Shown here: piece after piece, positions 1 to 64,000 of the stretch | Numbering within the stretch: the first letter of the stretch is position 1 | Layout of the letters: each line of letters starts with the position of its first letter | Assembly: GCA_016207165.1 (NCBI GenBank) | Contig: JACQQD010000011.1 | Location: 32,001-96,000, forward strand | DNA length: 64,000 bases | Reading direction: 5' to 3' | From: Candidatus Micrarchaeota archaeon | GTDB lineage: Archaea; Micrarchaeota; Micrarchaeia; Norongarragalinales; Norongarragalinaceae | Notes under the pieces: model-generated | The model's input: the letters and a program-made list of their open reading frames with translations, nothing else | The model's database searches: none | Told to the model about the DNA's origin: nothing | Made by a program: the position numbers and the translations under genes

Positions 1-81
1 GGCGTGTGCCCTTGGAAAACGATTTTGAGTATCTTCATATCCAAGAACCCGTCCGTTGATGAGTATAAAAGCATTCAGACA

Positions 82-98
82 CGTCCTGGCCGGTGAAA
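82..98. repeat. 17-bp direct repeat CGTCCTGGCCGGTGAAA, copy 1 (copy 2 at 795-811), flanking the TA module
   Basis: Exact match of 82-98 with 795-811. Confidence 0.85.
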
Positions 99-127
99 AC
101 AAAAAGAAAAGCGCCGGGGGGAGAATG

Positions 128-391
128 CTAAAAGTAACTCGAATACCATTTTTCGTATTGTTTGTGGTCGCCGACGAAGTAAAAGCGGACTTGATTTGAT
201 TCGTCAAAGACGCGGTACGTGATGCGGTGTTGGCCGGCTTCGTCCACGAAAAACCGAGTGTTCTTTCCCATGTGGCGCTTCTTGGGATACTCCAAGATTT
301 TCCGGATTTTTTTGACGACGCGTTCCTTGGTGACGGAATCCAAGGCCTCAAAGTATTTCGGCCAATCCTCGTCGAAGCTTTCGACAAACAT
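128..391 (-). CDS. RelE/ParE-superfamily toxin (87 aa)
   Basis: MFVESFDEDWPKYFEALDSVTKERVVKKIRKILEYP...HRITYRV...VRFYFVGDHKQYEKWY fits the RelE pattern and lies downstream of a small RHH gene. Start taken at ATG 391. Confidence 0.75.
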   Translation of the reverse strand: MFVESFDEDWPKYFEALDSVTKERVVKKIRKILEYPKKRHMGKNTRFFVDEAGQHRITYRVFDESNQVRFYFVGDHKQYEKWYSSYF

Positions 392-407
392 GGTTTTGGA
401 CAGGTGA

Positions 408-653
408 TTACTTGAGGTGCGTGGCGTAAGAGCCCAGGGCTTGGTCCGCTGCCAAGAGTTTCCGCTTGCCGGAGGCAATATCACGGTCGATGCGGTCCAG
501 TTTCGCGTTGACCAACGCCGTTTCGTCCAAAAAGCGCTTTTCGCCAAACGAGATGATGGCAAGTCGAATGGCTTCGGACTGCGAATTGGCAAAGCCTTTG
601 GCCACCATGTCTTTCACGATGTCCTTGGTTTTGCCACGCAGAATCACGTTCAT
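408..653 (-). CDS. Ribbon-helix-helix antitoxin (ParD/CopG-like)
   Basis: MNVILRG...DMVAKGFANSQSEAIRLAI matches the RHH G-x-x-x-S-x-SE-x-IR pattern. A GGAGGT SD lies upstream of ATG 653. Confidence 0.7.
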   Translation of the reverse strand: MNVILRGKTKDIVKDMVAKGFANSQSEAIRLAIISFGEKRFLDETALVNAKLDRIDRDIASGKRKLLAADQALGSYATHLK

Positions 654-699
654 GTCGCTCAATACAATTACCTCCACCATGCATTAAATATGCTTCGTT

Positions 700-720
700 A
701 ATGATCCAATTTGGATCATT
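700..720. promoter_or_regulatory. Perfect palindrome AATGATCCAA-T-TTGGATCATT, probable TA autoregulatory operator
   Basis: 10-bp arms directly upstream of the antitoxin gene. Confidence 0.6.
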
Positions 721-794
721 TACATGTAGGATCTCGGACTTTTGCATTTCAGCTTCATGATAGACACGATTGGTTGTTCTTTAATGTGGAGAGG

Positions 795-811
795 CGTCCT
801 GGCCGGTGAAA
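795..811. repeat. 17-bp direct repeat, copy 2
   Basis: Identical to 82-98. Confidence 0.85.
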
Positions 812-872
812 GGGGGACGCGTTGGGTCTTACCCGTCAATTGCGGCAAAAAAGGATACAAAAAGAGGGGGGG

Positions 873-2183
873 TTAGAAGCGGTTTCTGGGCTTGAATCGA
901 GAGGTTCCGGATGGGCGACGGCTGAAGTGTTGACGTGGACCGTGCCCGCCAAACCCTCCGCGGTGGCCGCCCCGTCCACCAAAGCCTCCCCGTCCACGGC
1001 CCCGTCCTCTTGGAGGCGGTCTTGCCGCGGCTCCGGTCGCGTTTTTCGCGGTTTCAGAATGCAAGGCGTGGTCCATGACTTGGATTTGTTCGCCGATGAG
1101 GCGTTGGATGTCGTTGAGGTAAGAGCGCTCGTCAGCCGCGCAGAAGGAATAAGCGGTGCCGTCGGCTCCGGCTCGTGCCGTTCTTCCGATCCGGTGGACA
1201 TAAATCTCGGGTTCGTTGGGCAAGTCGTAGTTGATGACGTGGGAAATGTCGTCGATGTCGATGCCTCTTGCCGCAATGTCGGTGGCGACGAGGACTTGGA
1301 CGCGGTTTTTCTTGAAGTTGTCCAGCGCCTTGATGCGTTGGTTCTGGCTTTTGTTGCCGTGGATGGCATCCGCCCGAATCCCGTGGTGGGTGAGCATGTA
1401 GGCCACCTTGTTGGCCTTGTGCTTCATCAGCGTGAAGACCAAGACGCGCGTCAAGTGGCTTTGCTTGAGTAGGGAGACCAATAACTCGTCTTTTTTGTCG
1501 GAGTCGACGAAGAAGAGGCGTTGCTCGATTTTTTCCACGGTTTTGCATTCCGGCGTGACTTCCACGCGCACCGGATCCTTCAACAAAGAGTTGGCCAGTT
1601 CCCCGATTTGGGGGGACATGGTGGCGGAAAAGAAAAGCGAATGGCGTTTGGGGGGAAGCAAAGCGATGATTTTTCGGACGTCGCGGTAAAAACCCATGTC
1701 CAGCATCCGGTCGGCCTCATCCAAGACGAAGTATTGCACGCCGTCCAATCGGATGTGGCGTTGTTGGATCAAGTCCAACAACCGGCCCGGAGTCGCGGTG
1801 AGGAAATCGACGCCGTGGTACAAGGCGCGCACTTGCGGGCCTTGGCCCACGCCGCCAAACACGACGGCGCGCCGCACGCGAAGGAATTGGGCGTAGGCGG
1901 CAATGCTTTCGTCGATTTGGAGAGCCAACTCGCGGGTGGGCGTCAAAATCAGGACTTTCGGGGTTTTTGAAACCAGGGACGTGGGGCGATTAGTCAAGTG
2001 CTGGAGGATGGGCAACGTAAAGGCGGCGGTCTTGCCGGTGCCGGTTTGAGCGATGCCCAACAAATCGCGGCCGTCAAGTAAAGGCGGAATGGCTTTGGCT
2101 TGGATGGGAGTGGGTGTGACGTAGCCTTGGTGCTTTAAGGCGCGAAGGATGGGTTCGATGAGGTGGAGTTGGGCAAACGGCAT
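873..2183 (-). CDS. rhlE: DEAD-box RNA helicase, RhlE-like
   Basis: Q motif, AQTGTGKT, PTRELA, DEAD, SAT, HRIGRTAR and an RGG-rich tail. Start at ATG 2183 (MPFAQLHL). Confidence 0.93.
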   Translation of the reverse strand: MPFAQLHLIEPILRALKHQGYVTPTPIQAKAIPPLLDGRDLLGIAQTGTGKTAAFTLPILQHLTNRPTSLVSKTPKVLILTPTRELALQIDESIAAYAQFLRVRRAVVFGGVGQGPQVRALYHGVDFLTATPGRLLDLIQQRHIRLDGVQYFVLDEADRMLDMGFYRDVRKIIALLPPKRHSLFFSATMSPQIGELANSLLKDPVRVEVTPECKTVEKIEQRLFFVDSDKKDELLVSLLKQSHLTRVLVFTLMKHKANKVAYMLTHHGIRADAIHGNKSQNQRIKALDNFKKNRVQVLVATDIAARGIDIDDISHVINYDLPNEPEIYVHRIGRTARAGADGTAYSFCAADERSYLNDIQRLIGEQIQVMDHALHSETAKNATGAAARPPPRGRGRGRGGFGGRGGHRGGFGGHGPRQHFSRRPSGTSRFKPRNRF

Positions 2184-2292
2184 GGTTTGGTTCCTGGTAA
2201 AGATTAAAGGTAGTTGCAATAAAAGTGGACGGCAGGGTTTATTTAGGTCCCAGGTTGGGCAGGCACCCGTTAACGGGTCCTCTCAATAAGAA

Positions 2293-2494
2293 CGCCGGGG
2301 CCGAGATTTGAACTCGGAAGGACCGAAGTCCACTAGATGGCTCGGACTAGAACCCTTTTCTCCCTCAAAAATGCGCAAGCATTTTTGGGGCCCCGCAAAC
2401 CCTAAAGGTTTGCGCTGGTTTCATGGAAGTTTTCTTTTCGGGAAAAGAAAAGTTCCCTCGAGTCTAGCGCGTTACCGGATTCCGCCACCCCGGC
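2293..2494 (-). tRNA. tRNA-Ser(CGA) with a 118-nt intron at canonical position 37/38 (5' exon 2494-2457, intron 2456-2339, 3' exon 2338-2293)
   Basis: Acceptor stem GCCGGGG/CCCCGGC plus G, anticodon arm CTAGA-CT-CGA-GA-TCTAG after splicing, long variable arm, TTCAAAT T-loop. BHB formed by the CTCG/CGAG helix with AG|G and CC|A bulges. Confidence 0.92.
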
Positions 2495-2547
2495 AGGATG
2501 GAGTAATTGGTTGGTTGAAAAGACCTAAAAAGGCTTTCAGAATAGAA

Positions 2548-2628
2548 ATGGACTACGAACTTGAACGCATATTGTCTGAATTTATCGAAAAGCACGAGAA
2601 GGCTTTGAAAGTCTTGGCCAAATACTAG
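2548..2628 (+). CDS. Possible 26-aa microprotein MDYELERILSEFIEKHEKALKVLAKY
   Basis: Amphipathic helical sequence filling the gap between the tRNA and the next ORF. Confidence 0.3.
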   Translation: MDYELERILSEFIEKHEKALKVLAKY

Positions 2629-2682
2629 TTTTGACTCGGTTCGGAAATCTATTTCTTTGCATTTGTTTTGAATGCTATATCC

Positions 2683-3666
2683 ATGGGAATCGTCGAAGCG
2701 CGGGTGAACGGGGGAAAGCACCGAATCGTCATTCAGCTGGGGTTGCACCAAGGGGAGTCGCGGCTTGACAGACCCGGTGGATTGGTGACGTTCTCTGATT
2801 TTGAGCCGGAAATCCGGGGCGAGCAAAGGATTTTCGTCGAGGGAGCGACGGTATTTGACGGCGGCGTGTGGAAAAAACCGGAGTCCGAGAAGGTCGAGGC
2901 GTACAAGCGGTTCCGGGACAAGGCGGCATTGAACGTCAATGCGTTGTTTGAACCGGGAGCAAAAGCCGCGCATCGGCCGGTGGACGCGTTCATTGTCGAG
3001 CAAAGACCGGTGCTCTTGTTTCCGGATGTGTACCCCAAGCCAAAGTCAAGGCGCTTGCATGAAGAGCAAGTTGACCGCCACGATTCCTGGGTGAACCGGT
3101 TTAGTTTGGCGCTTAAAGGCGTTGGAGCCGTCGCGCTTGGGGCTACGGGCCTCCATGGATTTTTGGACTTGGCGGTACCCAAGGAAAAGCGCATGACCCG
3201 CCGCACGTTTCTGAAGGGATTGTTTGCCGGCTTGGGCGCGCTGGGACTTGGGTACGTGGCGGCTAAAACATTTACGTGGCATCGGGCGAATTGGGTGGAT
3301 CGGGAACTGGCAAAACCCGGAAGAATCACGGGGGTGCGGGATTGGCTTCGGCGGATTCACGCGAACATGAAAAACCCGTTGACCATCGTGCACCTTCGCA
3401 ACGCGATTCTGGCTGAAAAAATCGAGCGCGCCATGCGACGCGAATTCGGGGAAAAAGAGGGCTCAGCCGGATTGGTCATCGGAGCGGCGCATGCCGGCAT
3501 CGTGGAATACCTGGAGGACCCGGAGTTGCGGCGCCACGTCATCGCGCAATACGAGAATCTCAATGAACTGATGGACGAACAACTCAGCGGATTCGTTCGG
3601 CACGTCCGATACGACGCCAAGAAAAAAATGTACTTGGTTTCAGACATGGACGAAGGGTTTCGCTGA
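2683..3666 (+). CDS. Hypothetical membrane protein with an internal twin-arginine-like motif
   Basis: Long ORF with two hydrophobic segments and internal MTRRTFLKGLFAGLGALGLG. Start uncertain (2668 or 2683). Confidence 0.7.
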   Translation: MGIVEARVNGGKHRIVIQLGLHQGESRLDRPGGLVTFSDFEPEIRGEQRIFVEGATVFDGGVWKKPESEKVEAYKRFRDKAALNVNALFEPGAKAAHRPVDAFIVEQRPVLLFPDVYPKPKSRRLHEEQVDRHDSWVNRFSLALKGVGAVALGATGLHGFLDLAVPKEKRMTRRTFLKGLFAGLGALGLGYVAAKTFTWHRANWVDRELAKPGRITGVRDWLRRIHANMKNPLTIVHLRNAILAEKIERAMRREFGEKEGSAGLVIGAAHAGIVEYLEDPELRRHVIAQYENLNELMDEQLSGFVRHVRYDAKKKMYLVSDMDEGFR

Positions 3667-4173
3667 CTAGTACACGCTGAGTTTCTTCACGGAGGATAAG
3701 TCCGCCAATTGTTTGAGGACATTCGCCGAAGGCTTTTTGGATAAAAGCAGGAACAACTTGGGGTTCTCAAAGAGTTCGGGGTCCTCCGTCAGAATCTGGC
3801 GGATGGGGACGTGGTGTTCGGCAAGCACGCGCGTGACGTCCGCCACGATTCCGGGCTTGGCGGCGTTGGGCGGCTCGATTTCCAAGACTTGGATCTTGAA
3901 GACCGACGCCGACTTCAAAAAAAGCGGGCCGGCGGGCTGAACGGTTTCAAACACCGGCTTCAAAAAGGCGTCGTCCTGGATTCGGGACACAGTGGCCCGG
4001 ACGACTCTTCGGTCCACGCCGCACGAATCCGCCAAGGACACGTCCTTGACTTGCACGTCGCCGCAATAAACCTTCCCTTGGGAAACGCGAAGACCCAAGC
4101 CCAAGAGTTTCTTGGCCACCCTTTCTTGGGCGGGAAAACCGGCAAAGGAGTCCTTCAAGCGCTGCCAAATCAT
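3667..4173 (-). CDS. trpY: TrpY-like ACT-domain regulator of amino acid metabolism (COG2150 type)
   Basis: MIW start with the only Trp at residue 3, an HTH-like SLADSCGVDRRVV segment, and C-terminal ACT motifs PGIVADV and IRQILTEDPEL. Divergent from trpE. Confidence 0.8.
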   Translation of the reverse strand: MIWQRLKDSFAGFPAQERVAKKLLGLGLRVSQGKVYCGDVQVKDVSLADSCGVDRRVVRATVSRIQDDAFLKPVFETVQPAGPLFLKSASVFKIQVLEIEPPNAAKPGIVADVTRVLAEHHVPIRQILTEDPELFENPKLFLLLSKKPSANVLKQLADLSSVKKLSVY

Positions 4174-4175
4174 GA

Positions 4176-4213
4176 TGTACTTTTTTGTACTACAAAGATA
4201 TAAATAGTGCACT
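4176..4213. promoter_or_regulatory. trpY/trpE control region: two TRP-box-like TGTACT hexamers (4176-81, 4186-91), TATA box TATAAATA (4199-4206), palindrome AGTGCACT (4206-13)
   Basis: Near match to the TGTACA TRP-box consensus known for Methanothermobacter TrpY, located next to the TATA box. Confidence 0.65.
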
Positions 4214-4237
4214 GGGTAAGGATGGAACCGGTTAGAT

Positions 4238-5579
4238 ATGGGAGTCGGTTTTCTTTGGCCACAGCCAAACCAAGTCGCAGTCGCTGGACACGAAACTGGA
4301 TCCGCTGCAGGCCTTTGAGCGCGTCTACGTCAACTCCGAGCATTGCTTCTTATTGGAATCCTTTGAAAAGGACGGAACCCTCGGGAGGTACTCGTTTTTG
4401 GGTTTCAATCCAAAGCACCACATCCGCGTCAAAAACGGCGTCACGCACTTTGACGACGAGGAACGCGACGAAGACCCGTTTTTGTTTTTGAAATCCTTTT
4501 GCATCTCTTCCAAAGCCCAAGGCTTTCGCGGCGGGGCGGTGGGCTACGTGTCGCATGACGCCATCCAGTACATCGAGGACTTCAAGCCAAAAACCGGAAG
4601 CTTTCCAGACTTGGAGTTCGGCGTGTATTTGGACGGCGTGATTTTCGACCACCAAAACCATTCCACCCGCTATGTGTACCACGACGAAAACCGGGTGGAC
4701 GAATTGGAGGCGTTGTTGCGGGAGGAACCCGGCGAACAAAAAACAAGCGTCAAAGTCTCGGAACCGTTTTTCGGAGAGGAAGAGTTCTGCGAGGCCGTGG
4801 GTAAAGCCAAGGAACGCATTGCCGCCGGCGACGCGTTTCAAATCGTTTTATCCAGGAAGTATCCCGTCAAATTCGAGGGCTCGAAAATGCCGTTCTACAA
4901 AGCCCTCCGGAAAACCAACCCGTCGCCGTACCAGTACGTGTTGAAAATGGGGGACCGGGAAATCGTGGGTTCCAGCCCCGAACAGTTGGTCCGCGTGGAG
5001 AACGGCGAGGCGACCACGTTTCCCATCGCCGGCACCCGTCCCAGAGGCAAGACCCCGGAATTGGATGAAGCCCTGGAAAAAGAGTTGGTTTCGGATCCCA
5101 AAGAACAAGCCGAACACGCCATGTTGGTGGATTTGGCGCGCAACGACATCGGCCGGATTTCAAAGGCAGGCACGGTAACCGTCAAGCGATACGCGGAAGT
5201 CAAGAAGTTCAGCCACGTCCAGCACCTCGTCTCGGAAGTCTCTGGAAAACTCAATGGGTCGGCGGTGGACGCGCTTAAATCCGTGTTTCCCGCGGGCACG
5301 CTTTCCGGAGCGCCCAAGCTTTCGGCATTGAAAATCATTGACCAACTGGAGCCCCAGCCGCGGGGGCCCTACGGCGGAGCCGTCGGATTTTTGTCTTTGG
5401 ATGGAGCCTGCGATTTCGCGATTTCCATCCGAACGCTTTTCTGCGACGGCAACCAAGGATTCGTCCAGGCTGGCGCCGGAATCGTCCAGGACTCCGTGGC
5501 CGAAAAAGAATTCTTGGAAACCCAGCACAAGGCGCAAGCGCTCTTGGACTGCTTGAAACAACAAACCGATTTGGCGTGA
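4238..5579 (+). CDS. trpE: Anthranilate synthase component I; N-terminus apparently needs a +1 frameshift near 4253-4258
   Basis: Motifs FLLES, GDAFQIVLS, NPSPY, PIAGTRPRG, EHAMLVDLARND, PAGTLSGAPK. The TrpE-like frame runs upstream of TTG 4353 to a TAG at 4233 with no ATG/GTG/TTG. The confidence applies to identity; the start is inferred. Confidence 0.9.
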
Positions 5580-6154
5580 AGAAAAAAATGAAACTATTGG
5601 TTTTGGATAACTTCGACTCGTTCACCTACAACCTCGTCCAACTCTTCCAAGCGCAAGGGGCGGATTGCCTGGTGTTTAGAAACAACGCATCCATGCACCA
5701 AATCGAGAAACTGCGGCCTGACGCCGTCTTGATTTCGCCGGGACCTGGAACCGTGGAGAACCCCAAGGACTTCGGCGTGTGCGCGCACGTTTTGAAGGCG
5801 CTGGACGTGCCGCAGTTGGGCGTGTGCTTGGGGCACCAGGGCTTGGCCTACGTCTTCGGAGGAAAAATCAGGCGGGACACACCGGTACACGGCAAGACGA
5901 GTTTGGTCACGCACAACGGCAAAGACGTTTTCAAGAACGTCAAGAACCCTTTTCGGGCCGCCCGCTACCACTCGCTGGTCGTGGACGCAAAAACCGTGCC
6001 GGATTGTCTGGAAGTCACGGCGCACGGGCCCAATCAGGAAATCATGGGGCTAAAGCATAAAGAAAAGCCGTTGTTTGGCGTGCAATTCCACCCCGAGTCC
6101 TTCATCACCGAAGACGGAGTAAAAATGGCGAGAAACTTTTTGGACTTGATTTGA
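5576..6154 (+). CDS. trpG: Anthranilate synthase component II (glutamine amidotransferase)
   Basis: DNFDSFTYNL, SPGPG, GVCLGHQ, RYHSL, QFHPES. Start at GTG 5576 or ATG 5588. Confidence 0.95.
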   Translation: MKKKMKLLVLDNFDSFTYNLVQLFQAQGADCLVFRNNASMHQIEKLRPDAVLISPGPGTVENPKDFGVCAHVLKALDVPQLGVCLGHQGLAYVFGGKIRRDTPVHGKTSLVTHNGKDVFKNVKNPFRAARYHSLVVDAKTVPDCLEVTAHGPNQEIMGLKHKEKPLFGVQFHPESFITEDGVKMARNFLDLI

Positions 6155-7147
6155 ATGGATGAATTGATCACCGCATTGGAAACCCGGGAAAACCTTTCCG
6201 AAAACCAATCGGAACAGCTGGCCGACGGGTTCCTGGACAACACGATGAAGCATGAAGACATCAAGCGCGTGCTTTTGGCGTTGAACGCCAAAGGGCCTTG
6301 CGTTGAAGAAGTCGTGGGCTTTGCGAAAAGCATGCGGAAGCATTCCATCAAAATCCACCCTCAACGCCAAGTCGTGGACACGTGCGGCACCGGAGGCGAC
6401 GGCGCCAGTACGTTTAACATTTCGACTACCGCGGCGTTCATTGTCGCGGCCTGCGGCCAGGCCGTTGCCAAACACGGCAACAAAAGCGTTTCAAGCCAAA
6501 GCGGGTCCGCCGACGTCTTGGATGCGCTTGGATTGAACATCCACGTGCCGCCTGAAAAAACGCAGGACATGATTGACGAAACGGATTTTGGCTTCCTCTT
6601 TGCGCCGTTGTACCATCCGGCCATGAAGCACGTGGCGCCGGTGAGAAAAGAGTTGGGCGTGAAAACCATCTTCAATCTATTGGGCCCGCTGACGAACCCA
6701 GCCAGCGCCCAATTTCAAGTCATCGGCGCGTACGATGCCAAAACGCAGGCGTTGCTGGCGGAAGCCGTAAAACGGTTGGGCACGCAACGGACGTTGGTGG
6801 TGAAAGGCGAGAAGCTAGACGAAGCCGGTTTTGGTAAAACCCAGGTCTTGGATGTGACCAAAAAGGGCATTGATGCATTTGAATTGCATTCCGAGGAATT
6901 CGGGCTGAAAGGCGCCGTTGCGGATTTAGTGGTTGAAAACGCCAAGCAAAGCGCCTTGTTTGTCCGCCAGGCGCTGCAGGATGACGGGGTCAAAAGCAGG
7001 GTGGCGGCACTTAACGCCGCGTTGGCGTTGTATGCGGCCGGGAAGGCGGAAACCGTTCAAGAGGGGTTCACCAAAGCCAAAAACGTCTTGAATTCGGGCC
7101 GCGCCATGTTCAAACTCCAGGAAGCCGTGTCGGTGTCCAAGCTATGA
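6155..7147 (+). CDS. trpD: Anthranilate phosphoribosyltransferase
   Basis: DTCGTGGDG, FNIST, KHGNKSVSSQSGSADVL, NLLGPLTNP. Confidence 0.95.
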   Translation: MDELITALETRENLSENQSEQLADGFLDNTMKHEDIKRVLLALNAKGPCVEEVVGFAKSMRKHSIKIHPQRQVVDTCGTGGDGASTFNISTTAAFIVAACGQAVAKHGNKSVSSQSGSADVLDALGLNIHVPPEKTQDMIDETDFGFLFAPLYHPAMKHVAPVRKELGVKTIFNLLGPLTNPASAQFQVIGAYDAKTQALLAEAVKRLGTQRTLVVKGEKLDEAGFGKTQVLDVTKKGIDAFELHSEEFGLKGAVADLVVENAKQSALFVRQALQDDGVKSRVAALNAALALYAAGKAETVQEGFTKAKNVLNSGRAMFKLQEAVSVSKL

Positions 7148-7902
7148 CGTTTTTGGACGACGTGTTGCAAGAAGTTGAAGAAAACGTTTTGACGGGTTAC
7201 TACAAGAAGCGTCCGGGAAAACCCGTGAATGCAGGACAAGTCTCTCTGGAAGGACGGCTTGAATCCTCGTTTACGATCATCGCGGAAATCAAGCCCCAAT
7301 CCCCCACGCACGGAACGCTTTTTGAAGGCGACGCGGCCGAGTTGGCGGAAACCTACAAAAAAAACGGCGCGGGAGCCATTAGCGTGTTGTGCGAGCCGAA
7401 CCGTTTTGGCGGTTCGCTGGAAAACCTCTCCAAAGCCAAGAAAACGGGTTTGCCGGTTCTAGCCAAGGACTTCGTCCTTTCGTTCCATCAATTGGACGCG
7501 TACAAGGCGTTTGGCGCGGACGCCGTGCTTCTGATCCACGAATTGTTTGACGTGAAAAAAACCGAGGGAAGTCTTGACGAATTCATTGCCGCCGCCCACG
7601 AAAAAAAGTTGGAAGTCGTCTTGGAAGTGCATGCCCGGCACGGCTTGGAGGAAGCGGTGCAGACAAAAGCGGACGTGATTGGCATCAACAACCGGGACCT
7701 GTACACCCTGGCGCTAAACCCCTTGCATTACCAAAACGTGTTAGGCGACATTCAACCGGACCGGCCCATCATTGCCGAAAGCGGGTTTAAGTCCAAAGAA
7801 GACCTGGAAATAGCCAAAGCCGTGGGCATCAACGGCGTGCTGGTGGGAACGGCGCTCCTGGAAAGCGGCGACCCCGGCAAATCATTGAGGGAATTGTTGT
7901 GA
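7144..7902 (+). CDS. trpC: Indole-3-glycerol phosphate synthase (not fused to TrpF)
   Basis: [35 protein letters not shown]. Confidence 0.93.
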
Positions 7903-9035
7903 CGTACTTCGGCTCGTTTGGCGGCATGTACGTGCCGGAAACCTTGGTCGCGCCGCTGCAGCGCATCCAGCGCGAGTACGCCAAACGCAAAAACGATTCC
8001 CTGTTTCAAACCAAGTTCCAGCAACTGTTGCGCGAATACGCGGGAAGGCCTTCGCCCCTGTATTTCGCGGAAAAACTGTCGAAAGCCTACGGCTGCAAGA
8101 TTTACCTGAAACGCGAGGACCAGCTTTACACCGGCTCGCACAAAATCAACAACGCCTTGGGCCAAAGCCTGTTTGCCAAATCACTTGGCGCAGAGCGGGT
8201 GATTGCAGAAACTGGGGCGGGACAGCATGGCGTGGCAACAGCCACCGCGTGCGCGCTGTTGGGATTGAAGTGCGTGGTGTACATGGGGTCGGAAGACGTC
8301 AAGCGCCAGTACTTGAACGTTCAACGCATGAAGTTGCTTGGAGCGGAAGTTCGGCCCGTGGATTCGGGGTCCAAGACGCTGAAAGACGCCATCAACGAAG
8401 CGCTTCGCGACTGGGTGGCACAACCGGAAAGCTATTACTTGATTGGTTCCGTCGTTGGGCCGTCGCCTTACCCTGAAATGGTGCGGGACTTTCAACGCGT
8501 GATTGGCGACGAGACCCGAGAACAAGTCATGCAACGCGAGGGAAAGCTTCCCGACGTGTTGGTGGCGTGCGTGGGTGGCGGCTCGAATGCCATGGGCTTG
8601 TTTTATCCGTTCAAAGACGAGCATACCGTCAAGAAAATCGGGGTGGAAGCCTACGGCGCCGCATCGCTTTGCTTTGGAAAAACAGGCGTGCTGCACGGCG
8701 CGAAAACCAAGGTGCTCCAAGACGCCGACGGACAAATCATGGAGACGCACAGCATTTCAGCGGGGTTGGACTACTCGGCCGTAGGCCCCGAACATGCATT
8801 CTTTCAGGAAACCGGGATCGCGGACTACTCGGCGGTCAACGACGAACAGGCACTCGCCGCATTCCGGGAATTATCCATTCAAGAAGGCATCATTCCGGCG
8901 TTGGAATCCGCGCACGCCGTAGCCAAAGGCCTGGATTTGGCGCAGATCCTGGACAAGGACCAAATCATGGTCATCAACTTGAGCGGCCGCGGCGACAAAG
9001 ATACCCATGCCCTTGAAGCGCTTGGACTGAAATGA
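7899..9035 (+). CDS. trpB: Tryptophan synthase beta chain
   Basis: [44 protein letters not shown]. Confidence 0.97.
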
Positions 9036-9093
9036 AACGAAAAAATCGGAAATAGATTGGGCGACGAAAAAAATCAAAAAAAAATAAGAAAAA

Positions 9094-9852
9094 ATGGTTT
9101 TGAAGAAAATGAAGTTCACGCGTCTTTTTGAATCCAAGAAATTCGTCTTTTTGCCCTACGTGTGCTTGGGCTACCCCACCCTTCAAGAAAGCATCCAAAT
9201 CGTGAAAACCCTGGAACCCTTTGCCGACGGGTTCGAACTGGGCATACCGTTCTCCGACCCGGTGGCGGACGGCCCAGTGCTTCAAGCCGCCACGCAAGCC
9301 GCATTGAAAAACGGCTTCCACGTAACAGACGCGTTTCGGGCCATCAGGGAAATCCGTTCGTTCACGCAAAAGCCTCTGGCCGTCATGACGTACCTCAATC
9401 CGGTGCTGGCCTACGGCTTGGAAAAATTCGCTTCCGATGCGCAAAACGCGGGCGCGGATGCCGTCATTGTGCCGGATTCGCCCATGGAGGAAAACGATTC
9501 GCTTCAGGCCGCGTGTTCCGGGAAACTGGAAGTGCCGCTGTTCGTTTCCCCTACCACGCCGGATTCGCGGGCCGCCAAGATTTCGGAAAAAGCGCAAGGC
9601 TTCGTGTACGGCATTGCCGTGAAAGGCGTGACTGGCGCACGAGAAAACGCCGCAAAGGACATGCAGGCGTTAGTCGGCAAAGTCAAAAACAAGCCCGTCG
9701 CCATCGGTTTCGGCATTTCGAAAGCCGAACACGTCCAAGCCGTAAAAAATTCAGGCGCGAGAGGATTCATCGTGGGCAGCCAAATCGTGAAAGCGTACAA
9801 CGAATCCAAACTGGACGGGGTAAAACAATTCGCAAAATCCCTATCGCCATAG
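9094..9852 (+). CDS. trpA: Tryptophan synthase alpha chain
   Basis: ELGIPFSDPVADGP, MTYLNPV, GVTGAR, GFGIS. Start at 9094 or 9109. Confidence 0.95.
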   Translation: MVLKKMKFTRLFESKKFVFLPYVCLGYPTLQESIQIVKTLEPFADGFELGIPFSDPVADGPVLQAATQAALKNGFHVTDAFRAIREIRSFTQKPLAVMTYLNPVLAYGLEKFASDAQNAGADAVIVPDSPMEENDSLQAACSGKLEVPLFVSPTTPDSRAAKISEKAQGFVYGIAVKGVTGARENAAKDMQALVGKVKNKPVAIGFGISKAEHVQAVKNSGARGFIVGSQIVKAYNESKLDGVKQFAKSLSP

Positions 9853-10257
9853 GGAAAACTTTTTCGTCAATTCCGAGACGTCGCTCCAGGAGCCAAACAG
9901 GCAGATGCCGAAATACGCCAAATCCGCTTCCCTGGTTTCTTGGGTTCGGGCCACTTGCGCTTCCCAGGAGTCTTGGATGAGCGTGTGCGGAAAATCCGAA
10001 AACGCAATGCCTCGTTCCAATGCACATTGGCGGAGTTTTCGGATCTGCGTGGAATTGCCTTCCAAGACGATGAATGGAATCTTGGAGATGAGCTTGTGCG
10101 AGCCGCCGTCGGCATCTTGGTAGTCGATGAGTTCCAACTTGGACGCGTCGGAAACCACGTGCCCCAAGCCCAACGCCATGTGCGCCAACGCGTTCATGGT
10201 TCGTCCAGCTGGAATTTTGGGATTGAGCACGGCCACCAACTTGTTTTCAAAGGCCAT
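9841..10257 (-). CDS. DUF2000-like (PTH2-fold) protein
   Basis: KLVAVL...NALAHMALGLG...YQDADGGSH...PFIVL...KFSLWR. Start at ATG 10257. Confidence 0.7.
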   Translation of the reverse strand: MAFENKLVAVLNPKIPAGRTMNALAHMALGLGHVVSDASKLELIDYQDADGGSHKLISKIPFIVLEGNSTQIRKLRQCALERGIAFSDFPHTLIQDSWEAQVARTQETREADLAYFGICLFGSWSDVSELTKKFSLWR

Positions 10258-10304
10258 GACGGTTTTGATGCGAAACCCAGCTTGAAGATTGAGTAGTCCA
10301 TGGA

Positions 10305-10931
10305 CTACTTTGTTTGGGAAAGAATCTTGGCTTCGGCTTTGCGCAAGTGGGAGAGGAACACGGTTTTGGGAATGCCCAACAGTTTTGCGGCGCGCGTGGC
10401 GGTGATGCGGCGGGGCCACGCGTAATAGCCGAGGTGCCTTGCCGCTTGGAAGGCTTCGCGCTGCTTGGCCGTGAGGCTCTCGGTAAAACCGGTTTGCTTG
10501 AGGTAACGCACCAACACGGGAAAGCGCTTTTGGAGGTGGGCCAAGACGCGGGCCAGGTTTTGTTTTTCGGAGGACGCCAGCGTCCAGACTTCAAAGAGTC
10601 CCTCAAAGCGGGTGGGGGCCGCGGAAAAACAGTGGTTGTCAAAAAAGACGTCGGAAAAGTGCTCTAGGTTCCGGGTGGCTTTGGTCAGCACGCGGAGAAA
10701 AAGCGCTTCACCACGCGAGAGTTCCTCCACGCGCGACACGTCGCCTCTTTTCTTGAAGTAAGCCAGAACCGCATCGAAAAATTCAGGCGGCCCGTCCACG
10801 CGCACGACGTGGGCGACCTGTTTTTTGATCCAACGGCAGTCCACGGACGAAAAAGTGTTGCGAGGAAAACGAGGGGACACGTCGGAGCCCCAACACCCTC
10901 GGTGTTCGATGGAGAACTCGGCTTGAAACAT
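10305..10931 (-). CDS. Bacterio-opsin-activator-type (HTH_10) transcriptional regulator
   Basis: C-terminal LTAKQREAF..A...GYYAWPR....A..LGI....HLRKAEAKI. Confidence 0.85.
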   Translation of the reverse strand: MFQAEFSIEHRGCWGSDVSPRFPRNTFSSVDCRWIKKQVAHVVRVDGPPEFFDAVLAYFKKRGDVSRVEELSRGEALFLRVLTKATRNLEHFSDVFFDNHCFSAAPTRFEGLFEVWTLASSEKQNLARVLAHLQKRFPVLVRYLKQTGFTESLTAKQREAFQAARHLGYYAWPRRITATRAAKLLGIPKTVFLSHLRKAEAKILSQTK

Positions 10932-11002
10932 GAAAAGGCAATGGGAAGCGCGGGATTTAAAAACAGGGAACGGGACAAGAAAGTAAGCAAGGGTTAGCTC
11001 CC

Positions 11003-11068
11003 ATGACTGAAGTTAAAGCAAACCAACAGAATTGGTCGTTTGGCTTTAGCTTTGGCTATTTTGGCTGA
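11003..11068 (+). CDS. Candidate aromatic-amino-acid leader peptide MTEVKANQQNWSFGFSFGYFG
   Basis: ATG 11003 to TGA 11066-68. Six of the last 11 codons are W/F/Y. Lies upstream of the DAHP synthase operon. Confidence 0.8.
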   Translation: MTEVKANQQNWSFGFSFGYFG

Positions 11069-11072
11069 CTTT

Positions 11073-11168
11073 GGGAAAAACCCTTGCAAGCTGTTTTTGG
11101 TTGAAGTTCTCCGGCTTGCAGCCGGCGGCGGGTTTTTCCCTTGACGTTCAATCGGGAGGGAAGGGAAA
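11073..11168 (+). promoter_or_regulatory. Attenuator-like alternative hairpins: 11073-83 pairs with 11130-40, or 11135-42 pairs with 11161-68
   Basis: GGGAAAAACCC/GGGTTTTTCCC (11 bp) and TTTCCCTT/AAGGGAAA (8 bp) share segment 11135-40. Confidence 0.7.
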
Positions 11169-11208
11169 TGACGAAGGTAAATAAAAGCAAAGACGCGGTG
11201 AAAAAATC

Positions 11209-12219
11209 GTGATCATTGTTTTCGAGCCTAAGGCCACCGAAGCCCAAGTCCAGCACGTGTTCGAGCGGCTCCAGGAATGGGGTTTCACGCCGGTACTGCA
11301 GGAAGGCGAACAGATTTCCATTGCGATTACCGGCGACTCCTCGGCACTAAGAACCCAAACCCTGGAGGCCTTTGACGGCGTGCAGAAAGCCGTCCGCCTC
11401 AAGGAAGCCTACAAGCTGGTGTCCAAGGAATTCAAGCCCGAAGGCACCGTCATTGAGCTTGGGGACGTGAAAATCGGCGGCAAAAAATTGTTGATGATTG
11501 CCGGGCCCTGCAGCGTGGAAACCGAGGAACAATACGTGTCCACCGCGAGAGCCGTCAAAAAAGCGGGGGCCCAGGTGTTGCGCGCCGGCATCTACAAGCC
11601 AAGAACCTCGCCCTACGACTTTCAAGGCGTGGGGGAACGGGGTTTTCCGTGGCTGAAAAAAGCCAAGGACGAAACCGGACTGCCGCTTTGCGCCGAAGTC
11701 TTGGACGTGGCCTCCATTGCCAAGACCAAGGACCACGTGGACATGTACCAAGTCGGCGCCCGCAACATGCAGAACTACGACCTGCTTAGAGCATTGGGAA
11801 AAGGCGGCAAGCCCGTGCTGCTTAAGCGAGGCTTGTCCGGCACCATCAAGGAACTCTTGTTGGCCGCGGAATACATCATGTCGTCTGGCAACCACGACGT
11901 GATGCTATGCGAGCGAGGCATTCGCACCTACGAAACGGCTACCCGATTCACGTTGGATATCGGAGCCGTTCCCGTGCTGCACCACGACACGCATTTGCCC
12001 GTCATCGTGGACCCGTCGCACCCGGCAGGGAAACGGTCTTTGGTTGGATCCATGGCGAAAGCCGGCGTGGCCGCGGGAGCGGACGGCTTGATCGTGGAAG
12101 TGCACCCCGAACCCGAGAAAGCCTGGTCCGACGCGGCCCAGCAGTTGACGTTCGACCAATTCGAACAGTTAATGGCGGAATTAAAGCCCGTGGCGCAGGC
12201 CGTGGGACGGGAGCTCTGA
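11209..12219 (+). CDS. aroF: DAHP synthase, class I-beta with an N-terminal regulatory domain
   Basis: IAGPCSVE, KPRTSPYDFQG, GARNMQN, LKRG, CERGIRT, DPSH. Confidence 0.95.
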   Translation: MIIVFEPKATEAQVQHVFERLQEWGFTPVLQEGEQISIAITGDSSALRTQTLEAFDGVQKAVRLKEAYKLVSKEFKPEGTVIELGDVKIGGKKLLMIAGPCSVETEEQYVSTARAVKKAGAQVLRAGIYKPRTSPYDFQGVGERGFPWLKKAKDETGLPLCAEVLDVASIAKTKDHVDMYQVGARNMQNYDLLRALGKGGKPVLLKRGLSGTIKELLLAAEYIMSSGNHDVMLCERGIRTYETATRFTLDIGAVPVLHHDTHLPVIVDPSHPAGKRSLVGSMAKAGVAAGADGLIVEVHPEPEKAWSDAAQQLTFDQFEQLMAELKPVAQAVGREL

Positions 12220-12220
12220 C

Positions 12221-13264
12221 ATGCAGACGATGAGCCTGGACTTGGGGAAAAGCCGCGTGCTGGTGGGAAGCGGAGCGTTAACCCAAGTCAAGGCCTTGGC
12301 GGAAACGGACGGCAAAGCGTTCATCGCGCACCAAAAAGCCACCAAAGCGTACGCCGAAACGTTAGCCAAACAAATGGACGGCAAGACGCACCTCGTTCAA
12401 ATGCCGGACGGCGAGGCGGCCAAGACACTTGACCAGATTGCCGCCTTGTACCAGGAGGCGCTTGATTTCGGGTTGGAGCGCAGCGACACCGTTTTCGCGG
12501 TAGGCGGCGGGTGCCTGGGGGATGCCGTGGGATTCACGGCCGCCACGTACATGCGGGGCGTTTCGTTGATCCACGTGCCGACGACGTTGTTGGCGCAAGT
12601 GGATTCCGCCATCGGAGGAAAAGTCGGCATCAATTTCGCCGGCACCAAGAACATGGTCGGCGCCTTCCATTTTCCAAAACTCGTGGTCTGCGACATTGAC
12701 ACCCTGGAGAGCTTGCCGGGCGAACAGGTCAAAAACGGTTTGGCGGAAGTCGTCAAGTACGGCTTGATTTTGGACGAGGACTTGTTTTCCTTCGTGGAAG
12801 AAAACAAAGCGGGCCTGCTGCAGAAAAAACCGGAACGGCTTCAGCACGTGGTGTCGCAAAGCGTGCAAATCAAGGGAAAAGTCGTGGCCGAAGACGAGCG
12901 GGAAGCCGGAGAAAGAATGAAACTCAATTACGGCCACACCTTGGGGCACGGAATCGAGGCGGTGACGGCAATGCAGCACGGCAAAGCCATTTCCATCGGC
13001 ATGCATGCCGCCGGCATCTTGGCCGTCAAGCGCGGCCTCTTGAAGCCGAAGGACTTGGATCGGCAAAACCAGCTGCTTATTGACGTGGGATTGCCCTTGA
13101 CGGCCAGGTTTGACGTAAGCGCCGTCATGGAAAAAGTCTCCCACGACAAGAAGAAAACTCAAGGCAAACTGCGCATGGTTTTGCTGGACGCCATTGGCTC
13201 GTGTGCGGTGCATGACGTGAGCGACGACGAGGCCCGAAAAGCCTTGGAAGAGGTATTGAAATGA
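12221..13264 (+). CDS. aroB: 3-dehydroquinate synthase
   Basis: GGGCLGD, PTTLLAQVDSAIGGKVGIN, LNYGHTLGH. Confidence 0.95.
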   Translation: MQTMSLDLGKSRVLVGSGALTQVKALAETDGKAFIAHQKATKAYAETLAKQMDGKTHLVQMPDGEAAKTLDQIAALYQEALDFGLERSDTVFAVGGGCLGDAVGFTAATYMRGVSLIHVPTTLLAQVDSAIGGKVGINFAGTKNMVGAFHFPKLVVCDIDTLESLPGEQVKNGLAEVVKYGLILDEDLFSFVEENKAGLLQKKPERLQHVVSQSVQIKGKVVAEDEREAGERMKLNYGHTLGHGIEAVTAMQHGKAISIGMHAAGILAVKRGLLKPKDLDRQNQLLIDVGLPLTARFDVSAVMEKVSHDKKKTQGKLRMVLLDAIGSCAVHDVSDDEARKALEEVLK

Positions 13265-13938
13265 TTCTGGTTCCCATCGTGGCAAGAACGGTGACGGAAG
13301 CCAAGCGCCAGCTTGCATCCGCGAAGAAAGCGGGAGCCGACGGCGTGGAAATACGGCTGGATGCGTTTGAACACGTCACCTCCGACGACGTACTGGAAAT
13401 GGTAAAAAATAGTCGGCTGCCGGTGCTGGCCACTTGCCGCACCAAGAACGAAGGCGGATTCACGAGAAAGACCAGCGATGAACGAAAAAAACTGTTGTTG
13501 GCGGCCATCCAGGCCAAAGCGGCTATGGTGGACGTGGAATTGTCCAGCCCGCCGGCGTTTCGAAACGCCGTCAAGGCGGCATGCCGCAAAAACAAATGCA
13601 GGCTCGTCGTCTCCAAGCACGATTTTGACCGGACGCCGGAGCCCAAAACCTTGAATCAATGGGTCAAGGAGGCGTTGAAAGCCGGAGACATCGCGAAAAT
13701 CGTGTGCTTGGCCCACCACACCGTCGACCTGCTACGCCTGTTGGACCTCGTCAAGCACGGAAACGGCAACGTGGTGGCCTTTGCGATGGGGGAACAAAAC
13801 AAGCAGAGCCGCGTGCTAAGCCTCTTGTACGGCGCGCCGTTTGGCTTTGCCGCCTTGCACCGCGAAAGCGCGCCCGGACAGATTCCACTGAAGCAGATGC
13901 GGTTGGCGTTGGAGGCCACCAAAGAGTGGGTCGCATGA
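13261..13938 (+). CDS. aroD: Type I 3-dehydroquinate dehydratase
   Basis: EIRLD, TCR...EGG, SKHDF..TP, DIAK, AMG, SAPGQ. Confidence 0.9.
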   Translation: MILVPIVARTVTEAKRQLASAKKAGADGVEIRLDAFEHVTSDDVLEMVKNSRLPVLATCRTKNEGGFTRKTSDERKKLLLAAIQAKAAMVDVELSSPPAFRNAVKAACRKNKCRLVVSKHDFDRTPEPKTLNQWVKEALKAGDIAKIVCLAHHTVDLLRLLDLVKHGNGNVVAFAMGEQNKQSRVLSLLYGAPFGFAALHRESAPGQIPLKQMRLALEATKEWVA

Positions 13939-14759
13939 TTACCGCGAAAACCAAGTTGCTGGCCATCATCGGAGACCCCGTCCAGCACTCGCTTTCTCCA
14001 GTTATGCGCAACGCGTCGTTTGAGGCGTTGGGTTTGGATTACGTCTACGTCGCCCTGAACGTCAAGAAAGAAGAGTTGGAAACGGCTGTGGCCGGCATGC
14101 AGGTTCTCGGGTTTCGGGGTTTCAACGCCACCATGCCGCACAAAAAAGCGCTCTGCGGCTTGGTGGATGAAATGGATGAGTTCGCCAAATTCTGCGACGC
14201 CGTCAATACCGTGGACATCAACGAGACGCTTTACGGCTACAACACAGACGGACCCGGAGCCCTGGAGGCGCTCAAGCAAGCGCAAGCCGATATTTCCAAG
14301 TCCGTGGTGATTGGCGCCGGTGGGGCTGGACGAGCAATTGCCTACGCGTTGGCCAAAGGGGGATCGGAAGTAACGATTTTGAATCGCGACGAACGCAAGG
14401 CGGACGCCGTGGCTGAAAAAATCCGGAAGGCGGGACTCAAGGCGAAAAGCGGCGGGCTCAACGAATTGGAAGCCCAACTGAAAACCGCGTCGACGCTGTG
14501 CCACGCCACGCCGGTGGGCATGCACGGCCATGAAAGCGTGATTCCGGCGAAACGGCTCCACCCGGAACTGACGGTCATGGATGCCGTGTACAAGACCACG
14601 GAGACGAAACTCATTGCCGACGCAAAAAAAGCGGGGTGCCAGATTGTTCCGGGATGGAAGATGCTCTTGCACCAAGGCCAGTTGAGCTTTGAACGCTGGA
14701 CCGGAAAAAAAGCGCCCATGGACGTCATGGAGCAAGCCCTCAAAGAGGCCATGAAATGA
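13935..14759 (+). CDS. aroE: Shikimate dehydrogenase
   Basis: GDPVQHSLSP, NATMPHK, AVNT, NTDG, GAGGAGRA, MLLHQG. Start at ATG 13935. Confidence 0.95.
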   Translation: MITAKTKLLAIIGDPVQHSLSPVMRNASFEALGLDYVYVALNVKKEELETAVAGMQVLGFRGFNATMPHKKALCGLVDEMDEFAKFCDAVNTVDINETLYGYNTDGPGALEALKQAQADISKSVVIGAGGAGRAIAYALAKGGSEVTILNRDERKADAVAEKIRKAGLKAKSGGLNELEAQLKTASTLCHATPVGMHGHESVIPAKRLHPELTVMDAVYKTTETKLIADAKKAGCQIVPGWKMLLHQGQLSFERWTGKKAPMDVMEQALKEAMK

Positions 14760-15256
14760 ACGTCGTGCTCATCGGATTCATGGGCTCCGGCAAAACCAGC
14801 GTAGGGAAAGCCCTGGCCAGAAAAAAGGAAATGGATTTCCTGGACATGGACGAAGAAATCGAAAAACAGGAAGGCCGGAAAATTTCGGACATCGTAAACG
14901 AAAACGGAATGGATTTCTTTCGCGACAAGGAATCCGTGTTGCTTGAAGAAATCAGCCGGAAAAACCCGGAAAACACGGTGGTGGCCACCGGCGGCGGCGT
15001 CATCTTGTCCCAAGAAAATCGCGCGATTCTCAAAAAACTTGGACGCGTGGTTTGGTTGGACGTCAGCCCCCTCCACGCGCATGAAAGGACAAGAAACGAC
15101 GACAACCGGCCTTTGCTGAACCATCCCAACCGCCGGGCCGTCATCGAGGAACTCCTCCGAAAAAGAAAGCCGTTTTACCAGGAAGCCGAACTGCACATCC
15201 AAGTCGACGGAAAGACGCCGGAACAAGTCGCAAAAGAAATCGAGGGAAAACTGTGA
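14756..15256 (+). CDS. aroK: Shikimate kinase (bacterial NMP-kinase type)
   Basis: LIGFMGSGKTSVG, FRDKE, ATGGG, RPLL. Confidence 0.93.
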   Translation: MNVVLIGFMGSGKTSVGKALARKKEMDFLDMDEEIEKQEGRKISDIVNENGMDFFRDKESVLLEEISRKNPENTVVATGGGVILSQENRAILKKLGRVVWLDVSPLHAHERTRNDDNRPLLNHPNRRAVIEELLRKRKPFYQEAELHIQVDGKTPEQVAKEIEGKL

Positions 15257-16485
15257 AAATCATTCCCGGAAGCCTGGAAGGCGCCGTGCACGCGCCGGCA
15301 TCCAAAAGCCACACCCACCGCGCCTTGATCTGCGCGGCGCTGGCCAAAGGATCGTCGCAAATCAAGGGAGCCTTGGTCTCCGATGACACGCTTGCCACGG
15401 CGCGCGGTCTAAGCGTTTTGGGCGCGAAATTGGACAAGGACCACGTGGATGGAACGTACACCTTGGAAAAAGGCGGGACACTGCAATGCCAGGAATCCGG
15501 GTCCACCCTGCGCTTTTTGCTACCCGTCGCGTGCCTCTCCAAACAATCCTGCACGCTGGTGGGGACCGGCCAGTTGCCGCACCGACCCGTCAAACCGTTG
15601 GCCAACGCGCTCAATGCGTTGGGTGCGGACGTGCAAACCCAGAACGGCGGACTGCCTGCACTCACGCAACCCGGATTGAAAGGCGGCCGCTGCACCCTTC
15701 CAGGACACCTCAGTTCGCAGTTTGTCTCCGGGTTATTGTTCGCCCTGCCGCTGTGCAAAAATGATTCCACCCTCAACATCACAGGCCCACTTCAGTCAAA
15801 GCCGTACGCGGACTTGACGAAGCAAACCATCCAAGCCTTCGGCGTTGACGTGAAGGAAGAAGACGGAAAATACCACGTGCCCGGCAACCAACAATACCAG
15901 CCCCAGAAAATCCAAGTCGAAGGCGACTGGTCGTCCGCCGCGTTCTGGATGGTGGCCGGAGCCGTTGGAGGCGACGTCCACGTCACGGGCCTTGAAAGCA
16001 AGTCGCTTCAAGGCGACAAGGCGGTTGCGGCGATACTGGAAAAAATGGGCGCCGACGTGCAAGAAACCGCCAACGGCGTGCGCGTCACGCAAAGCCCGCT
16101 TCAAGGCGTGGAAGTTGACGTATCCAACATCCCGGATTTGTTGCCCATCCTCAGCGTGGCGGCGTGCTTTGCGCAAGGAACCACCCGGTTTTACAACGCG
16201 GAGCGGCTGCGCTTAAAAGAAAGCGACCGATTGGGCGGAATGGCCGAAGAGCTTTCCGCCATGGGCGTTACCCTCCAGGAAAAACAAGACGAACTGGTCA
16301 TCCGAGGCGGCAAAGCGTTGAAGGGAACAACCCTAAAAAGTCACGGCGACCACCGCATTGCCATGAGCCTGGTCATCGCCGCACTCCACGCGAAAGGGGA
16401 AAGCGAGTTGGACGACGCGGACTGCGTCGCCAAGTCCTACCCCGGATTTTTCAGTGATTTAAGCAAGTTGAGGAGAACGACGTGA
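15253..16485 (+). CDS. aroA: EPSP synthase
   Basis: PASKSHTHR, ESGSTLRF, SSQFVSGLL, DWSSA, KESDR, DHRIAM. Confidence 0.96.
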   Translation: MKIIPGSLEGAVHAPASKSHTHRALICAALAKGSSQIKGALVSDDTLATARGLSVLGAKLDKDHVDGTYTLEKGGTLQCQESGSTLRFLLPVACLSKQSCTLVGTGQLPHRPVKPLANALNALGADVQTQNGGLPALTQPGLKGGRCTLPGHLSSQFVSGLLFALPLCKNDSTLNITGPLQSKPYADLTKQTIQAFGVDVKEEDGKYHVPGNQQYQPQKIQVEGDWSSAAFWMVAGAVGGDVHVTGLESKSLQGDKAVAAILEKMGADVQETANGVRVTQSPLQGVEVDVSNIPDLLPILSVAACFAQGTTRFYNAERLRLKESDRLGGMAEELSAMGVTLQEKQDELVIRGGKALKGTTLKSHGDHRIAMSLVIAALHAKGESELDDADCVAKSYPGFFSDLSKLRRTT

Positions 16486-17570
16486 ACCAGCATTACGGCA
16501 AAACATTTGAAGTGCAACTCGCCGGCGAATCCCATGGCCTTGGCGTGGGATGCATCATCCAGGGATGCCCAGCGGGACTGCCGCTGACGGAAGGCGACAT
16601 CCAAAACGAGTTGGACAAGCGAAAACCAGGACAGACGTTAACCACGCCCCGAAAAGAAGAAGACAAAGTGCAAATCAAGTCGGGCGTGTTTGAAGGAAAA
16701 ACCACGGGCGCCCCGATTCTTTTGTGGATCGACAACCACGACGTGCAATCCCAATCCTACGGGAAACTCAACGAAGTCCCCCGACCAGGGCACGCCGACG
16801 TGACGGCCGCCGAAAAATACGGGGGATTCAACGACTACCGGGGCAGCGGCGCGTTTTCCGCGCGGCTGACCGCCGCCTTGGTGGCCGCGGGCGCCATTGC
16901 CAAAAAACTCCTGAAACGCCAAGGCATCGAGATTTTGGGCCACGTCCAGCAATTGCACGACGTGAAAGTCACCGACGCCACCGACGAGGCTATCCGGAAA
17001 AACGCGTATTCCAACCCGGTGCGGTGCGCGGACCCCAAAGCCGCCAAAGCCATGCAACGGCGCTTGGACGAAGCGCTTTTGGACGGGGACTCGCTGGGGG
17101 CCGTAATCGAGTGCCGAGTCCTGAACGTTCCAAGCGGAGTGGGGGAGCCGAGGGCCCAATCCGTGGAAAGCGTGATTGGATCCAACTGTTTGGCGCTTCC
17201 AGCAGTCAAGGGCGTGGAATTCGGGGAAGGCTTTGCCGCCGCAACCATGAAAGGCAGCCAACACAACGACGCCTACCTGGAACAAGACGGCGGCATCGTC
17301 ACGAAGACCAACCACGCCGGCGGCACCCTCGGCGGCATCACCACCGGCATGCCGATCGTGTTCCGCGTCGCGTTCAAGCCCACGTCCAGCATCGCCAAAA
17401 CCCAGACCACCCTGAACGTCGCCACCAAAAAACAAGAAAAACTCAACGTCGGCGGACGACACGACCCCTGCGTCGCGCTTCGAGCGGTTCCCATCGTTCA
17501 AGCCATGGCGGCATTAAGCATCGTGGACTTAATGCTCCAAGCGCAAAAAATCCCGCGGGTGCTGAAATGA
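16482..17570 (+). CDS. aroC: Chorismate synthase
   Basis: GESHG, PRPGHAD, SARLTA, FKPTSSI, GRHDPC. Confidence 0.96.
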   Translation: MNQHYGKTFEVQLAGESHGLGVGCIIQGCPAGLPLTEGDIQNELDKRKPGQTLTTPRKEEDKVQIKSGVFEGKTTGAPILLWIDNHDVQSQSYGKLNEVPRPGHADVTAAEKYGGFNDYRGSGAFSARLTAALVAAGAIAKKLLKRQGIEILGHVQQLHDVKVTDATDEAIRKNAYSNPVRCADPKAAKAMQRRLDEALLDGDSLGAVIECRVLNVPSGVGEPRAQSVESVIGSNCLALPAVKGVEFGEGFAAATMKGSQHNDAYLEQDGGIVTKTNHAGGTLGGITTGMPIVFRVAFKPTSSIAKTQTTLNVATKKQEKLNVGGRHDPCVALRAVPIVQAMAALSIVDLMLQAQKIPRVLK

Positions 17571-18667
17571 CGCTGGAAAAAAGCCGCGGACGCATCGACG
17601 AAATCGACGAACAGATCACGAAACTCTTGGCCGAACGCGTGAACGTCGCCAAACGCACCCGCAAGGAAAAACAAGTCCAAGGCCAAGGGGTGACGGACGC
17701 CTCCCGCGAGAAGAACGTCTTGGAGCACGTCGAACGCGTGGCCAAAGAACATGGACTGGACCCCAACTTGGCGCTGCGCGTCTTTGAGGAAATCATGGCC
17801 GCGTCCAAGGCCCAGCAATACATGGACCACGACGCGCCCACCACGGAACGCCTTGACATTCAAACCGTGGCCTTCCAAGGCGAACGCGGCGCGTACAGCG
17901 AAGAGGCGCTTCGGCAAATCCTTCCAAACGCCGACCCCGTGCCTCGGCCGGAACTTGGCGACGTGTTTGACGAAGTGCAAAAAGGAAAAGCGGATGCCGG
18001 ACTGGTGCCTATTGAGAACAGTACGGAAGGCAGCATCAACTACACGTACGATCTTTTGTTGGACTCCCAATTGGGCATCGCCGGCGAGACGTTCTTGCGC
18101 GTGCGTCATTGCTTGCTGGCCAAATCAGGCACGAAAACGCGGGAGGGACTCCACGTGTACTCGCATCCCCAGGCGTTGGCCCAATGCCGGGATTTTTTGA
18201 TTGGCAAAAAACTGCAGCCCGTGCAATACTACGACACCGCCGGCGCCGCCAAAGCCATTGCCGAAGGCAAAATCCAAGGGGCCGCCATTGCCTCCAAGAC
18301 GGCGGCCGAACACTACGGGTTGGACGTGTTGGCGGAAGGCATTGAAGACAACCGCAACAACTACACGCGATTTATACTGATTTCCAAGAACACGCCGACG
18401 CCCACCGACTCGGACAAAACCTCCATCGTTTTTAGCACGCACCACCGGCCCGGCGCCTTGTTTGAAGTCATGAAAGTCTTTGCCAAAGCCGACATCAACC
18501 TGACCAAACTGGAGTCGCGGCCCACCAAGCAAAAACCCTGGGAGTACTTCTTCTATATGGATTTCGAGGGCACGGCATCCAAAGCCCCGTACCAGCAAGC
18601 CCTGGAAAACATCAAGCCCCACACGCTGTTCCTGAAGGTGCTGGGCAGCTATCCCCGGTCGCGGTGA
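17567..18667 (+). CDS. pheA: Chorismate mutase / prephenate dehydratase (P-protein)
   Basis: N-terminal CM (RGRIDEIDEQI), FQGERGAYSE, PIENSTEG, SHPQALAQC, NYTRF and ACT ESRP. Start at ATG 17567. Confidence 0.95.
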   Translation: MTLEKSRGRIDEIDEQITKLLAERVNVAKRTRKEKQVQGQGVTDASREKNVLEHVERVAKEHGLDPNLALRVFEEIMAASKAQQYMDHDAPTTERLDIQTVAFQGERGAYSEEALRQILPNADPVPRPELGDVFDEVQKGKADAGLVPIENSTEGSINYTYDLLLDSQLGIAGETFLRVRHCLLAKSGTKTREGLHVYSHPQALAQCRDFLIGKKLQPVQYYDTAGAAKAIAEGKIQGAAIASKTAAEHYGLDVLAEGIEDNRNNYTRFILISKNTPTPTDSDKTSIVFSTHHRPGALFEVMKVFAKADINLTKLESRPTKQKPWEYFFYMDFEGTASKAPYQQALENIKPHTLFLKVLGSYPRSR

Positions 18668-18735
18668 AATCCAAAACCTTGAAAAGCCCCAAAGCGCCCT
18701 AAAAACAAGGATTGCAAAACCGGTGGGAAAAAGTC

Positions 18736-19812
18736 ATGGCCTTGACGCTGTACCAATTGTCGGAAAAAATCTTCGAACTTGAAAAACAGGGAAAAAAGAT
18801 TCTGCGTTTGAACATTGGCGACCCGGGCCTAGTCACCCCCGACGCACTACGCAACGCCGCCAAAAAGTCGTTGGACGCCGGAGAAACACGGTACGCGTCG
18901 GCCCAAGGCGAAAAGCCGTTGTTGGACAAAATCGCTTCGACGCACGGCGCGGAGGCGCAAAACGTTTCCGTCACCCCAGGAAGCAAGTGGGCGTGCTACG
19001 CCGTCCTCCAATTGATGCTGAAACCCGGGGACAACATCGTCACCCCGGCGCCGTTTTGGTCGGCGTACGAATTAATGGCCAAAAGCTTCGGAGCCGAATG
19101 CCGACTGGTTAAAACGGAAATGGAGGACCACTTCCAATTCGACCCTCAAGCCTTGTTCGAATTGGTGGACGCCAAGACGAAAGTCATCGTGCTGAACGAC
19201 CCGTCCAACCCCACGTCCACGGAATACGGCGCTGAAAGCGTGAAAGCCGTGCTGGAATACGCGCAAGACCAAAAAATCTTGGTGTTGCTGGACGAAGCAT
19301 ACCGCGACTTGTCGTTCAAGAAAAATGAGTTGATGACGTACCAGGAGGGATTGGCGATCACCACCACGTTTTCCAAAGCGTACTGCATGAGCGGCTGGCG
19401 CGCCGGCTACCTGGTCGCCGACGCCGACGTCATCAAAAAAGTCGTTTCCCTTAACCAAATCACGTTCACCAACGTGCCTCGCTTCACCCAAGCCGCCATG
19501 CTGGAGGGGCTGACCCGCAGAGAGGAAGTCACGGGAGCCACGCGCAACGAATGCAAAAAGCGCTTGGCGGCTTGCGAACAAGTCTTTAAAGGAATTCAAT
19601 ACGCGAGGCCGGACGCAGGATTCTACTTCTTCCCCAAAGTCTCCGACGGCGACTCGATCACGGAAAAAATCTTGGAACAAGGCATTGCCGTCACGCCGGG
19701 CTCCGTCTTCGGCGGGTACAAGCAATTCATCCGGTTGTCGCTCTCGCACCCCCTGGAAAAGCTCACGCCCGCCTTGCAGACGATCCGCCGCGTGATTGAC
19801 GAGAACGCGTGA
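18736..19812 (+). CDS. PLP-dependent class I/II aminotransferase (aromatic/aspartate)
   Basis: LNIGDP, PSNPT, DEAY, FSKAYCMSGWRAG, plus operon context. Confidence 0.9.
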   Translation: MALTLYQLSEKIFELEKQGKKILRLNIGDPGLVTPDALRNAAKKSLDAGETRYASAQGEKPLLDKIASTHGAEAQNVSVTPGSKWACYAVLQLMLKPGDNIVTPAPFWSAYELMAKSFGAECRLVKTEMEDHFQFDPQALFELVDAKTKVIVLNDPSNPTSTEYGAESVKAVLEYAQDQKILVLLDEAYRDLSFKKNELMTYQEGLAITTTFSKAYCMSGWRAGYLVADADVIKKVVSLNQITFTNVPRFTQAAMLEGLTRREEVTGATRNECKKRLAACEQVFKGIQYARPDAGFYFFPKVSDGDSITEKILEQGIAVTPGSVFGGYKQFIRLSLSHPLEKLTPALQTIRRVIDENA

Positions 19813-19843
19813 CGGTTCCCATGAAGAAGAAGAAGGGAAAACA

Positions 19844-20572
19844 ATGAAAGCACTTGGCCTCGTTGGATTTGGCCAATTCGGAAAATTCGCCGCCCGACAC
19901 CTCAAGGACCACTTCGACGTCACGGTGTCTGACGAGAAAGACGTCTCGGAATCCGCAAGAAAAATGGGTTTGAAGGCCGGCCCCCTCAAGCAAGCCGCGC
20001 AAAGCGACGTCGTGGTCCTGGCGGTTCCCGTGTCCAAACTGCGTTCCGTATTGAAAGCCATAGCGCCCCACCTCAAAAAAGGCGCGTGGGTGGCCGACGT
20101 AGGCTCAGTGAAGATCGAGCCCGTGGAATGGATGGAAAAAATCCTTCCGAAAACCGTGAACGTCATCGGCACGCACCCCATTTTCGGGCCTCAAAGCGGG
20201 AGAAACGGCATTCAAGGCTTACCCATCATCGTATGCCCCGTGCGCGGGGATTCCGCCAAAGTGACAGCCTTTCTGGAAGGTACACTCAAACTCCACGTCG
20301 TCCAATCCACCCCCGAAAAACACGACGAAGACATGGCCTACAGCCAAGCGTTGGCCCATTTCGTGGGCCAGGCGCTCAAAGAAATGGATTTGCCGGACGT
20401 CAAGGAAAAAGCCGCCACGTATGAGGCCCTCTTGGCCATCCGGGACCTCGTGAAATACGACTCCCCGGAGTTGTTTGAAACCATTCAAAAAGAAAACCCG
20501 CACGCCGAAACGGTCCGCCAACGCTTCATGGACCAACTTGAAGAAATCCACAAGCGGTTGCGTAAAGCTTAA
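19844..20572 (+). CDS. tyrA: Prephenate/arogenate dehydrogenase
   Basis: GFGQFG Rossmann motif, DVGSVK, THPIFGP, HDEDMA.SQAL.H. Confidence 0.92.
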   Translation: MKALGLVGFGQFGKFAARHLKDHFDVTVSDEKDVSESARKMGLKAGPLKQAAQSDVVVLAVPVSKLRSVLKAIAPHLKKGAWVADVGSVKIEPVEWMEKILPKTVNVIGTHPIFGPQSGRNGIQGLPIIVCPVRGDSAKVTAFLEGTLKLHVVQSTPEKHDEDMAYSQALAHFVGQALKEMDLPDVKEKAATYEALLAIRDLVKYDSPELFETIQKENPHAETVRQRFMDQLEEIHKRLRKA

Positions 20573-20597
20573 ACAACGCCTCCAACGTAACGAATCC

Positions 20598-21722
20598 ATG
20601 AAAAAAGAATTGGACCCGTGGTCCACGCAACTCATTTCGGACTACGACTACTTGTTCAAAGAATTCGGGTTGCAGCACTTCGACGCCAAACTCCAAAAAA
20701 AACTCTCGGGCCACCGCCTTTACCGAAGGGGCATCGTGTTTGCGCACCGGGACTTTGACCAATTCGTGCAAGCCTCGAAAAACAAACAGCCGACGGCCGT
20801 CATGACGGGCATCAAGCCCTCCGGGGAATTCCATTTGGGCTCCAAAATGACGGCCGAAGAAATCATTTTCCTCCAGAAACAGTTCAACAGCCGCTTGTTT
20901 TACGCCATTGCCGACGTGGAAGCCTACGCCGACAACGGGCTGAATTTCCAGCAAAGCCACCAAAACGCGGTGGACAACGTCGCCGACTTGCTGGCCCTGG
21001 GCCTGGACCCCGAAAAGACGTTCGTCTACAAGCAATCCGAGAACATGCACGTCAACAACCTCGCCAACATTTTCGCCCGCAAAACCACGCTCAACACCCT
21101 GGAAGCCTTGTACGGCCACCAGAACCTGGCCCTGTATTTGGCGGTGCTCACGCAAGCCGGCGACATTCTGGCCCCTCAACTGGACGCCTTTGACGGCCCC
21201 AAACATACGGTGGTTCCCGTAGGCATCGACCAAGACCCCCACATCCGCTTCACCCGCGACTTGTCTGCCAAGTTCAAAGACGAATTCGGGTTCATCACGC
21301 CTGCGGCCACCTTCCACAAGTTCTTTCGAGCGTTAAACGGCGAGACGAAGATGTCCAAACGCGACCCCCTGAACATCATGACGCTCAACGACGACAACGT
21401 ACTGCTCAAAAAGAAGTTGGCCAACGCGCTGACCGGCGGACGCGCCACCGCCGAAGAGCAAAGGCGGTTGGGCGCCAACCCGTACGTCTGCGTCGTGTTC
21501 GAGTTGATGAAGTACCACTTCTACGACGACGACTCCGCGCTCAAGGACATGGAACAGGACTGCAAGAGCGGAAAACTGCTTTGCGGCGAGTGCAAGGCCA
21601 TCCGCCTCAAACACATCCAAGAATACTACAAGAAGCACCAGGAAAAAAAGAAAAAAGCGCGCGCCCAAGCCGAACAAATCCTGGAACAACCCATCGCGTT
21701 CAAGAAGAAAAAGTCCAACTAA
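20598..21722 (+). CDS. trpS: Tryptophanyl-tRNA synthetase (archaeal type)
   Basis: HRDF, TGIKPSG.FHLG, VPVGIDQDPH, KMSK, ALTGGR, CGECK. Confidence 0.93.
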   Translation: MKKELDPWSTQLISDYDYLFKEFGLQHFDAKLQKKLSGHRLYRRGIVFAHRDFDQFVQASKNKQPTAVMTGIKPSGEFHLGSKMTAEEIIFLQKQFNSRLFYAIADVEAYADNGLNFQQSHQNAVDNVADLLALGLDPEKTFVYKQSENMHVNNLANIFARKTTLNTLEALYGHQNLALYLAVLTQAGDILAPQLDAFDGPKHTVVPVGIDQDPHIRFTRDLSAKFKDEFGFITPAATFHKFFRALNGETKMSKRDPLNIMTLNDDNVLLKKKLANALTGGRATAEEQRRLGANPYVCVVFELMKYHFYDDDSALKDMEQDCKSGKLLCGECKAIRLKHIQEYYKKHQEKKKKARAQAEQILEQPIAFKKKKSN

Positions 21723-21792
21723 CCCAACGGGGAAGGGGGATCCGGAGGAACGTAGAACTGAGGGGGAAACCGGGGTTTCCCCCGCGGTTTCG

Positions 21793-21840
21793 GCCGAGCA
21801 AATCCTGGAACAACCCATCACGTTCAAGAAGAAAAAATAG
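21793..21840 (+). repeat. Diverged duplicate of the trpS 3' end (AEQILEQPITFKKKK*), separated from the gene by a GC hairpin
   Basis: Matches 21669-21713 with 3 substitutions. Confidence 0.9.
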
Positions 21841-21930
21841 CCACGCGGTTTGTGAGAACAAAGCTTAAAAGCGGAAACCAAGTCAACGTAGAGCCACGTT
21901 TTTTGTGGTGGGGAGTTTCAAGCACCGGAC

Positions 21931-23064
21931 ATGTTTCTCACGTTCCGCAACGCCAAGAAATTGGTGGCGCAACACGACACGCCGTTGATGGTCATCAGCA
22001 AATCACGCGTCCGCGCCAACTACCAGGCCCTCAAAAAAGCCTTGCCTCGCGTGCAAATCCATTACGCCTTGAAAGCCAACCCCCACAAAGGCATTTTGAA
22101 CATTTTGCGCCAAGAAGGCTCCGAGTTTGACGTCGCGTCCTACCAGGAAATCAAGTGGCTCTTGGACATCGGCGTGGATTCCACGAAAATGATTTACGCC
22201 AACCCCATCAAGTCCGTACCCGACTTGGTGCGGGCGTACAACGTCGGCGTGGAAAAATTCGTGTTCGACAACGACACGGAACTCCAGAAGATGGCGCGGT
22301 ACGCCAAAGACGCCGACGTGGTGCTGAGGCTGTTCGTGGACAACAACGCGGCGTACTACAAGTTGTCCGCCAAATACGGGGCGCAGCCCAAGCACGCCAT
22401 CCGGTTGCTGAAAAAAGCCCAGAAACTGGGCCTGAACCCCGTCGGCCTCGCATTTCACGTGGGGTCCCAGAACACGCGGTCGGAAGACTACATCAACGCC
22501 ATCAAGACCTCCGTGAAAATCTACAAGGAAGCCAAGAAAAAAGGCGTCGAACTTGAACTCTTGGACATCGGCGGCGGGTTTCCCGTCCGGTACGGCCACA
22601 AGAAAACCGACAACGGGCACGTGGACGCCAAGCAAATCCTTTCCGACGTCAACGCCGCTTTAGAGGAGAACGTGCCGGAGTCGTTGGAGGTCATCGCCGA
22701 ACCCGGACGCTTCATCATCGGCGACGCCGCGATTCTGATTTCCCGCGTGATCGGCAAATCCAAGCGCAACCGCGTCATTTGGTATTACTTGGACGACGGC
22801 TACTACCACTCCTACACCGACCTTCACGCCTCGAACTGGAAGTACGAATTCGTTCCCCAACGAAAGCAACGCAAACGCCACAAAATCCGCTCCGTGTTGG
22901 CGGGCCCCACGTGCGACTCGTACGACGTCATCGCGAAAAGCATTTGGCTTCCAGAGTTAGAAATCGGGGACCTCATCATGTCGCCCAACATGGGCGCGTA
23001 CAGCACCGCCATTTCCAGCCAGTTCAACGGTTTTCCGCCCGCCAAAACCATCTACGTCGATTAA
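21931..23064 (+). CDS. Ornithine/lysine decarboxylase (fold type III PLP enzyme)
   Basis: YALKAN, FDVAS, YANPIK, KYGA, FHVGSQ, DIGGGF, EPGR, GPTCDS.D, MGAY. Confidence 0.93.
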   Translation: MFLTFRNAKKLVAQHDTPLMVISKSRVRANYQALKKALPRVQIHYALKANPHKGILNILRQEGSEFDVASYQEIKWLLDIGVDSTKMIYANPIKSVPDLVRAYNVGVEKFVFDNDTELQKMARYAKDADVVLRLFVDNNAAYYKLSAKYGAQPKHAIRLLKKAQKLGLNPVGLAFHVGSQNTRSEDYINAIKTSVKIYKEAKKKGVELELLDIGGGFPVRYGHKKTDNGHVDAKQILSDVNAALEENVPESLEVIAEPGRFIIGDAAILISRVIGKSKRNRVIWYYLDDGYYHSYTDLHASNWKYEFVPQRKQRKRHKIRSVLAGPTCDSYDVIAKSIWLPELEIGDLIMSPNMGAYSTAISSQFNGFPPAKTIYVD

Positions 23065-23086
23065 AAACCGAGAAACGCATGGAACC

Positions 23087-24586
23087 GTGATGGCCAACAA
23101 TGCAACGCGCTTCCGCGGGGCGCCGGCACTCAGCAAACAAGACGAATTCCAGCAGGCGTTGCGAAGCCTCATCTCCGAAGATCCCACGCGGGGCAATAAA
23201 GAACTCGTCGACGAATTAAACCGGAGACTGGAAGACTACCTGGCCCAACACTACCAAGGCGGACGCGTGACCCGCGCCGATGTCCGATACGGAAGACGCC
23301 ACGCGCTAAAACAAATTCAGGACGCGCTGTACACCAAAGACCCAAAACAAGACCATTGGTCGCACGAAGAACTGAATCGGCTCACATTTCTGTGGGGACA
23401 ACGGCCTTCGCCCGAGTGGCTTTCCCGCGTACAGCAATTTCACGCCAACAAAGCACTTCATTTGCTGTTCGAACCGCGGCTGCGGACACCCGTCCACTGG
23501 CGCGAAGTGCCCGCCAAACTCCACCAGAAGCGAAGGCAACGGGGCCTTGAAAGCGTGGCGGACTTAAGCGACAACGACATTGTTTCGGCCATACCGGAAA
23601 ACGTGGCATTTCTTCGGCGAGTCAAAGGACTCAAAACAAGCAAGGCCTGCGATTTGATCATTCAACAAGTCGCTGAAATTCCGCGCAACCCAAGCACGAC
23701 AAACTGGAAGGACGCGAAAACAAGGGAAACGTTTGCTCGAAGCCTCATGCACCGCTTTGGCCGCGTGAAAGATATCCCAATCCAAAGCGTTCCCAAAGCA
23801 CTGATCCGGTTCTACGGAACGCAGAAACGCGGAAAATACGTGGGGGCACTGGCCAGACTGCTCTCCGAATTCAACTTAATCACTCCCGAACAGTCCACTC
23901 GATTGACGGCGTACCGGAGCCACAACCGCCGCCGACGCATCCTGCTTCAACACTTAAACCCAAACGCAGGCCAAGCCAAATACCGAGACCTGACCGGCAT
24001 GGCCAAAGGACCCATCAGCAGGACATTCGTCCAAATGGAAAGAGAACTGAGAGCCGCGTTTGCCGAAGTTCAAAAAGGACAAAGAACCCTGGCGGACGTC
24101 GCCAGAGAATTCGGAGTTGGAGCGCGGGGAATCCAGACGCTCTACAAACCATTTGAACAAGACGGTTCCCTAACGCTGTTCTCATACCGCGGAACCGCCA
24201 AACCCGAATTTCGCGAAGACATGAAAACAATGGGCGCGTTGAACAAAGACCTTGAAGAACACTGGCATGCACTGGGCGGCCGAAACCAAAACGGCAGAAG
24301 GCTTGCACCCGGAAGCCAAGTCAGCATGCCCCCTCAAATCAGACGACTGCGAACCCTGCTTCATAAACTCCGAAGAGCCAAAGAACTCAACGCAAGAACG
24401 GTCGGACGGCACGTCGCCGAGGCTCAAAGCATGTGCGAACGCCTAACCGAAAACGGGTCCGCCATCACCATCCGCCAACCGCGAGCCAAACTCGTCACCG
24501 AACGAACCATACCGGGCACCCGCTTTACGAACCTCCACCACACCCTGGAAGCCATCCGCCACGAACACCGGCTTTGGGCCGCGTGA
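23087..24586 (+). CDS. Hypothetical basic protein (499 aa) with a possible HTH
   Basis: Long Arg-rich ORF. TLADVAREFGVGARGIQ resembles an HTH. Confidence 0.7.
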   Translation: MMANNATRFRGAPALSKQDEFQQALRSLISEDPTRGNKELVDELNRRLEDYLAQHYQGGRVTRADVRYGRRHALKQIQDALYTKDPKQDHWSHEELNRLTFLWGQRPSPEWLSRVQQFHANKALHLLFEPRLRTPVHWREVPAKLHQKRRQRGLESVADLSDNDIVSAIPENVAFLRRVKGLKTSKACDLIIQQVAEIPRNPSTTNWKDAKTRETFARSLMHRFGRVKDIPIQSVPKALIRFYGTQKRGKYVGALARLLSEFNLITPEQSTRLTAYRSHNRRRRILLQHLNPNAGQAKYRDLTGMAKGPISRTFVQMERELRAAFAEVQKGQRTLADVAREFGVGARGIQTLYKPFEQDGSLTLFSYRGTAKPEFREDMKTMGALNKDLEEHWHALGGRNQNGRRLAPGSQVSMPPQIRRLRTLLHKLRRAKELNARTVGRHVAEAQSMCERLTENGSAITIRQPRAKLVTERTIPGTRFTNLHHTLEAIRHEHRLWAA

Positions 24587-24629
24587 AAACCGCCGACGAA
24601 ATTAAAAGCCGTGCAACCATACGTGTGCC

Positions 24630-27137
24630 ATGAAGGTCTTCTTGTTTTTCGCGCTCCTTCTTGCAACCGCTTCCGCCGTTGCCGTCGAAAGCGTGCAGGG
24701 GATTGGACCGAAAAACCCCACCCTTTTTGAACCCGTTGAATTCAAGATCCGTTTTTCCGCCAACCTTGGAGATGAAGCACAAGGAACCACGCACAATTAC
24801 TGGCTGATTCTTGAAGACCAAAACCATGAGCGTGCCGTGGTTCGCCCGTACGGCGACTTTAGCTACTACGAGGATTTCACCGGATACAAAACAATCACCC
24901 TCCGCGAATCCCTGAACATCGAACCCAAATACACGGGCAAGCCCCTGAAAGCCGCGATCGCGTGGAGCGTTCAAGACGACACACAAACCCAATCGGGAAA
25001 AGCGTATTGGGGAAACGCCAACGACTTCAAAAACGACGTCATCGTCTTTCAAGCACCGGCTTCCGACCAAGAAACCGTTGGAGGCGTGTTGCTGGATTTC
25101 GTCCGAGAAAAATACGCCCGGAGGGATTTTCAAGCCATTCATGACGCGTTGTTCTTGCGACCCATGGCCAAGTTGGACTCGCACGCGTGCGACATCAACG
25201 CGTACTGGGTCATGAGCCAGGTCGCCATCAAGAAAAACCCGTTTCAAGACGACGAATTCTACGACAACACGCGGCACCCGAAAACGGTTTTTGAAAACTG
25301 GGAGAACTGCCTCGAGGAAACCAAGAATCGGTTCACCCAGACGCTCTCCAGCGCCGTGATCCTGGACAAAAAAGAAAAGGATGAGTACGTGCTGGCGTTG
25401 AACACCCAAACCGGTTTTCCAACGAGCACTACGTTGAACGTCCGCAACTCCAAAAACCAGGAAGTGCGGATTCGCTTGGCGGACGTAGGCGCCCAGCAAG
25501 TCCGGTTGGAGCTTGACGCCAGCGGCGAGTCCCTTCCTTTGAACCAAGACGGCGTGCTGAAAACGGGTTTGACTCCCGAAGAACTTGAACAGCATCCGCT
25601 GAACAACCAAAACCTCGGATTGACGTTTGAACTGAAAGCCGTCAAAGCGCCCCTGGTTCTTCTATCCGTCAAGCGGGCTTCAGGACAACTTGACCGCAAC
25701 GGCAACTGCCGTTTTTTCGCCGGCAAACCAGACGCCGCAATCCACGTGGCCGTGGCCCCCCACGAATACCGAGGCAACCAAGAAAAATTCGAAAAAGACC
25801 TGCAAAAAGCCGTGTGGCTCCTGGAGCAAACCCTTCAAGAACGGTTTGACCAAATCAAGATCAGCGTGCTGGAATCCGAAGTGCCCTGCGTGAAAAAAAA
25901 CCGGCATCTGTTTTGCGACACGTCCTTCGCGCAAGCGGCCTGCAACACGGACTACGTGTACGTCCACGCCAACGAGCAACCCTTCCAAAAAGGCGACAAG
26001 ACATTGTTGCGCGGCATACGGCAAGGCAATCAAGCCAACTGCCCGGCGAACGCCCCCGAATGCTTCCGCCACGAATTGGGCCACCTCTGGTTCGGCCTCT
26101 CCGACCGGTACTGCTGCGACGGCGGCTACTTTCCGCCCACCGTTTACGCCGACGAAGCGAAATGCCGCTCCACCGTGCAAAGATTGTACTCTAAAACATC
26201 TGCCGAACTTCAAAAAAAGTTCACCCGCCACCTGGCCAGCTTCCTGGACAAAGAAACCGCCCCCGACGGAGAGTCCGTCTTGAACCCCTACGGCTTGGAC
26301 GCGACGCTGTTTTCCTTGTCCAGCCAACAACGCGCACCGCTGCTTAAAACCCCACAATGCAAGTCGTTCCAAGACGTCCACGAAAAAAAGCGATTCATTT
26401 TCAGTCAGGACTCCGTCATGAAAAAAAATGCGTACCCCGCGTTTTCCATCGACGAATTGGCCGCCGTGGACCGCGTCTTGAAGGACCCAGAAGGCAAAAA
26501 GACGGGACCAATCCAAGCGGAAAACGCAAAAAGCCTGGAATTCGATGGCCACCGAGCCAAAAAAGTCTTGCACGCGAAACTGGAATTCCACGACAACAAG
26601 CTCGCCATAACGGACGCCATCCTGCAGTACGCCGACGCGCAACCCACCCTCATTTCGCAACCCGGAGGCATCCAAATCGCTTTTTTTGACGCCGACGGCC
26701 AAAGCGTGGTCGTACACGCCATCCCGGATCCCCGGCACGTATTCATTGACGACTTTTCAAAAGAAGAATTGACGGGCGGTTTCTTCGTGGACCCCGACGC
26801 CTCTTTTTCGCTGCGCTTGCCGTTCCCGGAGGAAGCAAAAACCCTGGAGTTTTACGACGAAAGCGGCTTGCTTTTGCGCACGGACGTTGACGGCGTGACG
26901 TCCAATTTCTGTCAAACCAGGACCGTCAAAGAGGATGACTACTGCGAACCGTTGTGCCAAAGCGACGCGGACTGCACAACCGTCAACGCCGTTCCGGCAT
27001 CGGTCGCGCCAACGCCTGCACCGCCTATCCAGCCCGCGTCAACGACGTCCGCCGACGCATTTCCAGTCTACGCCACGGCGTTTCTCGTGGTTCTGGTGCT
27101 AGCCTTCTACGCCGTGTTTTGGAGGAAAACGGCGTGA
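24630..27137 (+). CDS. Secreted, C-terminally anchored zinc metallopeptidase-like protein
   Basis: Signal peptide, HELGHLWFGLSDRY zincin motif, P/T/A linker, C-terminal TM helix and basic tail. Confidence 0.75.
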   Translation: MKVFLFFALLLATASAVAVESVQGIGPKNPTLFEPVEFKIRFSANLGDEAQGTTHNYWLILEDQNHERAVVRPYGDFSYYEDFTGYKTITLRESLNIEPKYTGKPLKAAIAWSVQDDTQTQSGKAYWGNANDFKNDVIVFQAPASDQETVGGVLLDFVREKYARRDFQAIHDALFLRPMAKLDSHACDINAYWVMSQVAIKKNPFQDDEFYDNTRHPKTVFENWENCLEETKNRFTQTLSSAVILDKKEKDEYVLALNTQTGFPTSTTLNVRNSKNQEVRIRLADVGAQQVRLELDASGESLPLNQDGVLKTGLTPEELEQHPLNNQNLGLTFELKAVKAPLVLLSVKRASGQLDRNGNCRFFAGKPDAAIHVAVAPHEYRGNQEKFEKDLQKAVWLLEQTLQERFDQIKISVLESEVPCVKKNRHLFCDTSFAQAACNTDYVYVHANEQPFQKGDKTLLRGIRQGNQANCPANAPECFRHELGHLWFGLSDRYCCDGGYFPPTVYADEAKCRSTVQRLYSKTSAELQKKFTRHLASFLDKETAPDGESVLNPYGLDATLFSLSSQQRAPLLKTPQCKSFQDVHEKKRFIFSQDSVMKKNAYPAFSIDELAAVDRVLKDPEGKKTGPIQAENAKSLEFDGHRAKKVLHAKLEFHDNKLAITDAILQYADAQPTLISQPGGIQIAFFDADGQSVVVHAIPDPRHVFIDDFSKEELTGGFFVDPDASFSLRLPFPEEAKTLEFYDESGLLLRTDVDGVTSNFCQTRTVKEDDYCEPLCQSDADCTTVNAVPASVAPTPAPPIQPASTTSADAFPVYATAFLVVLVLAFYAVFWRKTA

Positions 27138-27814
27138 CGCTCCAATTTCTGTACAACGAAGCCGCCGCCAAGCTTCACGACGCTCTTTTGTTGTCCGACC
27201 TGCATTTGGGCATCGAATACGACCTCCAAGAAAAAGGCTACCACGTGCCCCTCCAATTCAAGGCCGTGGCCGCCCACGTCAACGCGATAATCAAGCAATC
27301 CAGGGCCCGCCAAGTCATCTTTCTTGGAGACGTCAAGCACGACGTGTTCGGTTTGAAGGACAAGGAACACCGCATGCTCAACGCGTTTTTCCGCCGGCTT
27401 AAAACCAAGCGCATCACCGTCTGCAAGGGCAACCACGACTCGGAAATCGAGGCCGTAAAAGGCATCACAGTCGCTGCACCGGAAGGATTTCTTTTCGAAG
27501 ACACGCTCTTGTTTCACGGCCACGCGCAACCCGACCCTGAACTCGTCAAGAAGGCCGACGCGATTTGTTGCGGCCACGAGCACCCCTTGGCGCAAATCCG
27601 GGAAGGACGGCACACGTGGACGGAGAAAGCCTGGATTCTCGGCTTGCAAGGCAAAAAGCGGTTCACCGTGTTCCCGCATTTCGGGCCCTTAGTGGGGGGA
27701 CGCGTGTTTGACCCGGAAAAACACCTCGTGCGCTTTCTGTCCAATGCGTCTTGCCGCAACGCCTCGGCGCACCTGTTAAGCGGAGTCCGCCTGGGCAAAG
27801 TCAGGAACGTATAG
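27134..27814 (+). CDS. Metallophosphoesterase (COG1407/ICC-like)
   Basis: SDLHLG, GDVKH, GNHD, FHGH, GHEHP. GTG start overlaps the upstream stop. Confidence 0.9.
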   Translation: MTLQFLYNEAAAKLHDALLLSDLHLGIEYDLQEKGYHVPLQFKAVAAHVNAIIKQSRARQVIFLGDVKHDVFGLKDKEHRMLNAFFRRLKTKRITVCKGNHDSEIEAVKGITVAAPEGFLFEDTLLFHGHAQPDPELVKKADAICCGHEHPLAQIREGRHTWTEKAWILGLQGKKRFTVFPHFGPLVGGRVFDPEKHLVRFLSNASCRNASAHLLSGVRLGKVRNV

Positions 27815-27818
27815 TCCC

Positions 27819-28583
27819 TTAATACAAACCGAATTCCCGATCGTGCCGCTGAATCGCTTTCAAGCGGGTGGGCCAATCCGCATCCCAAGCCTGGACGGAA
27901 GCGTATTCGGATGTCGGACGCAAGACGAGCAACGGTACCGCCCGGCCCAAGATATTCCCTGCATGAACCTGCAACTGGCGACCGTATTCTTCCTGGCCTT
28001 CAAGACAATAAACCGCATTCACGCCCATGGCTTGGTGCCCTCCGAAAAATAATTCGTTGTACGTTGACTTGACGCGTTGGCGTAACATGTTCGCCGGCGA
28101 CTTGACTTTCCCAGAGTGCCGTTGGAGATACGCGTCCGTGCGCGCCGCATTGTGCTCGGTGCCCGAATCGGTGGGCCAGGCCACATGCAGGATGTCGGCG
28201 TTCTCCGGCACCCCCGAAAAATCCAAGACCAAGCCCGCCAAGCGAGCGGAAAGCACGTGATCCAAGGGCTCGGAAACGCCCAAGACGCCGGAAGCATGCC
28301 TCGCATCTAGCCGCGCGACCAGCGAAGAGGAAAACGTCCGGCGGGGGTCGCGCAGCAACGCGATTTCCTCCCGCACGAAGTCCTCGGGATAAAACGAGGC
28401 GCGTTGATCCTTGAGTGCAACGCCTCTGGATTTCCAGTACCGGTGTCCAGAGTCTGGCAACCCCAACCCCCGAAGCACATACACAAAATTCTCCGGGGTT
28501 TGGGGATTCTGCGCCAACACCCGCTTGTAATTGGAAAAACGCGCCTCGGCAAAGCGCTTTCGTAAGCCCAAGCGAGCCGCCAT
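27819..28583 (-). CDS. Hypothetical protein
   Basis: ORF filling the gap. Start uncertain. Confidence 0.55.
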   Translation of the reverse strand: MAARLGLRKRFAEARFSNYKRVLAQNPQTPENFVYVLRGLGLPDSGHRYWKSRGVALKDQRASFYPEDFVREEIALLRDPRRTFSSSLVARLDARHASGVLGVSEPLDHVLSARLAGLVLDFSGVPENADILHVAWPTDSGTEHNAARTDAYLQRHSGKVKSPANMLRQRVKSTYNELFFGGHQAMGVNAVYCLEGQEEYGRQLQVHAGNILGRAVPLLVLRPTSEYASVQAWDADWPTRLKAIQRHDREFGLY

Positions 28584-28764
28584 CCATCGAAGGGGATTAA
28601 ACAAGACATGCACCTTGCACGGAAAAAGAGCCAAGCATCCAGATAAACCAGCCGCCAAGCCCCGTGAGAAAGGCTTTTTTAAGTGTTTCCGACAACCATT
28701 CTACCCGTTAGTCAAACCATTCAACCAGTCAATGGAAAGTCTGCAACGTCATAGGTGATTTCAG

Positions 28765-29259
28765 ATGGGTAGGGGCCGAGAACGCTTGATCAACTGCGCG
28801 CAGTGCGGCCGGCAAGTGCGCCGCGACAAGGCGGTGACCATCGAAAAACCCGTGTTCACCAACCCCCTGGACCGCGACGAAGTCTACGACGAGCAATACA
28901 CCCGCATGCTGACGCGCGAATTCTCGTACTGTCCTTCGTGCGGCAAGCACTTCCGCATCTACCAGAAGAAGACGCAGCAAAACGAACGCGCCCGCGAGCG
29001 CGAACGCAGCCGCCAATTCTTCCAACGCCGCCCCATGCGGCCCCGCGAACCCCAGGGCCAGAAACCCACGGCCCCGGCGGTCGCCGTCACCCAGGAGACC
29101 AACGCCGAAGAAGCGGAAGCAACCGTCGCACAAGACCGCATTCAGACGCAGGCCGAGGAAAAAGAGTTGGAAGTCGGCGAACAAGTCGACCAAGAGCAAG
29201 AAGAAGCGCTCAAGGAAGAATCCGAGGGAACGGATTCCGACGAAGAGAAAAACGCGTGA
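28765..29259 (+). CDS. rps26e: Ribosomal protein eS26 with a long acidic C-terminal extension
   Basis: GRGRERLINCAQCGRQVRRDKAV...YCPSCGKH; AGGTGA SD upstream. Confidence 0.85.
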   Translation: MGRGRERLINCAQCGRQVRRDKAVTIEKPVFTNPLDRDEVYDEQYTRMLTREFSYCPSCGKHFRIYQKKTQQNERARERERSRQFFQRRPMRPREPQGQKPTAPAVAVTQETNAEEAEATVAQDRIQTQAEEKELEVGEQVDQEQEEALKEESEGTDSDEEKNA

Positions 29260-29285
29260 AGCGCTAGGGGCACACGCTCTTAGCC

Positions 29286-29358
29286 GGGCCCGTAGTCGAA
29301 TGGCCAAGACGCCACTCTCACACAGTGGAGACTGCCGGTTCGATTCCGGCCGGGCCCA
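29286..29358 (+). tRNA. tRNA-Val(CAC)
   Basis: GGGCCCG/CGGGCCC plus A, anticodon arm CCACT-CT-CAC-AC-AGTGG, TTCGATT T-loop. Confidence 0.95.
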
Positions 29359-29403
29359 CTCCCTCCTTCTTTTAATAGGAGAACTTCGAAGACGACATAC
29401 GGT

Positions 29404-30291
29404 ATGCCTGAAGAAAGGATTCACGCCATCGGGGTTCATTCCGTTGCCAACACGTACGAGGCCCGGCCCCACCCCTCCGCCGTTACCCAGCAGGACATCG
29501 ACCTCAAACTACCGGGGGTATCGGTAAGGCCAACGACCAACCTAGCGCTTTTGGAAAGTCACTTGAAGGAACTCAGGGACCAAAACGTCACGCGCATCGG
29601 GTTTGAACGCCTGGCAACAGGCCATCCCAGCCCCGATAGCGATGAAGCCGAATACTGGAGGGAAGCGGAAGCCCTGGCCAAAAAACACGGCATGACCGTC
29701 TACGGACTGCACAAAAAATCGCCAATCGCCGAGTTGGATGCCTTCAGCCGCTTGATTACAACCGCCATGAAACTCGGCCGCTACCAGTGGAACGAAATCA
29801 GCGTGTTGTACCAAGAACAAGCCCGACAAGACCGCGGAAAACCCCAGAGATTTCACGACAAAATCCAAACCATGCTTAAAGCCGTCCTGACCCACGCAAG
29901 CGAAACTGGAACGCATTGGTTCAGCCGGGAAGGCCTTGAACGCCTCCGGCACGCCATTGAATTTGAGAAATCCGTTTGGATGCGCCTAGACGCCGTGACC
30001 CAAAAGTTAAGCCACGTCGTGATGAACACGCACCACGTGGAAAACCTGGAGGCCTTGAATTTTGCGGAGCCCACCTACGTGGGAGCCGTCAACGCGGAGG
30101 AAATCGATGAGGCCGAACGTCAACGAAGAGCGCAACGATTGAGGAAAACAGAGCTGAAAAAAGCGAAGAAAGGCGAAACCCCCAATTACCTTGAAGAAGC
30201 CGAAAAACGAAGAGACGACCACTACAACCTCCAACAACTCACAGCCAAATTAAGCGCGATTACGCTCGGGCAAACGCACAAGCGCCCATAA
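29404..30291 (+). CDS. Hypothetical protein (295 aa)
   Basis: Long ORF directly after tRNA-Val; no recognised motif. Confidence 0.7.
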   Translation: MPEERIHAIGVHSVANTYEARPHPSAVTQQDIDLKLPGVSVRPTTNLALLESHLKELRDQNVTRIGFERLATGHPSPDSDEAEYWREAEALAKKHGMTVYGLHKKSPIAELDAFSRLITTAMKLGRYQWNEISVLYQEQARQDRGKPQRFHDKIQTMLKAVLTHASETGTHWFSREGLERLRHAIEFEKSVWMRLDAVTQKLSHVVMNTHHVENLEALNFAEPTYVGAVNAEEIDEAERQRRAQRLRKTELKKAKKGETPNYLEEAEKRRDDHYNLQQLTAKLSAITLGQTHKRP

Positions 30292-30361
30292 GCGAAATCG
30301 TCCCACCGCCTTCCAAAGCAAAGAATTAAAGAATTGGATTCCCGCTACAGTCCTACGTCGT

Positions 30362-31348
30362 ATGGTCCTCTTCGAACTGGCCCTGCTTGTCGCCGGAATG
30401 GCGCTCCTGTTTAAAGGCGCGGAATGGGTCACGGATTCCGCGTCGCACGTCGCCGAACAATTCCACACCACCAGCGTGGCCGTCGGCCTCATCATCGTCT
30501 CCGTCGTGTTGAGCCTGCCGGAACTCTTGGTCGCCGCCACATCCATCTTCAAAGCCCACCCCCAAATCGGGTTGGGCACGATTTTGGGCTCCGTCATCGT
30601 CAACATCGGCCTCATCGCGGGCCTCTGCAGCATGATCCGCCCGCTGAAGCTTTCCCGCGTCATCCTGCTTCGAGACACCATCTTCATGATCGTGGCCACC
30701 ATCATCGTGGCCGTGTTGGCGTTGGAGGACAACAAACTCAGCCACGTCGAAGGCATTGTTTTCTTGTTGCTGTTCGTGCCGTACCTCATCAACGTCTACC
30801 AGCAAGAACACGAAATGGGCAAGAAGAAGGCGAGAGCCGAAGGAAAACGCATCGTGCACACGCTTCAAATGGTGGGATACATCCCGTGGCTGCCGTTCCG
30901 CGTCCGCGACGGCATGGGCGTGTTCGTCTTAGGCACCTTCGTTTTGTTGGTCGGCGCGCAACTGTTCACCGACGCCCTTATTGGCTTGTCCACCCAATTC
31001 CAGATTCCCGACTTGGTCATCGGCATCACCCTGGGAGCCCTGGGGCCATCGCTTCCGAACCTCGCCGCGGCCCTGCAAGCCACCCGCCGCGGCATGGAGG
31101 AACTCGCGATTTCCGAAACCATTGGCTCCAACATCTTCACGCTCCTGGTCAGCGTGGGACTCTTCGCACTAACCAGCCCCATCACGTTGGAGGCCTCCAG
31201 CCGCGTCATCACCGTGCCCGCGCTTTTACTGATCACCTTTCTGTTCATGGGGTTCACCATCAAAGGCAGAATCACGCGCGTGGAAGGAGGCATCCTGCTG
31301 TTCATGTACTTGGCCTCCGTGGCCGCCGAAATCTTGTACCGGGCGTGA
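30362..31348 (+). CDS. Na+/Ca2+ antiporter (CaCA/YrbG family)
   Basis: Two alpha repeats: SLPEL...GSVIVN and SLPNL...GSNIF; about 10 TM segments. Confidence 0.9.
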   Translation: MVLFELALLVAGMALLFKGAEWVTDSASHVAEQFHTTSVAVGLIIVSVVLSLPELLVAATSIFKAHPQIGLGTILGSVIVNIGLIAGLCSMIRPLKLSRVILLRDTIFMIVATIIVAVLALEDNKLSHVEGIVFLLLFVPYLINVYQQEHEMGKKKARAEGKRIVHTLQMVGYIPWLPFRVRDGMGVFVLGTFVLLVGAQLFTDALIGLSTQFQIPDLVIGITLGALGPSLPNLAAALQATRRGMEELAISETIGSNIFTLLVSVGLFALTSPITLEASSRVITVPALLLITFLFMGFTIKGRITRVEGGILLFMYLASVAAEILYRA

Positions 31349-31411
31349 ATCGACTAGCCCCCCTGCGCATCACACCGCCGTTAATATAGGGCCCCTGCGT
31401 TGAGTACATTC

Positions 31412-32269
31412 ATGAAATGGGTTACCGCCACGTTCGTGTTGCTCGCGCTCTTCGGATTGGGTGCGAATGCCCTGTTTCAAAACGTGCCCTGCAGCAAGAC
31501 GTTCGACTCCGGAGACGTGACTCTGGAAATCGGCCAATGCGTCAAAACGCAAAGCGGGTGGACGGTCCGCCTGGAATCCGCGTTTTATGACCCCAGTTCG
31601 GCCGCCTTCAAACTGTTCAACCAAGACGGCGCGGAAGTCACCGATAAAAATTTAGCCATCCAAAGCGAAACCAAAGCGTTGGTCCAGGAAGCCGCCATCG
31701 AGCTTTTCGGCGTCACGAAACCCCAAGGCACCCTCCGGGTTTCCGCCCACATCCAAAGCTGGAATTACCTTCCCGGCGGAGAAAGCCTCCAGGATTACCC
31801 GCAACCCCAGAAATCCATTCCCACCGCCAACCTCAAAAACGAGTTCACCCTGCCGGACGGAAGCCAAGTCATCTTGGACGCGTACAAGAACAACCGAATG
31901 TACTTCTTGATTAAGAAAGCCAATTCCCTCCAATCCACGGATTTAGGAATTGGACAACGCTTCACGGACGGTTTGCTTGAACTCCAGTTCTTCGGCCCCC
32001 GCGAAACCGTGGGCGGCAACACGGGCTACGTCGTGGGACTTTACGCACCGCCGCAAAAAGCCACGGCCACGCCGGAAGCGGCAACCGCCAAACCAACCGG
32101 GCTATCCACGGTCACGCCAAAACCCACCCAATCACCCAGCGCCACGCCCGTAACGCAACCCACGCAGGAAACGCCGACGGCCACGCAAAGCCCACCACCC
32201 CAAAACGGGGGACTGCAAGGGTTAATCGACGCCATCGCCGCATTTTTTAGGAACTTGTTGGGCGGATGA
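31412..32269 (+). CDS. Secreted or surface protein with a P/T-rich linker
   Basis: Signal peptide, TPKPTQSP-type region, amphipathic C-terminus IAAFFRNLLGG. Confidence 0.75.
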   Translation: MKWVTATFVLLALFGLGANALFQNVPCSKTFDSGDVTLEIGQCVKTQSGWTVRLESAFYDPSSAAFKLFNQDGAEVTDKNLAIQSETKALVQEAAIELFGVTKPQGTLRVSAHIQSWNYLPGGESLQDYPQPQKSIPTANLKNEFTLPDGSQVILDAYKNNRMYFLIKKANSLQSTDLGIGQRFTDGLLELQFFGPRETVGGNTGYVVGLYAPPQKATATPEAATAKPTGLSTVTPKPTQSPSATPVTQPTQETPTATQSPPPQNGGLQGLIDAIAAFFRNLLGG

Positions 32270-33785
32270 AACCCGAAACGGTTTCACCAAACAATTGAAT
32301 GCTTGACCAATTCGTCCACACCAAATAAGCGGCCGCCAACAAAAGCAAGAAGTAAACCAGCCTCCGCGGCTTTTTGAAAAGCCATTGGCCGAACCGCACC
32401 AGCATGGCCAACCCCTTTTTCGCCAGCCACCCAAGTCCACGCAACAACAACGAAAAAAACCGCCAAAGATACGGCGACACGACGCCCCAGAAACGCGAAA
32501 CCGCCGAAACCCCTCGAACTGGAGTGGCCGGACTCTCAAACCGCGCGCGAGCGCTTCGTTTCTTGGCGGTCCTCCGGTATTTTTCCCGGAGCCTTCCTTG
32601 GCCCGCTTTTTTGAGTTCCTCAATAGTCAAAGCCGCCATCGCGCTTTGCGGCGCAAACCACTGGACCTTCAACGGAGGCAACTGATGGCCGGACGCATCC
32701 AAAAAAGACACCACGCTCTGCCCCACGCCCATGCCGCCCATTTCCTGCGACAACGCGTAAAAATCGCTTTTCGGAAAACCCTGCGACAACGCCCGCACGT
32801 CCGCCAACCCCGCTTTCGTAAACGCCTTGGTCGCAAAAACGATTTTCGTGTTGAGCAACCCCAGGATCCGGTCCGGAATATCCGACACGCTTTGCGTCAC
32901 GAAAAAAACGCCGACGCCTTGCGACCGAATCTGCCGCAAAATGCGTTCCACCAACTCCACCAACGACTTGTTGGAACCCAAAAACAGCGTGTGCGCCTCA
33001 TCCAAAAAAACAACGATTTTCAGGGAACTGGATTGAGGCAATTCCACGAACAACCGGTACAACAAGAACACCGGCAAAACGGAGGCAATCGACGCATGCT
33101 TTCTGACGTCCCCCAAGTACACCACGTGGTGGCCGGAACCCAGCAAGTCATTCAAATCCAAAGCGGGATGGCCGAACAAGTCGGAAAGCCCCTTGTGCTC
33201 CAACTCCACGATCTTGCGCAAAACCACGTTGACGGCTTGAGCGGAGACGCCCGGCGACTTTTCCGAAACCAGCTTCTCCAACAGCGCGGCCAAGTCGTCC
33301 AAGTCATGCAAGTCGATTCTATCCTTTCTCGCCCGGACATGAGCCAAGACCACGTGGCTTTCCTGCGTCGGATTCAATTCCAGCAACCGCGAAACCAAGG
33401 CCGGGTCCACGTCCTGAAGACTGAAACGCATGGATGCCAACAAATCCGACGCACTCCAAAAATGCGTTTCAAAACTTTTTGCTTCCTCGCTCCACGCCAA
33501 CGCCTCCGACGACGGCTTTCCGGGTTTGACAAACCCCGTCACGTCCCCCTTCGCATCCGACAACAACGACGGCACGCCATGCCTGGAAAGCTGTTCCATC
33601 AAACGCTGGACTACCCGGCTCTTTCCAGTTCCAGTAGTCCCGGACACCAAGCCGTGGCGCGTAAGCGAAGACAGCGGCAACTTGACGGTCTCGTGGTTGA
33701 ACGGCTTTCCAAAAACCGGTCGGCCGCACGTCAAGCCATCCAACCGGCCGTACGTCCCGTCAAAAAACGCCTCAAAGTCCGCCAT
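32247..33785 (-). CDS. HerA/FtsK-like ATPase (DUF853/YjgR family) with a C-terminal membrane segment
   Basis: RHGLVSGTTGTGKS, DAKGD, FLDEAH, QIRSQGVGVFFVTQ. Confidence 0.88.
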   Translation of the reverse strand: MADFEAFFDGTYGRLDGLTCGRPVFGKPFNHETVKLPLSSLTRHGLVSGTTGTGKSRVVQRLMEQLSRHGVPSLLSDAKGDVTGFVKPGKPSSEALAWSEEAKSFETHFWSASDLLASMRFSLQDVDPALVSRLLELNPTQESHVVLAHVRARKDRIDLHDLDDLAALLEKLVSEKSPGVSAQAVNVVLRKIVELEHKGLSDLFGHPALDLNDLLGSGHHVVYLGDVRKHASIASVLPVFLLYRLFVELPQSSSLKIVVFLDEAHTLFLGSNKSLVELVERILRQIRSQGVGVFFVTQSVSDIPDRILGLLNTKIVFATKAFTKAGLADVRALSQGFPKSDFYALSQEMGGMGVGQSVVSFLDASGHQLPPLKVQWFAPQSAMAALTIEELKKAGQGRLREKYRRTAKKRSARARFESPATPVRGVSAVSRFWGVVSPYLWRFFSLLLRGLGWLAKKGLAMLVRFGQWLFKKPRRLVYFLLLLAAAYLVWTNWSSIQLFGETVSGFIRPTSS

Positions 33786-33844
33786 GGCAAGCCAAGGGAA
33801 AGAAAGCCTATAAAACGGGCGGCCCCATTAGAAAAAGTCCTTTC

Positions 33845-33880
33845 GCTCTAGTCGTCTAGACCGGTCAAGGGCACCGTGAC
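33845..33880 (+). repeat. Partial 5' copy 1 of tRNA-Glu, followed by a GC hairpin (33881-33919)
   Basis: First 26 nt identical to 34045-34070, then diverged up to the anticodon stem. Confidence 0.9.
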
Positions 33881-33979
33881 CGGATCCCCGGGGGCGGAGC
33901 GCCTCCCCCTGGAAATCCGTCTTCCTCGCCCCCTCCCGAACGGGTTAAAAAACAAAACTAGCCACAAGACTCTTCTTCT

Positions 33980-33991
33980 GCTCTAGTCGTC
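33980..33991 (+). repeat. Partial 5' copy 2 of tRNA-Glu (12 nt), followed by an AT hairpin (33992-34018)
   Basis: GCTCTAGTCGTC is identical to the tRNA start. Confidence 0.8.
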
Positions 33992-34044
33992 GAACCTTTC
34001 TTTAAGAAAGAAAGCTTCACCAAAGAAACGACAAACGCAGAAAC

Positions 34045-34119
34045 GCTCTAGTCGTCTAGACCGGTCAAGGATACCGGACTCTCAATCCGGCGACCCGGGT
34101 TCAAATCCCGGCTAGAGCA
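34045..34119 (+). tRNA. tRNA-Glu(CTC)
   Basis: GCTCTAG/CTAGAGC plus A, anticodon arm CCGGA-CT-CTC-AA-TCCGG, TTCAAAT T-loop. Confidence 0.95.
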
Positions 34120-34143
34120 CTACAAACGAAGAAGTGAAACCAC

Positions 34144-34947
34144 TTGGCAAAAGTTATTTGGGACAACGAATTCGGCTATATAGAAGATTCAAAGTACCTG
34201 CACCTCGGAAAAGGACAATCGAGTTGTATAATTCCATATACTGGAAAACTGGCTTTAAAACAGGCAGAATCAAAACCAATCCTAGACACAATAGTGTACT
34301 ACCAGGGAAAAACAAACCACCACCTCACATTGTTCAGAGAATTTGCTGGAGAATTTGAAAAAATACATGCAGAACGATTCGAAAAGGAGGTAAAAAAGCA
34401 ACTCGAAAAGAAAAGCCTGAGCGATCCAAAAAAAGTGTATTTTTTTCAGGTAAATCTATCGGCAGAAACAACCCTACTGAATAAACACATTTACGAATTC
34501 GATTGTTGTTGCGGAACAATCAAACGCAGCAATGATTGTATTTTCAAACTTCTAAGTATTGTAGATGGAGTTGATATTAACCGACTCGGCGCAAAAAAGT
34601 ACTCGCTAGTCAGTTATGCAGAAGCTCTAGCGACATCGACACGTAGCCAAAAAAAATACGACGTATTGAGTTCAAATACACGTAAGTTCGTCTCGACATA
34701 CGCACAATGGATACTAGACATAAGTCAATTCAGGACAAAATACGAGCATCAACATCTGCCAGAAAAAATTCAAATCAAAGCCAAGCTGACCGCCACAAAA
34801 CCAGGTTGGACTAGCGAAGAGACCAAGTTTGGGGTAAACGTCAAAAGCTATGACAAAAAATACGAAATGACCGAAACTAATCTAAGAGCCCAGGTAACTA
34901 AGTCTCTTGAGTTTTTTGATAATGCGCTGGATATAATCACTAGCTAA
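34144..34947 (+). CDS. Hypothetical protein, AT-rich (likely foreign)
   Basis: 267-aa ORF that is visibly much more AT-rich than its flanks and adjoins the tRNA 3' end. Confidence 0.7.
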   Translation: MAKVIWDNEFGYIEDSKYLHLGKGQSSCIIPYTGKLALKQAESKPILDTIVYYQGKTNHHLTLFREFAGEFEKIHAERFEKEVKKQLEKKSLSDPKKVYFFQVNLSAETTLLNKHIYEFDCCCGTIKRSNDCIFKLLSIVDGVDINRLGAKKYSLVSYAEALATSTRSQKKYDVLSSNTRKFVSTYAQWILDISQFRTKYEHQHLPEKIQIKAKLTATKPGWTSEETKFGVNVKSYDKKYEMTETNLRAQVTKSLEFFDNALDIITS

Positions 34948-36436
34948 CTTTGCGAACCCAGCCTTCCGTAGCATTGACTTCGACTCGGTCCCCGTCTTTG
35001 AAGACTTTTGTAGCGATCTTGGTTCCGATCACGCATGGAACGTTCAGTTCACGGGAAACGATGGCGGCGTGCGACGTGATGCCACCCACATTCGTGACAA
35101 TCGCCGAGGCTTTTTTCATGGCGGGCACGATGTCCGGCATGGTGGCCAGGGAAACCAACACGTCGCCGGCGTTGAACCTGGCCATGTCGGCAGGCGTGTC
35201 CACGATTTTCGCGATTCCTTTTGCCTGGCCCGGGCACCCGCATTGGCCCCTTAATTCCAAGACGTCGCCCACGTCGGCTTCCTTCAAGTGGTTTTCAGAG
35301 AAGCGTTCGGCGGTATCCCCTGAAAAAAGGATCACGCCTTCGTTTGCATCGTATTGGTACACGACCAGTCGCTTGCGGTCCGAAAGCTCCTTGGCATGAA
35401 GCGACCCTGAAAAAGCGGCTTCCAACTCAGAGGGACGCACGCCCCGCAAAAGCGACAGCGCCACGTCGGTGCGTTTGGAGACCTCCCGCAAAATCAAGTC
35501 CAAGGCGTACGCGGAGTGAAACATGGCGTCGCGGCGGATGGTTTTGAGGTAAAGACATTGACGGGCCAAAAAAACGTTCCACAACTGGTTTTCTGAGACG
35601 TCCAATTCCTTGCGGAAAGCGTCTTGCTGGGTCTTGAGTCTGGAGGGACGGGATGCCAGAGCGCCGCGTTGCGTTTTCAAATCGGGTTGCGAAGACAACG
35701 CCAAAACGTCCTGCAACGTTTTTTCCGGAGTCAACGCCGGACCCGAGTATCCAAAGTAAGTCCATGCAAACTCGCGGGCGTGGGCTTGAAGCCTGGAAAA
35801 CAAATCGGGAAAACGTTTTTCAAGCGATTTCTGGGACGTATCGGCGTCCACTTCCCTTTCCTGGAATTCCAGCGCCAAGGCCAGCGACGACAATTCCTCT
35901 TTTCGGGGCAGGGATTCCTCCAACGGCGAAGTCAGAACGGAAAAGTACTCCCCCACCGGACGGGAGAGCTTTTTCTTGCGGGCGATGGTCGAAAGCTCGG
36001 CATTCGCCGCCAAAGTGATGCGCTCGGCACCTACGTCCACCAACGCCGGCACCAAACCCCAGCCTAAAAGGACTTGAAGGGAGTCGGACATGCGTTGGGC
36101 GTGGACGCACAAGGTTTGGTCTGACCACGAAGGCAGGCTGCGGACGGAAACCCGTTCAGCCAATGAATGAAGCGTTTCACAACCGGAATGGACTTCGCGC
36201 ATGGTCTGCCTAAAAAAATCGGGTTCCGCCAAGCGGTGGAACACGTCGTCCAGGCGCTTGACGAAGGAATCATGCAAGAAGTAGCGCACGTGCTCACCCC
36301 GGATTTCCATGACGACGTTCGGCTGAAAACCAAACCGGGGCACGAAGTGGCTTGGGTAAAAGTCGATGAACGGGTGGAGGAACGCCAGGTTCGCGCCGTC
36401 CTCTTCAACGATGTTGTGCCATTCCACGGAAATCAC
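34940..36436 (-). CDS. PEP-utilising enzyme mobile (phospho-His swivel) domain protein
   Basis: C-terminal GDVLVS..T.PD.VPAMKKASAIVTNVGGITSHAAIVSRELNVPCVIGTKIAT. Confidence 0.85.
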   Translation of the reverse strand: MISVEWHNIVEEDGANLAFLHPFIDFYPSHFVPRFGFQPNVVMEIRGEHVRYFLHDSFVKRLDDVFHRLAEPDFFRQTMREVHSGCETLHSLAERVSVRSLPSWSDQTLCVHAQRMSDSLQVLLGWGLVPALVDVGAERITLAANAELSTIARKKKLSRPVGEYFSVLTSPLEESLPRKEELSSLALALEFQEREVDADTSQKSLEKRFPDLFSRLQAHAREFAWTYFGYSGPALTPEKTLQDVLALSSQPDLKTQRGALASRPSRLKTQQDAFRKELDVSENQLWNVFLARQCLYLKTIRRDAMFHSAYALDLILREVSKRTDVALSLLRGVRPSELEAAFSGSLHAKELSDRKRLVVYQYDANEGVILFSGDTAERFSENHLKEADVGDVLELRGQCGCPGQAKGIAKIVDTPADMARFNAGDVLVSLATMPDIVPAMKKASAIVTNVGGITSHAAIVSRELNVPCVIGTKIATKVFKDGDRVEVNATEGWVRKVS

Positions 36437-36546
36437 AAGTGAACCGGTGCCTGGGGTTTAGGCGGTTCCTGCGGCGCGCTTCTTTCCCGAGAAAAGATAC
36501 GCCAAACCACCCAGAGGCCCAAGGCCACGGCCAACCATTCCCACAT
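36433..36546 (-). CDS. Possible 37-aa single-pass membrane microprotein MWEWLAVALGLWVVWRIFSR...
   Basis: TM segment plus a P-rich tail. Its stop overlaps the next gene's GTG start (GTGA). Confidence 0.5.
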   Translation of the reverse strand: MWEWLAVALGLWVVWRIFSRERSAPQEPPKPQAPVHL

Positions 36547-36600
36547 GGTTGAAAACCTAGAAAAAGACAGCCATATGGATTTTGTAGCGTTAACGCTATG

Positions 36601-37119
36601 CTATTTAATAGCGACGTGCTGGAGCGGCCCGGGGGCCCGTTGTTCGCCTTGGTCGCGAAACGTCATGCCCAAACCGATGCCCACCAAAAGGGGAAGCATG
36701 TTGAGGTTGCCGGAAAACACGAAGCCGCTCAACAACAAAATCGCTCCAGCCAGAAACGCGGGCATGGGAATGAATTCGGCGAAACCCAGTTGGCCCGGGT
36801 TGCGCACCACGTGCACGCCGAAAACAGCGAGCACTCCGGCGGCGCCTCCCGCCACGCCAAACACCGGGCTTTCCAGGAAGAGTCCCAAGTTGCCAACCAC
36901 CGCCCCAAGCACGTAGACCAAGAAATAATGGGTGGAACCGATGTGTTGTTCCAAGTCTTCCATCAAGTGGATGAAAACCAGGTTCACGCCGAGTTCAAAC
37001 ACGCTGGCGTAAAGGAACAAAAAAAAGACCAGCGCCATGGGCGGCTGGGAAAACGATGGAAAGGCAAAAACCAGGCCGAACGTCAAAACCGACAAGCCCA
37101 GCACGTACCGCGAGAGCAT
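36601..37119 (-). CDS. Rhomboid-like membrane protein (catalytic residues apparently degenerate)
   Basis: N...LEQHIG...FL.VYVLGAVVGNL...GVAGGAAGVL; the usual GxS and C-terminal His are not evident. Confidence 0.65.
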   Translation of the reverse strand: MLSRYVLGLSVLTFGLVFAFPSFSQPPMALVFFLFLYASVFELGVNLVFIHLMEDLEQHIGSTHYFLVYVLGAVVGNLGLFLESPVFGVAGGAAGVLAVFGVHVVRNPGQLGFAEFIPMPAFLAGAILLLSGFVFSGNLNMLPLLVGIGLGMTFRDQGEQRAPGPLQHVAIK

Positions 37120-37773
37120 TCACACCACCAACGCCTGGCCCAGGGCAGGCATGAGCTTGGCTTCCGCTTTGCGAAGATGGATGCGCAACGTGGTCTCCGG
37201 CACGCTCAACCGACTCGCAAGTTCCTTGAGGTTGGTTTGCCGTGGATACGTATAGTACCCGGAGGAAAGCGCGTGGACAAACGCCCACCGCTGGCGATCG
37301 CTTAACCGCTCAAAGGCATTGGGGTTGAACAAGTCCACGCGCATTTTCTTGAGGAAAACCCACTCGGCCCAAGCCTTGGGTTTCAACGCGTTGATCTTCT
37401 CGTACAGACGCTTCAAATCCGCTTTCCGATGCGACCCCACGGTCCAAAATTCCTCCCCTTTTTCCGCCAAAATCGGTTTGAGGAAAAAGACGCTGCGATC
37501 CATGACCAACGCATGGAAGTTGTTCGTTACCGGAATGGTGAAGTACACCTGGCGGCCGTCCACGTCCTCCACGTGGATGCGCGCGTCGGCCTTGAATGCG
37601 GCGATGAGTTTTTCGGCGTCTGGGCCGGAGACCAACGCCACGCGCGACAAAAAACTTTGTCCGTTGACAAGGAAACTGTTCAAATAGCACGCGGAAAGCC
37701 GGGCGTCCAGCTTCCGCGTTTTCTCCATGACATAGGAGTGAGCGTGCCAGACGTTCAGCTTCGCCACCCACAT
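37120..37773 (-). CDS. Bacterio-opsin-activator-type (HTH_10) transcriptional regulator
   Basis: LSDRQR...A...GYYTYPR.TNLKELA..L......HLRKAEAKL. Confidence 0.85.
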   Translation of the reverse strand: MWVAKLNVWHAHSYVMEKTRKLDARLSACYLNSFLVNGQSFLSRVALVSGPDAEKLIAAFKADARIHVEDVDGRQVYFTIPVTNNFHALVMDRSVFFLKPILAEKGEEFWTVGSHRKADLKRLYEKINALKPKAWAEWVFLKKMRVDLFNPNAFERLSDRQRWAFVHALSSGYYTYPRQTNLKELASRLSVPETTLRIHLRKAEAKLMPALGQALVV

Positions 37774-37842
37774 GAAAACGTCACGCGAACCGAAAATAAA
37801 AACCAAGTTATTTAACCGGGGGCGCCGTGAACGTCAACGCGC

Positions 37843-38811
37843 ATGAAAAACGTTTGGCTGCTTTTCGCCGCATTGGCGTTGTTGGGTTGCGTCACGCAAA
37901 CCCAGTACGTCTGCCCGGACCAACGCGTGGTGGATGACCCCAGCCTGTGCTTCCCGAAATCAAACGGCACGCCCACCCCGACGCCCAACGGACCCGAGAT
38001 ACTGCCAGCCCCCACGTTGCCGGCCAACGGCAAACCCGAAATCCAGCCGCCAAGCTCCGAGGCCCTAGAGAAACTGGAGAAAGACATCCTCGAGGAAATC
38101 AACGTCGTGCGCGCCGTGGAAGCAATGAAGGCGTTACAGTGGAACGAACGCGCGGCCTCGGCGGCCAGAAAATACGCCCAGGAACTCGTGGAACAGGAGC
38201 GATTCGCGCATACCGGCTCCGAGGGGTCCAACATCCACGACCGCCTGCGCGCGGAAGGATTGTTTGAATTCGTTGCCAACGAGAACCTCGCGCAACTCTC
38301 CTTTGACGGAACCGTGCCGGAATCCAGCAAAGTAGTCAACGGCTGGCTCAAGAGCCCGGGCCACCGCTCCAACATCTTGGATGTGGACGGATTGTACAGC
38401 CACGCCGGAGTCGGCGCGTACTGTGCAAAAGAAGTATGCGTTTTCGCGTACACGGCCGTGGGGTTGCGGCGGAGCAACGCGTACACGCTGGGCAAGAACT
38501 TCTACTCCTTCGTATACTTGAACGACCCCGGATACGGGTTCGGCGAAACGGTGGCCATGCGCGTGACGCTTTCCAACGCGACGGGGTCGCTAGACGCGTA
38601 CGTGCTTCCGGACTCCAAGGCGTTTGAACAAGCCAAGCAGTTGCCCGCCGACGCCTTCGAGCGGAGAGCGTTTCCGTACATCCAAGCCTTCGAGGCCCGA
38701 AACGCATTCAGCGCAACGCTGAACGCTTCGGTGGGCATGGGGCTCATGGTCATCAACACAGCGTCCGGCGAGAACCAATTCCAGCTGGACGTCGAATTGG
38801 TGGACGACTAA
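37843..38811 (+). CDS. CAP/SCP-domain lipoprotein
   Basis: Lipobox-like LLGC, INVVR, FAH, ENLA, WLKSPGHRSNIL. Confidence 0.88.
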   Translation: MKNVWLLFAALALLGCVTQTQYVCPDQRVVDDPSLCFPKSNGTPTPTPNGPEILPAPTLPANGKPEIQPPSSEALEKLEKDILEEINVVRAVEAMKALQWNERAASAARKYAQELVEQERFAHTGSEGSNIHDRLRAEGLFEFVANENLAQLSFDGTVPESSKVVNGWLKSPGHRSNILDVDGLYSHAGVGAYCAKEVCVFAYTAVGLRRSNAYTLGKNFYSFVYLNDPGYGFGETVAMRVTLSNATGSLDAYVLPDSKAFEQAKQLPADAFERRAFPYIQAFEARNAFSATLNASVGMGLMVINTASGENQFQLDVELVDD

Positions 38812-38843
38812 GCGCGCCGGCGTCTTTTCCCGCGGCCGGGGCG

Positions 38844-40094
38844 TTACGTGCCTTCCTTCCAGCTTTCCAGGTATTTTTCCTGTTCGGACGTCAATTGATC
38901 GATTTTGACGCCGAGGGCGTCCAGTTTGGTTCGCGCCACGAACTGGTCCAACTCATTGGGCAATTCGTGGACGCCGGGTTTCAGGTTTTTTGCGTTTTGG
39001 ACTAGGTATTCCGCGGCCAGGGCCTGGTCGGAAAACGATAGATCCATGATTTCACTGGAGTGGCCCTCCGCCGCCGCCAAGTTCGCCAACCGGCCTTCAC
39101 CGATGAGGTAAAGGGTTTTTCCGTTCTTGAGGCGGTACGCGTCGTTGTTGTCGCGGATGCGCTGAACCTTCGTGGAAAGGCCTTTGAGTTCCGAAACGTT
39201 AATTTCGCAGTCGAAGTGCCCCGAATTCGCCAAAATCGCTCCCTCCTTCATGGACTGAAAATGGCGTTGGCGGACGACGTCCTTGTCGCCGGTGACGGTG
39301 ACGAACACGTCGCCGATTTTCGCGGCGTCATCCATGGGCATCACCGCAAAACCATCCATGTACGCGGTGAGCGCCTTGACGGGGTCCACTTCCGTGACGA
39401 CCACCTTGGCCCCCAAGCCATGCGCTTTTTGGGCCATGCCCTTTCCGCACCAGCCGTATCCCGCGACCACCAGCGTTTTTCCAGCCATCAAGGCGTTTGT
39501 GGAACGCATGATGGCATCCAAGGTGCCCTGCGAGGTGCCGTAGTAGTTGTCAAAGTAATGCTTGGTCGGCGTGTCGTTCACGGCAATCACCGGAAACTTA
39601 AGCGCTCCGTCTCTGGCCATGGCGCGCAAGCGGATGACGCCGGTCGTGGTTTCCTCTTGGCCGCCGAGGATGCCCTTGATCAGTTCGGTGCGCGACGTGT
39701 GAAGGGTGTTGATGAGGTCGGCACCGTCGTCGATGACGACGTGCGGCTTGACGTCCAAAGCCCGGTTTAAGGCTTGGTAGTAGTCCTTGTTGGATATGCC
39801 GCGCCAGGCGAAAACCGAAATGCCTTCTTCCGAAAGAGCGGCGGCCACGTCGTCCTGGGTGCTCAACGGGTTGGAGCCGCAAAGCGACACCTGCGCGCCG
39901 CCGGCTTGAAGCGCCAAAACCAAAATGCCGGTTTCCTTGGTCACGTGCAGGCAACACGCAATTTTTTTCCCGGCAAAAGGCCTCTGTTTTTGGAAGCGTT
40001 CATGGATTTGGGCCAAAACCGGCATGTGGCGGCGCGCCCAATCCATCTTCTCGCGGCCTTGGAAACCCAGTTTTTCATCCTTGACTTGACTCAT
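38844..40094 (-). CDS. ahcY: Adenosylhomocysteinase
   Basis: CLHVTKET, SNPLSTQD, DDGAD, EETTTG, GYGWCGKG, GHFDCEI, EGRLANL. Confidence 0.97.
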   Translation of the reverse strand: MSQVKDEKLGFQGREKMDWARRHMPVLAQIHERFQKQRPFAGKKIACCLHVTKETGILVLALQAGGAQVSLCGSNPLSTQDDVAAALSEEGISVFAWRGISNKDYYQALNRALDVKPHVVIDDGADLINTLHTSRTELIKGILGGQEETTTGVIRLRAMARDGALKFPVIAVNDTPTKHYFDNYYGTSQGTLDAIMRSTNALMAGKTLVVAGYGWCGKGMAQKAHGLGAKVVVTEVDPVKALTAYMDGFAVMPMDDAAKIGDVFVTVTGDKDVVRQRHFQSMKEGAILANSGHFDCEINVSELKGLSTKVQRIRDNNDAYRLKNGKTLYLIGEGRLANLAAAEGHSSEIMDLSFSDQALAAEYLVQNAKNLKPGVHELPNELDQFVARTKLDALGVKIDQLTSEQEKYLESWKEGT

Positions 40095-40194
40095 GAGCGC
40101 ATGCACCCAGTACAAACCACGGTGGGGGCTTTAAGGGCCCGCCACATTTTTAAGGGCGAGGTTTCACGCAAGAGTCTCAAGAGGAAAAAAGAAC

Positions 40195-40323
40195 ATGGGT
40201 TTAAGCGGGCTTTGGTTGCCCATCGTGTTTTACGCCTTGGTGTTCGGCGCGTTGTACGACGCCGGGGGACTGTTTGTGGCCATGGGCGTCTTGGGCGGCC
40301 TTGTCGCGGTCACCAGCGGCTGA
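40195..40323 (+). CDS. Possible 42-aa hydrophobic microprotein or membrane-gene fragment
   Basis: MGLSGLWLPIVFYALVFGALYDAGGLFVAMGVLGGLVAVTSG; GAGGA upstream. Confidence 0.35.
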   Translation: MGLSGLWLPIVFYALVFGALYDAGGLFVAMGVLGGLVAVTSG

Positions 40324-40420
40324 CAACGTTTAAATACCGGCGGTGCGATTAACGTCTCTCGTACCGACTGGTTTTGAATTTGGCCTCGTGGGGAGGGCAA
40401 AGAATCCAGGGTTTGATTTG

Positions 40421-40744
40421 ATGCAACCAAGCGACGACTCCGGAGAGCTGACAAAAAACCTCAAGGCCCTGTCCGACGAGGAAAAAAACCTGGAACAGCA
40501 GACGCAGCAAACCGAAATGGATCAGCAAAAAATCACGGCCGACGCCAAGAAAAAGGCGCAGGCCATCATCGAAAAAGCCCGCGGACAAGCCGAAAAAGAG
40601 CGGGAAAAACTCTTGGCCGCCCAGCAGGAAGACGTCGACCAAAAAGTCGACGCCATCCTAAGGAAAGCGGAAAAAGACGCAGCGGCCCTCGAAAAAAAGA
40701 AGTTGGACGTGTCCGACAAGCTGTTGCCTCTGTTGTTTCCGTGA
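40421..40744 (+). CDS. atpH: A-type ATP synthase subunit H (peripheral stalk)
   Basis: Coiled-coil sequence; first gene of the ATPase operon. Confidence 0.75.
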   Translation: MQPSDDSGELTKNLKALSDEEKNLEQQTQQTEMDQQKITADAKKKAQAIIEKARGQAEKEREKLLAAQQEDVDQKVDAILRKAEKDAAALEKKKLDVSDKLLPLLFP

Positions 40745-40755
40745 TTTCCCGCATT

Positions 40756-42615
40756 ATGTTTTTCCCTGAACGACTCGTCAAAATCCGCGTGTACTCGCCG
40801 GTCCGCATGCGGGCCGACGTCGTGCAGGCGCTTTACGATTTCGGCGTCATCCACGTCACCCCCACGATACACTTCGCCTCGGACCGACCCTTGGAGCAGT
40901 ACCGGTCCATTTCAGAGAAACTCATCGCCCTCCGGTCGTTGGCCGCCCAAGTACCGTTGCCGCAAGGCAAAGGGCGTCAGCGGGCCATGGCCGACTTGGA
41001 AGCGGATTTTGAGGAATTGGGAATCGAAGAAATTTTTGCCTGGCTCAAAGAGCGCACCGAACTCTCCAACACGTTATCCAACCTCCACTTGGAAGAACAA
41101 AAACTCCGTCCGTTCCGCCATCTTTCCATCAACCCCAAGTGGCTGCACACCCGCCGCCTGAAATTCGCGTACGTTCAGCCCGGCGAAAAATTTCCGTGGG
41201 ACCGCCTCAAAGGCGTGCCGCACGAAACCCAAACGGTTCGCGACGAAAACCTGCAATACGTCCTGGTCGCCTACGACGCCAAACAAGAAGAAAAAGTCCA
41301 ACCCGTCTTGGCGTTGGCCGAAAAGCGCCTCGAGATTCCCGACCCCAACGGCGCGACGTTTCGGCAGGCCTGGGAAAACATCGAAGTGCGCGGCCAGAAC
41401 GCGGAAGTCGCGCTTTCCAGCCTCCAGAAGCGGATCGACTGGTTCTTGAAGCGGAAAGCCAAAGCGTGCGCGGACGTGCTGGCGTGTTTGGAGGTGGAAG
41501 CCAAGAAAGCCGAGCTTCCCACCAAGTTCGGTCAAAGCGTGACGTTGAGCGTGGCGGAAGGATGGATTCCGGAAAAAAAATACGGCGACTTGGAGCGCGC
41601 CCTGGAAAAACAGCTTGGAAACAAAGTGCTCTTGGAATCCGTCAAAACCACGCAAACCCCGCCGACCAAACTGGACAACCCGCGGCCCATCCGGCCGTTC
41701 GAGTTTTTGGTGCAAGCGCTTTCACTGCCCAAGTACAACGAATTGGACCCCACCATTCTGGTATTCTTGAGTTTCCCGTTCTTCTTCGGAATGATTTTAG
41801 GCGACGTGGGTTACGGCTTGGCCATGGTGGCCTTGGCGTTGATTCTCCGCCAGAAATATCCGGAAGGCTTTTTCCGAAGCATTTCCGGCATGATGATTCT
41901 ATCCGGACTTTGGACGATGGTCTTCGGATTCATCTTCGGCGAGTTTTTGGGCGCCGAACGAGTACTGGGATACGAACTCCACCCCCTCATCCACCGCCTC
42001 CAGGCCGAAGGCATCGACGCCCTCATGCAGTTGTCGCTCGTGTTCGGCTTCCTGCATTTGGGCATCGGGTTCGCGCTGGGAACCTACGTGAACCTCCGCG
42101 AACACCACGTCAAGCACGCCATCGCCAAGGCGTCCTGGTTGGTGCTGTTAATGGGCATCCTTGGATTTCTGTCGTTGACGGCGAACATCACGGCTTTAAA
42201 CGTATTCCAATCGTACGGGCAATTTTTTTCCCCGGACATCTGGCTGGGCCTCTCCGGCGTTACGCTGGTCGCGTTGTTGCTAACCGAAGGAGGAAACGCG
42301 TTGCTGGAGATTCCAAGCCTCATTGGCAACCTCGTATCCTACCTGCGTATCATGGCGCTGGGCATCGTCGGCGCCGTCTTGGCGTTGATGGTCAACACCA
42401 TTCCACTGGAGCCCACGCTGGACTTGGGCGGATTGGTTGCATTCGTCCTGTTCACCGTCTTTTTCATCGTGGGCCAGGTCTTCGCCCTGGCCCTGGGCAT
42501 TTTTGAGTCCTCCATCCAGTCCCTGCGTCTGCATTACGTCGAGTTCTTCTCGAAGTTCTACCAAGGCGGCGGCACGGCATTCGTGTCGCTGCGGGAAGGT
42601 TCCGAGCGCAAATAA
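40756..42615 (+). CDS. atpI: A-type ATP synthase subunit I (a)
   Basis: PPTKLDNP, ELDPT, GDVGYG, SYLRIMALG, LRLHYVEFFSKFY. Alternative GTG start at 40741. Confidence 0.95.
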   Translation: MFFPERLVKIRVYSPVRMRADVVQALYDFGVIHVTPTIHFASDRPLEQYRSISEKLIALRSLAAQVPLPQGKGRQRAMADLEADFEELGIEEIFAWLKERTELSNTLSNLHLEEQKLRPFRHLSINPKWLHTRRLKFAYVQPGEKFPWDRLKGVPHETQTVRDENLQYVLVAYDAKQEEKVQPVLALAEKRLEIPDPNGATFRQAWENIEVRGQNAEVALSSLQKRIDWFLKRKAKACADVLACLEVEAKKAELPTKFGQSVTLSVAEGWIPEKKYGDLERALEKQLGNKVLLESVKTTQTPPTKLDNPRPIRPFEFLVQALSLPKYNELDPTILVFLSFPFFFGMILGDVGYGLAMVALALILRQKYPEGFFRSISGMMILSGLWTMVFGFIFGEFLGAERVLGYELHPLIHRLQAEGIDALMQLSLVFGFLHLGIGFALGTYVNLREHHVKHAIAKASWLVLLMGILGFLSLTANITALNVFQSYGQFFSPDIWLGLSGVTLVALLLTEGGNALLEIPSLIGNLVSYLRIMALGIVGAVLALMVNTIPLEPTLDLGGLVAFVLFTVFFIVGQVFALALGIFESSIQSLRLHYVEFFSKFYQGGGTAFVSLREGSERK

Positions 42616-42659
42616 TTTGACGCGTATGAAAGTCATGTTCAAATTGAGGTGAACGAAAT

Positions 42660-42890
42660 ATGGCCATAGATATTGGAACGGGATTGATTGCCGTGGGCGC
42701 AGGTATTGCCGTCCTCGGAGGAGCCTTGGGCACCGCGTACGCACAAGGCAATATTGGTGCGGCCGGCATGGGGCTTTTGGCCGAGCGGGAGAGCGCGTTC
42801 GGAACCGTCATCATCCTGCTGGCCCTGCCGGAAACCATCGTCCTGTTGGGTTTCATCATCGGCTTTCTGCTGTTGGGCAAGATCGCATAA
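42660..42890 (+). CDS. atpK: A-type ATP synthase subunit K (c)
   Basis: Two-helix proteolipid with LPET. Confidence 0.93.
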   Translation: MAIDIGTGLIAVGAGIAVLGGALGTAYAQGNIGAAGMGLLAERESAFGTVIILLALPETIVLLGFIIGFLLLGKIA

Positions 42891-42920
42891 AACCCCGTAA
42901 AAGAAAGAAGGGTTCCGGAT

Positions 42921-43469
42921 ATGAGTCTTGACCAATTGCGGAAGGAAATACGGCATGAGGCTGAAAGCCAGCGAAAGCACGCGTTGGCGGAAGCCAAAAA
43001 GCAAGCCGACGCCATCCTGGCGGAAGCCGAACAGCAAGCCAAGGCCCTGGTGCAAAAAGCCAAAGCCGACGCCGCGTTGGAAGCGGAAGGCAAGCTCACG
43101 CAAGTCTCCGCCGCCCGCTTGAAAGCCAAAAAACGCATTGCGGAAGCCCGCGACCACCTCGTCCAACAGCAATTGCAACAAGCCCGGCAAGCGCTGGCGA
43201 AGTTCGCCGATTCGCCAAAATACGCTGGCGTGCTGAAAAAACTGGCGGACGAAGCCGCCGAAAAAATCGGAAAGAACGCCCAGCTTTTTGCCCGGGAAAA
43301 AGACGTCCCAAAACTCAAGAAAATGGGGTATTCCGCCGAGGAAATGGATTGCCTGGGCGGCTGCGTGGCGGCTACCCCCGACGGGCGCATCCGCGTGAAC
43401 AATACCCTGGAAGCGTTGTTTGAGGAAAACGAGGAGAAACTCCGCCAGAAAATCTTCGAGGAACTCTGA
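42921..43469 (+). CDS. atpE: A-type ATP synthase subunit E
   Basis: Coiled coil plus LGG...DGRIRVNNTLE. Confidence 0.9.
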   Translation: MSLDQLRKEIRHEAESQRKHALAEAKKQADAILAEAEQQAKALVQKAKADAALEAEGKLTQVSAARLKAKKRIAEARDHLVQQQLQQARQALAKFADSPKYAGVLKKLADEAAEKIGKNAQLFAREKDVPKLKKMGYSAEEMDCLGGCVAATPDGRIRVNNTLEALFEENEEKLRQKIFEEL

Positions 43470-44479
43470 TGCCTGACCTCACGTACGCATACGCCAACGC
43501 CCGCATCAAAGCCATGGAAACCAGGCTCTTGACGCCGGAGCAGTACCGCAACCTCTACAACGTCCAAAGCATTCCCGAAATGACGGCCATGCTTCAGGAG
43601 ACGGCGTACCGCGACGCGTTGGTGGAGGCCTCCAAGGAGTTCCAAGGCGTGGAACTGGTCCTGGAAGGGCTCCAAAAAGACTGGTTGGCCACGGTAACCA
43701 AACTGGAGCGCATCCTGCCTGAAAAAGCCAAGAAAGCATTCTCCGTCATGGTCGGCGAATGGGAAGTCCAAGACGTCAAAACCATCATTTCCAAGCGCGC
43801 CCTGGAACAGGAGATTTCCTCGCCGGAGCTGGTCAACGCCACGCCGCAAAGCCGGAAACTCAACGAAAAGCTTTTGGCCGCCAAGACCTGGGAGGACACC
43901 GTCAAGGCATTGCACGGCACGCCGTATTGGGAAAGCGTCAAAGCCGACGAAGCCAGCATCCTCAAAGACAAAGATTACCGCGCCCTCTCCGTGGCCCTTG
44001 ACCGCGCCTACGTTTTGCGCGTCATGGACTTCTCGAAAGTCGCCCAGCGCAAAAGCACGCGCCAACTGCTCACCGAAAAGACGGACTTGGCCAACACCGT
44101 GCTCGTGCTTCGCCTCAAGTCATTTGCCTCCAGCGAACAAATCGAGAAACAACTCGTGGGCCCCGCGTCCCCGCGCGTCAAGCAATTGTTGGACGCCCCA
44201 AGCCTTGACGCCGCCATCGCCCTGCTTGACCTGCCGGACGACGTGCTCCAAGCCTACCAAAAAAAACATACGCTGAGCACCCTGGAAATGGCGTTGGAAA
44301 AAAAATTCGTCGAACGCGTCCTGCGCACCTTCCGCACCAGCGTCTTGAGCTTCGGCGTCGTGCTGGGGTTTTTGTACCTCAAAAGCGCGGAAGTCAACAA
44401 CCTCAAACGCCTGGCCCTCGGCAAGCACTTCGGCGTCGAAGAGGACCTGAAACAGTTTTTGTACGTACTGAGTGGATGA
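43469..44479 (+). CDS. atpC: A-type ATP synthase subunit C
   Basis: YAYANARIKAM...GFLYLKSAEVNNLK. Confidence 0.9.
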   Translation: MPDLTYAYANARIKAMETRLLTPEQYRNLYNVQSIPEMTAMLQETAYRDALVEASKEFQGVELVLEGLQKDWLATVTKLERILPEKAKKAFSVMVGEWEVQDVKTIISKRALEQEISSPELVNATPQSRKLNEKLLAAKTWEDTVKALHGTPYWESVKADEASILKDKDYRALSVALDRAYVLRVMDFSKVAQRKSTRQLLTEKTDLANTVLVLRLKSFASSEQIEKQLVGPASPRVKQLLDAPSLDAAIALLDLPDDVLQAYQKKHTLSTLEMALEKKFVERVLRTFRTSVLSFGVVLGFLYLKSAEVNNLKRLALGKHFGVEEDLKQFLYVLSG

Positions 44480-44480
44480 A

Positions 44481-44795
44481 ATGGATCACATCGCGGTGTT
44501 GGCGGATTCGGAAACGCTTCTAGGCTTTCGGCTCGCCGGCATCCGGCACGCCTTTGTTGCCAACGGCAGGCCCGACGAGGAACTGGATACCGCCATGAAA
44601 ACCCCGGGCATCGGCATCCTCATCGTCAGCCAAGACGTCTTCCAAGACGCCTCGCCCAAACTCCAGAAACACGCCACGGACAGCGCCAAGCCCGTGGTGG
44701 TGGTCATCCCCGGCAAGAAAACCAAGCAGGCCAAAGGCAGTGCGAACCTGGCGGCCATGGTCAAACGCGCCATCGGCGTGGACATCATGAAATGA
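44481..44795 (+). CDS. atpF: A-type ATP synthase subunit F
   Basis: IAVLADSETLLGFRLAGI...VKRAIGVDI. Confidence 0.92.
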   Translation: MDHIAVLADSETLLGFRLAGIRHAFVANGRPDEELDTAMKTPGIGILIVSQDVFQDASPKLQKHATDSAKPVVVVIPGKKTKQAKGSANLAAMVKRAIGVDIMK

Positions 44796-44822
44796 TTCTC
44801 GAATTGAAGGTGAGTGCAGCAT

Positions 44823-46547
44823 ATGGGTAAACTTGCAAAAATCAGCGGGCCCGTCATCGTCGCGGAAGGCATGTCCGGGTCGCAGATGAATGAAGTCGTC
44901 AAAGTCGGCGACCAAGAACTCTTGGGAGAAATCATTTCCCTCAAGTACGACCGCGCCAGCATCCAAGTCTACGAAGACACTTCAGGTTTAAAACCAGGAG
45001 ACGCCGTCGTCGGCACCGGCGCACCGCTTCAAGTCGAACTCGGCCCCGGCCTTCTGAAAGCCGTTTTCGACGGCATCCAGAGACCCTTGGACGTCATCCA
45101 GGAAAAAACAGGCGCCTTCATCCAGCGGGGCGTCAACATTCCGGCGTTGGACATCAAGAAAAAATGGGAGTTTGAAGCCATGGCCAAGAAAGGCGACGCC
45201 GTCGGCCCCGGCGACGTACTGGGAACTGTTCAGGAAACCAACATCACGCACCAAATCCTCGTTCCCCCCATGGTCAAGGCCGGCACGCTTTCGTGGATCA
45301 AGTCCGGCAAATACACCGTCCGCGAAGGCGTCGCCCACATCGGCAAGACCGAAGTCGGACTCTCCCATCTCTGGAGCGTTCGCAAACCCAGGCCCGTCAA
45401 GGAAAAACTCCGCTTTGCCAACCCCCTAGTCACCGGCAAGCGCATCATCGACACGTTTTTCCCCATGGCCAAAGGCGGCGCCGGCGCCATTCCAGGACCC
45501 TTCGGAAGCGGGAAAACGGTAAATCAGCAAGACCTCGCCAAATACAGCGACGCACAAATCATCGTCTACATTGGTTGCGGCGAACGCGGCAACGAAATGA
45601 CGGAAGTGCTCACCGAATTCCCCCAACTGGAAGACCCCAAAACCAAGAAACCCCTCATGGAGCGAACGGTGTTGATTGCCAACACGTCCAACATGCCTGT
45701 AGCGGCCAGAGAAGCCTCCGTCTACACGGGCATCACCCTCGCGGAATACTACCGCGACATGGGCTATTCCGTGGCTTTAATGGCCGACTCGACGTCGCGC
45801 TGGGCGGAAGCCATGCGTGAAATCTCGGGACGCATGGAGGAAATGCCAGGCGAAGAAGGCTATCCTGCGTACTTGGGCCGCAAACTCGCGGAATTCTACG
45901 AACGCGCCGGCAAAGTCCAATGCCTTGGAAGCCCTGACCGCGAAGGCAGCGTCACCGTAGTGGGAGCCGTTTCCCCTGCCGGCGGCGACATCTCCGAACC
46001 CGTCTCCCAAGGCACCCTCCGCATCACGAAAGTATTCTGGGCATTGGACGCCAACTTGTCCCGCCGCCGCCACTACCCCGCCATCAACTGGCTGAAAAGC
46101 TATTCGCTGTACGACGGAGAACTGGAGGACTGGTACGCTCAAAACGTGGCCAAGGAATTCTACCCCTTGCGCGCCAAAGCCATGAACTTACTGCAGAAAG
46201 AAGAGGAACTCCAAAACATCGTGCAACTCATCGGCCCCGACGCCCTCCCGGACAAGGAGCGCTTGGTGCTGGAAGCCACGAAAATGATCCGCGAAGACTT
46301 CTTACAGCAAAATTCCTTTGACCCCGATGATGCGTACACGTCGCCCCAGAAGCAGTACTGGATGATCAAAACCATCCTGCACTACTACGACAAGGCCAAC
46401 GACGCGCTGGCCACAGACGTATCCCTGGAAAAAATCCTTTCCGCCAAAGCCCGCGAAGAAATCTCCAAACTCAAACGCATCCCAGAAAAACAAGTCAAGA
46501 CCACGTGCGAACAAATCCAAAAAGATTTCGAGCACGCATTGCGGTGA
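44823..46547 (+). CDS. atpA: A-type ATP synthase subunit A
   Basis: [29 protein letters not shown]; no intein. Confidence 0.97.
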
Positions 46548-46554
46548 AACCAAA

Positions 46555-46635
46555 ATGATCAAAGAATACCAAACGGATCTTTTCTTTTTTGACAAGAAAG
46601 GAAACATCCATGAAAAGAAAAAACCGCCTAGGTGA
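46555..46635 (+). repeat. Recoded duplicate of the atpB start (MIKEYQT) fused to an AT hairpin; 26-aa ORF
   Basis: ATGATCAAAGAATACCAAACG versus ATGATTAAGGAATACCAGACC at 46641. Confidence 0.85.
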
Positions 46636-46640
46636 ATCAC

Positions 46641-48032
46641 ATGATTAAGGAATACCAGACCGTCAAGGAAATCTTCGGACCCATCGTCTTCGTCGAAGAC
46701 ATCCAGGACGCGGCCTACAACGAGACCGTCGACATCATCATGCCCAGCGGCGAAAAACTCAAGGGCCAAGTGCTGGAATCAAGCCGAGGCCTGGCCGCCG
46801 TGCAAGTCTTCGGCGCCACCACGGGGCTGGACACCAAAACCACGCGCATCCGCTTCTCCGGCGAAACCCTCCAGTTGCCAGTGTCCGACGACATGCTTGG
46901 CCGCGTCTTTGACGGCACCGGACAACCCATCGACAAAGGCGCTCCCGTCGTATCCAAGGAAAAACGCGACATCAACGGGTTCGCCATCAACCCCTACGCC
47001 CGAGCCAGCCCCCACGACTTCATCCAAACCGGCGTGTCCACCATCGACGCCCTGAACACCCTCGTTCGCGGCCAGAAGCTACCCATCTTCTCCACCGCCG
47101 GCCTGCCCCACAACGAACTCGCCGTACAAATCGCTAGACAGGCCACCGTCCGAGGAAAAGACGAAGACTTCGTCGTCGTGTTCGCGGCCATGGGCATCAC
47201 CAACGCCGAAGCGCAGTTCTTCATGAAGGACTTCGAAAAAACCGGAGCCCTGGAAAGAGCCGTGCTGTTCTTGAATTTAGCCAACGACCCCTCCATCGAA
47301 CGCCTCATTACCCCAAGAATGGCGCTGACGACCGCCGAGTACCTCGCCTACGAAAAAGACATGCAAGTGCTCGTCGTCATGACGGACATGACCAACTACT
47401 GCGACGCGCTTCGCGAAATCGCGGCCGCCCGCCAAGAAGTGCCCGGACGCCGAGGATACCCCGGATACATGTACACCGACTTGGCCTCTATTTACGAGCG
47501 CGCCGGCACCATCAAGGGCCGCAAAGGCACCGTCACCCAACTGCCGATTCTGACCATGCCGGAAGAAGACATCACGCACCCCATCCCCGACTTGACGGGT
47601 TACATCACCGAAGGCCAAATCGTATTGAGCCGAGAACTTCACCGCAAAACCATTTACCCCAACGTCGACGTATTGCCGTCGTTGTCGCGGTTGATGAACG
47701 CCGGCATCGGTTCCAACAGAACCCGCGAAGACCACGCCGGCGTTTCTTCCCAGCTTTACGCCTCGTACGCGCAAGGCCGCGACCTCAGGCAATTGGTGGC
47801 CGTGGTCGGCGAAGAAGCCTTGAGCGCCAAAGACAAGAAATTCCTGAAATTCGCCGACCAATTCGAGAAGCGCTTCGTCCAGCAAGGCCGCCACGAAAAC
47901 CGGTCCATCGAGCAATCCCTGGATTTGGGGTGGGAGTTGTTGTCGGAAATCCCCGAAGACGAACTCAAACGCGTCAAAACGGAACACCTCGAAAAATACG
48001 GGCGGAAATTCCGCGCCGGAGGCAAGAAATGA
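46641..48032 (+). CDS. atpB: A-type ATP synthase subunit B
   Basis: [44 protein letters not shown]. Confidence 0.97.
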
Positions 48033-48343
48033 ATTTGACGCTGGAAATGCAGAAAGCGCTCTCCGAAACGCACTTGGACGAATACGGCTACACCGCCGCC
48101 CAAGTGCTCTACGACTTGGAAAAGCTTTCCGACCGCGAAACCCACGTCGACGGCTCCAACGCCAACGACGCACTCCATGCGTCGCGTTGCCTGCGGCGCA
48201 TGGCCGCCGACCCCAGAACAGCGGCCCGCTTTGCCGAACTCTTGTCCAAAGCGTTCACGGACGACGACGAACCCCACGCCAAAACCTGGGTCGTCCTGGA
48301 AGCCGCCCGCCGCTTCGAAGGCCAAGGAAAAAAAGGACTCTGA
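48029..48343 (+). CDS. Hypothetical protein (104 aa) inside the ATPase operon
   Basis: ATGA overlap with the atpB stop; host-like codon usage. Confidence 0.6.
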
Positions 48344-48459
48344 AAAAAAACACCAAACCAGAAGACAAAAAGAAAAAAAACCAAAAAAAAATCAAGAAAA
48401 GTAGAAGAATTAATCAAATGGGAAAAAACGAAATTCAGGACGGAAAATAGTGGAACGTA

Positions 48460-48585
48460 ATGGCTAAAGAAAACGTCAAACCGACTAGAATGGAACTTCT
48501 CAACACGGTCGCCCCAGGGGGAAGCGTCCCCCTTGGCCCGCCCTGGGCCTCGACCCCCTCAAACGGAGTGAAAAGTCATGGCTAA
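48460..48585 (+). repeat. Recoded duplicate of the first 16 atpD codons fused to a GC hairpin; 41-aa ORF
   Basis: 48460-48507 versus 48578-48625: same peptide MAKENVKPTRMELLNT with only synonymous differences. Confidence 0.9.
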
Positions 48586-49261
48586 AGAAAACGTCAAGCC
48601 CACCCGCATGGAACTTCTCAACACGAAAGGCAAGCTCAAGCTCGCCGAAAAAGGCCACAAGCTCCTCAAACAGAAGCGCGACGCCCTGGTATTGGAGTTC
48701 TTCCAAGTCATCAAGAAAGCCAAAGACTTACGAACCCTTGTCGACGAACAACTCATCGCCGCCTACCGGGCCTTGGCCGTAGCCGAAGCCATGCACTCCA
48801 GGCTTTTCTTGGAGACGGCGGCGGTGGCCGCCCACGAAGCACCCAGCATTTCCGTGTCCCAGCAGAACATTATGGGCGTGCGCATCCCCAAAATCCAGGG
48901 CCAAGCCATCCAACGCAACATTTTGGAGCGCGGCTACAGCCTGCAAGGAAGTTCCGCTGGATTTGACGAAGCCGTGGACGCCTTCGAGAAATCCGTGGCC
49001 ATGATCATCCAACTCGCGGAAACGGAGTCCGCGCTCAAAAAACTGTTGACGGAAATCGAGAAAACCAACCGCCGGGTCAACGCATTGGAGTACAACATCC
49101 AACCCTCCATGAAAGCCACCATGAAGGAAATCCAAGGACACCTCAACCGCTTGGAAGCCGAGTTGTTCTTTTCCCTGAAAGTCACCAAACGAAGACTGGA
49201 ACGCAAGGCGGAAGCCGAAGAAGAAAAAGGCAGAGCCGCCGACAAAGCCCAAACCGGCTAA
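48578..49261 (+). CDS. atpD: A-type ATP synthase subunit D
   Basis: PTRMELL, GHKLLKQKRDAL, EIEKTNRRVNALE. Confidence 0.96.
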   Translation: MAKENVKPTRMELLNTKGKLKLAEKGHKLLKQKRDALVLEFFQVIKKAKDLRTLVDEQLIAAYRALAVAEAMHSRLFLETAAVAAHEAPSISVSQQNIMGVRIPKIQGQAIQRNILERGYSLQGSSAGFDEAVDAFEKSVAMIIQLAETESALKKLLTEIEKTNRRVNALEYNIQPSMKATMKEIQGHLNRLEAELFFSLKVTKRRLERKAEAEEEKGRAADKAQTG

Positions 49262-50307
49262 CCCAACGTCTTCTGCCCCTGCGCATCCACGAACCCGCTT
49301 ACCCGGACGCCCACCAACCGCACCTTTTTCCCAGCCAACAACGGCAACAACAAGGATTTCGCCGTGCTTGTGACGATATCCAAGGACTGGCTCAAGCGGA
49401 CGGTTTTCGACCGCACCAGAGTCGTGAAATCCGAGAACCGCAGCTTGACGCCCACCGTCTTGAAAAACACGCCTTCATTCTTCACGTCCCGCAAGACCCG
49501 CTCCGACAACCCGTATACGGTCTGGACCACGTCCACGGCGTTGGCGGTGTCCTGGTAAAACGTGTGTTCGCGGGAAACGGATTTCGCCCGCCACGCCTCC
49601 GACAACTCGGCACCGGACTTGCCCCACGCCAAATCACGGAAATAAAACCCGGACACCCCCAAGTGCTCCACCAAAGTTCGAACCGGCGTCTTGGCCAAGT
49701 CGCCAATGGTTCGCACGCCCACCTGCTCCAAACGCGCCGCGGTCTTCTTTCCAATGCCGGAAAGCGTGTCCACGGAAAGCGGCCACACCCGCGCCTCAAG
49801 TTCACTGGGCCGAAGAACAGTCAAACCATCCGGCTTTTTCAAGGAAGTGGCCAGTTTCGCCAACGCCTTGTTCCACGCGATGCCCACGGAACACGTCAAC
49901 CCCTCCTCTTCCAGAATGCGGGCCTTAAGCTGCCGCCCCAACGCCTCGGCCTCCAAAAAAGAGCGGCCACTTAAGTCCAAGTACAACTCGTCCACGCTCA
50001 CCGGCTGGGCCTTCGCCGAAAAACACGACGCCAGATTCATGATGCGGCGGGAAACGGCGCCGTAATGCCGGAAATCAACAGGCAGGAAAACGGCGTCCGG
50101 GCACGCAAAAAACGCCCGGGAAATGGGCATGGCCGAATGAACGCCAAATTTTCGTGCTTCGTAGTTGGCGGTGGACACCACGCCCCGGCCCCGTCCACGT
50201 CGAGGATCCGCGCCGACGATCACCGGCTTTCCCCGAATTTCGGGATAACGCAACTCTTCGACTTGCGCGAAAAAACAATCCATGTCCAAATGCAGAATAA
50301 CCGACAT
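49258..50307 (-). CDS. dinB: DNA polymerase IV (Y family)
   Basis: HLDMDCFFAQVE, YEARKFGVHSAMP, SVDE, LAKLA...KPDG, VRLVGV. Confidence 0.95.
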   Translation of the reverse strand: MSVILHLDMDCFFAQVEELRYPEIRGKPVIVGADPRRGRGRGVVSTANYEARKFGVHSAMPISRAFFACPDAVFLPVDFRHYGAVSRRIMNLASCFSAKAQPVSVDELYLDLSGRSFLEAEALGRQLKARILEEEGLTCSVGIAWNKALAKLATSLKKPDGLTVLRPSELEARVWPLSVDTLSGIGKKTAARLEQVGVRTIGDLAKTPVRTLVEHLGVSGFYFRDLAWGKSGAELSEAWRAKSVSREHTFYQDTANAVDVVQTVYGLSERVLRDVKNEGVFFKTVGVKLRFSDFTTLVRSKTVRLSQSLDIVTSTAKSLLLPLLAGKKVRLVGVRVSGFVDAQGQKTLG

Positions 50308-50350
50308 ACCGGTCTGGCCCTCCCGCCCATCAACGGGAAAACACGGCAAT

Positions 50351-50442
50351 ACAGTAAACCACGAAAGTTTCCCGACAAAATAGTCGTGGTTTACTGTCTA
50401 GCAAACCCCGCCTATTCGTTGTGAAATTTGCGGGGTTTGCTA
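50351..50442. repeat. Double-hairpin element, copy A (47-nt hairpin, C, 44-nt hairpin)
   Basis: ACAGTAAACCACGA/TCGTGGTTTACTGT and TAGCAAACCCCGC/GCGGGGTTTGCTA; homologous to 58297-58388 in inverted orientation. Confidence 0.85.
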
Positions 50443-50539
50443 TAAAAGCGGCGGCAGACCTGCTGGCCGGTGACCCGCGCAAAAGCGTTTTTAACGCGGA
50501 AAACCAGGAACTCTTCAAAACAAATCCAGTGAAAACTTT

Positions 50540-52183
50540 ATGCCGCAAGGAAAGCGTTTGGCTGTTGTCAACCAAGACTTGTGCAAACCCGACCAATGCC
50601 AGTTGGAATGCATTGAAGTCTGCCCCGTCAACAAACTCAACCAGGAATGCATTGTCTTGTCGGATAACCGAAAACTGGCCGTCATTTCCGCCCCGCTGTG
50701 CACCGGCTGCGGCTTGTGCATCAAGAAATGCCCGTTCCACGCCATCGACATCGTCAACCTCGTCGCGCCCGTGGAAGATTTGCTGGTGTACTCCTACGGA
50801 GAAAACAGCTTCAAATTGTATGGCTTGGCGCTACCCAACAAGGGCGTGTACGGCATGCTGGGCGACAACGGGTGTGGGAAAAGCACGAACATCAAGCTGC
50901 TCAACCGCACGTTGGACATCCAGCGAATGCCCGTCAAGGAATGGCAGAACTTTTTCACGGAAAAAAAATCGTTGGTCGTCAAACCCCAGGAATTGGTGTC
51001 CGCCCACTTGGGCAACGTCGGCAAACTTCTGGAAAAAATCGGGGGCCCACGGCTTGACGAACTCAAGGACGCGTTGGACCTCGAATCGCTTTGGACCAGG
51101 GACTTTGAAGAGCTATCCGGAGGCGAACTGCAGCGCGTCATGGTGGCGGCGGCGTTGTGCAAGAAAACCGGGGCGTACTTGTTGGATGAACCCTTCGCGT
51201 TTTTGGATTACGCCTACCGCATTAAACTCGTCGAGTACCTCCGCACCAAATTCCAAGACCAACACGTCCTCTTGGTAGACCACGACTTGTCGCTTCTAAG
51301 CTATGCCTGCAACCAGACGTACATCTTGTACGGCGAACCCGGCGTGTACGGAATCGTTTCCCAACCGTATTCCACCGACCGAGCCATCCACATGTTCCTG
51401 GAAGGCTTCCTGGAAGGGGAAAACGTGCGCTTCCGCGATGAGCCCGTCAAGTTCAAGACCGGCGCCGAAGAAAAACACGTCGAAAAAAACGTTTCCCTTC
51501 CATCCGCCCAAATCACGCGGGGCACCTTCACGGTTTCCAATCCTTCCGACGTGCCGCTTCACGCCGGCGAAATCGTGGCCCTGGTGGGAAGAAACGGCAC
51601 AGGTAAAAGCACGCTGGCCGCGCATTTCGCGGAGAAACTCGGCGGGTCGCTTAAACCCCAGCTCTTGGAGCGCTCCGACGACTTGGTGCTCGGCGTTCTC
51701 CGCACCGACACGCCGTTCCAGCAACGCTTCATCCACGACATGAACCTCAAAAAACAAGAGTTCTTCACCTTCAACCAGCTCAGTGGAGGCGAACTCCAGA
51801 AAGTCCGCGTGTTTGAAGCCCTCGCAAAGGACGCGCCGCTTTACGTAGTGGACGAGCCGACCAACATGATGGACGTGAAAGGCCGCGTCATGCTGTCAAG
51901 GCTGTTACGCGAAAAAGCCAGGGAAGGCGGCTCGATTCTTTTAATCGACCACGACCTGGAATTCGTTTTGAACACCGCCCACCGCCTCATGATCCTGGAA
52001 GGCGAACCCGCCAAAAACGGCCGCGTCGCCGGCGTCTACCCCAAAATGGAGGGGATTGCAAAGTTGTTGAAAGAATTCGGCTTGACGTATCGCCGGGACC
52101 AAAAGACGGACCGCCTCAAGCTGAACAAGGCCGGCTCCGTAAAAGACAGGCAATTGAAGGAATCCGGCCGATTCGTGGAATAA
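50540..52183 (+). CDS. rli: Ribosome recycling ATPase ABCE1/RLI
   Basis: N-terminal 2x[4Fe-4S] cysteines, YGENSFKL, two ABC domains (LSGGELQ), KLNK.GS.KDR. Confidence 0.93.
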   Translation: MPQGKRLAVVNQDLCKPDQCQLECIEVCPVNKLNQECIVLSDNRKLAVISAPLCTGCGLCIKKCPFHAIDIVNLVAPVEDLLVYSYGENSFKLYGLALPNKGVYGMLGDNGCGKSTNIKLLNRTLDIQRMPVKEWQNFFTEKKSLVVKPQELVSAHLGNVGKLLEKIGGPRLDELKDALDLESLWTRDFEELSGGELQRVMVAAALCKKTGAYLLDEPFAFLDYAYRIKLVEYLRTKFQDQHVLLVDHDLSLLSYACNQTYILYGEPGVYGIVSQPYSTDRAIHMFLEGFLEGENVRFRDEPVKFKTGAEEKHVEKNVSLPSAQITRGTFTVSNPSDVPLHAGEIVALVGRNGTGKSTLAAHFAEKLGGSLKPQLLERSDDLVLGVLRTDTPFQQRFIHDMNLKKQEFFTFNQLSGGELQKVRVFEALAKDAPLYVVDEPTNMMDVKGRVMLSRLLREKAREGGSILLIDHDLEFVLNTAHRLMILEGEPAKNGRVAGVYPKMEGIAKLLKEFGLTYRRDQKTDRLKLNKAGSVKDRQLKESGRFVE

Positions 52184-52198
52184 AAAAAATGCGGGGCG

Positions 52199-52762
52199 TT
52201 AGGTCGTAACCTTCAACACGATTTGTTGGCCGTCCCGAAGCAACAATTCGCCGAACTGGTCTGAAGCCGACCCGTCCACCGTCATTTCAACACGACCGCA
52301 GTACTGGCCCACGCATTTCGCGTCCAAGCGCGTGCCCCACACCGCGAAAAAGTTGCCCAACGTGTAATCCCGCGTGTCCGGAGACTCCACGTGAATCACG
52401 CCGTCCGGCTCATGCGTATGCAGGGGCTCGTGGCGCACGCCGATGCCGATGTTCACTGGAATGGGCACCGGTTTTCCATCCACGAAGATTTCCAGTTGCG
52501 AGTGCCAATGAATCGGGGCGTTGGACAACTTGGGCGGGTACGAAACCGCCCCGGCACCCGAACCGCCTTGCGAAAACAAGTACAGCATGCCGCCGGACAA
52601 GACCACCAAAACCACCAACACCAACACTTTTCCTTTGTGCTTTTTGAAGTCCAAAAACGGTTTTTTTGGCGCGACGTAATGCTTGGCGTTTTCGTGGTCC
52701 CGCAACGCATCCGCGGATTTGAAGGCGCCGCCACAATCCGTGCACCGGTGTTCGTCCGTCAT
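52199..52762 (-). CDS. C2H2-finger membrane protein with a His-rich extracellular domain
   Basis: CTDCG..F.....LRDHENAKH, one TM, HWH...LHTHEPDGVIHVE. Confidence 0.75.
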   Translation of the reverse strand: MTDEHRCTDCGGAFKSADALRDHENAKHYVAPKKPFLDFKKHKGKVLVLVVLVVLSGGMLYLFSQGGSGAGAVSYPPKLSNAPIHWHSQLEIFVDGKPVPIPVNIGIGVRHEPLHTHEPDGVIHVESPDTRDYTLGNFFAVWGTRLDAKCVGQYCGRVEMTVDGSASDQFGELLLRDGQQIVLKVTT

Positions 52763-52769
52763 GTGGCAA

Positions 52770-53015
52770 CTACCTCAGGCTTGAAAACCAAAGCGAACCC
52801 GTCTTTCCGTTCTCGCACACCGCCGTGCACGGCCCCGCCACCGGCCCATCCTGGTCGGAAACAAACCACGCCGGCACGGCTTGACCCTTCTCCAAAGATA
52901 CTTCCGACGAGAACAATGCGCCGGATTGCGGTTGAAGCCCTTGAGACAACTTGAACGCGGCAAACGAGGCCACCACCAAGCCTAAGACCACCAAAACCAA
53001 GACAATCTTCTTCAT
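52770..53015 (-). CDS. Small exported hypothetical protein
   Basis: Signal peptide MKKIVLVLVVLG; GGAG SD upstream. Confidence 0.5.
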   Translation of the reverse strand: MKKIVLVLVVLGLVVASFAAFKLSQGLQPQSGALFSSEVSLEKGQAVPAWFVSDQDGPVAGPCTAVCENGKTGSLWFSSLR

Positions 53016-53545
53016 GTGCGTTTCTCCTCCTTGACTTGACACGACGCGCAAGCGCCGTTGACTTTACCCGAAAAAAAGTAAAGCGACGACAGCGTCAGGC
53101 CCCCGCCCGCCAACAAAAACGCGTCGCGGTGCTCCAACAAGAACAGCGTGGCGCCGGAACCCAAAAACGAGAACACGCCGGCCAGGCACCCCGCGCACGC
53201 CGCCGTGGAATACAAGCCCGAAAAAAATCCCGGCACCAATCCCGCGGCCGCCGCGCCCGTGGCGTGGCGGTCCTGCGTCAACACGTAATGCATCATGGCG
53301 ACCAACAACCCCATGCCCGCCGAGTACGCCGCCAACAACGCGTACGTCCACCACGGCGCGATGGCCAGCCAGAATTCCAACGTGTTGCCGGGAATGGTGA
53401 ACACCGGAACCAAGACGTACAGCACGGCGAACAAAACAGCGGAACCCGCCGCCAAAGCCTGCCGCGTCTCGTCCAAAAACACGGTGGCCAACGCCAGTCG
53501 AACGGAACGCCACGCCTCACGCAATGACTTCACCAGCAAAATCAA
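53012..53545 (-). CDS. Membrane protein with CxxC motifs
   Basis: Four TM segments, ACAGC and a C-terminal CASC. Confidence 0.75.
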   Translation of the reverse strand: MILLVKSLREAWRSVRLALATVFLDETRQALAAGSAVLFAVLYVLVPVFTIPGNTLEFWLAIAPWWTYALLAAYSAGMGLLVAMMHYVLTQDRHATGAAAAGLVPGFFSGLYSTAACAGCLAGVFSFLGSGATLFLLEHRDAFLLAGGGLTLSSLYFFSGKVNGACASCQVKEEKRT

Positions 53546-54339
53546 CCCGAAAGCTCCGCATCAATGGCCTGCGTGATGACGGCATACGGTTGCGCACCGA
53601 CAATGGCCAAGCCGTTGACGAAAAACGTGGGCGTGCCGGACACGCCGACTTTCACGCCGTCGGCGAAGTCCTGTTGCACGGCTTGCGTATACTTGCCGGA
53701 ATCAAAGCACTCGTTGAACGTCGCGGCGTTCAAGCCGAGTTCCTCCGCCCATTTTTTGTCAAAAGGCACGTCCACGGTGCCTGGGCCCAGCTTGTCCTGT
53801 TCGGCGAAAATCTTGTCATGCATCTCGAAATAGTTGCCTTGGTCTCCAGCACACCGCGCCGCCTCCGCGTACACCGGCGCGTTGGGGTGGAACGACAGCG
53901 GGAAGTCCTTGAAAATGAAGCGCACCTTTCCGGCGTCCACGTAATCCTTGAAAAGGGAGGGAATGACTTCGTTGAACGATTTTCGGCAGAACGGGCACTG
54001 GTAATCCGAAAACTCGACCACGGTCACTTTCGCATCCGACTTTCCACGCCCAGCGGCAAACGAGCCCAACACAGTAGCCACGTCAGCGGCAGGAAGGGCC
54101 GTGGGTTGCGGAGCCGCCGGCGCCAGGGCCGCCGAACCGCCTCCGGAAATTTGGATGGCGGAAAGGCCCTTAGCCAGGGTGCCGGAAGCGGAAATGAAGG
54201 CGAACGACAAAATCAGGGAGGAAACCACGACGGAAACCGCCAACACGTACAAGGCCTTTGAACCGGAATCGCTCCGGGGATGCGAAGAAGGATGCGCGTG
54301 CGAAGCATGCGTGGACTCGTGTTCCGTCAAGAAAACCAC
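53542..54339 (-). CDS. DsbA-family thiol-disulfide oxidoreductase
   Basis: EFSDYQCPFC, FPLSFHPNA, GVSGTPTFFVNG. Confidence 0.92.
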   Translation of the reverse strand: MVFLTEHESTHASHAHPSSHPRSDSGSKALYVLAVSVVVSSLILSFAFISASGTLAKGLSAIQISGGGSAALAPAAPQPTALPAADVATVLGSFAAGRGKSDAKVTVVEFSDYQCPFCRKSFNEVIPSLFKDYVDAGKVRFIFKDFPLSFHPNAPVYAEAARCAGDQGNYFEMHDKIFAEQDKLGPGTVDVPFDKKWAEELGLNAATFNECFDSGKYTQAVQQDFADGVKVGVSGTPTFFVNGLAIVGAQPYAVITQAIDAELSG

Positions 54340-54424
54340 CGGTTCCTAATGTAACCTTTTTGTAACATTGCGCGGACCGCGCATTTAAATCTTTCGGGCT
54401 CCGAAGCCTTGCAGGTGGTTTTGC

Positions 54425-54736
54425 ATGGATTACACGAACGCCTTCACGCAAGGGTTGGTGTTGTTGGCGTCACTGGGTTTTCTGGCGGCGGTGTACTACA
54501 CGTACCGCTTGTCGCAGGAAACCAAGGGCGAAAAGTATTGGACGTTTTTTTTGGTCGCCGCCTTGGCGCTGGCCATGCCGTACTGGCTCTCCGTCCCCCA
54601 CGACTTGAACCTCATCCCCACGGGCACCACCACGGCGATTGGGGAAGTCGCCGCCATCGCCGGTGCGCTCAGCCTGGCGTACGCCTCGCACGGCCTTTAC
54701 CAGACCATGAAACGCATCAGAAAACGCGTGGAGTGA
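54425..54736 (+). CDS. Small membrane protein (3 TM)
   Basis: Hydrophobic 103-aa ORF. Confidence 0.65.
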   Translation: MDYTNAFTQGLVLLASLGFLAAVYYTYRLSQETKGEKYWTFFLVAALALAMPYWLSVPHDLNLIPTGTTTAIGEVAAIAGALSLAYASHGLYQTMKRIRKRVE

Positions 54737-54740
54737 TGGC

Positions 54741-55016
54741 GTGCAGAACAAGTCCATCCTGTTTTACTGGAGCCGAGGCGCGGAGGTACGCCGAAAAATA
54801 CTGAGGCTCGTCCACCACGCCAACCAGAAAAACAAGCCCGCGTTTCTTAACGCGTTGGCCAAGACGCTCAAACTCTCGCACGTCGCCGTCAAAAAACACG
54901 TGGACTTGTTGCTCGAAGAAGGCTTTTTGGAGGAAGTCAACCCCGGCGGCAAGCCCATTTATCTTCGGCTCTCCAAAAACGGTGCAACCGTTTTAAGCGA
55001 GTTTTCCAAGAATTGA
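54741..55016 (+). CDS. Winged-HTH (ArsR-like) regulator
   Basis: RGAEVRRKIL...LAKTLKLSHVAVKKHVDLLLEEGFL. Confidence 0.75.
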   Translation: MQNKSILFYWSRGAEVRRKILRLVHHANQKNKPAFLNALAKTLKLSHVAVKKHVDLLLEEGFLEEVNPGGKPIYLRLSKNGATVLSEFSKN

Positions 55017-55019
55017 TGT

Positions 55020-55334
55020 ATGGACGTCAAACTGTACCACACGCAAACCTGCCACATCTGGTCGAAGGCACTGGAAGAACTGAAAAAGGCGTTTGCGGAA
55101 TCCGGCGTCCGCGTTGAAATCAAAACCATCGTCGTGAACACGCAAGAAGAAGCCGAACAACACCGTTTTTTGGGTTCGCCCACCCTGCACGTCAACGGAC
55201 GGGACGTGGACCCCATGGCTGAAAAAATGACGCGGTACGGGTTGTCGGCGTGCCGAACCTACTGGTGGAAAGGCAAATCCTTCGAGTACCCACCCGAAGA
55301 AATGGTCTTGCAGGCGCTGAAAACGGAAACGTAG
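55020..55334 (+). CDS. Thioredoxin-fold protein (DUF2703/alkylmercury-lyase-associated type)
   Basis: CHIW, FLGSPTLHVNGRDV, ACRTY. Confidence 0.7.
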   Translation: MDVKLYHTQTCHIWSKALEELKKAFAESGVRVEIKTIVVNTQEEAEQHRFLGSPTLHVNGRDVDPMAEKMTRYGLSACRTYWWKGKSFEYPPEEMVLQALKTET

Positions 55335-55350
55335 CGGGCCCGACCCCGTT

Positions 55351-55740
55351 TCACTTGGCGGCATCCACCATTTGTCGAAGTTCCTTCGCCGCCGGCTCCG
55401 CTTTTTCCTTGGAAATCTCCGGGAAAAACTCGGAAACCATGGCCGGGTTCATGCCGGCAATGACGGTCTTTCCATCCTTTTCAAACACGTTGATCTTGCA
55501 CGGCATGCACAAGGACACGAAACGGTTCCGGTTCAAAAACTCGTTTCCGTATTTTCCGGAGCAAATCTCGATGATTTTCAGCGGTTTCTGCTGGAAGCCT
55601 TTGGCGGCCAACCGCTCGGCCACATCGTACACTCCAAACACGGTCCAACCCGCTTTTTCCACGGCACTTAAAACGGAGACCGTGGCCTCGTCCACGCTTT
55701 TCCGGGTTTCAACGGCGTACATGAAGTCGTCTGGATTCAT
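55351..55740 (-). CDS. DUF302 family protein
   Basis: GWTVFGVYDV...IIEIC...MPCKINV. Confidence 0.8.
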   Translation of the reverse strand: MNPDDFMYAVETRKSVDEATVSVLSAVEKAGWTVFGVYDVAERLAAKGFQQKPLKIIEICSGKYGNEFLNRNRFVSLCMPCKINVFEKDGKTVIAGMNPAMVSEFFPEISKEKAEPAAKELRQMVDAAK

Positions 55741-55835
55741 TTTCAACCACCTTCAGCGTTTCCTTTTTACATGAACGTCCCGTGCTATAAGGCCGGACGG
55801 TTTCGCCGCGTCACCCACTCTTACCGTAAAAAAAC

Positions 55836-58052
55836 TCAGGAATGAACCGGCTTCACGTTTTTTAGCGGCGGCTTGTACAGCTTCATCAAGGCCGCGTTGG
55901 AAGTCACCGAAACGCTGGAAAGGGCCATGGCCAGGCCCGCGATGGCCGGATTCAAAAGAAAGCCGGTGAAGGGATAAAGAAGTCCGGCAGCCACGGGAAT
56001 GCCGATCACGTTGTAACCGAAGGCCCAGAACAGGTTCTCCTTGATTTTCCGCATGGTAAAACGCGACAAGTCAATAGCGGTGACCACGTCGCGCACGTCG
56101 CTTTTAACCAGTACGATGTCCCCGGTTTCAATGGCTACATCCGTTCCACCGCCCATGGCGATGCCCAAGTCCGCGGCGGCCAAAGCCGGCGAGTCGTTGA
56201 TGCCGTCGCCTACCATGGCCACGGTCCGGCCCTTTTTCTGGAGGGCCCGCACGTTTTTCTCCTTGTCCTTGGGCAACACTTCCGCCAGGACGTTGTCAAT
56301 GCCGAGTTGACGGGCAATCGCGTTCGCGGTCCGGGAATTGTCGCCGGTAATCATGTACACATCCAAACCCATGCGCTGCAAGCGCTTGACGGCTTCCTTG
56401 GAACCGTCCTTGAGCGTGTCGGCCACCGCCAAAAGGCCGGCGAACCGCCCAGCCATCCAAACGGTGACTACGGTCTTGCCCTCGTTTTCCCACGCGTGCT
56501 TTTGTTTTTCGGCGGCGGCGGGCAGCTTTTTTCCCGCCAGGGATGCGGTGCCCACCGCGACTTTTTTTCCTTGAACCGACGCCGTGACGCCCTTTCCGGC
56601 CACGGCGTGGAACGCGGAGGCTTTCTTCAACGATATCTTTTGCTTCTTGGCGGCCTGGACGATGGCTTGAGCCAAAGGATGTTCGGAAAGCGATTCCACG
56701 GACGCCGCCTTCTCCAAGAGGATGCGCTCGGAAACACCTTTTTCAGTCCAAACGTCGGTTAACGCGGGCTCTCCCCGCGTCAGCGTGCCGGTCTTGTCAA
56801 ACACGATGGCGTCCAGCCTCCGCGTTTCCTGGAGGGCTTTGGCCGTTTTGAACAGGATGCCGTTTTGCGCCCCAAGACCGGTTCCCACCATGATGGCGGT
56901 GGGCGTGGCCAAACCCAACGCGCACGGGCACGCGATCAATAAAACGGCCATGAAGGCGGAAAGAGCGAACTCGAAGGGCTGTCCTGCGGCGAAAAACCAG
57001 TAACCAAACACCAGAAACGCGAACACCGACACCGCCGGAACGAACACGGAGCTGACTTTGTCCACGAGTTCCTGGATGGGGGCTTTTCGGCCTTGGGCTT
57101 CTTCAACCAACTTGATGATTTGCGCCAACAGCGTCTCGCTTCCCACCTTGGTGGCCTTGCAGGTGAGGCTGCCCTGCTTGTTGATGCTGGCGCCAATGAC
57201 GGAATCGCCTTTTTTCTTGTGAACAGGCATGCTCTCGCCGGTCACCATGCTTTCGTCCACCGCGCTGTCCCCGGAAAAAACGACGCCGTCCACGGGAATT
57301 TTTTCGCCGGGCCGAACTAGAAAGACGTCGCCGACTTTCAGCGACTCAATGGGCACCGTGACTTGGCGGCCGTTTTTGATCAGCGTGGCCGTCTTGGGCT
57401 GCAAACCCATGAGTTTCTTGATGGCTTCCGACGTCTTTCCCTTGGCGATGGCTTCCAACCATTTTCCCAAAACGATGAAAGTCAGTACGAACGTGCCGAC
57501 TTCGTAGTACAAGTCGCCTTTGAAGCCCAGGGTAGTCATCAGGCTGTAGAGGTACGCCGCGCCTACGCCGATGGCCACCAGGCTGTCCATGGTCGGGGAC
57601 TTGTTCAGGATGCCGCGGACTCCACGGATGAAGATGACGCGGTTGACCCACATGACGGGAGTCGCCAACGCGAACTGAATCCAGGCGGAATACGCTTCAA
57701 ACCACTCCGGCAATGGAAGAAAAATCCATTCCAAGTGCTCGAAAAAAAGGACCAAAAGCGGGATGCTTAACGCCAGGGAAAACAGGAAGCGGAAGCGGTA
57801 CTCGGCCATCTCGCGTTCTTGGACTTGCTCGGAAGACTCGCTTTCAACCCACGGTTCGGCGTCGTAGCCCGCGTCCACCACGGCGTCGCGAAGGACGTCC
57901 AAGGCCACGGATTCCCCGTGTTGCACCACGGCTTTTTCGTTGGAAAGCGAAACTTCCGCGGTTTTGACCCCCGGAACCTTTTCAAGCGCCTTCTGCACCA
58001 GGTTCTGGCAGTGCGGGGAACTCATGCCAATGACGTGCAGTACGGTCTTCAC
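55836..58052 (-). CDS. copA: Cu(I)-translocating P1B ATPase
   Basis: N-terminal HMA domain, [30 protein letters not shown]...MALSS. Confidence 0.96.
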
Positions 58053-58064
58053 GATTCAAACGCC

Positions 58065-58271
58065 TTAGGCCAGCTGGTAGCCGGAATTCTTGACGGCGTC
58101 ACGCAACTGGGCCGCCCCCAGCGTCTTGGGGTCGTATTCGACGTCCATTTTGCCGGTCGCGTAATTGACCTGGCAATTCGACACGCCCGGCATTTTGGAT
58201 ACGTTTTTCTGGATCGTGGCCGCACAGGACGCGCAATGCATGCCGCGCACGTCGAACTTGGTCTTGACCAT
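58065..58271 (-). CDS. copZ: Copper chaperone (HMA domain)
   Basis: GMHCASC. Confidence 0.9.
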   Translation of the reverse strand: MVKTKFDVRGMHCASCAATIQKNVSKMPGVSNCQVNYATGKMDVEYDPKTLGAAQLRDAVKNSGYQLA

Positions 58272-58296
58272 ACCATGCACCTCTTGAAACCGAATA

Positions 58297-58388
58297 TAGC
58301 AAACCTCGAAAGTCTCGCAAGACTTGAGAGCCGTTTGCTAGATAGTCGTTCACGACTATTTCGTCGTCTTATTTTCGTGGACGACTAT
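58297..58388. repeat. Double-hairpin element, copy B (inverted relative to copy A)
   Basis: TAGCAAAC...GTTTGCTA (44 nt) and ATAGTCGTTCACGA/TCGTGGACGACTAT (47 nt). Confidence 0.85.
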
Positions 58389-58505
58389 ATATCCGATTTT
58401 GATATAGTGATGGCCGTCCGCATTAAATAGCTTTACGGCCCAAGCGCGCCCAGGCGAGGGCGCCGGAAAAACGGAACTTGAAAAAAGGAGGACCGAACCC
58501 GCCGC

Positions 58506-58991
58506 CTAAACGGCCACGATCTTGCCGACGGCCATGCGCATGCTGCAGCCGTATTCCAAAGTCTGGCCTTTCTGCATGGAAGGCAAGTCAAACGCGACGG
58601 GCTGTCCTTTGGGCAGTGGCGCGGATTTGCCGAGGCTGTAAAACACGACGGAATTGGCGCACCCCGCCTCGTCCACGCGCGTCATGGTCAAGTGGATGGG
58701 TTTGCCGGATTGGACCTGCAACACGTTGGGTTGGTACCGGAACGATTCAAGCCGGATTTCGGCGTCCTGCGCGTCCGGGGTGCCCCCGCCAACACCGGGA
58801 AGAAGTCCGGGTTGCGGGGCCGTGTTTTGGGCGCCGTTCAAGTAGAAGGCGTACGAAGCCGTCAACCCGACCAAAACCAAAAACGCCAATACTCCGAAGT
58901 ACATGGCGTTGTCCGATTTGGCGGCCGGCGGTTGCGGCGGGCAGTCTTTGCAGGCCGCATCGTCTTGGGATTGCGAAGAAGAATCCGTCAT
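58506..58991 (-). CDS. Membrane-anchored cupredoxin-like protein
   Basis: TM segment, YQPNVLQV..GKP, GCAN, YGCSMRM. Confidence 0.8.
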   Translation of the reverse strand: MTDSSSQSQDDAACKDCPPQPPAAKSDNAMYFGVLAFLVLVGLTASYAFYLNGAQNTAPQPGLLPGVGGGTPDAQDAEIRLESFRYQPNVLQVQSGKPIHLTMTRVDEAGCANSVVFYSLGKSAPLPKGQPVAFDLPSMQKGQTLEYGCSMRMAVGKIVAV

Positions 58992-59025
58992 GTGCGTTAA
59001 TCCAATTCTTTTTTCGCGCCCATAT

Positions 59026-59787
59026 TTATGTGGCTTGCGGTAGGTACGGGAAAAGCAGGTACGCGGCGGCCAAAGCCAAAACCAGGCTTGACAAGCCTCG
59101 AAGGATGCGGATGAACGACGGGGTATTCGGAAGGCTTTGGCGGGCTTCAAGAGCCAGGTACGTGGCCGCAAACATGGCCAGCGCGGAAACCAAGACGAAA
59201 AAGAAAAAGGCAGGGGCCACGGTTTGAACTCCGGTTGCCAAGGGAAACACGAACAACGCAAGCAGTACCGGCGTGGTGCAGAAGGCGCCGGTCAACCCGT
59301 AGAAAAAACCGATGGAGAAAAAACCTCGGGGACGCCCAGCTGGCATCAAACGCGGCGCCGGAAGATAGCGGGCCAGCGGCACGTCAAACCAAAGAAAGAC
59401 GGCAAGCACCGCCAACGCGAGGCCGGCTAAAATGCGGGTGTTGACCAGAAAACCGGCCAACGCCGAACCGAACAGCCAAAGCACGCCCAAGGCCAACGCA
59501 TAAAACGCGGCAAGGCCAGTGGCCGCAAACGCCGCCAACGCCCAAAACGGCGCTTGGGGTTTTTGGGCGTTGAACACGAGGCTGACCATGGCGGGAAACG
59601 CGGCGAGGCTGCATGGATTGAAAAACGCCACCAAACCCCCCAACGCGGCAAAAGCCATGAAAATCGCGGGAGGCATTTGCTCGGGCGCCAGGCCGCCGGC
59701 GGCGAAAGCGACGAGTTGGGGGGCGAGAAAAAGGCCGAGTGCAAGCACGACCGTCAAGGCGGCCACGTAGGCAACAAAGCGTGTCAT
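59026..59787 (-). CDS. CcdA/DsbD-like transmembrane redox protein
   Basis: AFFNPCSL and FCTTP; multiple TM segments. Confidence 0.8.
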   Translation of the reverse strand: MTRFVAYVAALTVVLALGLFLAPQLVAFAAGGLAPEQMPPAIFMAFAALGGLVAFFNPCSLAAFPAMVSLVFNAQKPQAPFWALAAFAATGLAAFYALALGVLWLFGSALAGFLVNTRILAGLALAVLAVFLWFDVPLARYLPAPRLMPAGRPRGFFSIGFFYGLTGAFCTTPVLLALFVFPLATGVQTVAPAFFFFVLVSALAMFAATYLALEARQSLPNTPSFIRILRGLSSLVLALAAAYLLFPYLPQAT

Positions 59788-60206
59788 GGGCGGCGCTCCA
59801 TGGCTTGCGCACAGAAGTGGCAGCAGTACGTCCGTCCGCGATAATCGTGGCCGCCTTCAAACACTTTGCACCCGCAGTGCGCGCACGTTTTGATCCGGGC
59901 GCCCAACGCCGCCTGCAAGAGCCCGCCAAAATGCGTCAACAAAACGGCGACCTGGGTGCGTCCCTTCGGAGTCAAATCAAACACGGTGGCGCGGCCCTTT
60001 CGTTTTGACCGGATCCACTTTTTCTTTTCCAACTCCCGCAAAAAAGGGTAGACGTGACTGGCGCTGACTTTCTGGTTGAGTTGACGGCCCACATCCAAAA
60101 TAAGTTGGTAACCATGGGCCGGCGTTTGGTTCAACCGCAAAAGAATGGATAGGCGCAACAGGTTGTGCACTTTGGGAATCGTCGGTTTCATGGTTTTCTC
60201 AAGCAC
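59784..60206 (-). CDS. PadR-family regulator with a C-terminal Cys metal-binding (TRASH-like) domain
   Basis: HGYQL...VYPFL..LE, then CAHCGC...YCCHFCA. Confidence 0.82.
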   Translation of the reverse strand: MLEKTMKPTIPKVHNLLRLSILLRLNQTPAHGYQLILDVGRQLNQKVSASHVYPFLRELEKKKWIRSKRKGRATVFDLTPKGRTQVAVLLTHFGGLLQAALGARIKTCAHCGCKVFEGGHDYRGRTYCCHFCAQAMERRP

Positions 60207-60210
60207 GATC

Positions 60211-60948
60211 CTACTCGGCCAGCTTCCGCTTGGCCCGATTCAGGTGGACGTTCGTCTTCTGCACCCACGTAGCATAGGCATCGGCTTTGCGCTCCTCTTC
60301 TTGGGTCATGGCCGCCGGCGCGACGATGGGCTCGGGGTAAACGGATTGCAAAAGCCGCGTAATCGGCTTGAGGACGTAGGAGCCCTCCCGGATGTGGGCC
60401 AGTTCATGCAATAAGACGGCCTGCATCTGCCGCTCCGACAGCGTTTCAGACATGCCGACGGTGATGAATATGGCGGGCCTCAATCCGCCGGTGGAGTACG
60501 CCTCAGGCCTACCCGAATCCACGATGAAGACGTCGGGCGCCTTCCGCATTCCCAATTCCCCGGCGTGCCGATGGATGAAGCGTTGCCAGCGCCCGGCTTC
60601 CGGCTGCGCCCGCCAACGGTGAAGCATTGGAACCACCAGCAACCCGAAGGCCAAACCCAAAGCCAAGGTGATGGGAATGACGTAAAGCAGCGTCTGCGTC
60701 AGACCCACTTCGCAAAGTCCGGCCTGCTTGCAGGTCAGCGTGGTGGCAAAGAAGACCAACGGAAACAGCAACAACGCCACGTGAGCATGCATGAGAATCG
60801 AGCGTGTTCTCGCGGAAAATCCCAAGTAGCGGGATGACAAAATAAGCAAGACGGCGAAAGCCAGGCTTGCCGCTACCAGCGTGACGTTGGTGCCGTCCTG
60901 AAAGAACAGCGTCCCGGCATCAATGACGTGATCGGCCATACCCCACAT
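60211..60948 (-). CDS. M56/M48-family membrane metallopeptidase (BlaR1-like)
   Basis: TM segments, AVLLHELAH, EERKADAYA. Confidence 0.82.
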   Translation of the reverse strand: MWGMADHVIDAGTLFFQDGTNVTLVAASLAFAVLLILSSRYLGFSARTRSILMHAHVALLLFPLVFFATTLTCKQAGLCEVGLTQTLLYVIPITLALGLAFGLLVVPMLHRWRAQPEAGRWQRFIHRHAGELGMRKAPDVFIVDSGRPEAYSTGGLRPAIFITVGMSETLSERQMQAVLLHELAHIREGSYVLKPITRLLQSVYPEPIVAPAAMTQEEERKADAYATWVQKTNVHLNRAKRKLAE

Positions 60949-61001
60949 ACGTACGACTTTCCCGCTCCGGCTTTATATCAGTTTCCGATATAGTTCTTGC
61001 G

Positions 61002-61361
61002 TCATTTGTTCTTGCGGTACTTTTCGTCGAAATAGTTGATGGCCGAGTCCCCAAAACGCGCCACCAGGCGGTCCACGGCTTGTTGCACGATGCTTTTCTG
61101 GAATTGTTCCCTGGATTGCAGGGGGCGGTAGATGTACGCCAAGCCGCCGCGGCCGGTGGTGATGCGGCGTGAGACCAGTTTGCGTGCATACAGCCGGTCC
61201 AGCGTCACCGCCACGCTGGTCTGGGCGCACGGGTGGCGCTTCCTGATTCGGCCGTAAATCTCGCGTACTTTAGCCTCCCCCCCGGATTCCCAGAGCGTCT
61301 CAAGGATCTTGGATTCCAAGGGGCTAAGCACATCCGATACGGCGTCGGCTTTCTTGACCAT
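61002..61361 (-). CDS. BlaI/MecI/CopY-family repressor
   Basis: LSPLESKILETLW...TSVAVTLDRL...YIYRP. Confidence 0.88.
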   Translation of the reverse strand: MVKKADAVSDVLSPLESKILETLWESGGEAKVREIYGRIRKRHPCAQTSVAVTLDRLYARKLVSRRITTGRGGLAYIYRPLQSREQFQKSIVQQAVDRLVARFGDSAINYFDEKYRKNK

Positions 61362-61484
61362 ACCACGGATTGGCACACCAGGCTATATATGCATTTCTTT
61401 TACGCAAAGCATTTCATTTAATGAAAAGATATTTAATAGATGTAACACTAATGCGTTGCATTACAAAATGAGGTTGAATGAAAA

Positions 61485-62606
61485 ATGAGTTTACGAAACA
61501 CCCCCCTACACGCGCGCCAAAACCGGATGGAAAGCATCGCCCTCGTGCTTGCCGCCGCGACTCTGATGATAGCCTCTTTCTCACTTTGGCAATCCGTGGA
61601 GGCCGGCAACACCCTGGAATCCAGACTAGCCGTACCCACGCCCTTGCCGTTGCCCAAAATCAACGTCATCCAATTAGTCAACCCGGTATGCGCGGACTGC
61701 TGGAACGCAAAAAGCGTTATGCAAACGCTTCCTTCTCTCGCGTCCGTTGAGGCACGCCTCGTTGATTTCCAGACTCCGGAAGGCCAAGCGCTGATCCAGC
61801 AATTCAACGTCACGAAAGCGCCAACCGCGATTGTCACCGGCCAGATTGACGACGCCCGTTTGCGGCCCTTTCTTTCGCAAGGCTGGACCCGTCGCGGCGA
61901 TGCCTACGTTTTCGTGGCCCAGGAACCCGTCTACTTCAACCCCCAGACGCTTGAAGTCACCGGCCGCGTTGAATTGACCCGCGTCGTTGAGCCCTCCTGC
62001 ACATCGTGCGTCAATTTGGCTCCCTTAACCGAACAACTCAAGCAGGCCGGAATCGCCATCGGTTCGGAACAAGAATTCAACGCCAGGTCACCAGAAGGCA
62101 CAAGACTCATCCAAAGATACAATGCGACCACGTTGCCCTTGCTCATCCTTTCCAAAGACGCCCAAACCTACCCCCGCTTCCTGCAGGCCTGGCAGGACGT
62201 GGGTTCCGTCGAACCGGATGGCGCACTGGTCTGGCGCCAGGCGACGCCGCCGTATTTGAACTTGACGTCCAACCAAACCGAGGGCATCGTGGACCTGACG
62301 GAATTGGTGGACGCCTCCTGCACGTCCTGCTACGACGTCAAGACCCACCAAGCCATCCTGGCCAATTTCGGAGTGGTCATCGGCAACGTCACGCGCTGGG
62401 ACGTGAAAACCGTCCAAGGACGCGGGCTGATTGAAAAATACGACGTCAAGCAGGTGCCCACTGTGCTTCTGTCTCCGGATGCTGGACTGTACGACGCACT
62501 GACTTCAATCTGGACGCAGGTCGGCAGCCAAGAGCCGGATGGCGCGTTCGTCTTCCGCAACATGGAGGCCCTTGGCAACGCGACCGCGGTCAACGTGACC
62601 CGGTGA
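61485..62606 (+). CDS. Membrane-anchored protein with three thioredoxin-like CxxC repeats
   Basis: CADC, CTSC and CTSC, each followed by G..LI..Y/F.V..P. Confidence 0.8.
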   Translation: MSLRNTPLHARQNRMESIALVLAAATLMIASFSLWQSVEAGNTLESRLAVPTPLPLPKINVIQLVNPVCADCWNAKSVMQTLPSLASVEARLVDFQTPEGQALIQQFNVTKAPTAIVTGQIDDARLRPFLSQGWTRRGDAYVFVAQEPVYFNPQTLEVTGRVELTRVVEPSCTSCVNLAPLTEQLKQAGIAIGSEQEFNARSPEGTRLIQRYNATTLPLLILSKDAQTYPRFLQAWQDVGSVEPDGALVWRQATPPYLNLTSNQTEGIVDLTELVDASCTSCYDVKTHQAILANFGVVIGNVTRWDVKTVQGRGLIEKYDVKQVPTVLLSPDAGLYDALTSIWTQVGSQEPDGAFVFRNMEALGNATAVNVTR

Positions 62607-62682
62607 ATGCGTTACAAGCGTTGCAAAGGTTTATTAACATGAAGTGTTTCATATAATGTAATGCTTTTCGAGAGGTGTCTAG

Positions 62683-63474
62683 ATGAAAGAGAATGAACCG
62701 TCGCATCATCATGATCCAACGCAACGCGCGCAGGAGTCTCATGGAAACGCGGAACGGACTCGTCCGCACTGGCTTTGGACCTTGTTCCTGCTCACCGCGT
62801 TTTCCGTGGCCATCATGGCGTTCAACCAGCTTCAAATCGCGGACATTCAATACGGCATGGCCACGTATGCGGCCGCCGAGATAACGACAGGCTCCGGCAC
62901 GCCCGTCGGCTCGTCTGGCGCATCGGACGGAATTTCCGCGGCCAACCTTCAGGCGTTGGCGGACCGCATCATTCCCCGCGGAATACCCGCCGTCTACGGC
63001 AATGAACTGGGCGTGTCGTACGACGACCCCGTCTCGGCCATGAAAGTCATGGCACCCATGGATGACGGCATCACGCTCTCGGCTGAACAAAACGCGCGGT
63101 ACGTGAAAATAGCCTCGCCGATTTCCTGCGAGTACTGTTGCGGCGCCGAGTCCATCATTTTCCCCAACGGACAGGCGGCGTGCGGCTGCCAGCACTCGTA
63201 CGCCATGCGGGGCCTGGCCAAGTATCTGATTACGAAGCACGGCACCCAGTACACGGATGAACAAGTCCTGGAGGAGTTGGGCAAGTGGAAGACGCTGTTC
63301 TTCCCCAAACAGATTCTAACCAAGGCCCTGGCCTTTGAATCCGCTGGAAAGGACGTCAACACCATCGATTTGACGTCGAACAAGTACCGCGGGTTCACCG
63401 CGCAAAGTGCCGCGGCATCCGCTGGCCAAGCGCAGGGAGTCGCCGGCTTGCCGAACATGGTCGGCGGTTGTTGA
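62683..63474 (+). CDS. Membrane-anchored Cys-rich protein ending LPNMVGGC
   Basis: TM segment, CEYCCG, CGCQH. Confidence 0.8.
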   Translation: MKENEPSHHHDPTQRAQESHGNAERTRPHWLWTLFLLTAFSVAIMAFNQLQIADIQYGMATYAAAEITTGSGTPVGSSGASDGISAANLQALADRIIPRGIPAVYGNELGVSYDDPVSAMKVMAPMDDGITLSAEQNARYVKIASPISCEYCCGAESIIFPNGQAACGCQHSYAMRGLAKYLITKHGTQYTDEQVLEELGKWKTLFFPKQILTKALAFESAGKDVNTIDLTSNKYRGFTAQSAAASAGQAQGVAGLPNMVGGC

Positions 63475-63494
63475 AAAGGGAGGACTGAAAGAAA

Positions 63495-63650
63495 ATGCAA
63501 CGATGCAAGAAATGCCAAAAGCCGTACCTTTCGTGTTGCGGCGACACAAGCGAGTACTGTTTCGATTGCCAGCCGCGCGAGAAAGGGATGTGCGCCATTG
63601 ACGCGCCAAAAAAAACCGCAAAGATAAAGGGAGGTCATCGCCATGGATAA
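63495..63650 (+). CDS. 51-aa Cys-rich microprotein (7 Cys)
   Basis: MQRCKKCQKPYLSCCGDTSEYCFDCQPREKGMCAIDAPKKTAKIKGGHRHG; overlaps the next gene's start. Confidence 0.6.
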   Translation: MQRCKKCQKPYLSCCGDTSEYCFDCQPREKGMCAIDAPKKTAKIKGGHRHG

Positions 63651-63924
63651 GATCGTCATTCTATCGGCTCTCATGGGCCTGGTGCTGGTCGCCTCGGCGT
63701 TCCAGGCATTCGAGTTAAACGGCCTGAAAAACCAGTTGTACGCCAAGACCGGCGCCGTCGCGCTTTCTTCAGCCCCAGCGCAACTTGCTTCCGGCGGGGG
63801 CGAAACGTATGAACAAATGATGCAACGCATGCACCCCGACCAGTTCGCACAACAACAGGCCGCCAGCGCGGCGGTGGGTGGAAACGCGCTCAACGGATTG
63901 CCGAACATGGTGGGAGGATGCTGA
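63643..63924 (+). CDS. Small exported protein ending LPNMVGGC
   Basis: GGAGGT SD, signal or TM segment, MMQRMH. Confidence 0.8.
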   Translation: MDKIVILSALMGLVLVASAFQAFELNGLKNQLYAKTGAVALSSAPAQLASGGGETYEQMMQRMHPDQFAQQQAASAAVGGNALNGLPNMVGGC

Positions 63925-63928
63925 AACC

Positions 63929-64000
63929 ATGGACCACATGTTGGCGTTGACGGCCTTGTTGGCATTGGTTTTGGTGGCCGCGGCATTCCAAAGCGTTGAA
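63929..64000 (+). CDS. Paralogue of the preceding small protein, truncated by the window edge
   Basis: MDHMLALTALLALVLVAAAFQSVE versus MDKIVILSALMGLVLVASAFQAFE. Confidence 0.65.
   Translation, partial: MDHMLALTALLALVLVAAAFQSVE

What the first reader, a model, noticed from the sequence alone, without database searches (positions are those of the whole stretch)
4238..4352. Candidate tryptophan-sensing +1 ribosomal frameshift (CUU-UGG) required to make TrpE
Seen: the TrpE frame reads ...SLDTKLDPLQAFERVYVNSEHCFLLES back to a TAG at 4233, with no ATG/GTG/TTG before 4353, which is already inside the conserved LLES motif. The TATA box at 4199-4206 puts the TSS near 4229, so ATG 4238 is probably the first AUG. 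It opens a 26-codon ORF, MGVGFLWPQ...GL* (stop 4316-18), whose only Trp codon lies in TTT CTT TGG C (4250-4259). A +1 slip of P-site tRNA-Leu from CUU to UUU enters the TrpE frame (GGC CAC AGC...). Established: bacterial prfB shifts +1 at CUU-UGA when the A site is slow to fill, and hungry codons promote +1 shifts. Inference: low Trp-tRNA stalls the ribosome at UGG and switches anthranilate synthase on, while ample Trp sends it to the early stop. That ORF also ends in CTT TGA, a second possible entry point. I know of no described trpE control of this kind.
Basis: partly seen in the sequence, partly recalled or inferred. Interest (0 to 1): 0.9.

Follow-up and report, generated by a model that had tools for sequence, protein, structure and literature searches.

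The report
Tryptophan-codon +1 frameshift site in trpE
The first gene of this archaeon's tryptophan pathway has no usable start codon in its own reading frame and seems to be reached only when a ribosome slips one base forward at a tryptophan codon, a layout shared by many other archaea that could let the cell sense tryptophan shortage directly.

Summary
TrpE's frame is open from TAG 4233 but has no ATG/GTG/TTG before 4353. ATG 4238 opens a 26-codon ORF whose only Trp codon sits in CTT-TGG-C (4253-4259), one base out of frame with TrpE. Contigs of three sequencing runs show no indel.

The layout is conserved. A start codon in the -1 frame, 4-9 codons, then NTT-TGG and TrpE in +1 occurs in 11 Micrarchaeota genomes, in 92 of 95 Methanobacteriales-type loci and in 25 of 25 thaumarchaeal loci.

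A sister clade nested inside the window's genus lacks exactly the skipped T. It encodes Gly-Phe-Leu-Gly in frame, which is the predicted trans-frame junction.

Before TGG, substitutions follow the leader frame; after it, they follow the TrpE frame. TrpE, G, D and C contain no Trp codon in 1,214 codons.

Best reading (about 0.6): a programmed +1 frameshift at a hungry UGG, resembling prfB and Ty1, that raises trp operon translation when Trp-tRNA is scarce. Sensing of tryptophan is inferred, not shown.

Main rival: a regulatory leader ORF, with TrpE starting separately at an in-frame codon. Most lineages outside the window have an in-frame GTG or ATG nearby.

I found no prior description in the literature I could search.

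The parts
3667..4173 (-). Divergently transcribed TrpY-family regulator gene (168 aa, start ATG 4173-4171).
   Evidence: NCBIfam TrpY_fam gives E 2.3e-46 and 157.8 bits over the full length, which is below the curated cut-off of 180. There is a weak Pfam ACT hit. A homologue lies upstream of trpE in most Micrarchaeota and Methanobacteriales-type loci.
4176..4190 (.). Two TGTAC repeats separated by T5, lying between the trpY start and the TATA box. They are candidate TrpY operator boxes.
   Evidence: Read directly from the sequence. Similar TGTAC(A) words sit upstream of the TATA box in relatives. Operator function is inferred from recalled work on Methanothermobacter TrpY; that paper could not be opened.
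4199..4206 (+). TATA box (TATAAATA), probably serving both trpY and trpE.
   Evidence: Read. In the in-frame sister clade the TrpE ATG lies 22-24 nt after the same box, which implies a leaderless mRNA. ATG 4238 lies 31 nt after it, and the trpY ATG lies 25 nt to its left. No TSS has been mapped.
4238..4318 (+). 0-frame leader ORF of 26 codons, MGVGFLW...; stop TGA 4316-4318. ATG 4238 is the proposed true start of TrpE.
   Evidence: A homologous -1-frame start codon 4-9 codons before TGG is present in 11 Micrarchaeota genomes, often behind a Shine-Dalgarno sequence. The position of the 0-frame stop after TGG varies in relatives: 3-26 codons in the Micrarchaeota and 1-21 in the other clades.
4253..4259 (+). 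Proposed +1 shift heptamer CTT-TGG-C. Leu-tRNA sits on CUU in the P site, UGG (Trp) is the slow A-site codon, and GGC (Gly) is the first +1-frame codon.
   Evidence: NTT-TGG is invariant at this place in every leader-bearing locus. The sister clade has CTG-GGC or TTG-GGC, which is this site minus the skipped T. Reading CTTT as one step gives MGVGFLGHSQTK....
4257..5579 (+). TrpE (anthranilate synthase component I) in the +1 frame, 440 codons, with no Trp codon.
   Evidence: TIGR01820 TrpE-arch gives E 2.4e-141 (472 bits, below the curated cut-off of 512), and Pfam Chorismate_bind and Anth_synt_I_N also match. Identity to same-genus TrpE is 70-71% from residue 3-5 of the open frame onward.
5576..9849 (+). 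The rest of the operon: trpG 5576-6154, trpD 6155-7147, trpC 7144-7902, trpB 7899-9035 and trpA 9094-9849. The junctions from trpE to trpB overlap or abut, so translational coupling is likely.
   Evidence: Gene coordinates are and NCBIfam hits. TrpG, TrpD and TrpC have 0 Trp codons, TrpB has 1, and the open frame that holds trpA has 0.

Best explanation
Ribosomes start at ATG 4238, on a leaderless or very short-leader mRNA made from the TATA box at 4199-4206, and read MGVGFL. With Leu-tRNA on CUU (4253-4255) in the P site, the A site shows UGG, which is the only Trp codon in the first 1,214 codons of the operon.

If charged Trp-tRNA arrives quickly, the ribosome stays in frame and stops after 26 codons, so no TrpE is made. 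If Trp-tRNA is scarce, the pause lets the peptidyl-tRNA re-pair one base forward on UUU. GGC, read by an abundant Gly-tRNA, then enters the A site and translation continues into TrpE as MGVGFL|GHSQTK.... The overlapping or abutting gene junctions should carry translation on into trpG, trpD, trpC and trpB.

This would add a sensor of Trp-tRNA charging to the transcriptional control by the neighbouring TrpY-family regulator.

Shown here: the anatomy, the absence of any canonical in-frame start, the conservation of the arrangement, the frame switch in substitution patterns, and the natural in-frame fusion at the predicted junction. Inferred: that slipping occurs, that its rate depends on Trp-tRNA, and that downstream genes are coupled.
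For: 1. TrpE has no in-frame ATG/GTG/TTG between TAG 4233 and 4353, yet its frame is conserved at the protein level from about residue 3 onward in same-genus relatives.

2. Contigs of 3 runs show no indel.

3. The same layout occurs in 11 Micrarchaeota genomes of 3 families (G000, G002, G009, G030, G042, G239, G257, G233, G328, G293, G180). A start codon in the -1 frame is followed by NTT-TGG. A Shine-Dalgarno sequence precedes it in several: GGTGAT-N4-GTG in G042, AGGTGA-N4-ATG in G233 and G328, AGGTG-N6-TTG in G180. G000, G009 and G042 have no canonical in-frame start at all. G180 and G002 have one only downstream of the site. G233, G328 and G030 have only a GTG lying inside the Shine-Dalgarno sequence.

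4. The in-frame clade (L003, L014, L015, L016) encodes Asp-Ser-Gly-Phe-Leu-Gly with synonymous variation (GGG/GGC, TTC/TTT, CTG/TTG, then GGC). This is the leader-frame Gly-Phe-Leu of G000 and G002 joined to the +1-frame Gly, with exactly one T missing. The clade is nested as (G000,(G002,(in-frame clade))) with SH-aLRT support of 99-100, so it is derived.

5. The selected frame switches at TGG. In 84 distinct Methanobacteriales-type leaders, the TrpE-frame third positions at -9, -6, -3 and 0 never vary, whereas +3, +6 and +9 do. The variable leader sites -7 and -4 are third positions of the leader frame. In 21 distinct thaumarchaeal leaders, the two most polymorphic sites (-7: A/C 11/10; -4: C/T 15/6) are synonymous in the leader frame and non-synonymous in the TrpE frame.

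6. The Phe codon that supplies the skipped T is TTT in 11 of 11 Micrarchaeota leaders, although two of these genes use TTT for only 17-18% of Phe codons. The product of expected fractions is 4e-4, but the lineages are not independent.

7. TrpE, G, D and C have 0 Trp codons in 1,214 codons, against about 12 per 1,000 in a crude ORF set.

8. GGC is the commonest Gly codon, and a tRNA-Gly(GCC) is present.

9. The heptamer differs by one base from Ty1's CUU_AGG_C, which alone gives about 40% +1 shifting (passage in PMC5009743), and from the prfB CUU-UGA site named in the finding.
Against: There are no RNA, ribosome or peptide data; no RNA run holds this DNA.

TT-TGG in the -1 frame is an automatic by-product of Phe-Gly encoded as TTT GGN.

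Most lineages outside the window keep an in-frame start close to the site. This is a GTG in all 92 Methanobacteriales-type leaders and in the thaumarchaeal ones, an ATG in G257 and G293, and ATG ATG in G239. Separate initiation is therefore possible in those lineages.

Among 120 database TrpE proteins close to a Methanobacteriaceae MAG's TrpE (locus L116), none is a fusion at the shift site. Those with an upstream ATG run in the TrpE frame: MKAVNVFG, MAVNVFG, MVKKCKAVNVFG.

The TrpE family model begins only at residue 23 of the open frame, and 18 Micrarchaeota relatives start 27 codons before LLES. A start at CTG 4284 would therefore still give a complete enzyme core.

CTT-TGG is not avoided in a crude ORF set of this genome: 138 observed against 87 expected.

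The Shine-Dalgarno-like element 5' of the site is weak in G000 itself. G000 has no 16S gene to check it against, and no tRNA-Leu that reads CUU was found in this 90%-complete MAG.

No stimulatory RNA structure was found (z +0.46).

G009's trpE is split further downstream, and that MAG is 71% complete.
Confidence: 0.6

Rival explanations
1. The short ORF is a separate regulatory leader peptide with a Trp codon, and it overlaps the start of trpE. TrpE itself is initiated independently in its own frame. In most lineages that would be at the GTG or ATG a few codons before Phe-Gly. In this window it would be at a non-canonical codon such as GTT 4248, ATA 4236 or CTG 4284. Ribosome traffic or stalling on the leader would then modulate that initiation.
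For: An in-frame GTG is present in 92 of 92 Methanobacteriales-type leaders and in the thaumarchaeal ones. An in-frame ATG stands at the equivalent codon in G257 and G293.

Database proteins with longer N-termini extend in the TrpE frame, not across the junction.

The substitution pattern shows only that the leader frame is translated, which this model also predicts.

Leaderless short ORFs rich in Cys codons act as Cys-responsive attenuators in mycobacteria (abstract of bioRxiv 10.1101/834739, listed).

The TrpE core begins at residue 23, so a late start is tolerable.
Against: G000, G009 and G042 have no canonical in-frame start, and no near-cognate codon is conserved at a fixed position.

The in-frame GTG lies about 15 nt from the Shine-Dalgarno sequence that sits 4-6 nt before the out-of-frame ATG.

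A ribosome stalled at UGG would cover that GTG and the ATG, so starvation would lower TrpE output, which is the wrong direction for a biosynthetic operon (inference).

The in-frame clade joins the leader to TrpE exactly at the predicted junction and keeps Gly-Phe-Leu-Gly under amino-acid selection.

No alternative hairpins were found, and there is no Rfam match.
Confidence: 0.25
2. trpE in this genome has simply lost its start codon, making it a decaying or silent gene in a reduced DPANN genome. Alternatively, the sequence carries a shared one-base error, and the resemblance to a shift site is incidental.
For: Only 7 of 41 close relatives and 49 of 401 genomes of the phylum have a TrpE match at all, so the pathway is often lost in this group. 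G009's copy is split downstream. All the evidence comes from MAGs.
Against: The 447-codon frame is intact and scores as TrpE at E 2e-141, and the whole trpEGDCBA set and trpY are intact.

The same out-of-frame layout recurs in 11 genomes from different assemblies and in two other phyla.

Contigs of three runs agree.

The leader is far more conserved than its flanks.
Confidence: 0.06
3. The frame is corrected at the RNA level, by transcriptional slippage or editing at the T-rich stretch, or by a tRNA that reads four bases, rather than by slippage of a normal peptidyl-tRNA.
For: The site is T-rich: TTTTCTTT here and TGTTTTT in Methanobacteriales.
Against: The T runs are only 3-5 long, and G009 has TTTACTTT. 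Known transcriptional slippage needs longer homopolymers (recalled). No tRNA with a four-base anticodon was reported among the 22-35 tRNAs found.
Confidence: 0.04

Closest known systems
Bacterial prfB (release factor 2) autoregulatory +1 frameshift
   Same: A short 0-frame ORF at the very start of the gene is followed by the main protein in +1. The P-site codon is CUU, re-pairing on UUU. The A-site codon's decoding rate reports the quantity being regulated. Some lineages carry the same protein in frame without the shift. A G-rich Shine-Dalgarno-like word lies 4 nt 5' of the P-site codon in relatives: GGCGG, GAGGG, AGGGA, (A/G)GTGA.
   Different: The A-site codon is a sense codon (UGG), not the stop UGA. 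The sensed molecule would be Trp-tRNA, not the gene's own product. The host is an archaeon. The Shine-Dalgarno-like word is weak in the window itself. Nothing has been tested experimentally. Details of prfB are recalled, apart from what the finding states.
Yeast Ty1 / ABP140 +1 frameshift (CUU_AGG_C)
   Same: A seven-base site works through a slow sense codon in the A site, a Leu-tRNA slipping from CUU, and GGC as the first +1 codon (passage in PMC5009743). The window's CTT-TGG-C differs by one base.
   Different: In Ty1 the slow codon is slow because its tRNA is always rare. Here the slowness would depend on amino-acid supply. Ty1 is a eukaryotic retroelement, not a biosynthetic operon.
Ribosome-mediated attenuation by trp leader peptides (bacterial trpL)
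   Same: A short peptide-coding ORF at the 5' end of a trp operon has a Trp codon that lets a translating ribosome report Trp-tRNA charging. The operon's enzymes are themselves poor in Trp.
   Different: There are no alternative hairpins or terminator and no Rfam leader match. There is a single Trp codon, not tandem ones. The leader overlaps and would be fused to the enzyme. The output would be a change of reading frame, not transcription read-through.
TrpY-controlled trpEGCFBAD operon of Methanothermobacter
   Same: A divergent TrpY-family gene lies next to trpE. TGTAC words sit between the two starts. TrpE is about 50% identical to Methanobacteriaceae TrpE. The description of TrpY comes from passages of PMC6737238.
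   Different: That system is described as purely transcriptional. The leader and Trp-codon arrangement reported here is present in those methanogen-type loci too, but it is not mentioned in the passages I could read. The original paper (PMC1236654) could not be opened.

Membership tests
Programmed +1 ribosomal frameshift site (prfB / Ty1 type) | A short 0-frame ORF with a credible initiation site, with the main ORF in +1 lacking its own start. | tested here: met
   ATG 4238 is the first ATG after the TATA box. There is no in-frame ATG/GTG/TTG before 4353. Relatives have a Shine-Dalgarno sequence plus a start codon in the leader frame.
Programmed +1 ribosomal frameshift site (prfB / Ty1 type) | A P-site codon whose tRNA can re-pair in the +1 frame. 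| tested here: met
   CUU shifts to UUU here. Relatives have CUU, UUU or AUU, always followed by U. AUU, in most thaumarchaeal loci, re-pairs at only two of three positions.
Programmed +1 ribosomal frameshift site (prfB / Ty1 type) | A slow-to-decode A-site codon. | not testable with these tools
   UGG is invariant at the site and is the only Trp codon in 1,214 codons. Whether it is decoded slowly under Trp shortage needs an experiment.
Programmed +1 ribosomal frameshift site (prfB / Ty1 type) | The site is conserved among relatives, and some lineages encode the same protein in frame. | tested here: met
   Eleven Micrarchaeota genomes carry the site. The nested in-frame clade encodes GFLG with the skipped T absent. 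No such fusion was found among 120 Methanobacterium-type proteins.
Programmed +1 ribosomal frameshift site (prfB / Ty1 type) | A 5' Shine-Dalgarno-like stimulator at short spacing (prfB subtype). | tested here: inconclusive
   G-rich pentamers lie at -12..-8 in relatives. The 16S 3' end of G002 and G030 is ...GATCACCTCC. The window has only GTCGG there, with GGGAG further 5', and G000 lacks a 16S gene.
Programmed +1 ribosomal frameshift site (prfB / Ty1 type) | A trans-frame protein product is demonstrated. | not testable with these tools
   No RNA or proteome data exist for this organism.
Leader-peptide transcription attenuator (trpL type) | Alternative terminator and antiterminator hairpins after a leader with tandem regulatory codons. 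| tested here: not met
   The fold of 4229-4340 is no better than shuffles (z +0.46). There is no Rfam hit at E<=1. There is a single Trp codon, and the leader overlaps trpE.
Anthranilate synthase component I (TrpE) | Match to the TrpE and chorismate-binding family models over the full length. | tested here: met
   TIGR01820 gives E 2.4e-141 over residues 23-440 (472 bits, below the curated cut-off of 512). PF00425 gives 1.2e-90 and PF04715 gives 1.8e-26, both above their cut-offs.
TrpY family transcription regulator | Full-length match to the family model, in a divergent position next to trpE. | tested here: inconclusive
   NF053754 gives E 2.3e-46 covering positions 1-163 of 163, but 157.8 bits is below the curated cut-off of 180. 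The divergent position is met. DNA binding was not tested.

The most novel reading that the evidence does not exclude
The site in this window is one instance of an ancient device spanning several archaeal phyla. A start codon one base out of frame is followed by 4-9 codons, a G-rich word, NUU-UGG, and then TrpE in +1. This device would let ribosomes of Micrarchaeota, Methanobacteriales (including cultured methanogens) and ammonia-oxidising Thaumarchaeota sense Trp-tRNA charging by frameshifting at a hungry codon. It would be the archaeal counterpart of bacterial attenuation and the first natural use of hungry-codon frameshifting to switch on a starvation-specific protein. On this reading the GTG now annotated as the trpE start in those groups would be part of the shift signal, not the start.
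Probability: 0.4. Interest if true: 0.95.

Novelty: new variant of a known kind. Interest (0 to 1): 0.88.

Why it matters
Regulatory +1 frameshifting is known for release factor 2, antizyme and Ty elements. The large 2016 review of the field states that no natural example is known of hungry-codon frameshifting that makes a trans-frame protein for starvation conditions (passage in PMC5009743). The 2021 review of archaeal recoding lists a single proven archaeal frameshift and never mentions tryptophan (term search of PMC8211752).

If this reading is true, it would give archaea a direct sensor of tRNA charging, something so far attributed only to bacteria through attenuation and T-boxes. It would explain how trp operons under TrpY control could also respond to uncharged tRNA. 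It would correct the annotated start of trpE in hundreds of genomes.

The idea is immediately testable in cultured methanogens and Nitrosopumilus, by searching existing proteomes for the junction peptide.

Tried and rejected
Assembly error was rejected, because the contigs of 3 runs agree and relatives share the layout.

No RNA holder was listed for this DNA, so expression, TSS and editing could not be examined.

A start at ATG 4222 (third frame) was rejected, because it lies only 15 nt after the TATA box.

The second entry point at CTT-TGA 4313-4318 is not conserved.

A downstream stimulatory RNA structure was not found, and there was no Rfam family match.

I looked for genome-wide avoidance of CTT-TGG and did not see it: 138 observed against 87 expected. 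That ORF set is crude (1,547 ORFs of 150 aa or more, including overlapping spurious ones), so this is weak evidence either way.

The anti-Shine-Dalgarno check for G000 failed because the MAG has no 16S gene. I used G002 and G030 instead. The stretch taken for G001 (L240) did not read as a 16S 3' end and was ignored.

The tRNA search found 22 tRNAs, or 35 with intron search, many of those doubtful. No tRNA-Leu for CUU was found.

The search for shift-site fusions in the protein database found none among 120 proteins.

L087 looked like a further case without an in-frame start, but it has a stop just after the site in the TrpE frame, so it was a false anchor and was dropped. The L186 'ATG TGG' hit was a false positive.

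Literature searches and term look-ups in PMC5009743, PMC3711429, PMC8211752 and PMC1854888 found no description of a trpE frameshift or archaeal trp leader. Subscription papers, supplements and the original TrpY paper were not visible. No structure or complex prediction was run.
Full report
WHAT IS THERE. The window comes from a 1.27-Mb, 12-contig, 90%-complete MAG. Its nearest relatives carry record titles naming Candidatus Micrarchaeota from groundwater.

At 4236-5579 lies a 447-codon open frame that scores as anthranilate synthase component I. TIGR01820 gives E 2.4e-141, below its curated cut-off, and PF00425 and PF04715 score above theirs. It is followed by trpG, trpD, trpC and trpB with overlapping or abutting junctions, and then by trpA. 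Upstream, on the other strand, a TrpY-family regulator gene starts at 4173. Two TGTAC words (4176-4190) and a TATAAATA box (4199-4206) lie between the two genes.

- The TrpE frame opens after TAG 4233 and has no ATG, GTG or TTG until TTG 4353, which lies inside the conserved LLES motif.
- ATG 4238, one base out of frame, opens a 26-codon ORF whose only Trp codon is TGG 4256-4258, within CTT-TGG-C.
- Reading CTTT as a single step gives MGVGFLGHSQTK... and continues into TrpE. That translation is valid to residue 354, where the same four letters recur in frame.

IS IT REAL? Logan contigs of three runs from one groundwater study cover the site without any inserted or missing base. One run may be the source of the MAG; the other two are at depth 8 and 7. 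These are contigs, not raw reads.

More tellingly, independently assembled relatives share the out-of-frame arrangement. Within the order, five genomes have a start codon in the -1 frame followed by GGT-NNN-YTT-TGG-CC:
- G002, same genus;
- G009, same family; this is a 71%-complete MAG whose trpE is also split further downstream;
- G030 and G042, another family;
- G000 itself.

A sample of 401 genomes of the phylum gave 49 with a TrpE match. Of 24 newly fetched loci, 6 carry the arrangement (L174, L176, L178, L179, L181, L194; A(A/G)GGAT-NNN-CTT-TGG). The other 18 have a plain ATG 27 codons before LLES.

In all, 11 genomes of 3 families carry the arrangement.
- G000, G009 and G042 have no canonical in-frame start at all.
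- G180 and G002 have one only downstream of the site.
- G233, G328 and G030 have only a GTG that lies inside the Shine-Dalgarno sequence serving the out-of-frame start.
- G239, G257 and G293 do have an in-frame ATG close by.

THE NATURAL FUSION. G001 and three metagenome loci (L014-L016) have an ordinary in-frame ATG placed 22-24 nt after the TATA box. They read ...Asp-Ser-Gly-Phe-Leu-Gly..., encoded as GGG/GGC TTC/TTT CTG/TTG GGC.

This is the leader-frame Gly-Phe-Leu of G000 and G002 (GGT TTT CTT) joined to the +1-frame Gly (GGC), with exactly the skipped T missing and with synonymous changes at all three third positions. On a TrpE tree of 63 rows the clade is nested as (G000,(G002,(in-frame clade))) with SH-aLRT support of 99-100.

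That tree was a quick search with no mixture model. Rows left out were paralogues, fragments, duplicates, G009, L118, L145 and L172, and all but the first 22 methanogen-type and 8 thaumarchaeal rows. Because outgroups also carry the leader, the in-frame state is most simply a derived hard-wiring of the frameshift product. This is the strongest argument that the leader and TrpE are parts of one protein.

THE SAME LAYOUT IN OTHER ARCHAEA. TrpE's closest relatives outside the phylum (about 50% identity) are of Methanobacteriaceae type.

I defined a group by origin only: 75 genome-contig loci plus 20 loci from the order of G420. In it, 92 of 95 have an ATG in the -1 frame exactly 7 codons before a TGG, usually 4-6 nt after AGGTGA. 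The exceptions are L118 (broken frames), L126 (one base missing, so its ATG is in frame) and L145 (contig edge). A second, more distant TrpE type in that order has a plain ATG and no leader in 19 of 19 loci; a further stretch gave no hit.

Twenty-five thaumarchaeal metagenome loci, defined by a TrpE core motif, all have ATG-(4 or 5 codons)-ATT/CTT-TGG. TrpY is adjacent in most Micrarchaeota and methanogen-type loci, but in none of the 29 thaumarchaeal metagenome loci.

WHICH FRAME IS READ? In the 84 distinct methanogen-type leaders, GTGA at -11..-8, T at -6 and TTTTGG at -3..+2 never vary. The third positions of the TrpE frame before the site (-9, -6, -3, 0) are invariant, while those after it (+3, +6, +9) vary freely. 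The variable leader sites -7 and -4 are third positions of the leader frame.

In the 21 distinct thaumarchaeal leaders, the two most polymorphic sites are synonymous in the leader frame (GGA/GGC, CAC/CAT) and non-synonymous in the TrpE frame. Selection thus acts on the leader frame up to TGG and on the TrpE frame after it. The leader as a whole is much more conserved than the coding sequence on either side. This rules out an untranslated leader. It does not by itself separate frameshifting from a free-standing leader peptide.

WHY A TRYPTOPHAN SENSOR IS PLAUSIBLE. UGG is the A-site codon at every site. TrpE, TrpG, TrpD and TrpC contain no Trp codon in 1,214 codons and TrpB has one, against roughly 12 per 1,000 in a crude ORF set. 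Avoidance of Trp in trp enzymes is a known pattern (passage in PMC1854888).

The first +1 codon, GGC, is the commonest Gly codon, and a matching tRNA is present. The Phe codon that supplies the skipped T is TTT in 11 of 11 Micrarchaeota leaders, even where TTC dominates elsewhere in the gene.

A G-rich, Shine-Dalgarno-like pentamer lies 4 nt before the P-site codon in all three groups, and the 16S 3' end of two relatives is ...GATCACCTCC. In the window itself this element is weak.

WHAT SPEAKS AGAINST IT.
- There are no expression data.
- TT-TGG is an automatic consequence of Phe-Gly encoded as TTT GGN.
- Outside the window most lineages keep an in-frame GTG or ATG next to the site.
- None of 120 database proteins is fused across the junction, and those with longer N-termini extend in the TrpE frame.
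- The TrpE family model starts at residue 23, so a non-canonical start such as CTG 4284 would still give a whole enzyme. However, that codon is CTT in G009.
- CTT-TGG is not avoided genome-wide.
- No RNA structure or Rfam family was found.

VERDICT. The best explanation for this window is a programmed +1 frameshift at CUU-UGG that is needed to make TrpE (about 0.6). Dependence on Trp-tRNA is a well-motivated but untested inference.

The main rival (about 0.25) is an overlapping regulatory leader ORF with separate in-frame initiation. That model fits methanogens and Thaumarchaeota better than it fits the window. A dead gene or a sequence error is unlikely (about 0.06).

I found no prior description (searches; reviews checked). 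The original TrpY paper, subscription journals and supplements were not visible to me.

Noticed in passing
L096-L173 and L198-L217 (Methanobacteriales-type trpE loci): The annotated GTG start of trpE (giving N-termini MNVFG or VNVFG) lies about 15 nt from the Shine-Dalgarno sequence. An out-of-frame ATG sits 4-6 nt after that sequence and exactly 7 codons before an invariant TTT-TGG. This holds in 92 of 95 loci, so the trpE start in these methanogens may be mis-annotated.
   Followed up: partly
L062-L093 (thaumarchaeal metagenome contigs): All 25 loci tested have ATGGGTG-type starts, in which an ATG (leader frame) and a GTG (TrpE frame) overlap, followed by ATT/CTT-TGG. Polymorphisms are synonymous in the leader frame only. 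No TrpY homologue lies nearby.
   Followed up: partly
window 4171-4240: A single TATA box lies 25 nt from the trpY ATG on the minus strand and 31 nt from ATG 4238 on the plus strand. It looks like a shared bidirectional promoter with two TGTAC words on the trpY side. In the in-frame sister clade both genes would be leaderless.
   Followed up: no
window 4257-9849: The trp enzymes are almost free of tryptophan: 0 Trp codons in TrpE, G, D and C and in the open frame that holds trpA, and 1 in TrpB.
   Followed up: yes
G009:C42:13024-14237 (L006, L011): This relative's trpE matches in two pieces in different frames (query residues 2-275 and 310-443). This is either a broken gene or an assembly error in a 71%-complete MAG.
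   Followed up: no
G000:C9:87001-88098 (L008): There is a second chorismate-utilising paralogue in the same genome. It is 42% identical over residues 90-441, lies in a 592-codon open frame, and is also present in G001 and G002. It may be a PabB-like or second TrpE-like enzyme.
   Followed up: no
L218-L237 (second TrpE type in the order of G420): A more distant TrpE type of about 500 aa, with N-terminus MFSPSLEEVK..., has a plain in-frame ATG and no leader in 19 of 19 loci. The leader therefore travels with one TrpE lineage, not with the host group.
   Followed up: partly
window 11185-12216: A DAHP synthase gene (first step of aromatic amino-acid synthesis; NF006421, E 2e-143) lies about 1.3 kb downstream of trpA on the same strand.
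   Followed up: no
L002 / L094 (G002), about 130 nt between the TATA box and the leader ATG: G002 has an A-rich insertion of about 110 nt between the conserved TATA box and its leader ATG. Its trpE mRNA would therefore have a long 5' leader, unlike G000 and G001.
   Followed up: no

What the first reader, a model, noticed from the sequence alone, without database searches (positions are those of the whole stretch)
11003..11168. Archaeal leader-peptide attenuator sensing Trp, Phe and Tyr upstream of the shikimate operon
Seen: a 21-codon ORF, MTEVKANQQN-W-S-F-G-F-S-F-G-Y-F-G*, follows a TTTAAAAA box near 10956 and precedes the 10-gene aroF-tyrA operon. Its last 11 codons include all three pathway end products. 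Segment 2 (GGGAAAAACCC, 11073-83) begins 5 nt after the stop and pairs perfectly with segment 3 (11130-40), with an inner TGCAAGCTG/CGGCTTGCA stem. Alternatively, TTTCCCTT (11135-42) pairs with AAGGGAAA (11161-68), enclosing GGGAGGG and reaching an AUG. Established: this is the geometry of bacterial trpL/pheL attenuators. A ribosome at the stop masks segment 2 and allows 3:4 (off), while stalling at control codons allows 2:3 (on). Inference: ribosome-mediated attenuation in an archaeon, with one leader integrating three amino acids. No U tract follows 3:4, so the output may be translational or use FttA/aCPSF1-type termination. To my knowledge such leaders are not established in Archaea.
Basis: partly seen in the sequence, partly recalled or inferred. 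Interest (0 to 1): 0.92.

Follow-up and report, generated by a model that had tools for sequence, protein, structure and literature searches.

The report
Aromatic leader peptide attenuator in Micrarchaeota
A tiny gene rich in phenylalanine, tyrosine and tryptophan codons, followed by a conserved RNA hairpin, sits in front of the aromatic amino acid operon of many Micrarchaeota and looks like a ribosome-read amino acid sensor of a kind so far known only from bacteria.

Summary
A 21-codon ORF (11003-11068, six aromatic codons) lies 39 nt after a TTTAAAAA box and 140 nt before aroF, first of ten aromatic-pathway genes. The genome is archaeal (TBP, no sigma-70, aCPSF1). Its nearest named relatives are Candidatus Micrarchaeota.

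The element is conserved. An aromatic-rich short ORF plus a stop-adjacent hairpin lies upstream of DAHP synthase in 42 of 70 Micrarchaeota regions. Controls gave 5 of 70 on the reverse strand and 1 of 56 at non-Micrarchaeota homologues. The hairpin (segments 2:3) beats shuffles (z -3.2) and covaries in 16 relatives.

The geometry is trp-like. Most aromatic codons leave segment 2 free when a ribosome stalls on them. A ribosome at the stop codon covers it.

I add two helices. The 5' UTR pairs with segment 2 at the same energy as 2:3. The A-rich early codons pair with the U-rich aromatic codons.

Most likely this is a ribosome-mediated attenuator. Its output step is unproven. I favour control of termination at the U tract in segment 3. 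No RNA data exist. My literature searches found no archaeal precedent.

The parts
10956..10963 (+). TATA-like box TTTAAAAA, 39 nt before the leader ATG. The predicted transcript start near 10985-10990 is inferred only.
   Evidence: An equivalent TTTA(A/T)AAA box at a similar distance is seen in relatives and is invariant in the genus-level alignment A4.
10987..11002 (+). Segment 1, the 5' UTR (GCAAGGGUUAGCUCCC). It can pair with segment 2 and so competes with 2:3.
   Evidence: Duplex -23.0 kcal/mol, z -6.6 against shuffled UTR. The stretch 10986-11090 folds at -38.1, z -3.55. The core 10 bp are 90-100% paired in 5 genus-level sequences. In the wider family the duplex reaches p<=0.05 in 12 of 37 leaders.
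11003..11068 (+). Leader ORF of 21 codons, MTEVKANQQNWSFGFSFGYFG*. It holds 1 Trp, 4 Phe and 1 Tyr codon within 11033-11062.
   Evidence: Conserved as an aromatic-rich ORF in relatives.
11009..11053 (+). Helix P0 inside the ORF. The A-rich early codons (11009-11023) pair with the U-rich aromatic codons (11038-11053).
   Evidence: MFE -17.6 kcal/mol, z -1.8. Duplex -18.2, z -2.5. The equivalent duplex reaches p<=0.05 in 15 of 37 leaders. The register differs between relatives.
11073..11087 (+). Segment 2, the 5' arm of hairpin P1 (GGGAAAAACCCUUGC). It starts on the 5th nt after the stop codon.
   Evidence: A ribosome with the stop codon in its A site would cover about 6 of its 15 nt. None of the 6 aromatic codons, when in the A site, reaches it.
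11086..11119 (+). Inner stem of P1 (GCAAGCUG 11086-93 with CGGCUUGC 11112-19). Its loop holds U5 at 11094-98.
   Evidence: 97.5% of cells paired in 5 genus-level sequences. One pair occurs as G-C, A-U and G-U.
11125..11140 (+). Segment 3, the 3' arm of P1 (GCGGCGGGUUUUUCCC), with U5 at 11133-37. It is the last conserved block before aroF.
   Evidence: outer stem 90.9% paired. A T run of 5 or more lies in or next to the 3' arm in 15 of 37 leaders.
11135..11168 (+). It is present but unsupported.
   Evidence: z -0.40, with 68 of 200 shuffles as good. 52.5% paired in relatives, equal to slid controls. Family-wide duplex test: mean z -0.18, and 0 of 36 below -2.
11168..11212 (+). Second small ORF (MTKVNKSKDAVKKS*). 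Its TGA overlaps the GTG start of aroF (GTGA). Its role is unknown; translational coupling is possible.
   Evidence: Short Lys-rich ORFs occur at this place in genus-level relatives, but neither their length nor their end point is conserved.
11209..20572 (+). The regulated operon: aroF (11209-12219), aroB, aroD, aroE, aroK, aroA, aroC, pheA (chorismate mutase/prephenate dehydratase), an aminotransferase and tyrA. trpS follows at 20475-21722.
   Evidence: NCBIfam hits.

Best explanation
This is a cis-acting leader of the aromatic amino acid operon of a Micrarchaeota archaeon. It uses translation of a 21-codon ORF rich in Phe, Tyr and Trp codons as the sensor, so it is a ribosome-mediated attenuator.

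Shown here: the ORF, the stop-adjacent hairpin 2:3 and their spacing are conserved over at least ten family-level groups. The hairpin covaries. In this window segment 2 can pair equally well with the 5' UTR (segment 1) or with segment 3.

Inferred logic, which is trp-like. When charged Phe, Tyr or Trp tRNA is short, the first ribosome stalls on the aromatic codons (11033-11062). This keeps segment 1 and segment 2 apart and leaves segment 2 free, so 2:3 forms and the operon is expressed. When supply is good, the ribosome runs to the stop codon and covers segment 2. On an untranslated RNA, segment 1 pairs with segment 2. In both cases segment 3 is left single-stranded and expression falls.

Output step, inferred and the weakest link. 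The exposed U tract of segment 3 (GGGUUUUUCCC) acts as an archaeal termination signal, most plausibly through aCPSF1/FttA, which binds single-stranded U tracts. Pairing with the A tract of segment 2 hides it.

My odds: leader-peptide sensing of any kind about 0.8; output by premature termination about 0.4; output by translation or mRNA stability about 0.3.
For: Archaeal host: TBP is present, no sigma-70 was found, and aCPSF1 scores 831 bits. The nearest named records are Candidatus Micrarchaeota.

Conservation: an aromatic short ORF plus a stop-adjacent stem lies upstream on the same strand in 42 of 70 DAHP synthase regions. The reverse-strand control gave 5 of 70. Non-Micrarchaeota homologue loci gave 1 of 31 and 0 of 25. 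With a looser rule the counts are 34 of 55 against 4 of 55 and 5 of 49.

Composition of 46 leaders: F 19.3%, Y 10.3% and W 3.4%, against 3.6, 2.2 and 0.4% in ten window proteins. Exactly one Trp occurs in 36 of 46.

Hairpin 2:3: own z is -3.17. The family stem score has median z 2.7, with 25 of 38 above 2. On a MAFFT alignment of 16 hairpins, 10 of 15 pairs change on both sides against 5.5 in shuffles (0 of 500 as high), and the covariation score is 0.393 against 0.11-0.19 for slid partners. A model built from these finds 7 further leaders that were not in the seed.

Geometry: 227 of 290 aromatic codons leave the 5' arm free when in the A site. A ribosome at the stop covers 5 nt or more of the arm in 36 of 37 leaders.

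Switch: UTR:2 is -23.0 and 2:3 is -23.5 kcal/mol.

Conservation in the genus runs from the TATA box to segment 3 and then stops.

U tract: a T run of 5 or more lies in or next to the 3' arm in 15 of 37 leaders. The abstract of PMC8716108 states that aCPSF1 binds terminator U tracts.

A bacterial analogue exists: the aroR leader before aroF in C. glutamicum (passage in PMC11802643).
Against: There is no expression, 3'-end or ribosome data. No RNA run holds this sequence.

No bacterial-type terminator is present. The 3:4 helix is at chance level, and no U run follows it.

The U tract lies inside the 3' arm. It is therefore still inside RNA polymerase while it is being transcribed, so 2:3 cannot influence purely intrinsic termination at that moment. 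The masking idea needs a factor or a pause, and neither is shown.

U-run enrichment is modest once judged against intergenic DNA. In the own genome, 25% of 70-nt intergenic windows hold T5, and the figure is the same upstream and downstream of genes. 5 of 37 leaders have no T5 run between the stop codon and aroF.

49 of 290 aromatic codons would themselves cover part of the 5' arm.

In 28 of 70 regions no leader was found. These include all 15 regions from families f13 and f14.

Genus-level pair counts do not exceed shuffles, as there are only 5 similar sequences.

I derived the P1 structure from these same sequences, which favours it in the slide control.
Confidence: 0.7

Rival explanations
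1. Translational attenuation. Free segment 3 pairs with a purine-rich segment 4 and hides the ribosome-binding site of the small ORF at 11168 (coupled to aroF through GTGA) or of aroF itself. Forming 2:3 releases that site.
For: An 8-bp perfect match, 11135-42 with 11161-68, lies next to GGGAGGG and an AUG. The full-length MFE contains it. The stop of the small ORF overlaps the aroF start. In the masked-ribosome folds, the aroF start region was more open in the stalled state than in the stop state by more than 0.05 in about 12 of 32 leaders, and less open in 2-3 (counted by eye from the table, because the script stopped before printing its summary). GGAAAAA-like words lie near an AUG downstream of segment 3 in the genus-level relatives.
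Against: For 3:4, z is -0.40 and 68 of 200 shuffles fold as well. The duplex of segment 3 with downstream RNA has mean z -0.18, with 0 of 36 below -2. Pairing is 52.5% in relatives, equal to slid controls. The sequence and length between segment 3 and aroF are not conserved, ranging from 69 to about 190 nt in the genus. In this window the aroF start region is equally open in all three states, at 0.41. The second small ORF is not conserved in length or end point.
Confidence: 0.17
2. The conserved RNA is the functional unit and the ORF is secondary. It would be a protein- or ligand-binding leader RNA, or a small RNA ending at the hairpin, and its reading frame would be a by-product of U-rich and A-rich arms.
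For: Third codon positions in the core (TTC TTC AGC TTT AGC TAT) are nearly invariant in many relatives. Among leader Ser codons, AGC accounts for 68 of 113. This shows selection at the RNA level. P0 pairs the early codons with the aromatic codons.
Against: ATG, frame and stop are kept although length varies from 18 to 38 codons. The variable tails stay aromatic (for example FYFW, YFRFNFWY, YYYCH), which RNA pairing alone does not explain. One Trp codon is kept in 36 of 46 leaders. The stop codon keeps its place next to the hairpin. No Rfam family matches beyond noise.
Confidence: 0.06
3. The ORF encodes a small functional peptide, for example a membrane peptide or a modified-peptide precursor, that is merely co-transcribed with the operon.
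For: A conserved F-S-F-(S/G)-Y core and a conserved early A-K-x-N are seen across families.
Against: Both conserved peptide stretches are explained by their mutual RNA complementarity (AUAGCUAAAG with CUUUAGCUAU). The ORF is found only directly upstream of the aromatic operon in the regions examined. A scan of the own genome gave no second copy. No maturation genes lie beside it.
Confidence: 0.04
4. Chance ORF and chance hairpin.
For: In the own genome 25 of 10,647 short ORFs are as aromatic.
Against: 42 of 70 against 5 of 70, 1 of 31 and 0 of 25 in controls. The hairpin covaries.
Confidence: 0.01

Closest known systems
aroR leader upstream of aroF (DAHP synthase) in Corynebacterium glutamicum (Neshat et al. 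2014, as described in a passage of the review PMC11802643)
   Same: A short leader ORF with Phe and Tyr codons lies directly before the DAHP synthase gene. Stalling at these codons is said to raise transcription of the operon.
   Different: It is bacterial, with a bacterial intrinsic terminator. No sequence or Rfam relation was found. The present leader has more aromatic codons, usually one Trp codon, and sits behind an archaeal TATA box. I saw only the review passage, not the original paper.
E. coli trpL and pheL transcription attenuators (recalled; summarised in PMC11802643)
   Same: Control codons lie near the end of a short ORF, and segment 2 starts a few nt after the stop. Segment 2 has two mutually exclusive partners. 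A ribosome at the stop masks segment 2.
   Different: No 3:4 terminator hairpin followed by a U run is present. Segment 1 here is the 5' UTR, not the control codons. The U tract lies inside segment 3. Archaeal RNA polymerase and its termination factors differ from the bacterial ones.
Factor-dependent leader-peptide attenuation in bacteria (tnaC with Rho; recalled, not looked up)
   Same: The position of the ribosome on a leader ORF decides whether a termination factor can reach naked RNA just after the stop codon. This is what I propose for aCPSF1/FttA.
   Different: The factor is different (a KH/beta-CASP nuclease, not Rho) and the sign of regulation is opposite. The factor's involvement here is entirely inferred.
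ermC/cat-type translational attenuation (recalled)
   Same: A stalled ribosome on a leader ORF remodels a downstream hairpin.
   Different: Those systems free a ribosome-binding site. Here no conserved pairing with a ribosome-binding site was found.
TrpY repression of the archaeal trp operon (family name from NCBIfam NF053754; biology recalled)
   Same: It is the known archaeal control of an aromatic pathway, and it is present in this same window: a TrpY-family gene lies divergent from trpE.
   Different: It is a DNA-binding protein, not an RNA or ribosome sensor. It sits at the trp operon, not at the aro operon.

Membership tests
Ribosome-mediated (leader-peptide) attenuator of an amino acid operon | Short ORF directly upstream of the biosynthetic operon, enriched in codons for the pathway's products | tested here: met
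   6 of 21 codons are aromatic. Across 46 leaders F, Y and W are 5-8 times enriched. The ORF lies upstream of aroF...tyrA.
Ribosome-mediated (leader-peptide) attenuator of an amino acid operon | The ORF is conserved at orthologous loci while its non-control residues vary | tested here: met
   42 of 70 regions against 5 of 70, 1 of 31 and 0 of 25 in controls. Leader lengths range from 18 to 38 codons.
Ribosome-mediated (leader-peptide) attenuator of an amino acid operon | Mutually exclusive RNA helices sharing one segment | tested here: met
   Segment 2 pairs with the 5' UTR at -23.0 and with segment 3 at -23.5 kcal/mol. 2:3 covaries. UTR:2 is supported in 12 of 37 leaders only.
Ribosome-mediated (leader-peptide) attenuator of an amino acid operon | Spacing such that a stalled ribosome and a terminating ribosome select different helices | tested here: met
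   227 of 290 aromatic codons leave the 5' arm free. A ribosome at the stop covers 5 nt or more of it in 36 of 37 leaders. This assumes a footprint edge 12 nt past the first A-site base.
Ribosome-mediated (leader-peptide) attenuator of an amino acid operon | A 3:4 terminator hairpin followed by a U run (bacterial intrinsic terminator) | tested here: not met
   3:4 is at chance level and not conserved. No U run follows it. U5 lies inside segment 3 instead.
Ribosome-mediated (leader-peptide) attenuator of an amino acid operon | Expression responds to amino acid supply and needs leader translation | not testable with these tools
   No RNA run holds the sequence.
Rfam leader families (Phe, Trp and other amino acid leaders) | Match to a curated covariance model | tested here: not met
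   An E-value scan of 10900-11300 found only a microRNA model at E 0.12, far below its gathering score.
Translational attenuator (ribosome-binding site sequestration) | A conserved helix hiding the start region of the downstream gene, released by the stalled state | tested here: inconclusive
   Weak trend in 32 leaders. No excess duplex stability. Not conserved in the genus.
Archaeal U-tract / aCPSF1-dependent terminator | A U tract at the termination site and the factor encoded in the genome | tested here: met
   U5 at 11133-37. TIGR03675 scores 831 bits against a cut-off of 580. Whether transcripts end there could not be tested.

The most novel reading that the evidence does not exclude
Archaea possess ribosome-mediated transcription attenuation, built differently from the bacterial kind. 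There is no terminator hairpin. Instead the antiterminator helix (A tract of segment 2 with U tract of segment 3) hides the U-rich termination signal from the termination nuclease aCPSF1/FttA. The leading ribosome on a Phe/Tyr/Trp-rich leader decides whether that helix forms. One leader would integrate all three aromatic amino acids for a ten-gene operon, and the device would be ancestral to a large part of the Micrarchaeota.
Probability: 0.3. Interest if true: 0.95.

Novelty: new variant of a known kind. Interest (0 to 1): 0.87.

Why it matters
Leader-peptide attenuation is a textbook example of coupled transcription and translation in bacteria. Coupling has been shown in archaea, but I found no described archaeal attenuator of this kind. 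That rests on six full-text searches and on term look-ups in four of the papers.

Here a candidate is conserved over many Micrarchaeota lineages, with covariation and the right geometry. That makes the question directly testable. The questions it opens are these:
- Does an archaeal ribosome control RNA polymerase, or a termination factor, through nascent RNA structure?
- If so, how does it work without a bacterial terminator?

The finding also shows that genome-reduced DPANN archaea which keep the shikimate pathway regulate it in cis, with almost no protein cost. It gives annotators a new small gene and an RNA motif to look for upstream of archaeal aro operons.

Tried and rejected
3:4 helix. 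I tested it in three ways: fold z-score, duplex against shuffled segment 3 in 36 leaders, and pair counts in 5 genus-level sequences. None supports it.

Accessibility of the aroF start region under ribosome masks. One search hit the time limit. One search ran for 32 leaders and then stopped on an error. It showed only a weak trend.

I then cut the hairpins exactly.

Model R1 did not find the window's own hairpin, which has a long branched loop. Its silence in the own genome therefore says nothing. Alignment A3 mixes both strands of palindromic hits and was not counted.

Second-ORF and frameshift ideas. An ORF starting at the 3' end of the hairpin and ending on the aroF start occurs in several relatives. 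But ATGA/GTGA starts make that ending common by chance, and neither length nor peptide is conserved. A UAG followed by further in-frame stops after the hairpin in other orders is in no fixed frame relative to the leader, and that frame is not open from the leader.

Other leader peptides in the own genome. A crude intergenic scan gave no convincing candidate for Trp, His, Leu, Ile/Val, Thr or others.

U runs as a general terminator signal in this genome. T5 is equally common upstream and downstream of genes, at 25% of 70-nt windows. This gave no support either way. The background used, which was mostly coding, overstates the enrichment.

RNA evidence. No RNA holder is listed for the sequence, and read laying was not used. 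No rRNA gene is assembled in the genome.

My first pass read three minus-strand loci in the wrong orientation. This was corrected. My first register for the UTR:2 helix was off by one and was corrected. One search stopped on a script error.

Supplements of papers were not consulted. Those of Neshat et al. 2014 and of archaeal Term-seq papers might bear on the comparisons.
Full report
WHAT IS THERE.

- TTTAAAAA lies at 10956-10963.
- A 21-codon ORF runs from ATG 11003 to TGA 11066-68 and reads MTEVKANQQNWSFGFSFGYFG*.
- GGGAAAAACCC is at 11073-83, and its perfect complement GGGTTTTTCCC is at 11130-40.
- An inner stem pairs 11085-93 with 11112-20.
- TTTCCCTT at 11135-42 is complementary to AAGGGAAA at 11161-68.

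One correction: the following AUG is at 11168. It opens a 14-codon ORF whose TGA (11210-12) overlaps the GTG start of aroF at 11209.

Downstream lie aroF (a DAHP synthase with an N-terminal regulatory domain), aroB, aroD, aroE, aroK, aroA, aroC, a chorismate mutase/prephenate dehydratase, an aminotransferase and tyrA. trpS follows.

Upstream on the same strand lies trpEGDCBA, divergent from a TrpY-family regulator gene.

WHO IT IS.

The window is part of a 1.27-Mb, 12-contig genome estimated 90% complete.
- It encodes TBP.
- No sigma-70 region 2 was found.
- It has an aCPSF1/FttA orthologue above the family cut-off.
- No rRNA is assembled.

The closest DAHP synthase loci in named records, at 77-78% identity, are groundwater genomes titled Candidatus Micrarchaeota archaeon.

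IS IT MORE THAN CHANCE?

In the own genome 25 of 10,647 short ATG ORFs are as aromatic as this one. A single instance would be weak evidence. Relatives decide the matter.

Of 41 relatives' genomes, 11 have the enzyme.
- After I corrected the strand of three loci, ten of them carry an aromatic-rich short ORF directly upstream.
- In the eleventh, the short ORF lies upstream of the transketolase genes that precede DAHP synthase.

Across the phylum sample, 69 of 401 genomes have the enzyme. I fetched 60 more upstream regions.

I then applied one fixed rule: an ATG ORF of 12-45 codons, 5 or more aromatic residues in some 10-residue window, and a stem of score 22 or more starting within -16 to +13 nt of the stop.
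- 42 of 70 regions are positive on the gene's strand.
- 5 of 70 are positive on the reverse strand.
- The same rule gives 1 of 31 at non-Micrarchaeota homologue loci from genomes and 0 of 25 at metagenome loci of about 50% identity.

Positive regions come from ten family-level groups: f1 4/4, f7 4/4, f10 2/2, f2 1/1, f24 3/3, f12 3/6, f19 23/26, f15 1/1 and f21 1/4, plus f8, where a leader is seen but has a weaker stem. None was found in f13 (0/5), f14 (0/10), or f23, f28 and f35 (0/1 each). In those groups the gene may lie inside an operon.

In 46 leaders, F, Y and W make up 19.3, 10.3 and 3.4% of residues. Ten proteins of the window have 3.6, 2.2 and 0.4%. Exactly one Trp codon is present in 36 of 46 leaders, and never two. 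So the claim that all three end products are represented is supported. Phe and Tyr dominate.

RNA ANATOMY.

(a) Hairpin P1 (segments 2:3).
- In the window it folds at -33.4 kcal/mol, z -3.17, with 0 of 200 shuffles as good.
- A simple stem finder locates a 10-21-bp stem beginning between -16 and +13 nt of the end of the stop codon in all 38 leaders examined.
- Against dinucleotide shuffles the median z is 2.7, with 25 of 38 above 2 and 21 of 38 at p<=0.05.
- The arms differ between lineages (for example GAAAACCGC/GCGGUUUUC and CCAACAC/GUGUUGG) while the pairing is kept.
- On a MAFFT alignment of 16 exactly cut hairpins, with one helix of 15 pairs, 81.6% of cells pair against 71.8% in shuffles. 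Ten pairs change on both sides against 5.5. The covariation score is 0.393 against 0.228 in shuffles (0 of 500 as high on each measure) and 0.11-0.19 when partners are slid.
- Caveat: I derived the helix from these sequences.
- A covariance model of it finds seven further leaders that were not in the seed.

(b) Helix P0.
- The A-rich early codons (Lys, Asn, Glu, Gln) are complementary to the U-rich aromatic codons.
- In many relatives AUAGCUAAAG, coding A-I-A-K, is the exact complement of CUUUAGCUAU, coding F-S-Y.
- This explains why both peptide ends look conserved and why third codon positions in the core hardly vary.
- In the window P0 gives -18.2 kcal/mol, z -2.5. The equivalent duplex reaches p<=0.05 in 15 of 37 leaders.

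(c) Helix 1:2.
- The 5' UTR (10987-11002) pairs with segment 2 at -23.0 kcal/mol (z -6.6). That is the same energy as 2:3, at -23.5.
- The whole 5' part, 10986-11090, folds at z -3.55.
- The equivalent duplex reaches p<=0.05 in 12 of 37 leaders.
- In five genus-level sequences its 10-bp core is 90-100% paired. With so few and such similar sequences, no count exceeds shuffles.

- z is -0.40, and 68 of 200 shuffles fold as well.
- The duplex of segment 3 with everything downstream has mean z -0.18, and 0 of 36 fall below -2.
- It is 52.5% paired in the genus, like slid controls.
- It is not supported.

GEOMETRY.

I assumed a ribosome covers 12 nt beyond the first base of its A-site codon.
- 227 of 290 aromatic codons in 37 leaders leave the 5' arm of P1 untouched when stalled upon.
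- 49 would cover 3 nt or more of it.
- A ribosome with the stop codon in its A site covers 5 nt or more of the arm in 36 of 37 leaders, with a median of 12 nt.
- In the window all six aromatic codons leave segment 2 free, and the stop position covers 6 of its 15 nt.

WHAT IS THE OUTPUT?

In the genus-level alignment (own sequence, one genome, three metagenome contigs), conservation runs from the TATA box through the leader, segment 2 and the inner stem to segment 3 (GCGGGUUUUUCC). There it stops. The 69 to about 190 nt before aroF are A-rich and unalignable. The last conserved element is therefore the U-rich 3' arm.
- A T run of 5 or more lies in or next to that arm in 15 of 37 leaders.
- One lies in the loop, the arm or just after the arm in 26 of 37.
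- Judged against intergenic DNA this enrichment is modest. In the own genome 25% of 70-nt intergenic windows hold T5, on either side of genes.

Archaeal termination uses U tracts. According to the abstract of PMC8716108, aCPSF1 binds the terminator U tract through its KH domains and is needed for efficient termination. The genome has this factor.

I therefore favour a model in which single-stranded segment 3 is the off signal, and pairing with the A tract of segment 2 hides it.

The weakness of this model is timing. While the U tract is being transcribed it is inside the polymerase, so 2:3 cannot affect purely intrinsic release at that moment. A pause or a factor acting on emerged RNA is needed, and neither is shown.

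Translational control remains possible. Folding with masked ribosomes showed only a weak trend, and no conserved target was found.

COMPARISON AND NOVELTY.

The element works like the bacterial leader-peptide attenuators.
- The nearest functional analogue is the aroR leader before aroF in Corynebacterium glutamicum. It has Phe-Tyr-Phe codons and read-through on Phe limitation. I saw this only as a passage in a review.
- The element here is not a member of any Rfam leader family.
- It lacks the defining bacterial terminator.
- The bacterial homologues of this DAHP synthase show no such leader, apart from one possible case in a Melioribacter genome. The leader therefore did not simply arrive with a transferred operon.

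Six full-text searches and look-ups in four papers turned up no described archaeal leader-peptide attenuator. From memory I know of none either. The library lacks most subscription journals, so this is not proof.

VERDICT.

The proposed 3:4 off state is not supported. Two additional helices and a U tract in segment 3 change the likely mechanism. Function and output remain to be shown experimentally.

Noticed in passing
window 3667-4212 (-) and 4240-9852 (+): A TrpY-family regulator gene (NF053754, E 3e-46) lies divergent from trpE-G-D-C-B-A. The trp operon thus appears to use the known archaeal protein repressor, while the neighbouring aro operon uses the leader. No Trp-rich leader is visible before trpE.
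   Followed up: partly
window 11168-11212: A 14-codon Lys-rich ORF (MTKVNKSKDAVKKS*) behind GGGAGGG. Its stop overlaps the GTG start of aroF (GTGA), so translational coupling is possible. Similar short ORFs occur in genus-level relatives, but they end at different places.
   Followed up: partly
L052, L053, L063, L071, L085, L090 and others, 8-19 nt after the hairpin: A conserved block resembling TTAGTGATAAC, often a small hairpin, lies between the hairpin and aroF in other Micrarchaeota orders but not in the window's genus. A similar TAGTGTAA word lies near the predicted transcript start of the same leaders. It is unexplained. It sits in no fixed reading frame.
   Followed up: partly
window 20475-21722: A tryptophan-tRNA ligase gene overlaps the end of tyrA on the same strand, as if it were an eleventh gene of the aromatic operon.
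   Followed up: no
L013/L003 (genome G001) and L111: Two DAHP synthase genes lie in tandem behind one leader: a short form without the N-terminal domain, followed by the long form.
   Followed up: no
L005 (genome G009), upstream of and between leader and aroF: A roughly 100-nt direct repeat occurs twice upstream of the leader. A 20-codon ORF that repeats the first residues of aroF (MIVVFEE...) ends 3 nt before the real start. It looks like a remnant of a duplication.
   Followed up: no
L077 (genome G218), between hairpin and aroF: A roughly 400-nt insert made of a series of short perfect hairpins separates the leader from aroF.
   Followed up: no
L032 (Melioribacter sp. contig JAENZU010000051.1): The only non-Micrarchaeota locus positive by the rule. 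It has a 13-codon ORF, MQQIYFQFRFGFC, with an adjacent stem about 500 nt upstream of DAHP synthase. It may be a bacterial aromatic leader.
   Followed up: no
window 10305-10931 (-): The gene divergent from the leader promoter (208 aa) has no NCBIfam match.
   Followed up: no

Follow-up and report, generated by a model that had tools for sequence, protein, structure and literature searches.

The analysed window is a stretch of 64,000 nt from the genome of a Candidatus Micrarchaeota archaeon (G000; assembly GCA_016207165.1, contig JACQQD010000011.1, positions 32,001-96,000), which was assembled from a metagenome into 12 contigs and is 90% complete. By Pfam, the genes concerned encode a tRNA synthetase of class I (Trp/Tyr type) and the A, B and D subunits of an A/V-ATPase. 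An earlier note on this DNA had described duplicated gene termini with a hairpin between them at five sites, and all five are present at the positions it gave. Its view that the targets are essential genes did not hold up, as the occupied genes are not specifically essential.

The working 3' end of the trpS-like synthetase gene (21669..21722, plus strand) is the repeat copy on the tail side of a GC-type element; it ends in KKKKSN, with the stop codon at 21720-21722. The element itself (21723..21792, minus strand; covariance-model (CM) match at C11:53729-53796) lies antisense to the gene, its C-rich tail facing the gene and its hairpin base abutting an orphan 3' end (21793..21840, plus strand) that closes with KKKK and a TAG stop. 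The two ends share 44 nt at 95% identity (21669-21712 and 21793-21836), and the ending of the orphan is the native ending of the gene in G001, which like G002 belongs to the same genus as G000. At tRNA-Glu, where all features are on the plus strand, two displaced starts are stacked. Orphan a (33844..33876), the first 33 nt of the tRNA, is followed by a GC-type element (33877..33936) consisting of a hairpin and C-rich tail, and by a spacer of 43 nt that contains an A/T-rich box; orphan b (33980..33991), the first 12 nt, is followed by an AT-rich hairpin and spacer (33992..34044) and then by the intact tRNA-Glu(CTC) (34045..34120). Orphan a was displaced by an older event and orphan b by a younger one.

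The remaining two sites are 5' ends, again on the plus strand. The orphan start of atpB (46555..46574; MIKEYQT) begins 7 nt past the atpA stop codon and precedes an AT-rich insert (46575..46640), in which a hairpin (46575-46609) is joined to a spacer with the SD-like motif GGTGA; the working start (46641..46660) differs from the orphan at three codons, all synonymous. At atpD, the orphan (48449..48507) and the working start (48567..48625; ATG at 48578) each comprise the SD region and 16 codons. This 59-nt repeat is 86% identical, and the four codons that differ are all synonymous, one being AGA versus CGC. A short upstream frame starts in the orphan and ends soon after entering the real gene, and the GC-type element behind it (48508..48561) matches another in the same genome letter for letter (G000:C10:5609-5662), so that identical copies occupy two loci of one genome.

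The GC-type element is non-coding and about 55-75 nt long. A hairpin with a conserved G5/C5 helix and a variable outer stem fills its 5' part and a C-rich tail its 3' part; 4 nt of the two ends pair in one subfamily only. In the inner helix, 96.7% of cells are paired and compensatory changes occur. Covariation between the purine arm and the tail follows a parallel, 'mirror' sense (0.772 versus 0.715±0.01 after permutation, with 0/2000 permutations as high, and 0.704 in the reversed control), as measured on 88 of the 97 copies with a crude stem finder. By its sequence, the element fits the intrastrand triplex motif (TMECO/PIT type), in which a hairpin of one purine and one pyrimidine arm is accompanied by a pyrimidine third strand mirroring the purine arm. 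The 5' border of the element is sharp and lies at the hairpin base. No target consensus is found at this junction, where dozens of unrelated target sequences show no shared core; the beginning CG(G) that the earlier note ascribed to the hairpins is not general, and the excess of C/G at the final repeat base is no more than mild. Bases from earlier flanks travel along with the element at both ends.

The pattern is genome-wide. CM searches of four related genomes (G000, G001, G002 and G009) give 97 matches, 73 of which have, by one fixed rule, flanking direct repeats (19-111 nt) whose end coincides with the hairpin base, compared with 4 of 1000 random 64-nt windows from the own genome. This bears out the predicted enrichment of hairpins beside terminal duplications, though with related genomes and a few orthologous loci (4 clusters) the counts are not fully independent. 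In G000 itself, 18/24 copies are repeat-flanked. The orientation is equally regular: the C-rich tail side bears the gene or tRNA body in 55 loci, in 50 of them exclusively and in 5 together with the hairpin side, versus 3 loci with a body on the hairpin side only. Two of these three are mirror views of inverted element pairs. Genes were called with a home-made program based on codon usage, and 15 repeat-bearing loci lack a call on either side. We found no description in the literature of such elements with displaced gene ends.

Since the assembly derives from a metagenome and the two copies at each site look like two alleles, strain variants of one gene end might have been merged in error, which is what the earlier note had named as a way to be wrong. 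Contigs from an independent assembler (Logan, unitig-like) argue strongly against this: they reproduce the junctions from orphan to element and from element to the intact atpD copy, and in two samples from a single study they span the atpB site with no differences. The same architecture recurs in three other genomes and on one separate metagenome contig, the intervening sequence belongs to a conserved structured family, and polarity and junction rule are consistent throughout. An assembly artefact is therefore extremely improbable.

Differences between the paired repeats are of a coding type. In 41 CDS loci, 162 of the 602 codons compared differ, 122 synonymously and 40 non-synonymously, where random changes would be expected to be synonymous in 21.5% of cases; nucleotide differences at the three codon positions number 37/23/136, and switches between Ser TCN and AGY codons occur. 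Because the pairs differ mainly at synonymous sites, both copies, the spare one included, evolved as coding sequence, as the earlier note had proposed. Divergence is concentrated nearest the extreme end of the gene, with 79, 64, 40, 37 and 27 differences in successive fifths of the repeat from its tail-proximal end. At 3' ends, the copies usually finish in the same residues, and the stop codon differs in 11 of 18 loci of equal C-terminal length. About ten loci have repeats that are 100% identical (for example 43/43, 38/38, 41/41 and 49/49), and at loci with otherwise identical repeats it is only the last codon and the stop that differ, being equivalent nonetheless. The intact copy thus behaves as a replacement terminus and the other as the displaced one, and the replacement brings its own signals, at 5' ends a spacer that is SD-like and at 3' ends a stop codon; on these points the earlier reading stands.

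Single-copy empty sites exist in relatives. The atpD site is empty in G001 and G002, the atpB site in G001, G002 and G004, and the C9:97914 locus of G000 in G001 and G002, where the native ending in G001 is that of the G000 orphan. Elsewhere the same gene ends are occupied recurrently, with different junctions or subfamilies in each lineage: the atpD junction lies after 48 nt in G000, 27 nt in G009 and 24 nt in metagenome contig L135, the atpB end is occupied in both G000 and G009, and the end of a UPF0147 gene is occupied in G000 and G001. In the last case, one Ser is encoded by TCT in the orphan of G000 and in the working copy of G001, while the working copy of G000, the orphan of G001 and every outgroup shown have AGC. 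The distal 45 nt are likewise more similar crosswise (identity 0.78) than within a genome (0.67-0.69), a similarity that rests on these 45 nt (35 versus 28-32 matches), extracted one base out of codon register. Over the proximal 33 nt, identity within a genome is 0.85. The displaced spare copy looks like a version from another lineage.

Which enzyme, if any, moves the elements was addressed by profile searches. Six families (RVT_1, Y1_Tnp, Cas1, TnpB Zn-ribbon, DDE_Tnp_1 and rve) have no match in G000 at its 90% completeness; Y1_Tnp (PF01797) is the family of the RAYT (Y1 HUH) transposase. Among the relatives, G001 has one DDE_Tnp_1 and one rve match, and G002 has neither. Three tyrosine recombinases of the Phage_integrase family are encoded in the genome, all on contigs other than that of the window; recombinase genes are absent from the window and from the neighbourhood of the elements examined. 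The statement that the window holds no integrase or transposase is correct.

The identical repeats at about ten loci, the sharp 5' border, the empty sites in relatives and the identical elements at two loci could all reflect transposition by an enzyme acting in trans. Long, variably staggered cuts would then have left the repeats as target-site duplications, with synonymous differences acquired later by allelic recombination with other strains. We know of no transposase that gives a spread of target duplications like 19-111 nt, and strict polarity to the gene body (50 versus 3) is unexpected from random insertion. Moreover, flank bases travel with the element at both ends, the last codon and stop are already different yet equivalent in otherwise identical repeats, and the six enzyme families are without a match. 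We consider transposition unlikely, though it deserves more weight than the other rivals. The elements resemble MITEs and REP/BIME/REPIN sequences in being small, non-coding, hairpin-forming, multi-copy and situated at gene boundaries, but no RAYT/Y1 transposase accompanies them in G000 as expected of REPs and REPINs. Unlike MITEs, they lack terminal inverted repeats to define the two ends, and in place of a short target duplication of fixed length they have repeats of 19-111 nt, often diverged and partly foreign. Assignment to MITEs fails on these grounds and also for want of a cognate transposase in G000 among the families searched (DDE_Tnp_1, rve, Y1_Tnp and TnpB Zn-ribbon).

The geometry of gene body, identical block, recoded terminus, element and displaced native terminus recalls prophage e14 and phage 21, which integrate at the 3' end of icd in E. 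coli. There the insert brings a replacement terminus differing mainly at synonymous sites, the native terminus is left as a pseudo-end beyond the insert, and the identity block adjoins the gene body. An apparently imported, recoded terminus together with a displaced native one is found here as well, again with the identity block by the gene body. However, the inserts here are 55-110 nt long, carry neither genes nor an integrase, and sit at the 5' or 3' ends of dozens of unrelated genes and tRNAs, with variable junctions. A tyrosine recombinase might integrate mini-circles of element plus gene-end copy, much as integron cassettes insert, with the hairpin as an att- or attC-like site; the conserved hairpin structure and the three Phage_integrase-family genes would suit this. 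Against it stand the dozens of targets without a shared core, junctions that vary at the same gene between lineages, circles that would measure only about 90-190 bp, and the absence of recombinase genes beside the elements examined. Nor was a cargo-filled version, which the earlier note had suggested looking for, seen: none of the 6 repeat-less copies of G000 has a distant second copy of its flank. Mini-circle integration is thus improbable, and an integrase or attC-like system is not supported. An e14/icd-type integrase element was rejected since the insert is without a gene, its junction varies at the same gene and 0/6 repeat-less copies have a distant flank copy; an integron cassette was rejected for want of a common attI-type site, with elements at dozens of different gene and tRNA ends. 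The proposal of site-specific integration after the manner of attC, integrons or REP elements is not supported, given the missing target consensus, the junctions that differ between lineages at the same gene, the repeats of 19-111 nt, the flank carry-over and the six families without a match.

The reading that we prefer, at a probability of about 0.5, is that a non-autonomous hairpin/triplex element spreads through recombination with homology on the gene side and an illegitimate join at the hairpin base, which brings in a foreign terminus and strands the native one as an orphan. The element would have no enzyme of its own and would use host recombination or template switching. Incoming DNA with an element beside a gene end would pair with the recipient gene on the tail side, by real homology where donor and recipient carry the same gene, and only by a generic stop-codon or SD-ATG motif where a new gene is colonised. 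On the other side, the hairpin base would be joined illegitimately to the recipient gene, at a point that varies between 19 and 111 nt into it. The working gene would then carry an imported extreme terminus (a stop codon, or SD and start) with its own terminus orphaned beyond the hairpin, and repeated events would stack the orphans, as at tRNA-Glu. We infer this route and its direction, with a native orphan and a foreign distal part of the working copy, as well as any role of the triplex or hairpin in the break or switch. No transfer event, donor lineage or same-population empty-site allele was observed, and no form skipping an element occurs among the Logan contigs examined. The loci with identical repeats are explained equally well by staggered-cut duplication, and the recombination model accounts for the differing last codon and stop in them only by microhomology or later import. 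The three tyrosine recombinases of the genome also count against it. The first arrival of the element at a new gene end is conjecture, and an unknown or host-supplied enzyme beyond the six families could still lie behind the spread.

Displaced gene ends have precedents on a larger scale. Sequential displacement of effector/toxin tips is reported for T6SS effector-immunity arrays of Vibrio cholerae (PMC5361080). Rhs and CDI orphan modules are displaced tips as well. In such systems, recombination within the conserved part of a gene installs the incoming allele, and the resident end is shifted downstream as an orphan. Successive events stack, similar to those at tRNA-Glu; theirs involve kilobase protein-coding cargo under strong selection, whereas here there is only a short hairpin and the swapped ends encode the same protein. 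A structural parallel is offered by the TMECO/ITxF intrastrand triplex motifs of bacteria, of which TMECO is described as invariably intergenic and as showing no strand bias (Holder et al. 2015, PMC4666352). They too combine a short G/C-rich hairpin with a pyrimidine third strand on one DNA strand, are multi-copy, have no transposase or integrase nearby and are associated with local genome variability (PMC4666352). Copies here differ from what is reported there in being bracketed by long duplicated gene ends and strictly oriented to the gene, and the word 'duplication' is absent from that paper (PMC4666352).

Should the preferred reading be true, reduced genomes exchange the extreme ends of housekeeping genes across lineage borders while a tiny structured element rides along, a form of selfish DNA that spreads without transposase or integrase. 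The observations point to such an unusual route for DNA to spread without an enzyme of its own. The native allele would survive in each orphan as a fossil, recording past DNA transfer in organisms not yet genetically tractable. For annotation, orphan starts add reading frames upstream of genes, and orphan ends look like pseudogenes or fragments of tRNAs.

The AT-rich inserts were said to form a second hairpin type. Because those at tRNA-Glu and atpB are not significantly alike (74/500 shuffles reach their score) and neither has another copy in G000, they do not form one demonstrable family. The atpB insert does resemble the first hairpin of the tRNA-Ser(CGA) intron in the window (2339-2456, minus strand), with a score of 34 versus 14.2±2.2 (0/500 shuffles), and the atpB element of G009 resembles the remainder of that intron (42 versus 14.8±2.1; 0/500 shuffles), suggesting that modules of the atpB type may be akin to those of tRNA-Ser introns. 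Fujishima and colleagues are said to have written in 2010 of 'transposition' of archaeal bulge-helix-bulge tRNA introns. Gene-end copies differ from such introns in lying outside RNA genes, flanked by duplicated gene ends and with no sign of splicing.

An RNA-level, intron-like element, in which relatives of archaeal tRNA introns re-enter DNA through an RNA intermediate such as excised or circular intron RNA, would suit both resemblances. Carried flank bases and imported gene termini are, however, DNA-level features, and no reverse transcriptase match occurs in G000, so we hold this origin to be improbable. A bolder extension of the preferred, DNA-level reading, which we put forward tentatively and believe less than the reading itself, is that the elements constitute a class of enzyme-free, triplex-forming selfish DNA of about 55 nt, or 'homing hairpins'. 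The neighbouring host gene end would serve as the homing arm, movement between lineages would occur by one-sided homologous recombination that swaps termini, and the same modules would seed archaeal tRNA introns as a DNA-level route of intron gain. Within the GC-type family, 2 of the 97 copies fall inside intron-bearing tRNA calls, which would also suit an RNA-level origin. The origin and movement of archaeal introns are debated, and the kinship with tRNA intron modules is relevant to both.

The genome to which the window (C11:32001-96000) belongs (G000; 1.27 Mb in 12 contigs, 56% G+C, estimated 90% complete) carries, as the earlier note had described them, all five of the duplicated gene termini with hairpins in the window. 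The gene names proposed there also hold, as Pfam identifies a class I Trp/Tyr-type tRNA synthetase and A/V-type ATPase subunits A, B and D. At the 3' end of the synthetase gene, two 44-nt copies with 95% identity, offset by 124 nt, enclose a GC-rich hairpin element on the minus strand. The tRNA-Glu site is compound, with a 33-nt copy of the 5' end followed by a GC-type element, a 12-nt copy, an AT-rich hairpin and finally the intact tRNA. At atpB, a 20-nt orphan start located 7 nt past the atpA stop codon precedes an AT-rich insert of 66 nt, after which the real start follows, and at atpD a 59-nt orphan comprising the SD region and 16 codons is separated from the real start by a 54-nt GC-type element. 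Rfam returned two tRNAs as its sole matches; the GC-type element belongs to no Rfam family.

The reality of these junctions was checked in Logan contigs from four DNA runs of one study. Both the orphan-to-element and the element-to-gene junctions of atpD are reproduced, and the atpB site is spanned without differences in two samples. The arrangement at the five sites is therefore not an artefact of assembly, an explanation to which we give almost no credence. Among the Logan-contig joints listed, none omits the element together with one repeat, and no empty-site allele from the same population was seen, though such contigs drop rare variants. Close to the atpB site (window 46500-46557), atpA of G000 is ~16 codons shorter (...FEHALR, stop) than in G001 and G002, two genomes of the same genus. 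The atpA C terminus may likewise have been altered by the atpB event.

The GC-type element is a member of a family dispersed over the genome. The genome-wide scan for near-tandem duplicates of gene termini that the earlier note had proposed, run by k-mers over all of G000, found 33 direct-repeat pairs, 12 of which enclose a related GC-rich hairpin. An alignment of 22 copies, from which a covariance model was made, contains a 7-bp inner helix with 96.7% of cells paired and with compensatory changes, an outer stem that varies by subfamily, and a C-rich tail. The model finds 23 copies in G000, 31 in G001, 21 in G002 and 21 in G009, a genome from another genus of the family. Among 151 sampled genomes of the phylum only five contain matches, and this sequence family is therefore narrow. 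We examined 97 copies, namely the model matches and one extra G000 copy found with nhmmer, under a fixed rule for flanking repeats (local alignment score of at least 34, with the first copy required to end where the model starts). Of the 97 copies in the four genomes, 73 have direct repeats of 19-111 nt on their flanks, whereas 4 of 1000 random windows satisfy the same rule, and the association thus exceeds chance. Quantised repeat lengths reflecting histone wrapping were considered and dropped, as no pattern is visible among the lengths.

The tail tends to be a parallel complement of the purine arm of the hairpin, with C for G and T for A; in one example the arm GGGAGG is paired with the tail CCCTCC. 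With a crude stem finder, the mean best match between arm and tail is 0.772 compared with 0.715±0.01 for permuted pairings (none of 2000 reaching it) and with 0.704 when the sequence is reversed. The mirror between arm and tail is the sequence signature of a putative intrastrand triplex. In this respect the element resembles the bacterial TMECO motifs, for which a tail mirroring the purine arm has been described as such a signature (PMC4666352).

With every copy oriented from hairpin to tail, and with genes called by a simple codon-usage caller and tRNAs by ARAGORN, the insertions are strongly polar. The end of the first repeat copy always coincides with the hairpin base, and the second copy starts past the tail, in some cases with a short variable extension of the tail in between. 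The body of a gene or tRNA lies on the tail side only at 50 loci, on both sides at five and on the hairpin side only at three, two of which are mirror views of inverted-pair loci; 15 loci have no call on either side. The tail-adjacent copy is therefore the working one and the hairpin-adjacent copy the orphan. Such polarity would not be expected from random insertion. The 55 tail-side cases comprise the 5' ends of 14 protein genes and two tRNAs, and the 3' ends of 27 protein genes and 12 tRNAs.

Two further arrangements were noticed. At L049 (G001:C17:38763-38897) and L064 (G002:C29:17458-17593), an inverted pair of elements lies within a single repeat pair. A copy at G000:C9:100018-100081 has no flanking repeat, and the gene upstream takes its stop codon (TAA) from the first bases of the element's outer stem; no other clear case of a working gene adjoining the hairpin side was seen.

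The divergence between the two copies is that of coding sequence. Over 41 protein-gene loci and 602 codons, 162 codons differ, 122 of them synonymously and 40 not, and the nucleotide differences at codon positions 1, 2 and 3 number 37, 23 and 136. Random single changes would be synonymous in 21.5% of cases, and the idea that both versions evolved as coding sequence is thus borne out. Neutral decay in place of a target duplication was also considered. It is estimated to yield ~35-45% synonymous changes, because the orphan would gather mostly non-synonymous ones; the observed share is 75% (binomial p ~4e-15 against 45%), and this explanation was rejected. The TCN and AGY families of serine codons cannot be crossed silently by point mutation, and switches between them are seen between the copies. 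At 3' ends the final residues are usually equal in both copies, and where the C-terminal lengths agree, as they do at 18 loci, the stop codon differs in 11. The differences are also graded along the repeat. From the tail-proximal end, successive fifths hold 79, 64, 40, 37 and 27, so that they concentrate nearest the tail, at the extreme end of the gene, while the side toward the gene body is near-identical.

Comparison with relatives reveals both empty sites and recurrent occupation. G001 and G002 have no insert at atpD or at atpB, and the atpB site is empty also in G004, a further relative. At C9:97914 in G000, where the repeats are identical (38/38) and the insertion is young, the site is again empty in G001 and G002; the native ending in G001 (Gln CAG, stop TGA) is that of the orphan, and the working copy has CAA and TAG. 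The two synthetase endings are likewise natural variants, the orphan being like G001 and the working copy nearly like G002. Meanwhile, atpD has been occupied in G000, in G009 and in L135, a metagenome contig with an element of another subfamily, where the junctions lie after 48, 27 and 24 nt, respectively, and atpB is occupied at different codons in G000 and G009. L135 was one of four loci returned by a metagenome scan with AtpD and has an independent insertion; none of the four was near enough to identify the donor of the G000 replacement start.

Both G000 and G001 have an element at the UPF0147 gene, with junctions ~4 nt apart. The serine codon TCT is common to the G000 orphan and the G001 working copy, whereas AGC is found in the G000 working copy, the G001 orphan and all outgroups shown. 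In the distal 45 nt, identity is 0.78 crosswise and 0.67-0.69 within a genome, and for the proximal 33 nt the within-genome figure is 0.85 in each case, both measured over few sites and on an extraction one base out of codon register. For these two reasons, a swap of the two versions between G000 and G001 is only suggestive.

The element copies also bear short pieces of earlier flanks past both ends. A motif following the stop codon of one locus reappears in two other copies, where it forms the extension; the atpD copy is identical to that at the UPF0147 locus, including three bases that act there as a stop codon; and several copies at tRNA ends have a few T-loop bases ahead of the hairpin. 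The hairpin junction has no target consensus and only a mild excess of C/G. At 3' ends, the working stop codon lies -5 to +2 nt from the repeat start in 15 of 27 loci, and the closing nucleotides of the tail often provide it; where a 5' end is occupied, the spacer behind the tail contributes a GGTG(A)-type SD and, in one case, a start codon that is new. The carried flanks, the junctions and the supplied signals are signs of copy-and-join rather than cut-and-paste. As a separate observation, tRNA 3'-end orphans often have a 1-2-nt insertion in the T-loop sequence beside the hairpin, for example TTTCAGAAC versus TTTGAAC (G000:C8:8772-8801, G000:C8:23511-23542 and loci L037, L063 and L073). This may be the carried-over flank of an earlier tRNA target, or it may inactivate the fragment.

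Our preferred reading, at a probability of about 0.5, is that of a non-autonomous element that relies on host recombination or template switching for its movement. DNA bearing an element beside a gene end would pair with the recipient gene on the tail side, and illegitimate joining would then take place at the hairpin base, some way into the recipient gene. The outcome would be a working chimeric end with a native proximal and an imported distal part, with the native orphan left past the hairpin. Such a model would explain why the junction varies, why the differences are graded and the insertions polar, and why flank bases are carried along. Orphans would pile up when events recur, as at tRNA-Glu, where the 33-nt orphan would be the older and the 12-nt orphan the younger. 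Movement to a new gene end might proceed via microhomology at the stop codon or SD-ATG, and the triplex might help to make breaks or switches; both are conjectures. Homology-facilitated illegitimate recombination is established in bacteria (PMC3240628) and has been put forward to explain effector genes that occur as stacked orphans (PMC5361080).

A putative staggered-cut transposase, followed by later allelic exchange, is an unlikely alternative. Y1_Tnp, the HUH/Y1 transposase family to which the earlier note had pointed, has 0 matches in G000, as do RVT_1, Cas1, the TnpB Zn-ribbon, DDE_Tnp_1 and rve; in G001, DDE_Tnp_1 and rve have one match each, and in G002 neither has any. Three tyrosine recombinase genes are present in G000, on contigs other than that of the window, and mini-circles driven by a recombinase strike us as improbable. 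When the 76 nt upstream of each of the six repeat-less copies were searched across G000, the sole matches were tRNA paralogues. No distant second copy of the flank exists for any of the six, and thus no cargo-filled form was seen.

The two AT-rich inserts at tRNA-Glu and atpB gave no support for the shared hairpin type that had been claimed. They are not significantly alike, BLAST against G000 found no further copy of either, and a second 'AT family' was dropped. The window does contain a related structure in tRNA-Ser(CGA) (2292-2495, minus strand), whose 118-nt intron (2339-2456) consists of three hairpins. The atpB insert of the window is similar to the first of these, and the element at the atpB start in G009 to the remainder of the intron. 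Two of the 97 GC-type copies also lie inside intron-bearing tRNA calls. Gene-end inserts and intron modules are therefore related pools, and movement of the elements by an RNA or intron route was considered in turn, though we hold it to be a poor prospect.

In the main text of openly available papers, we found no description of hairpin elements between duplicated, recoded gene ends. The MITE-like copies of C/D box sRNAs described in Pyrobaculum are not the same thing (PMC6009581). New here are the polarity count, the codon statistics with their control and the gradient along the repeat, as well as the recurrent occupation of one gene end with differing junctions, the suggested swap of versions at one locus and the proposed recombination model.

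Two loci deserve separate mention. At L020 (G000:C12:61187-63600), the anaerobic ribonucleotide reductase is divided between two ORFs, a large one and a small one with the glycyl-radical motif, as it also is in G001 and G002. An element in G000 sits inside the start of the small nrdD ORF between two identical 41-nt repeats, and its spacer supplies a new SD and ATG that give a shorter N terminus; a source for this spacer was not found in G000 or the other loci examined. Translational bypass or in-frame read-through was dropped as an explanation, as neither the 118-nt spacing of the copies at atpD nor the 152-nt spacing at the small ORF is divisible by three. At L065 (G002:C30:19961-20022), a perfect 60-nt repeat spans the element tail, its extension and the tRNA 3' end, which suggests either that a site already holding an element underwent another event or that the sequence was duplicated locally in tandem.
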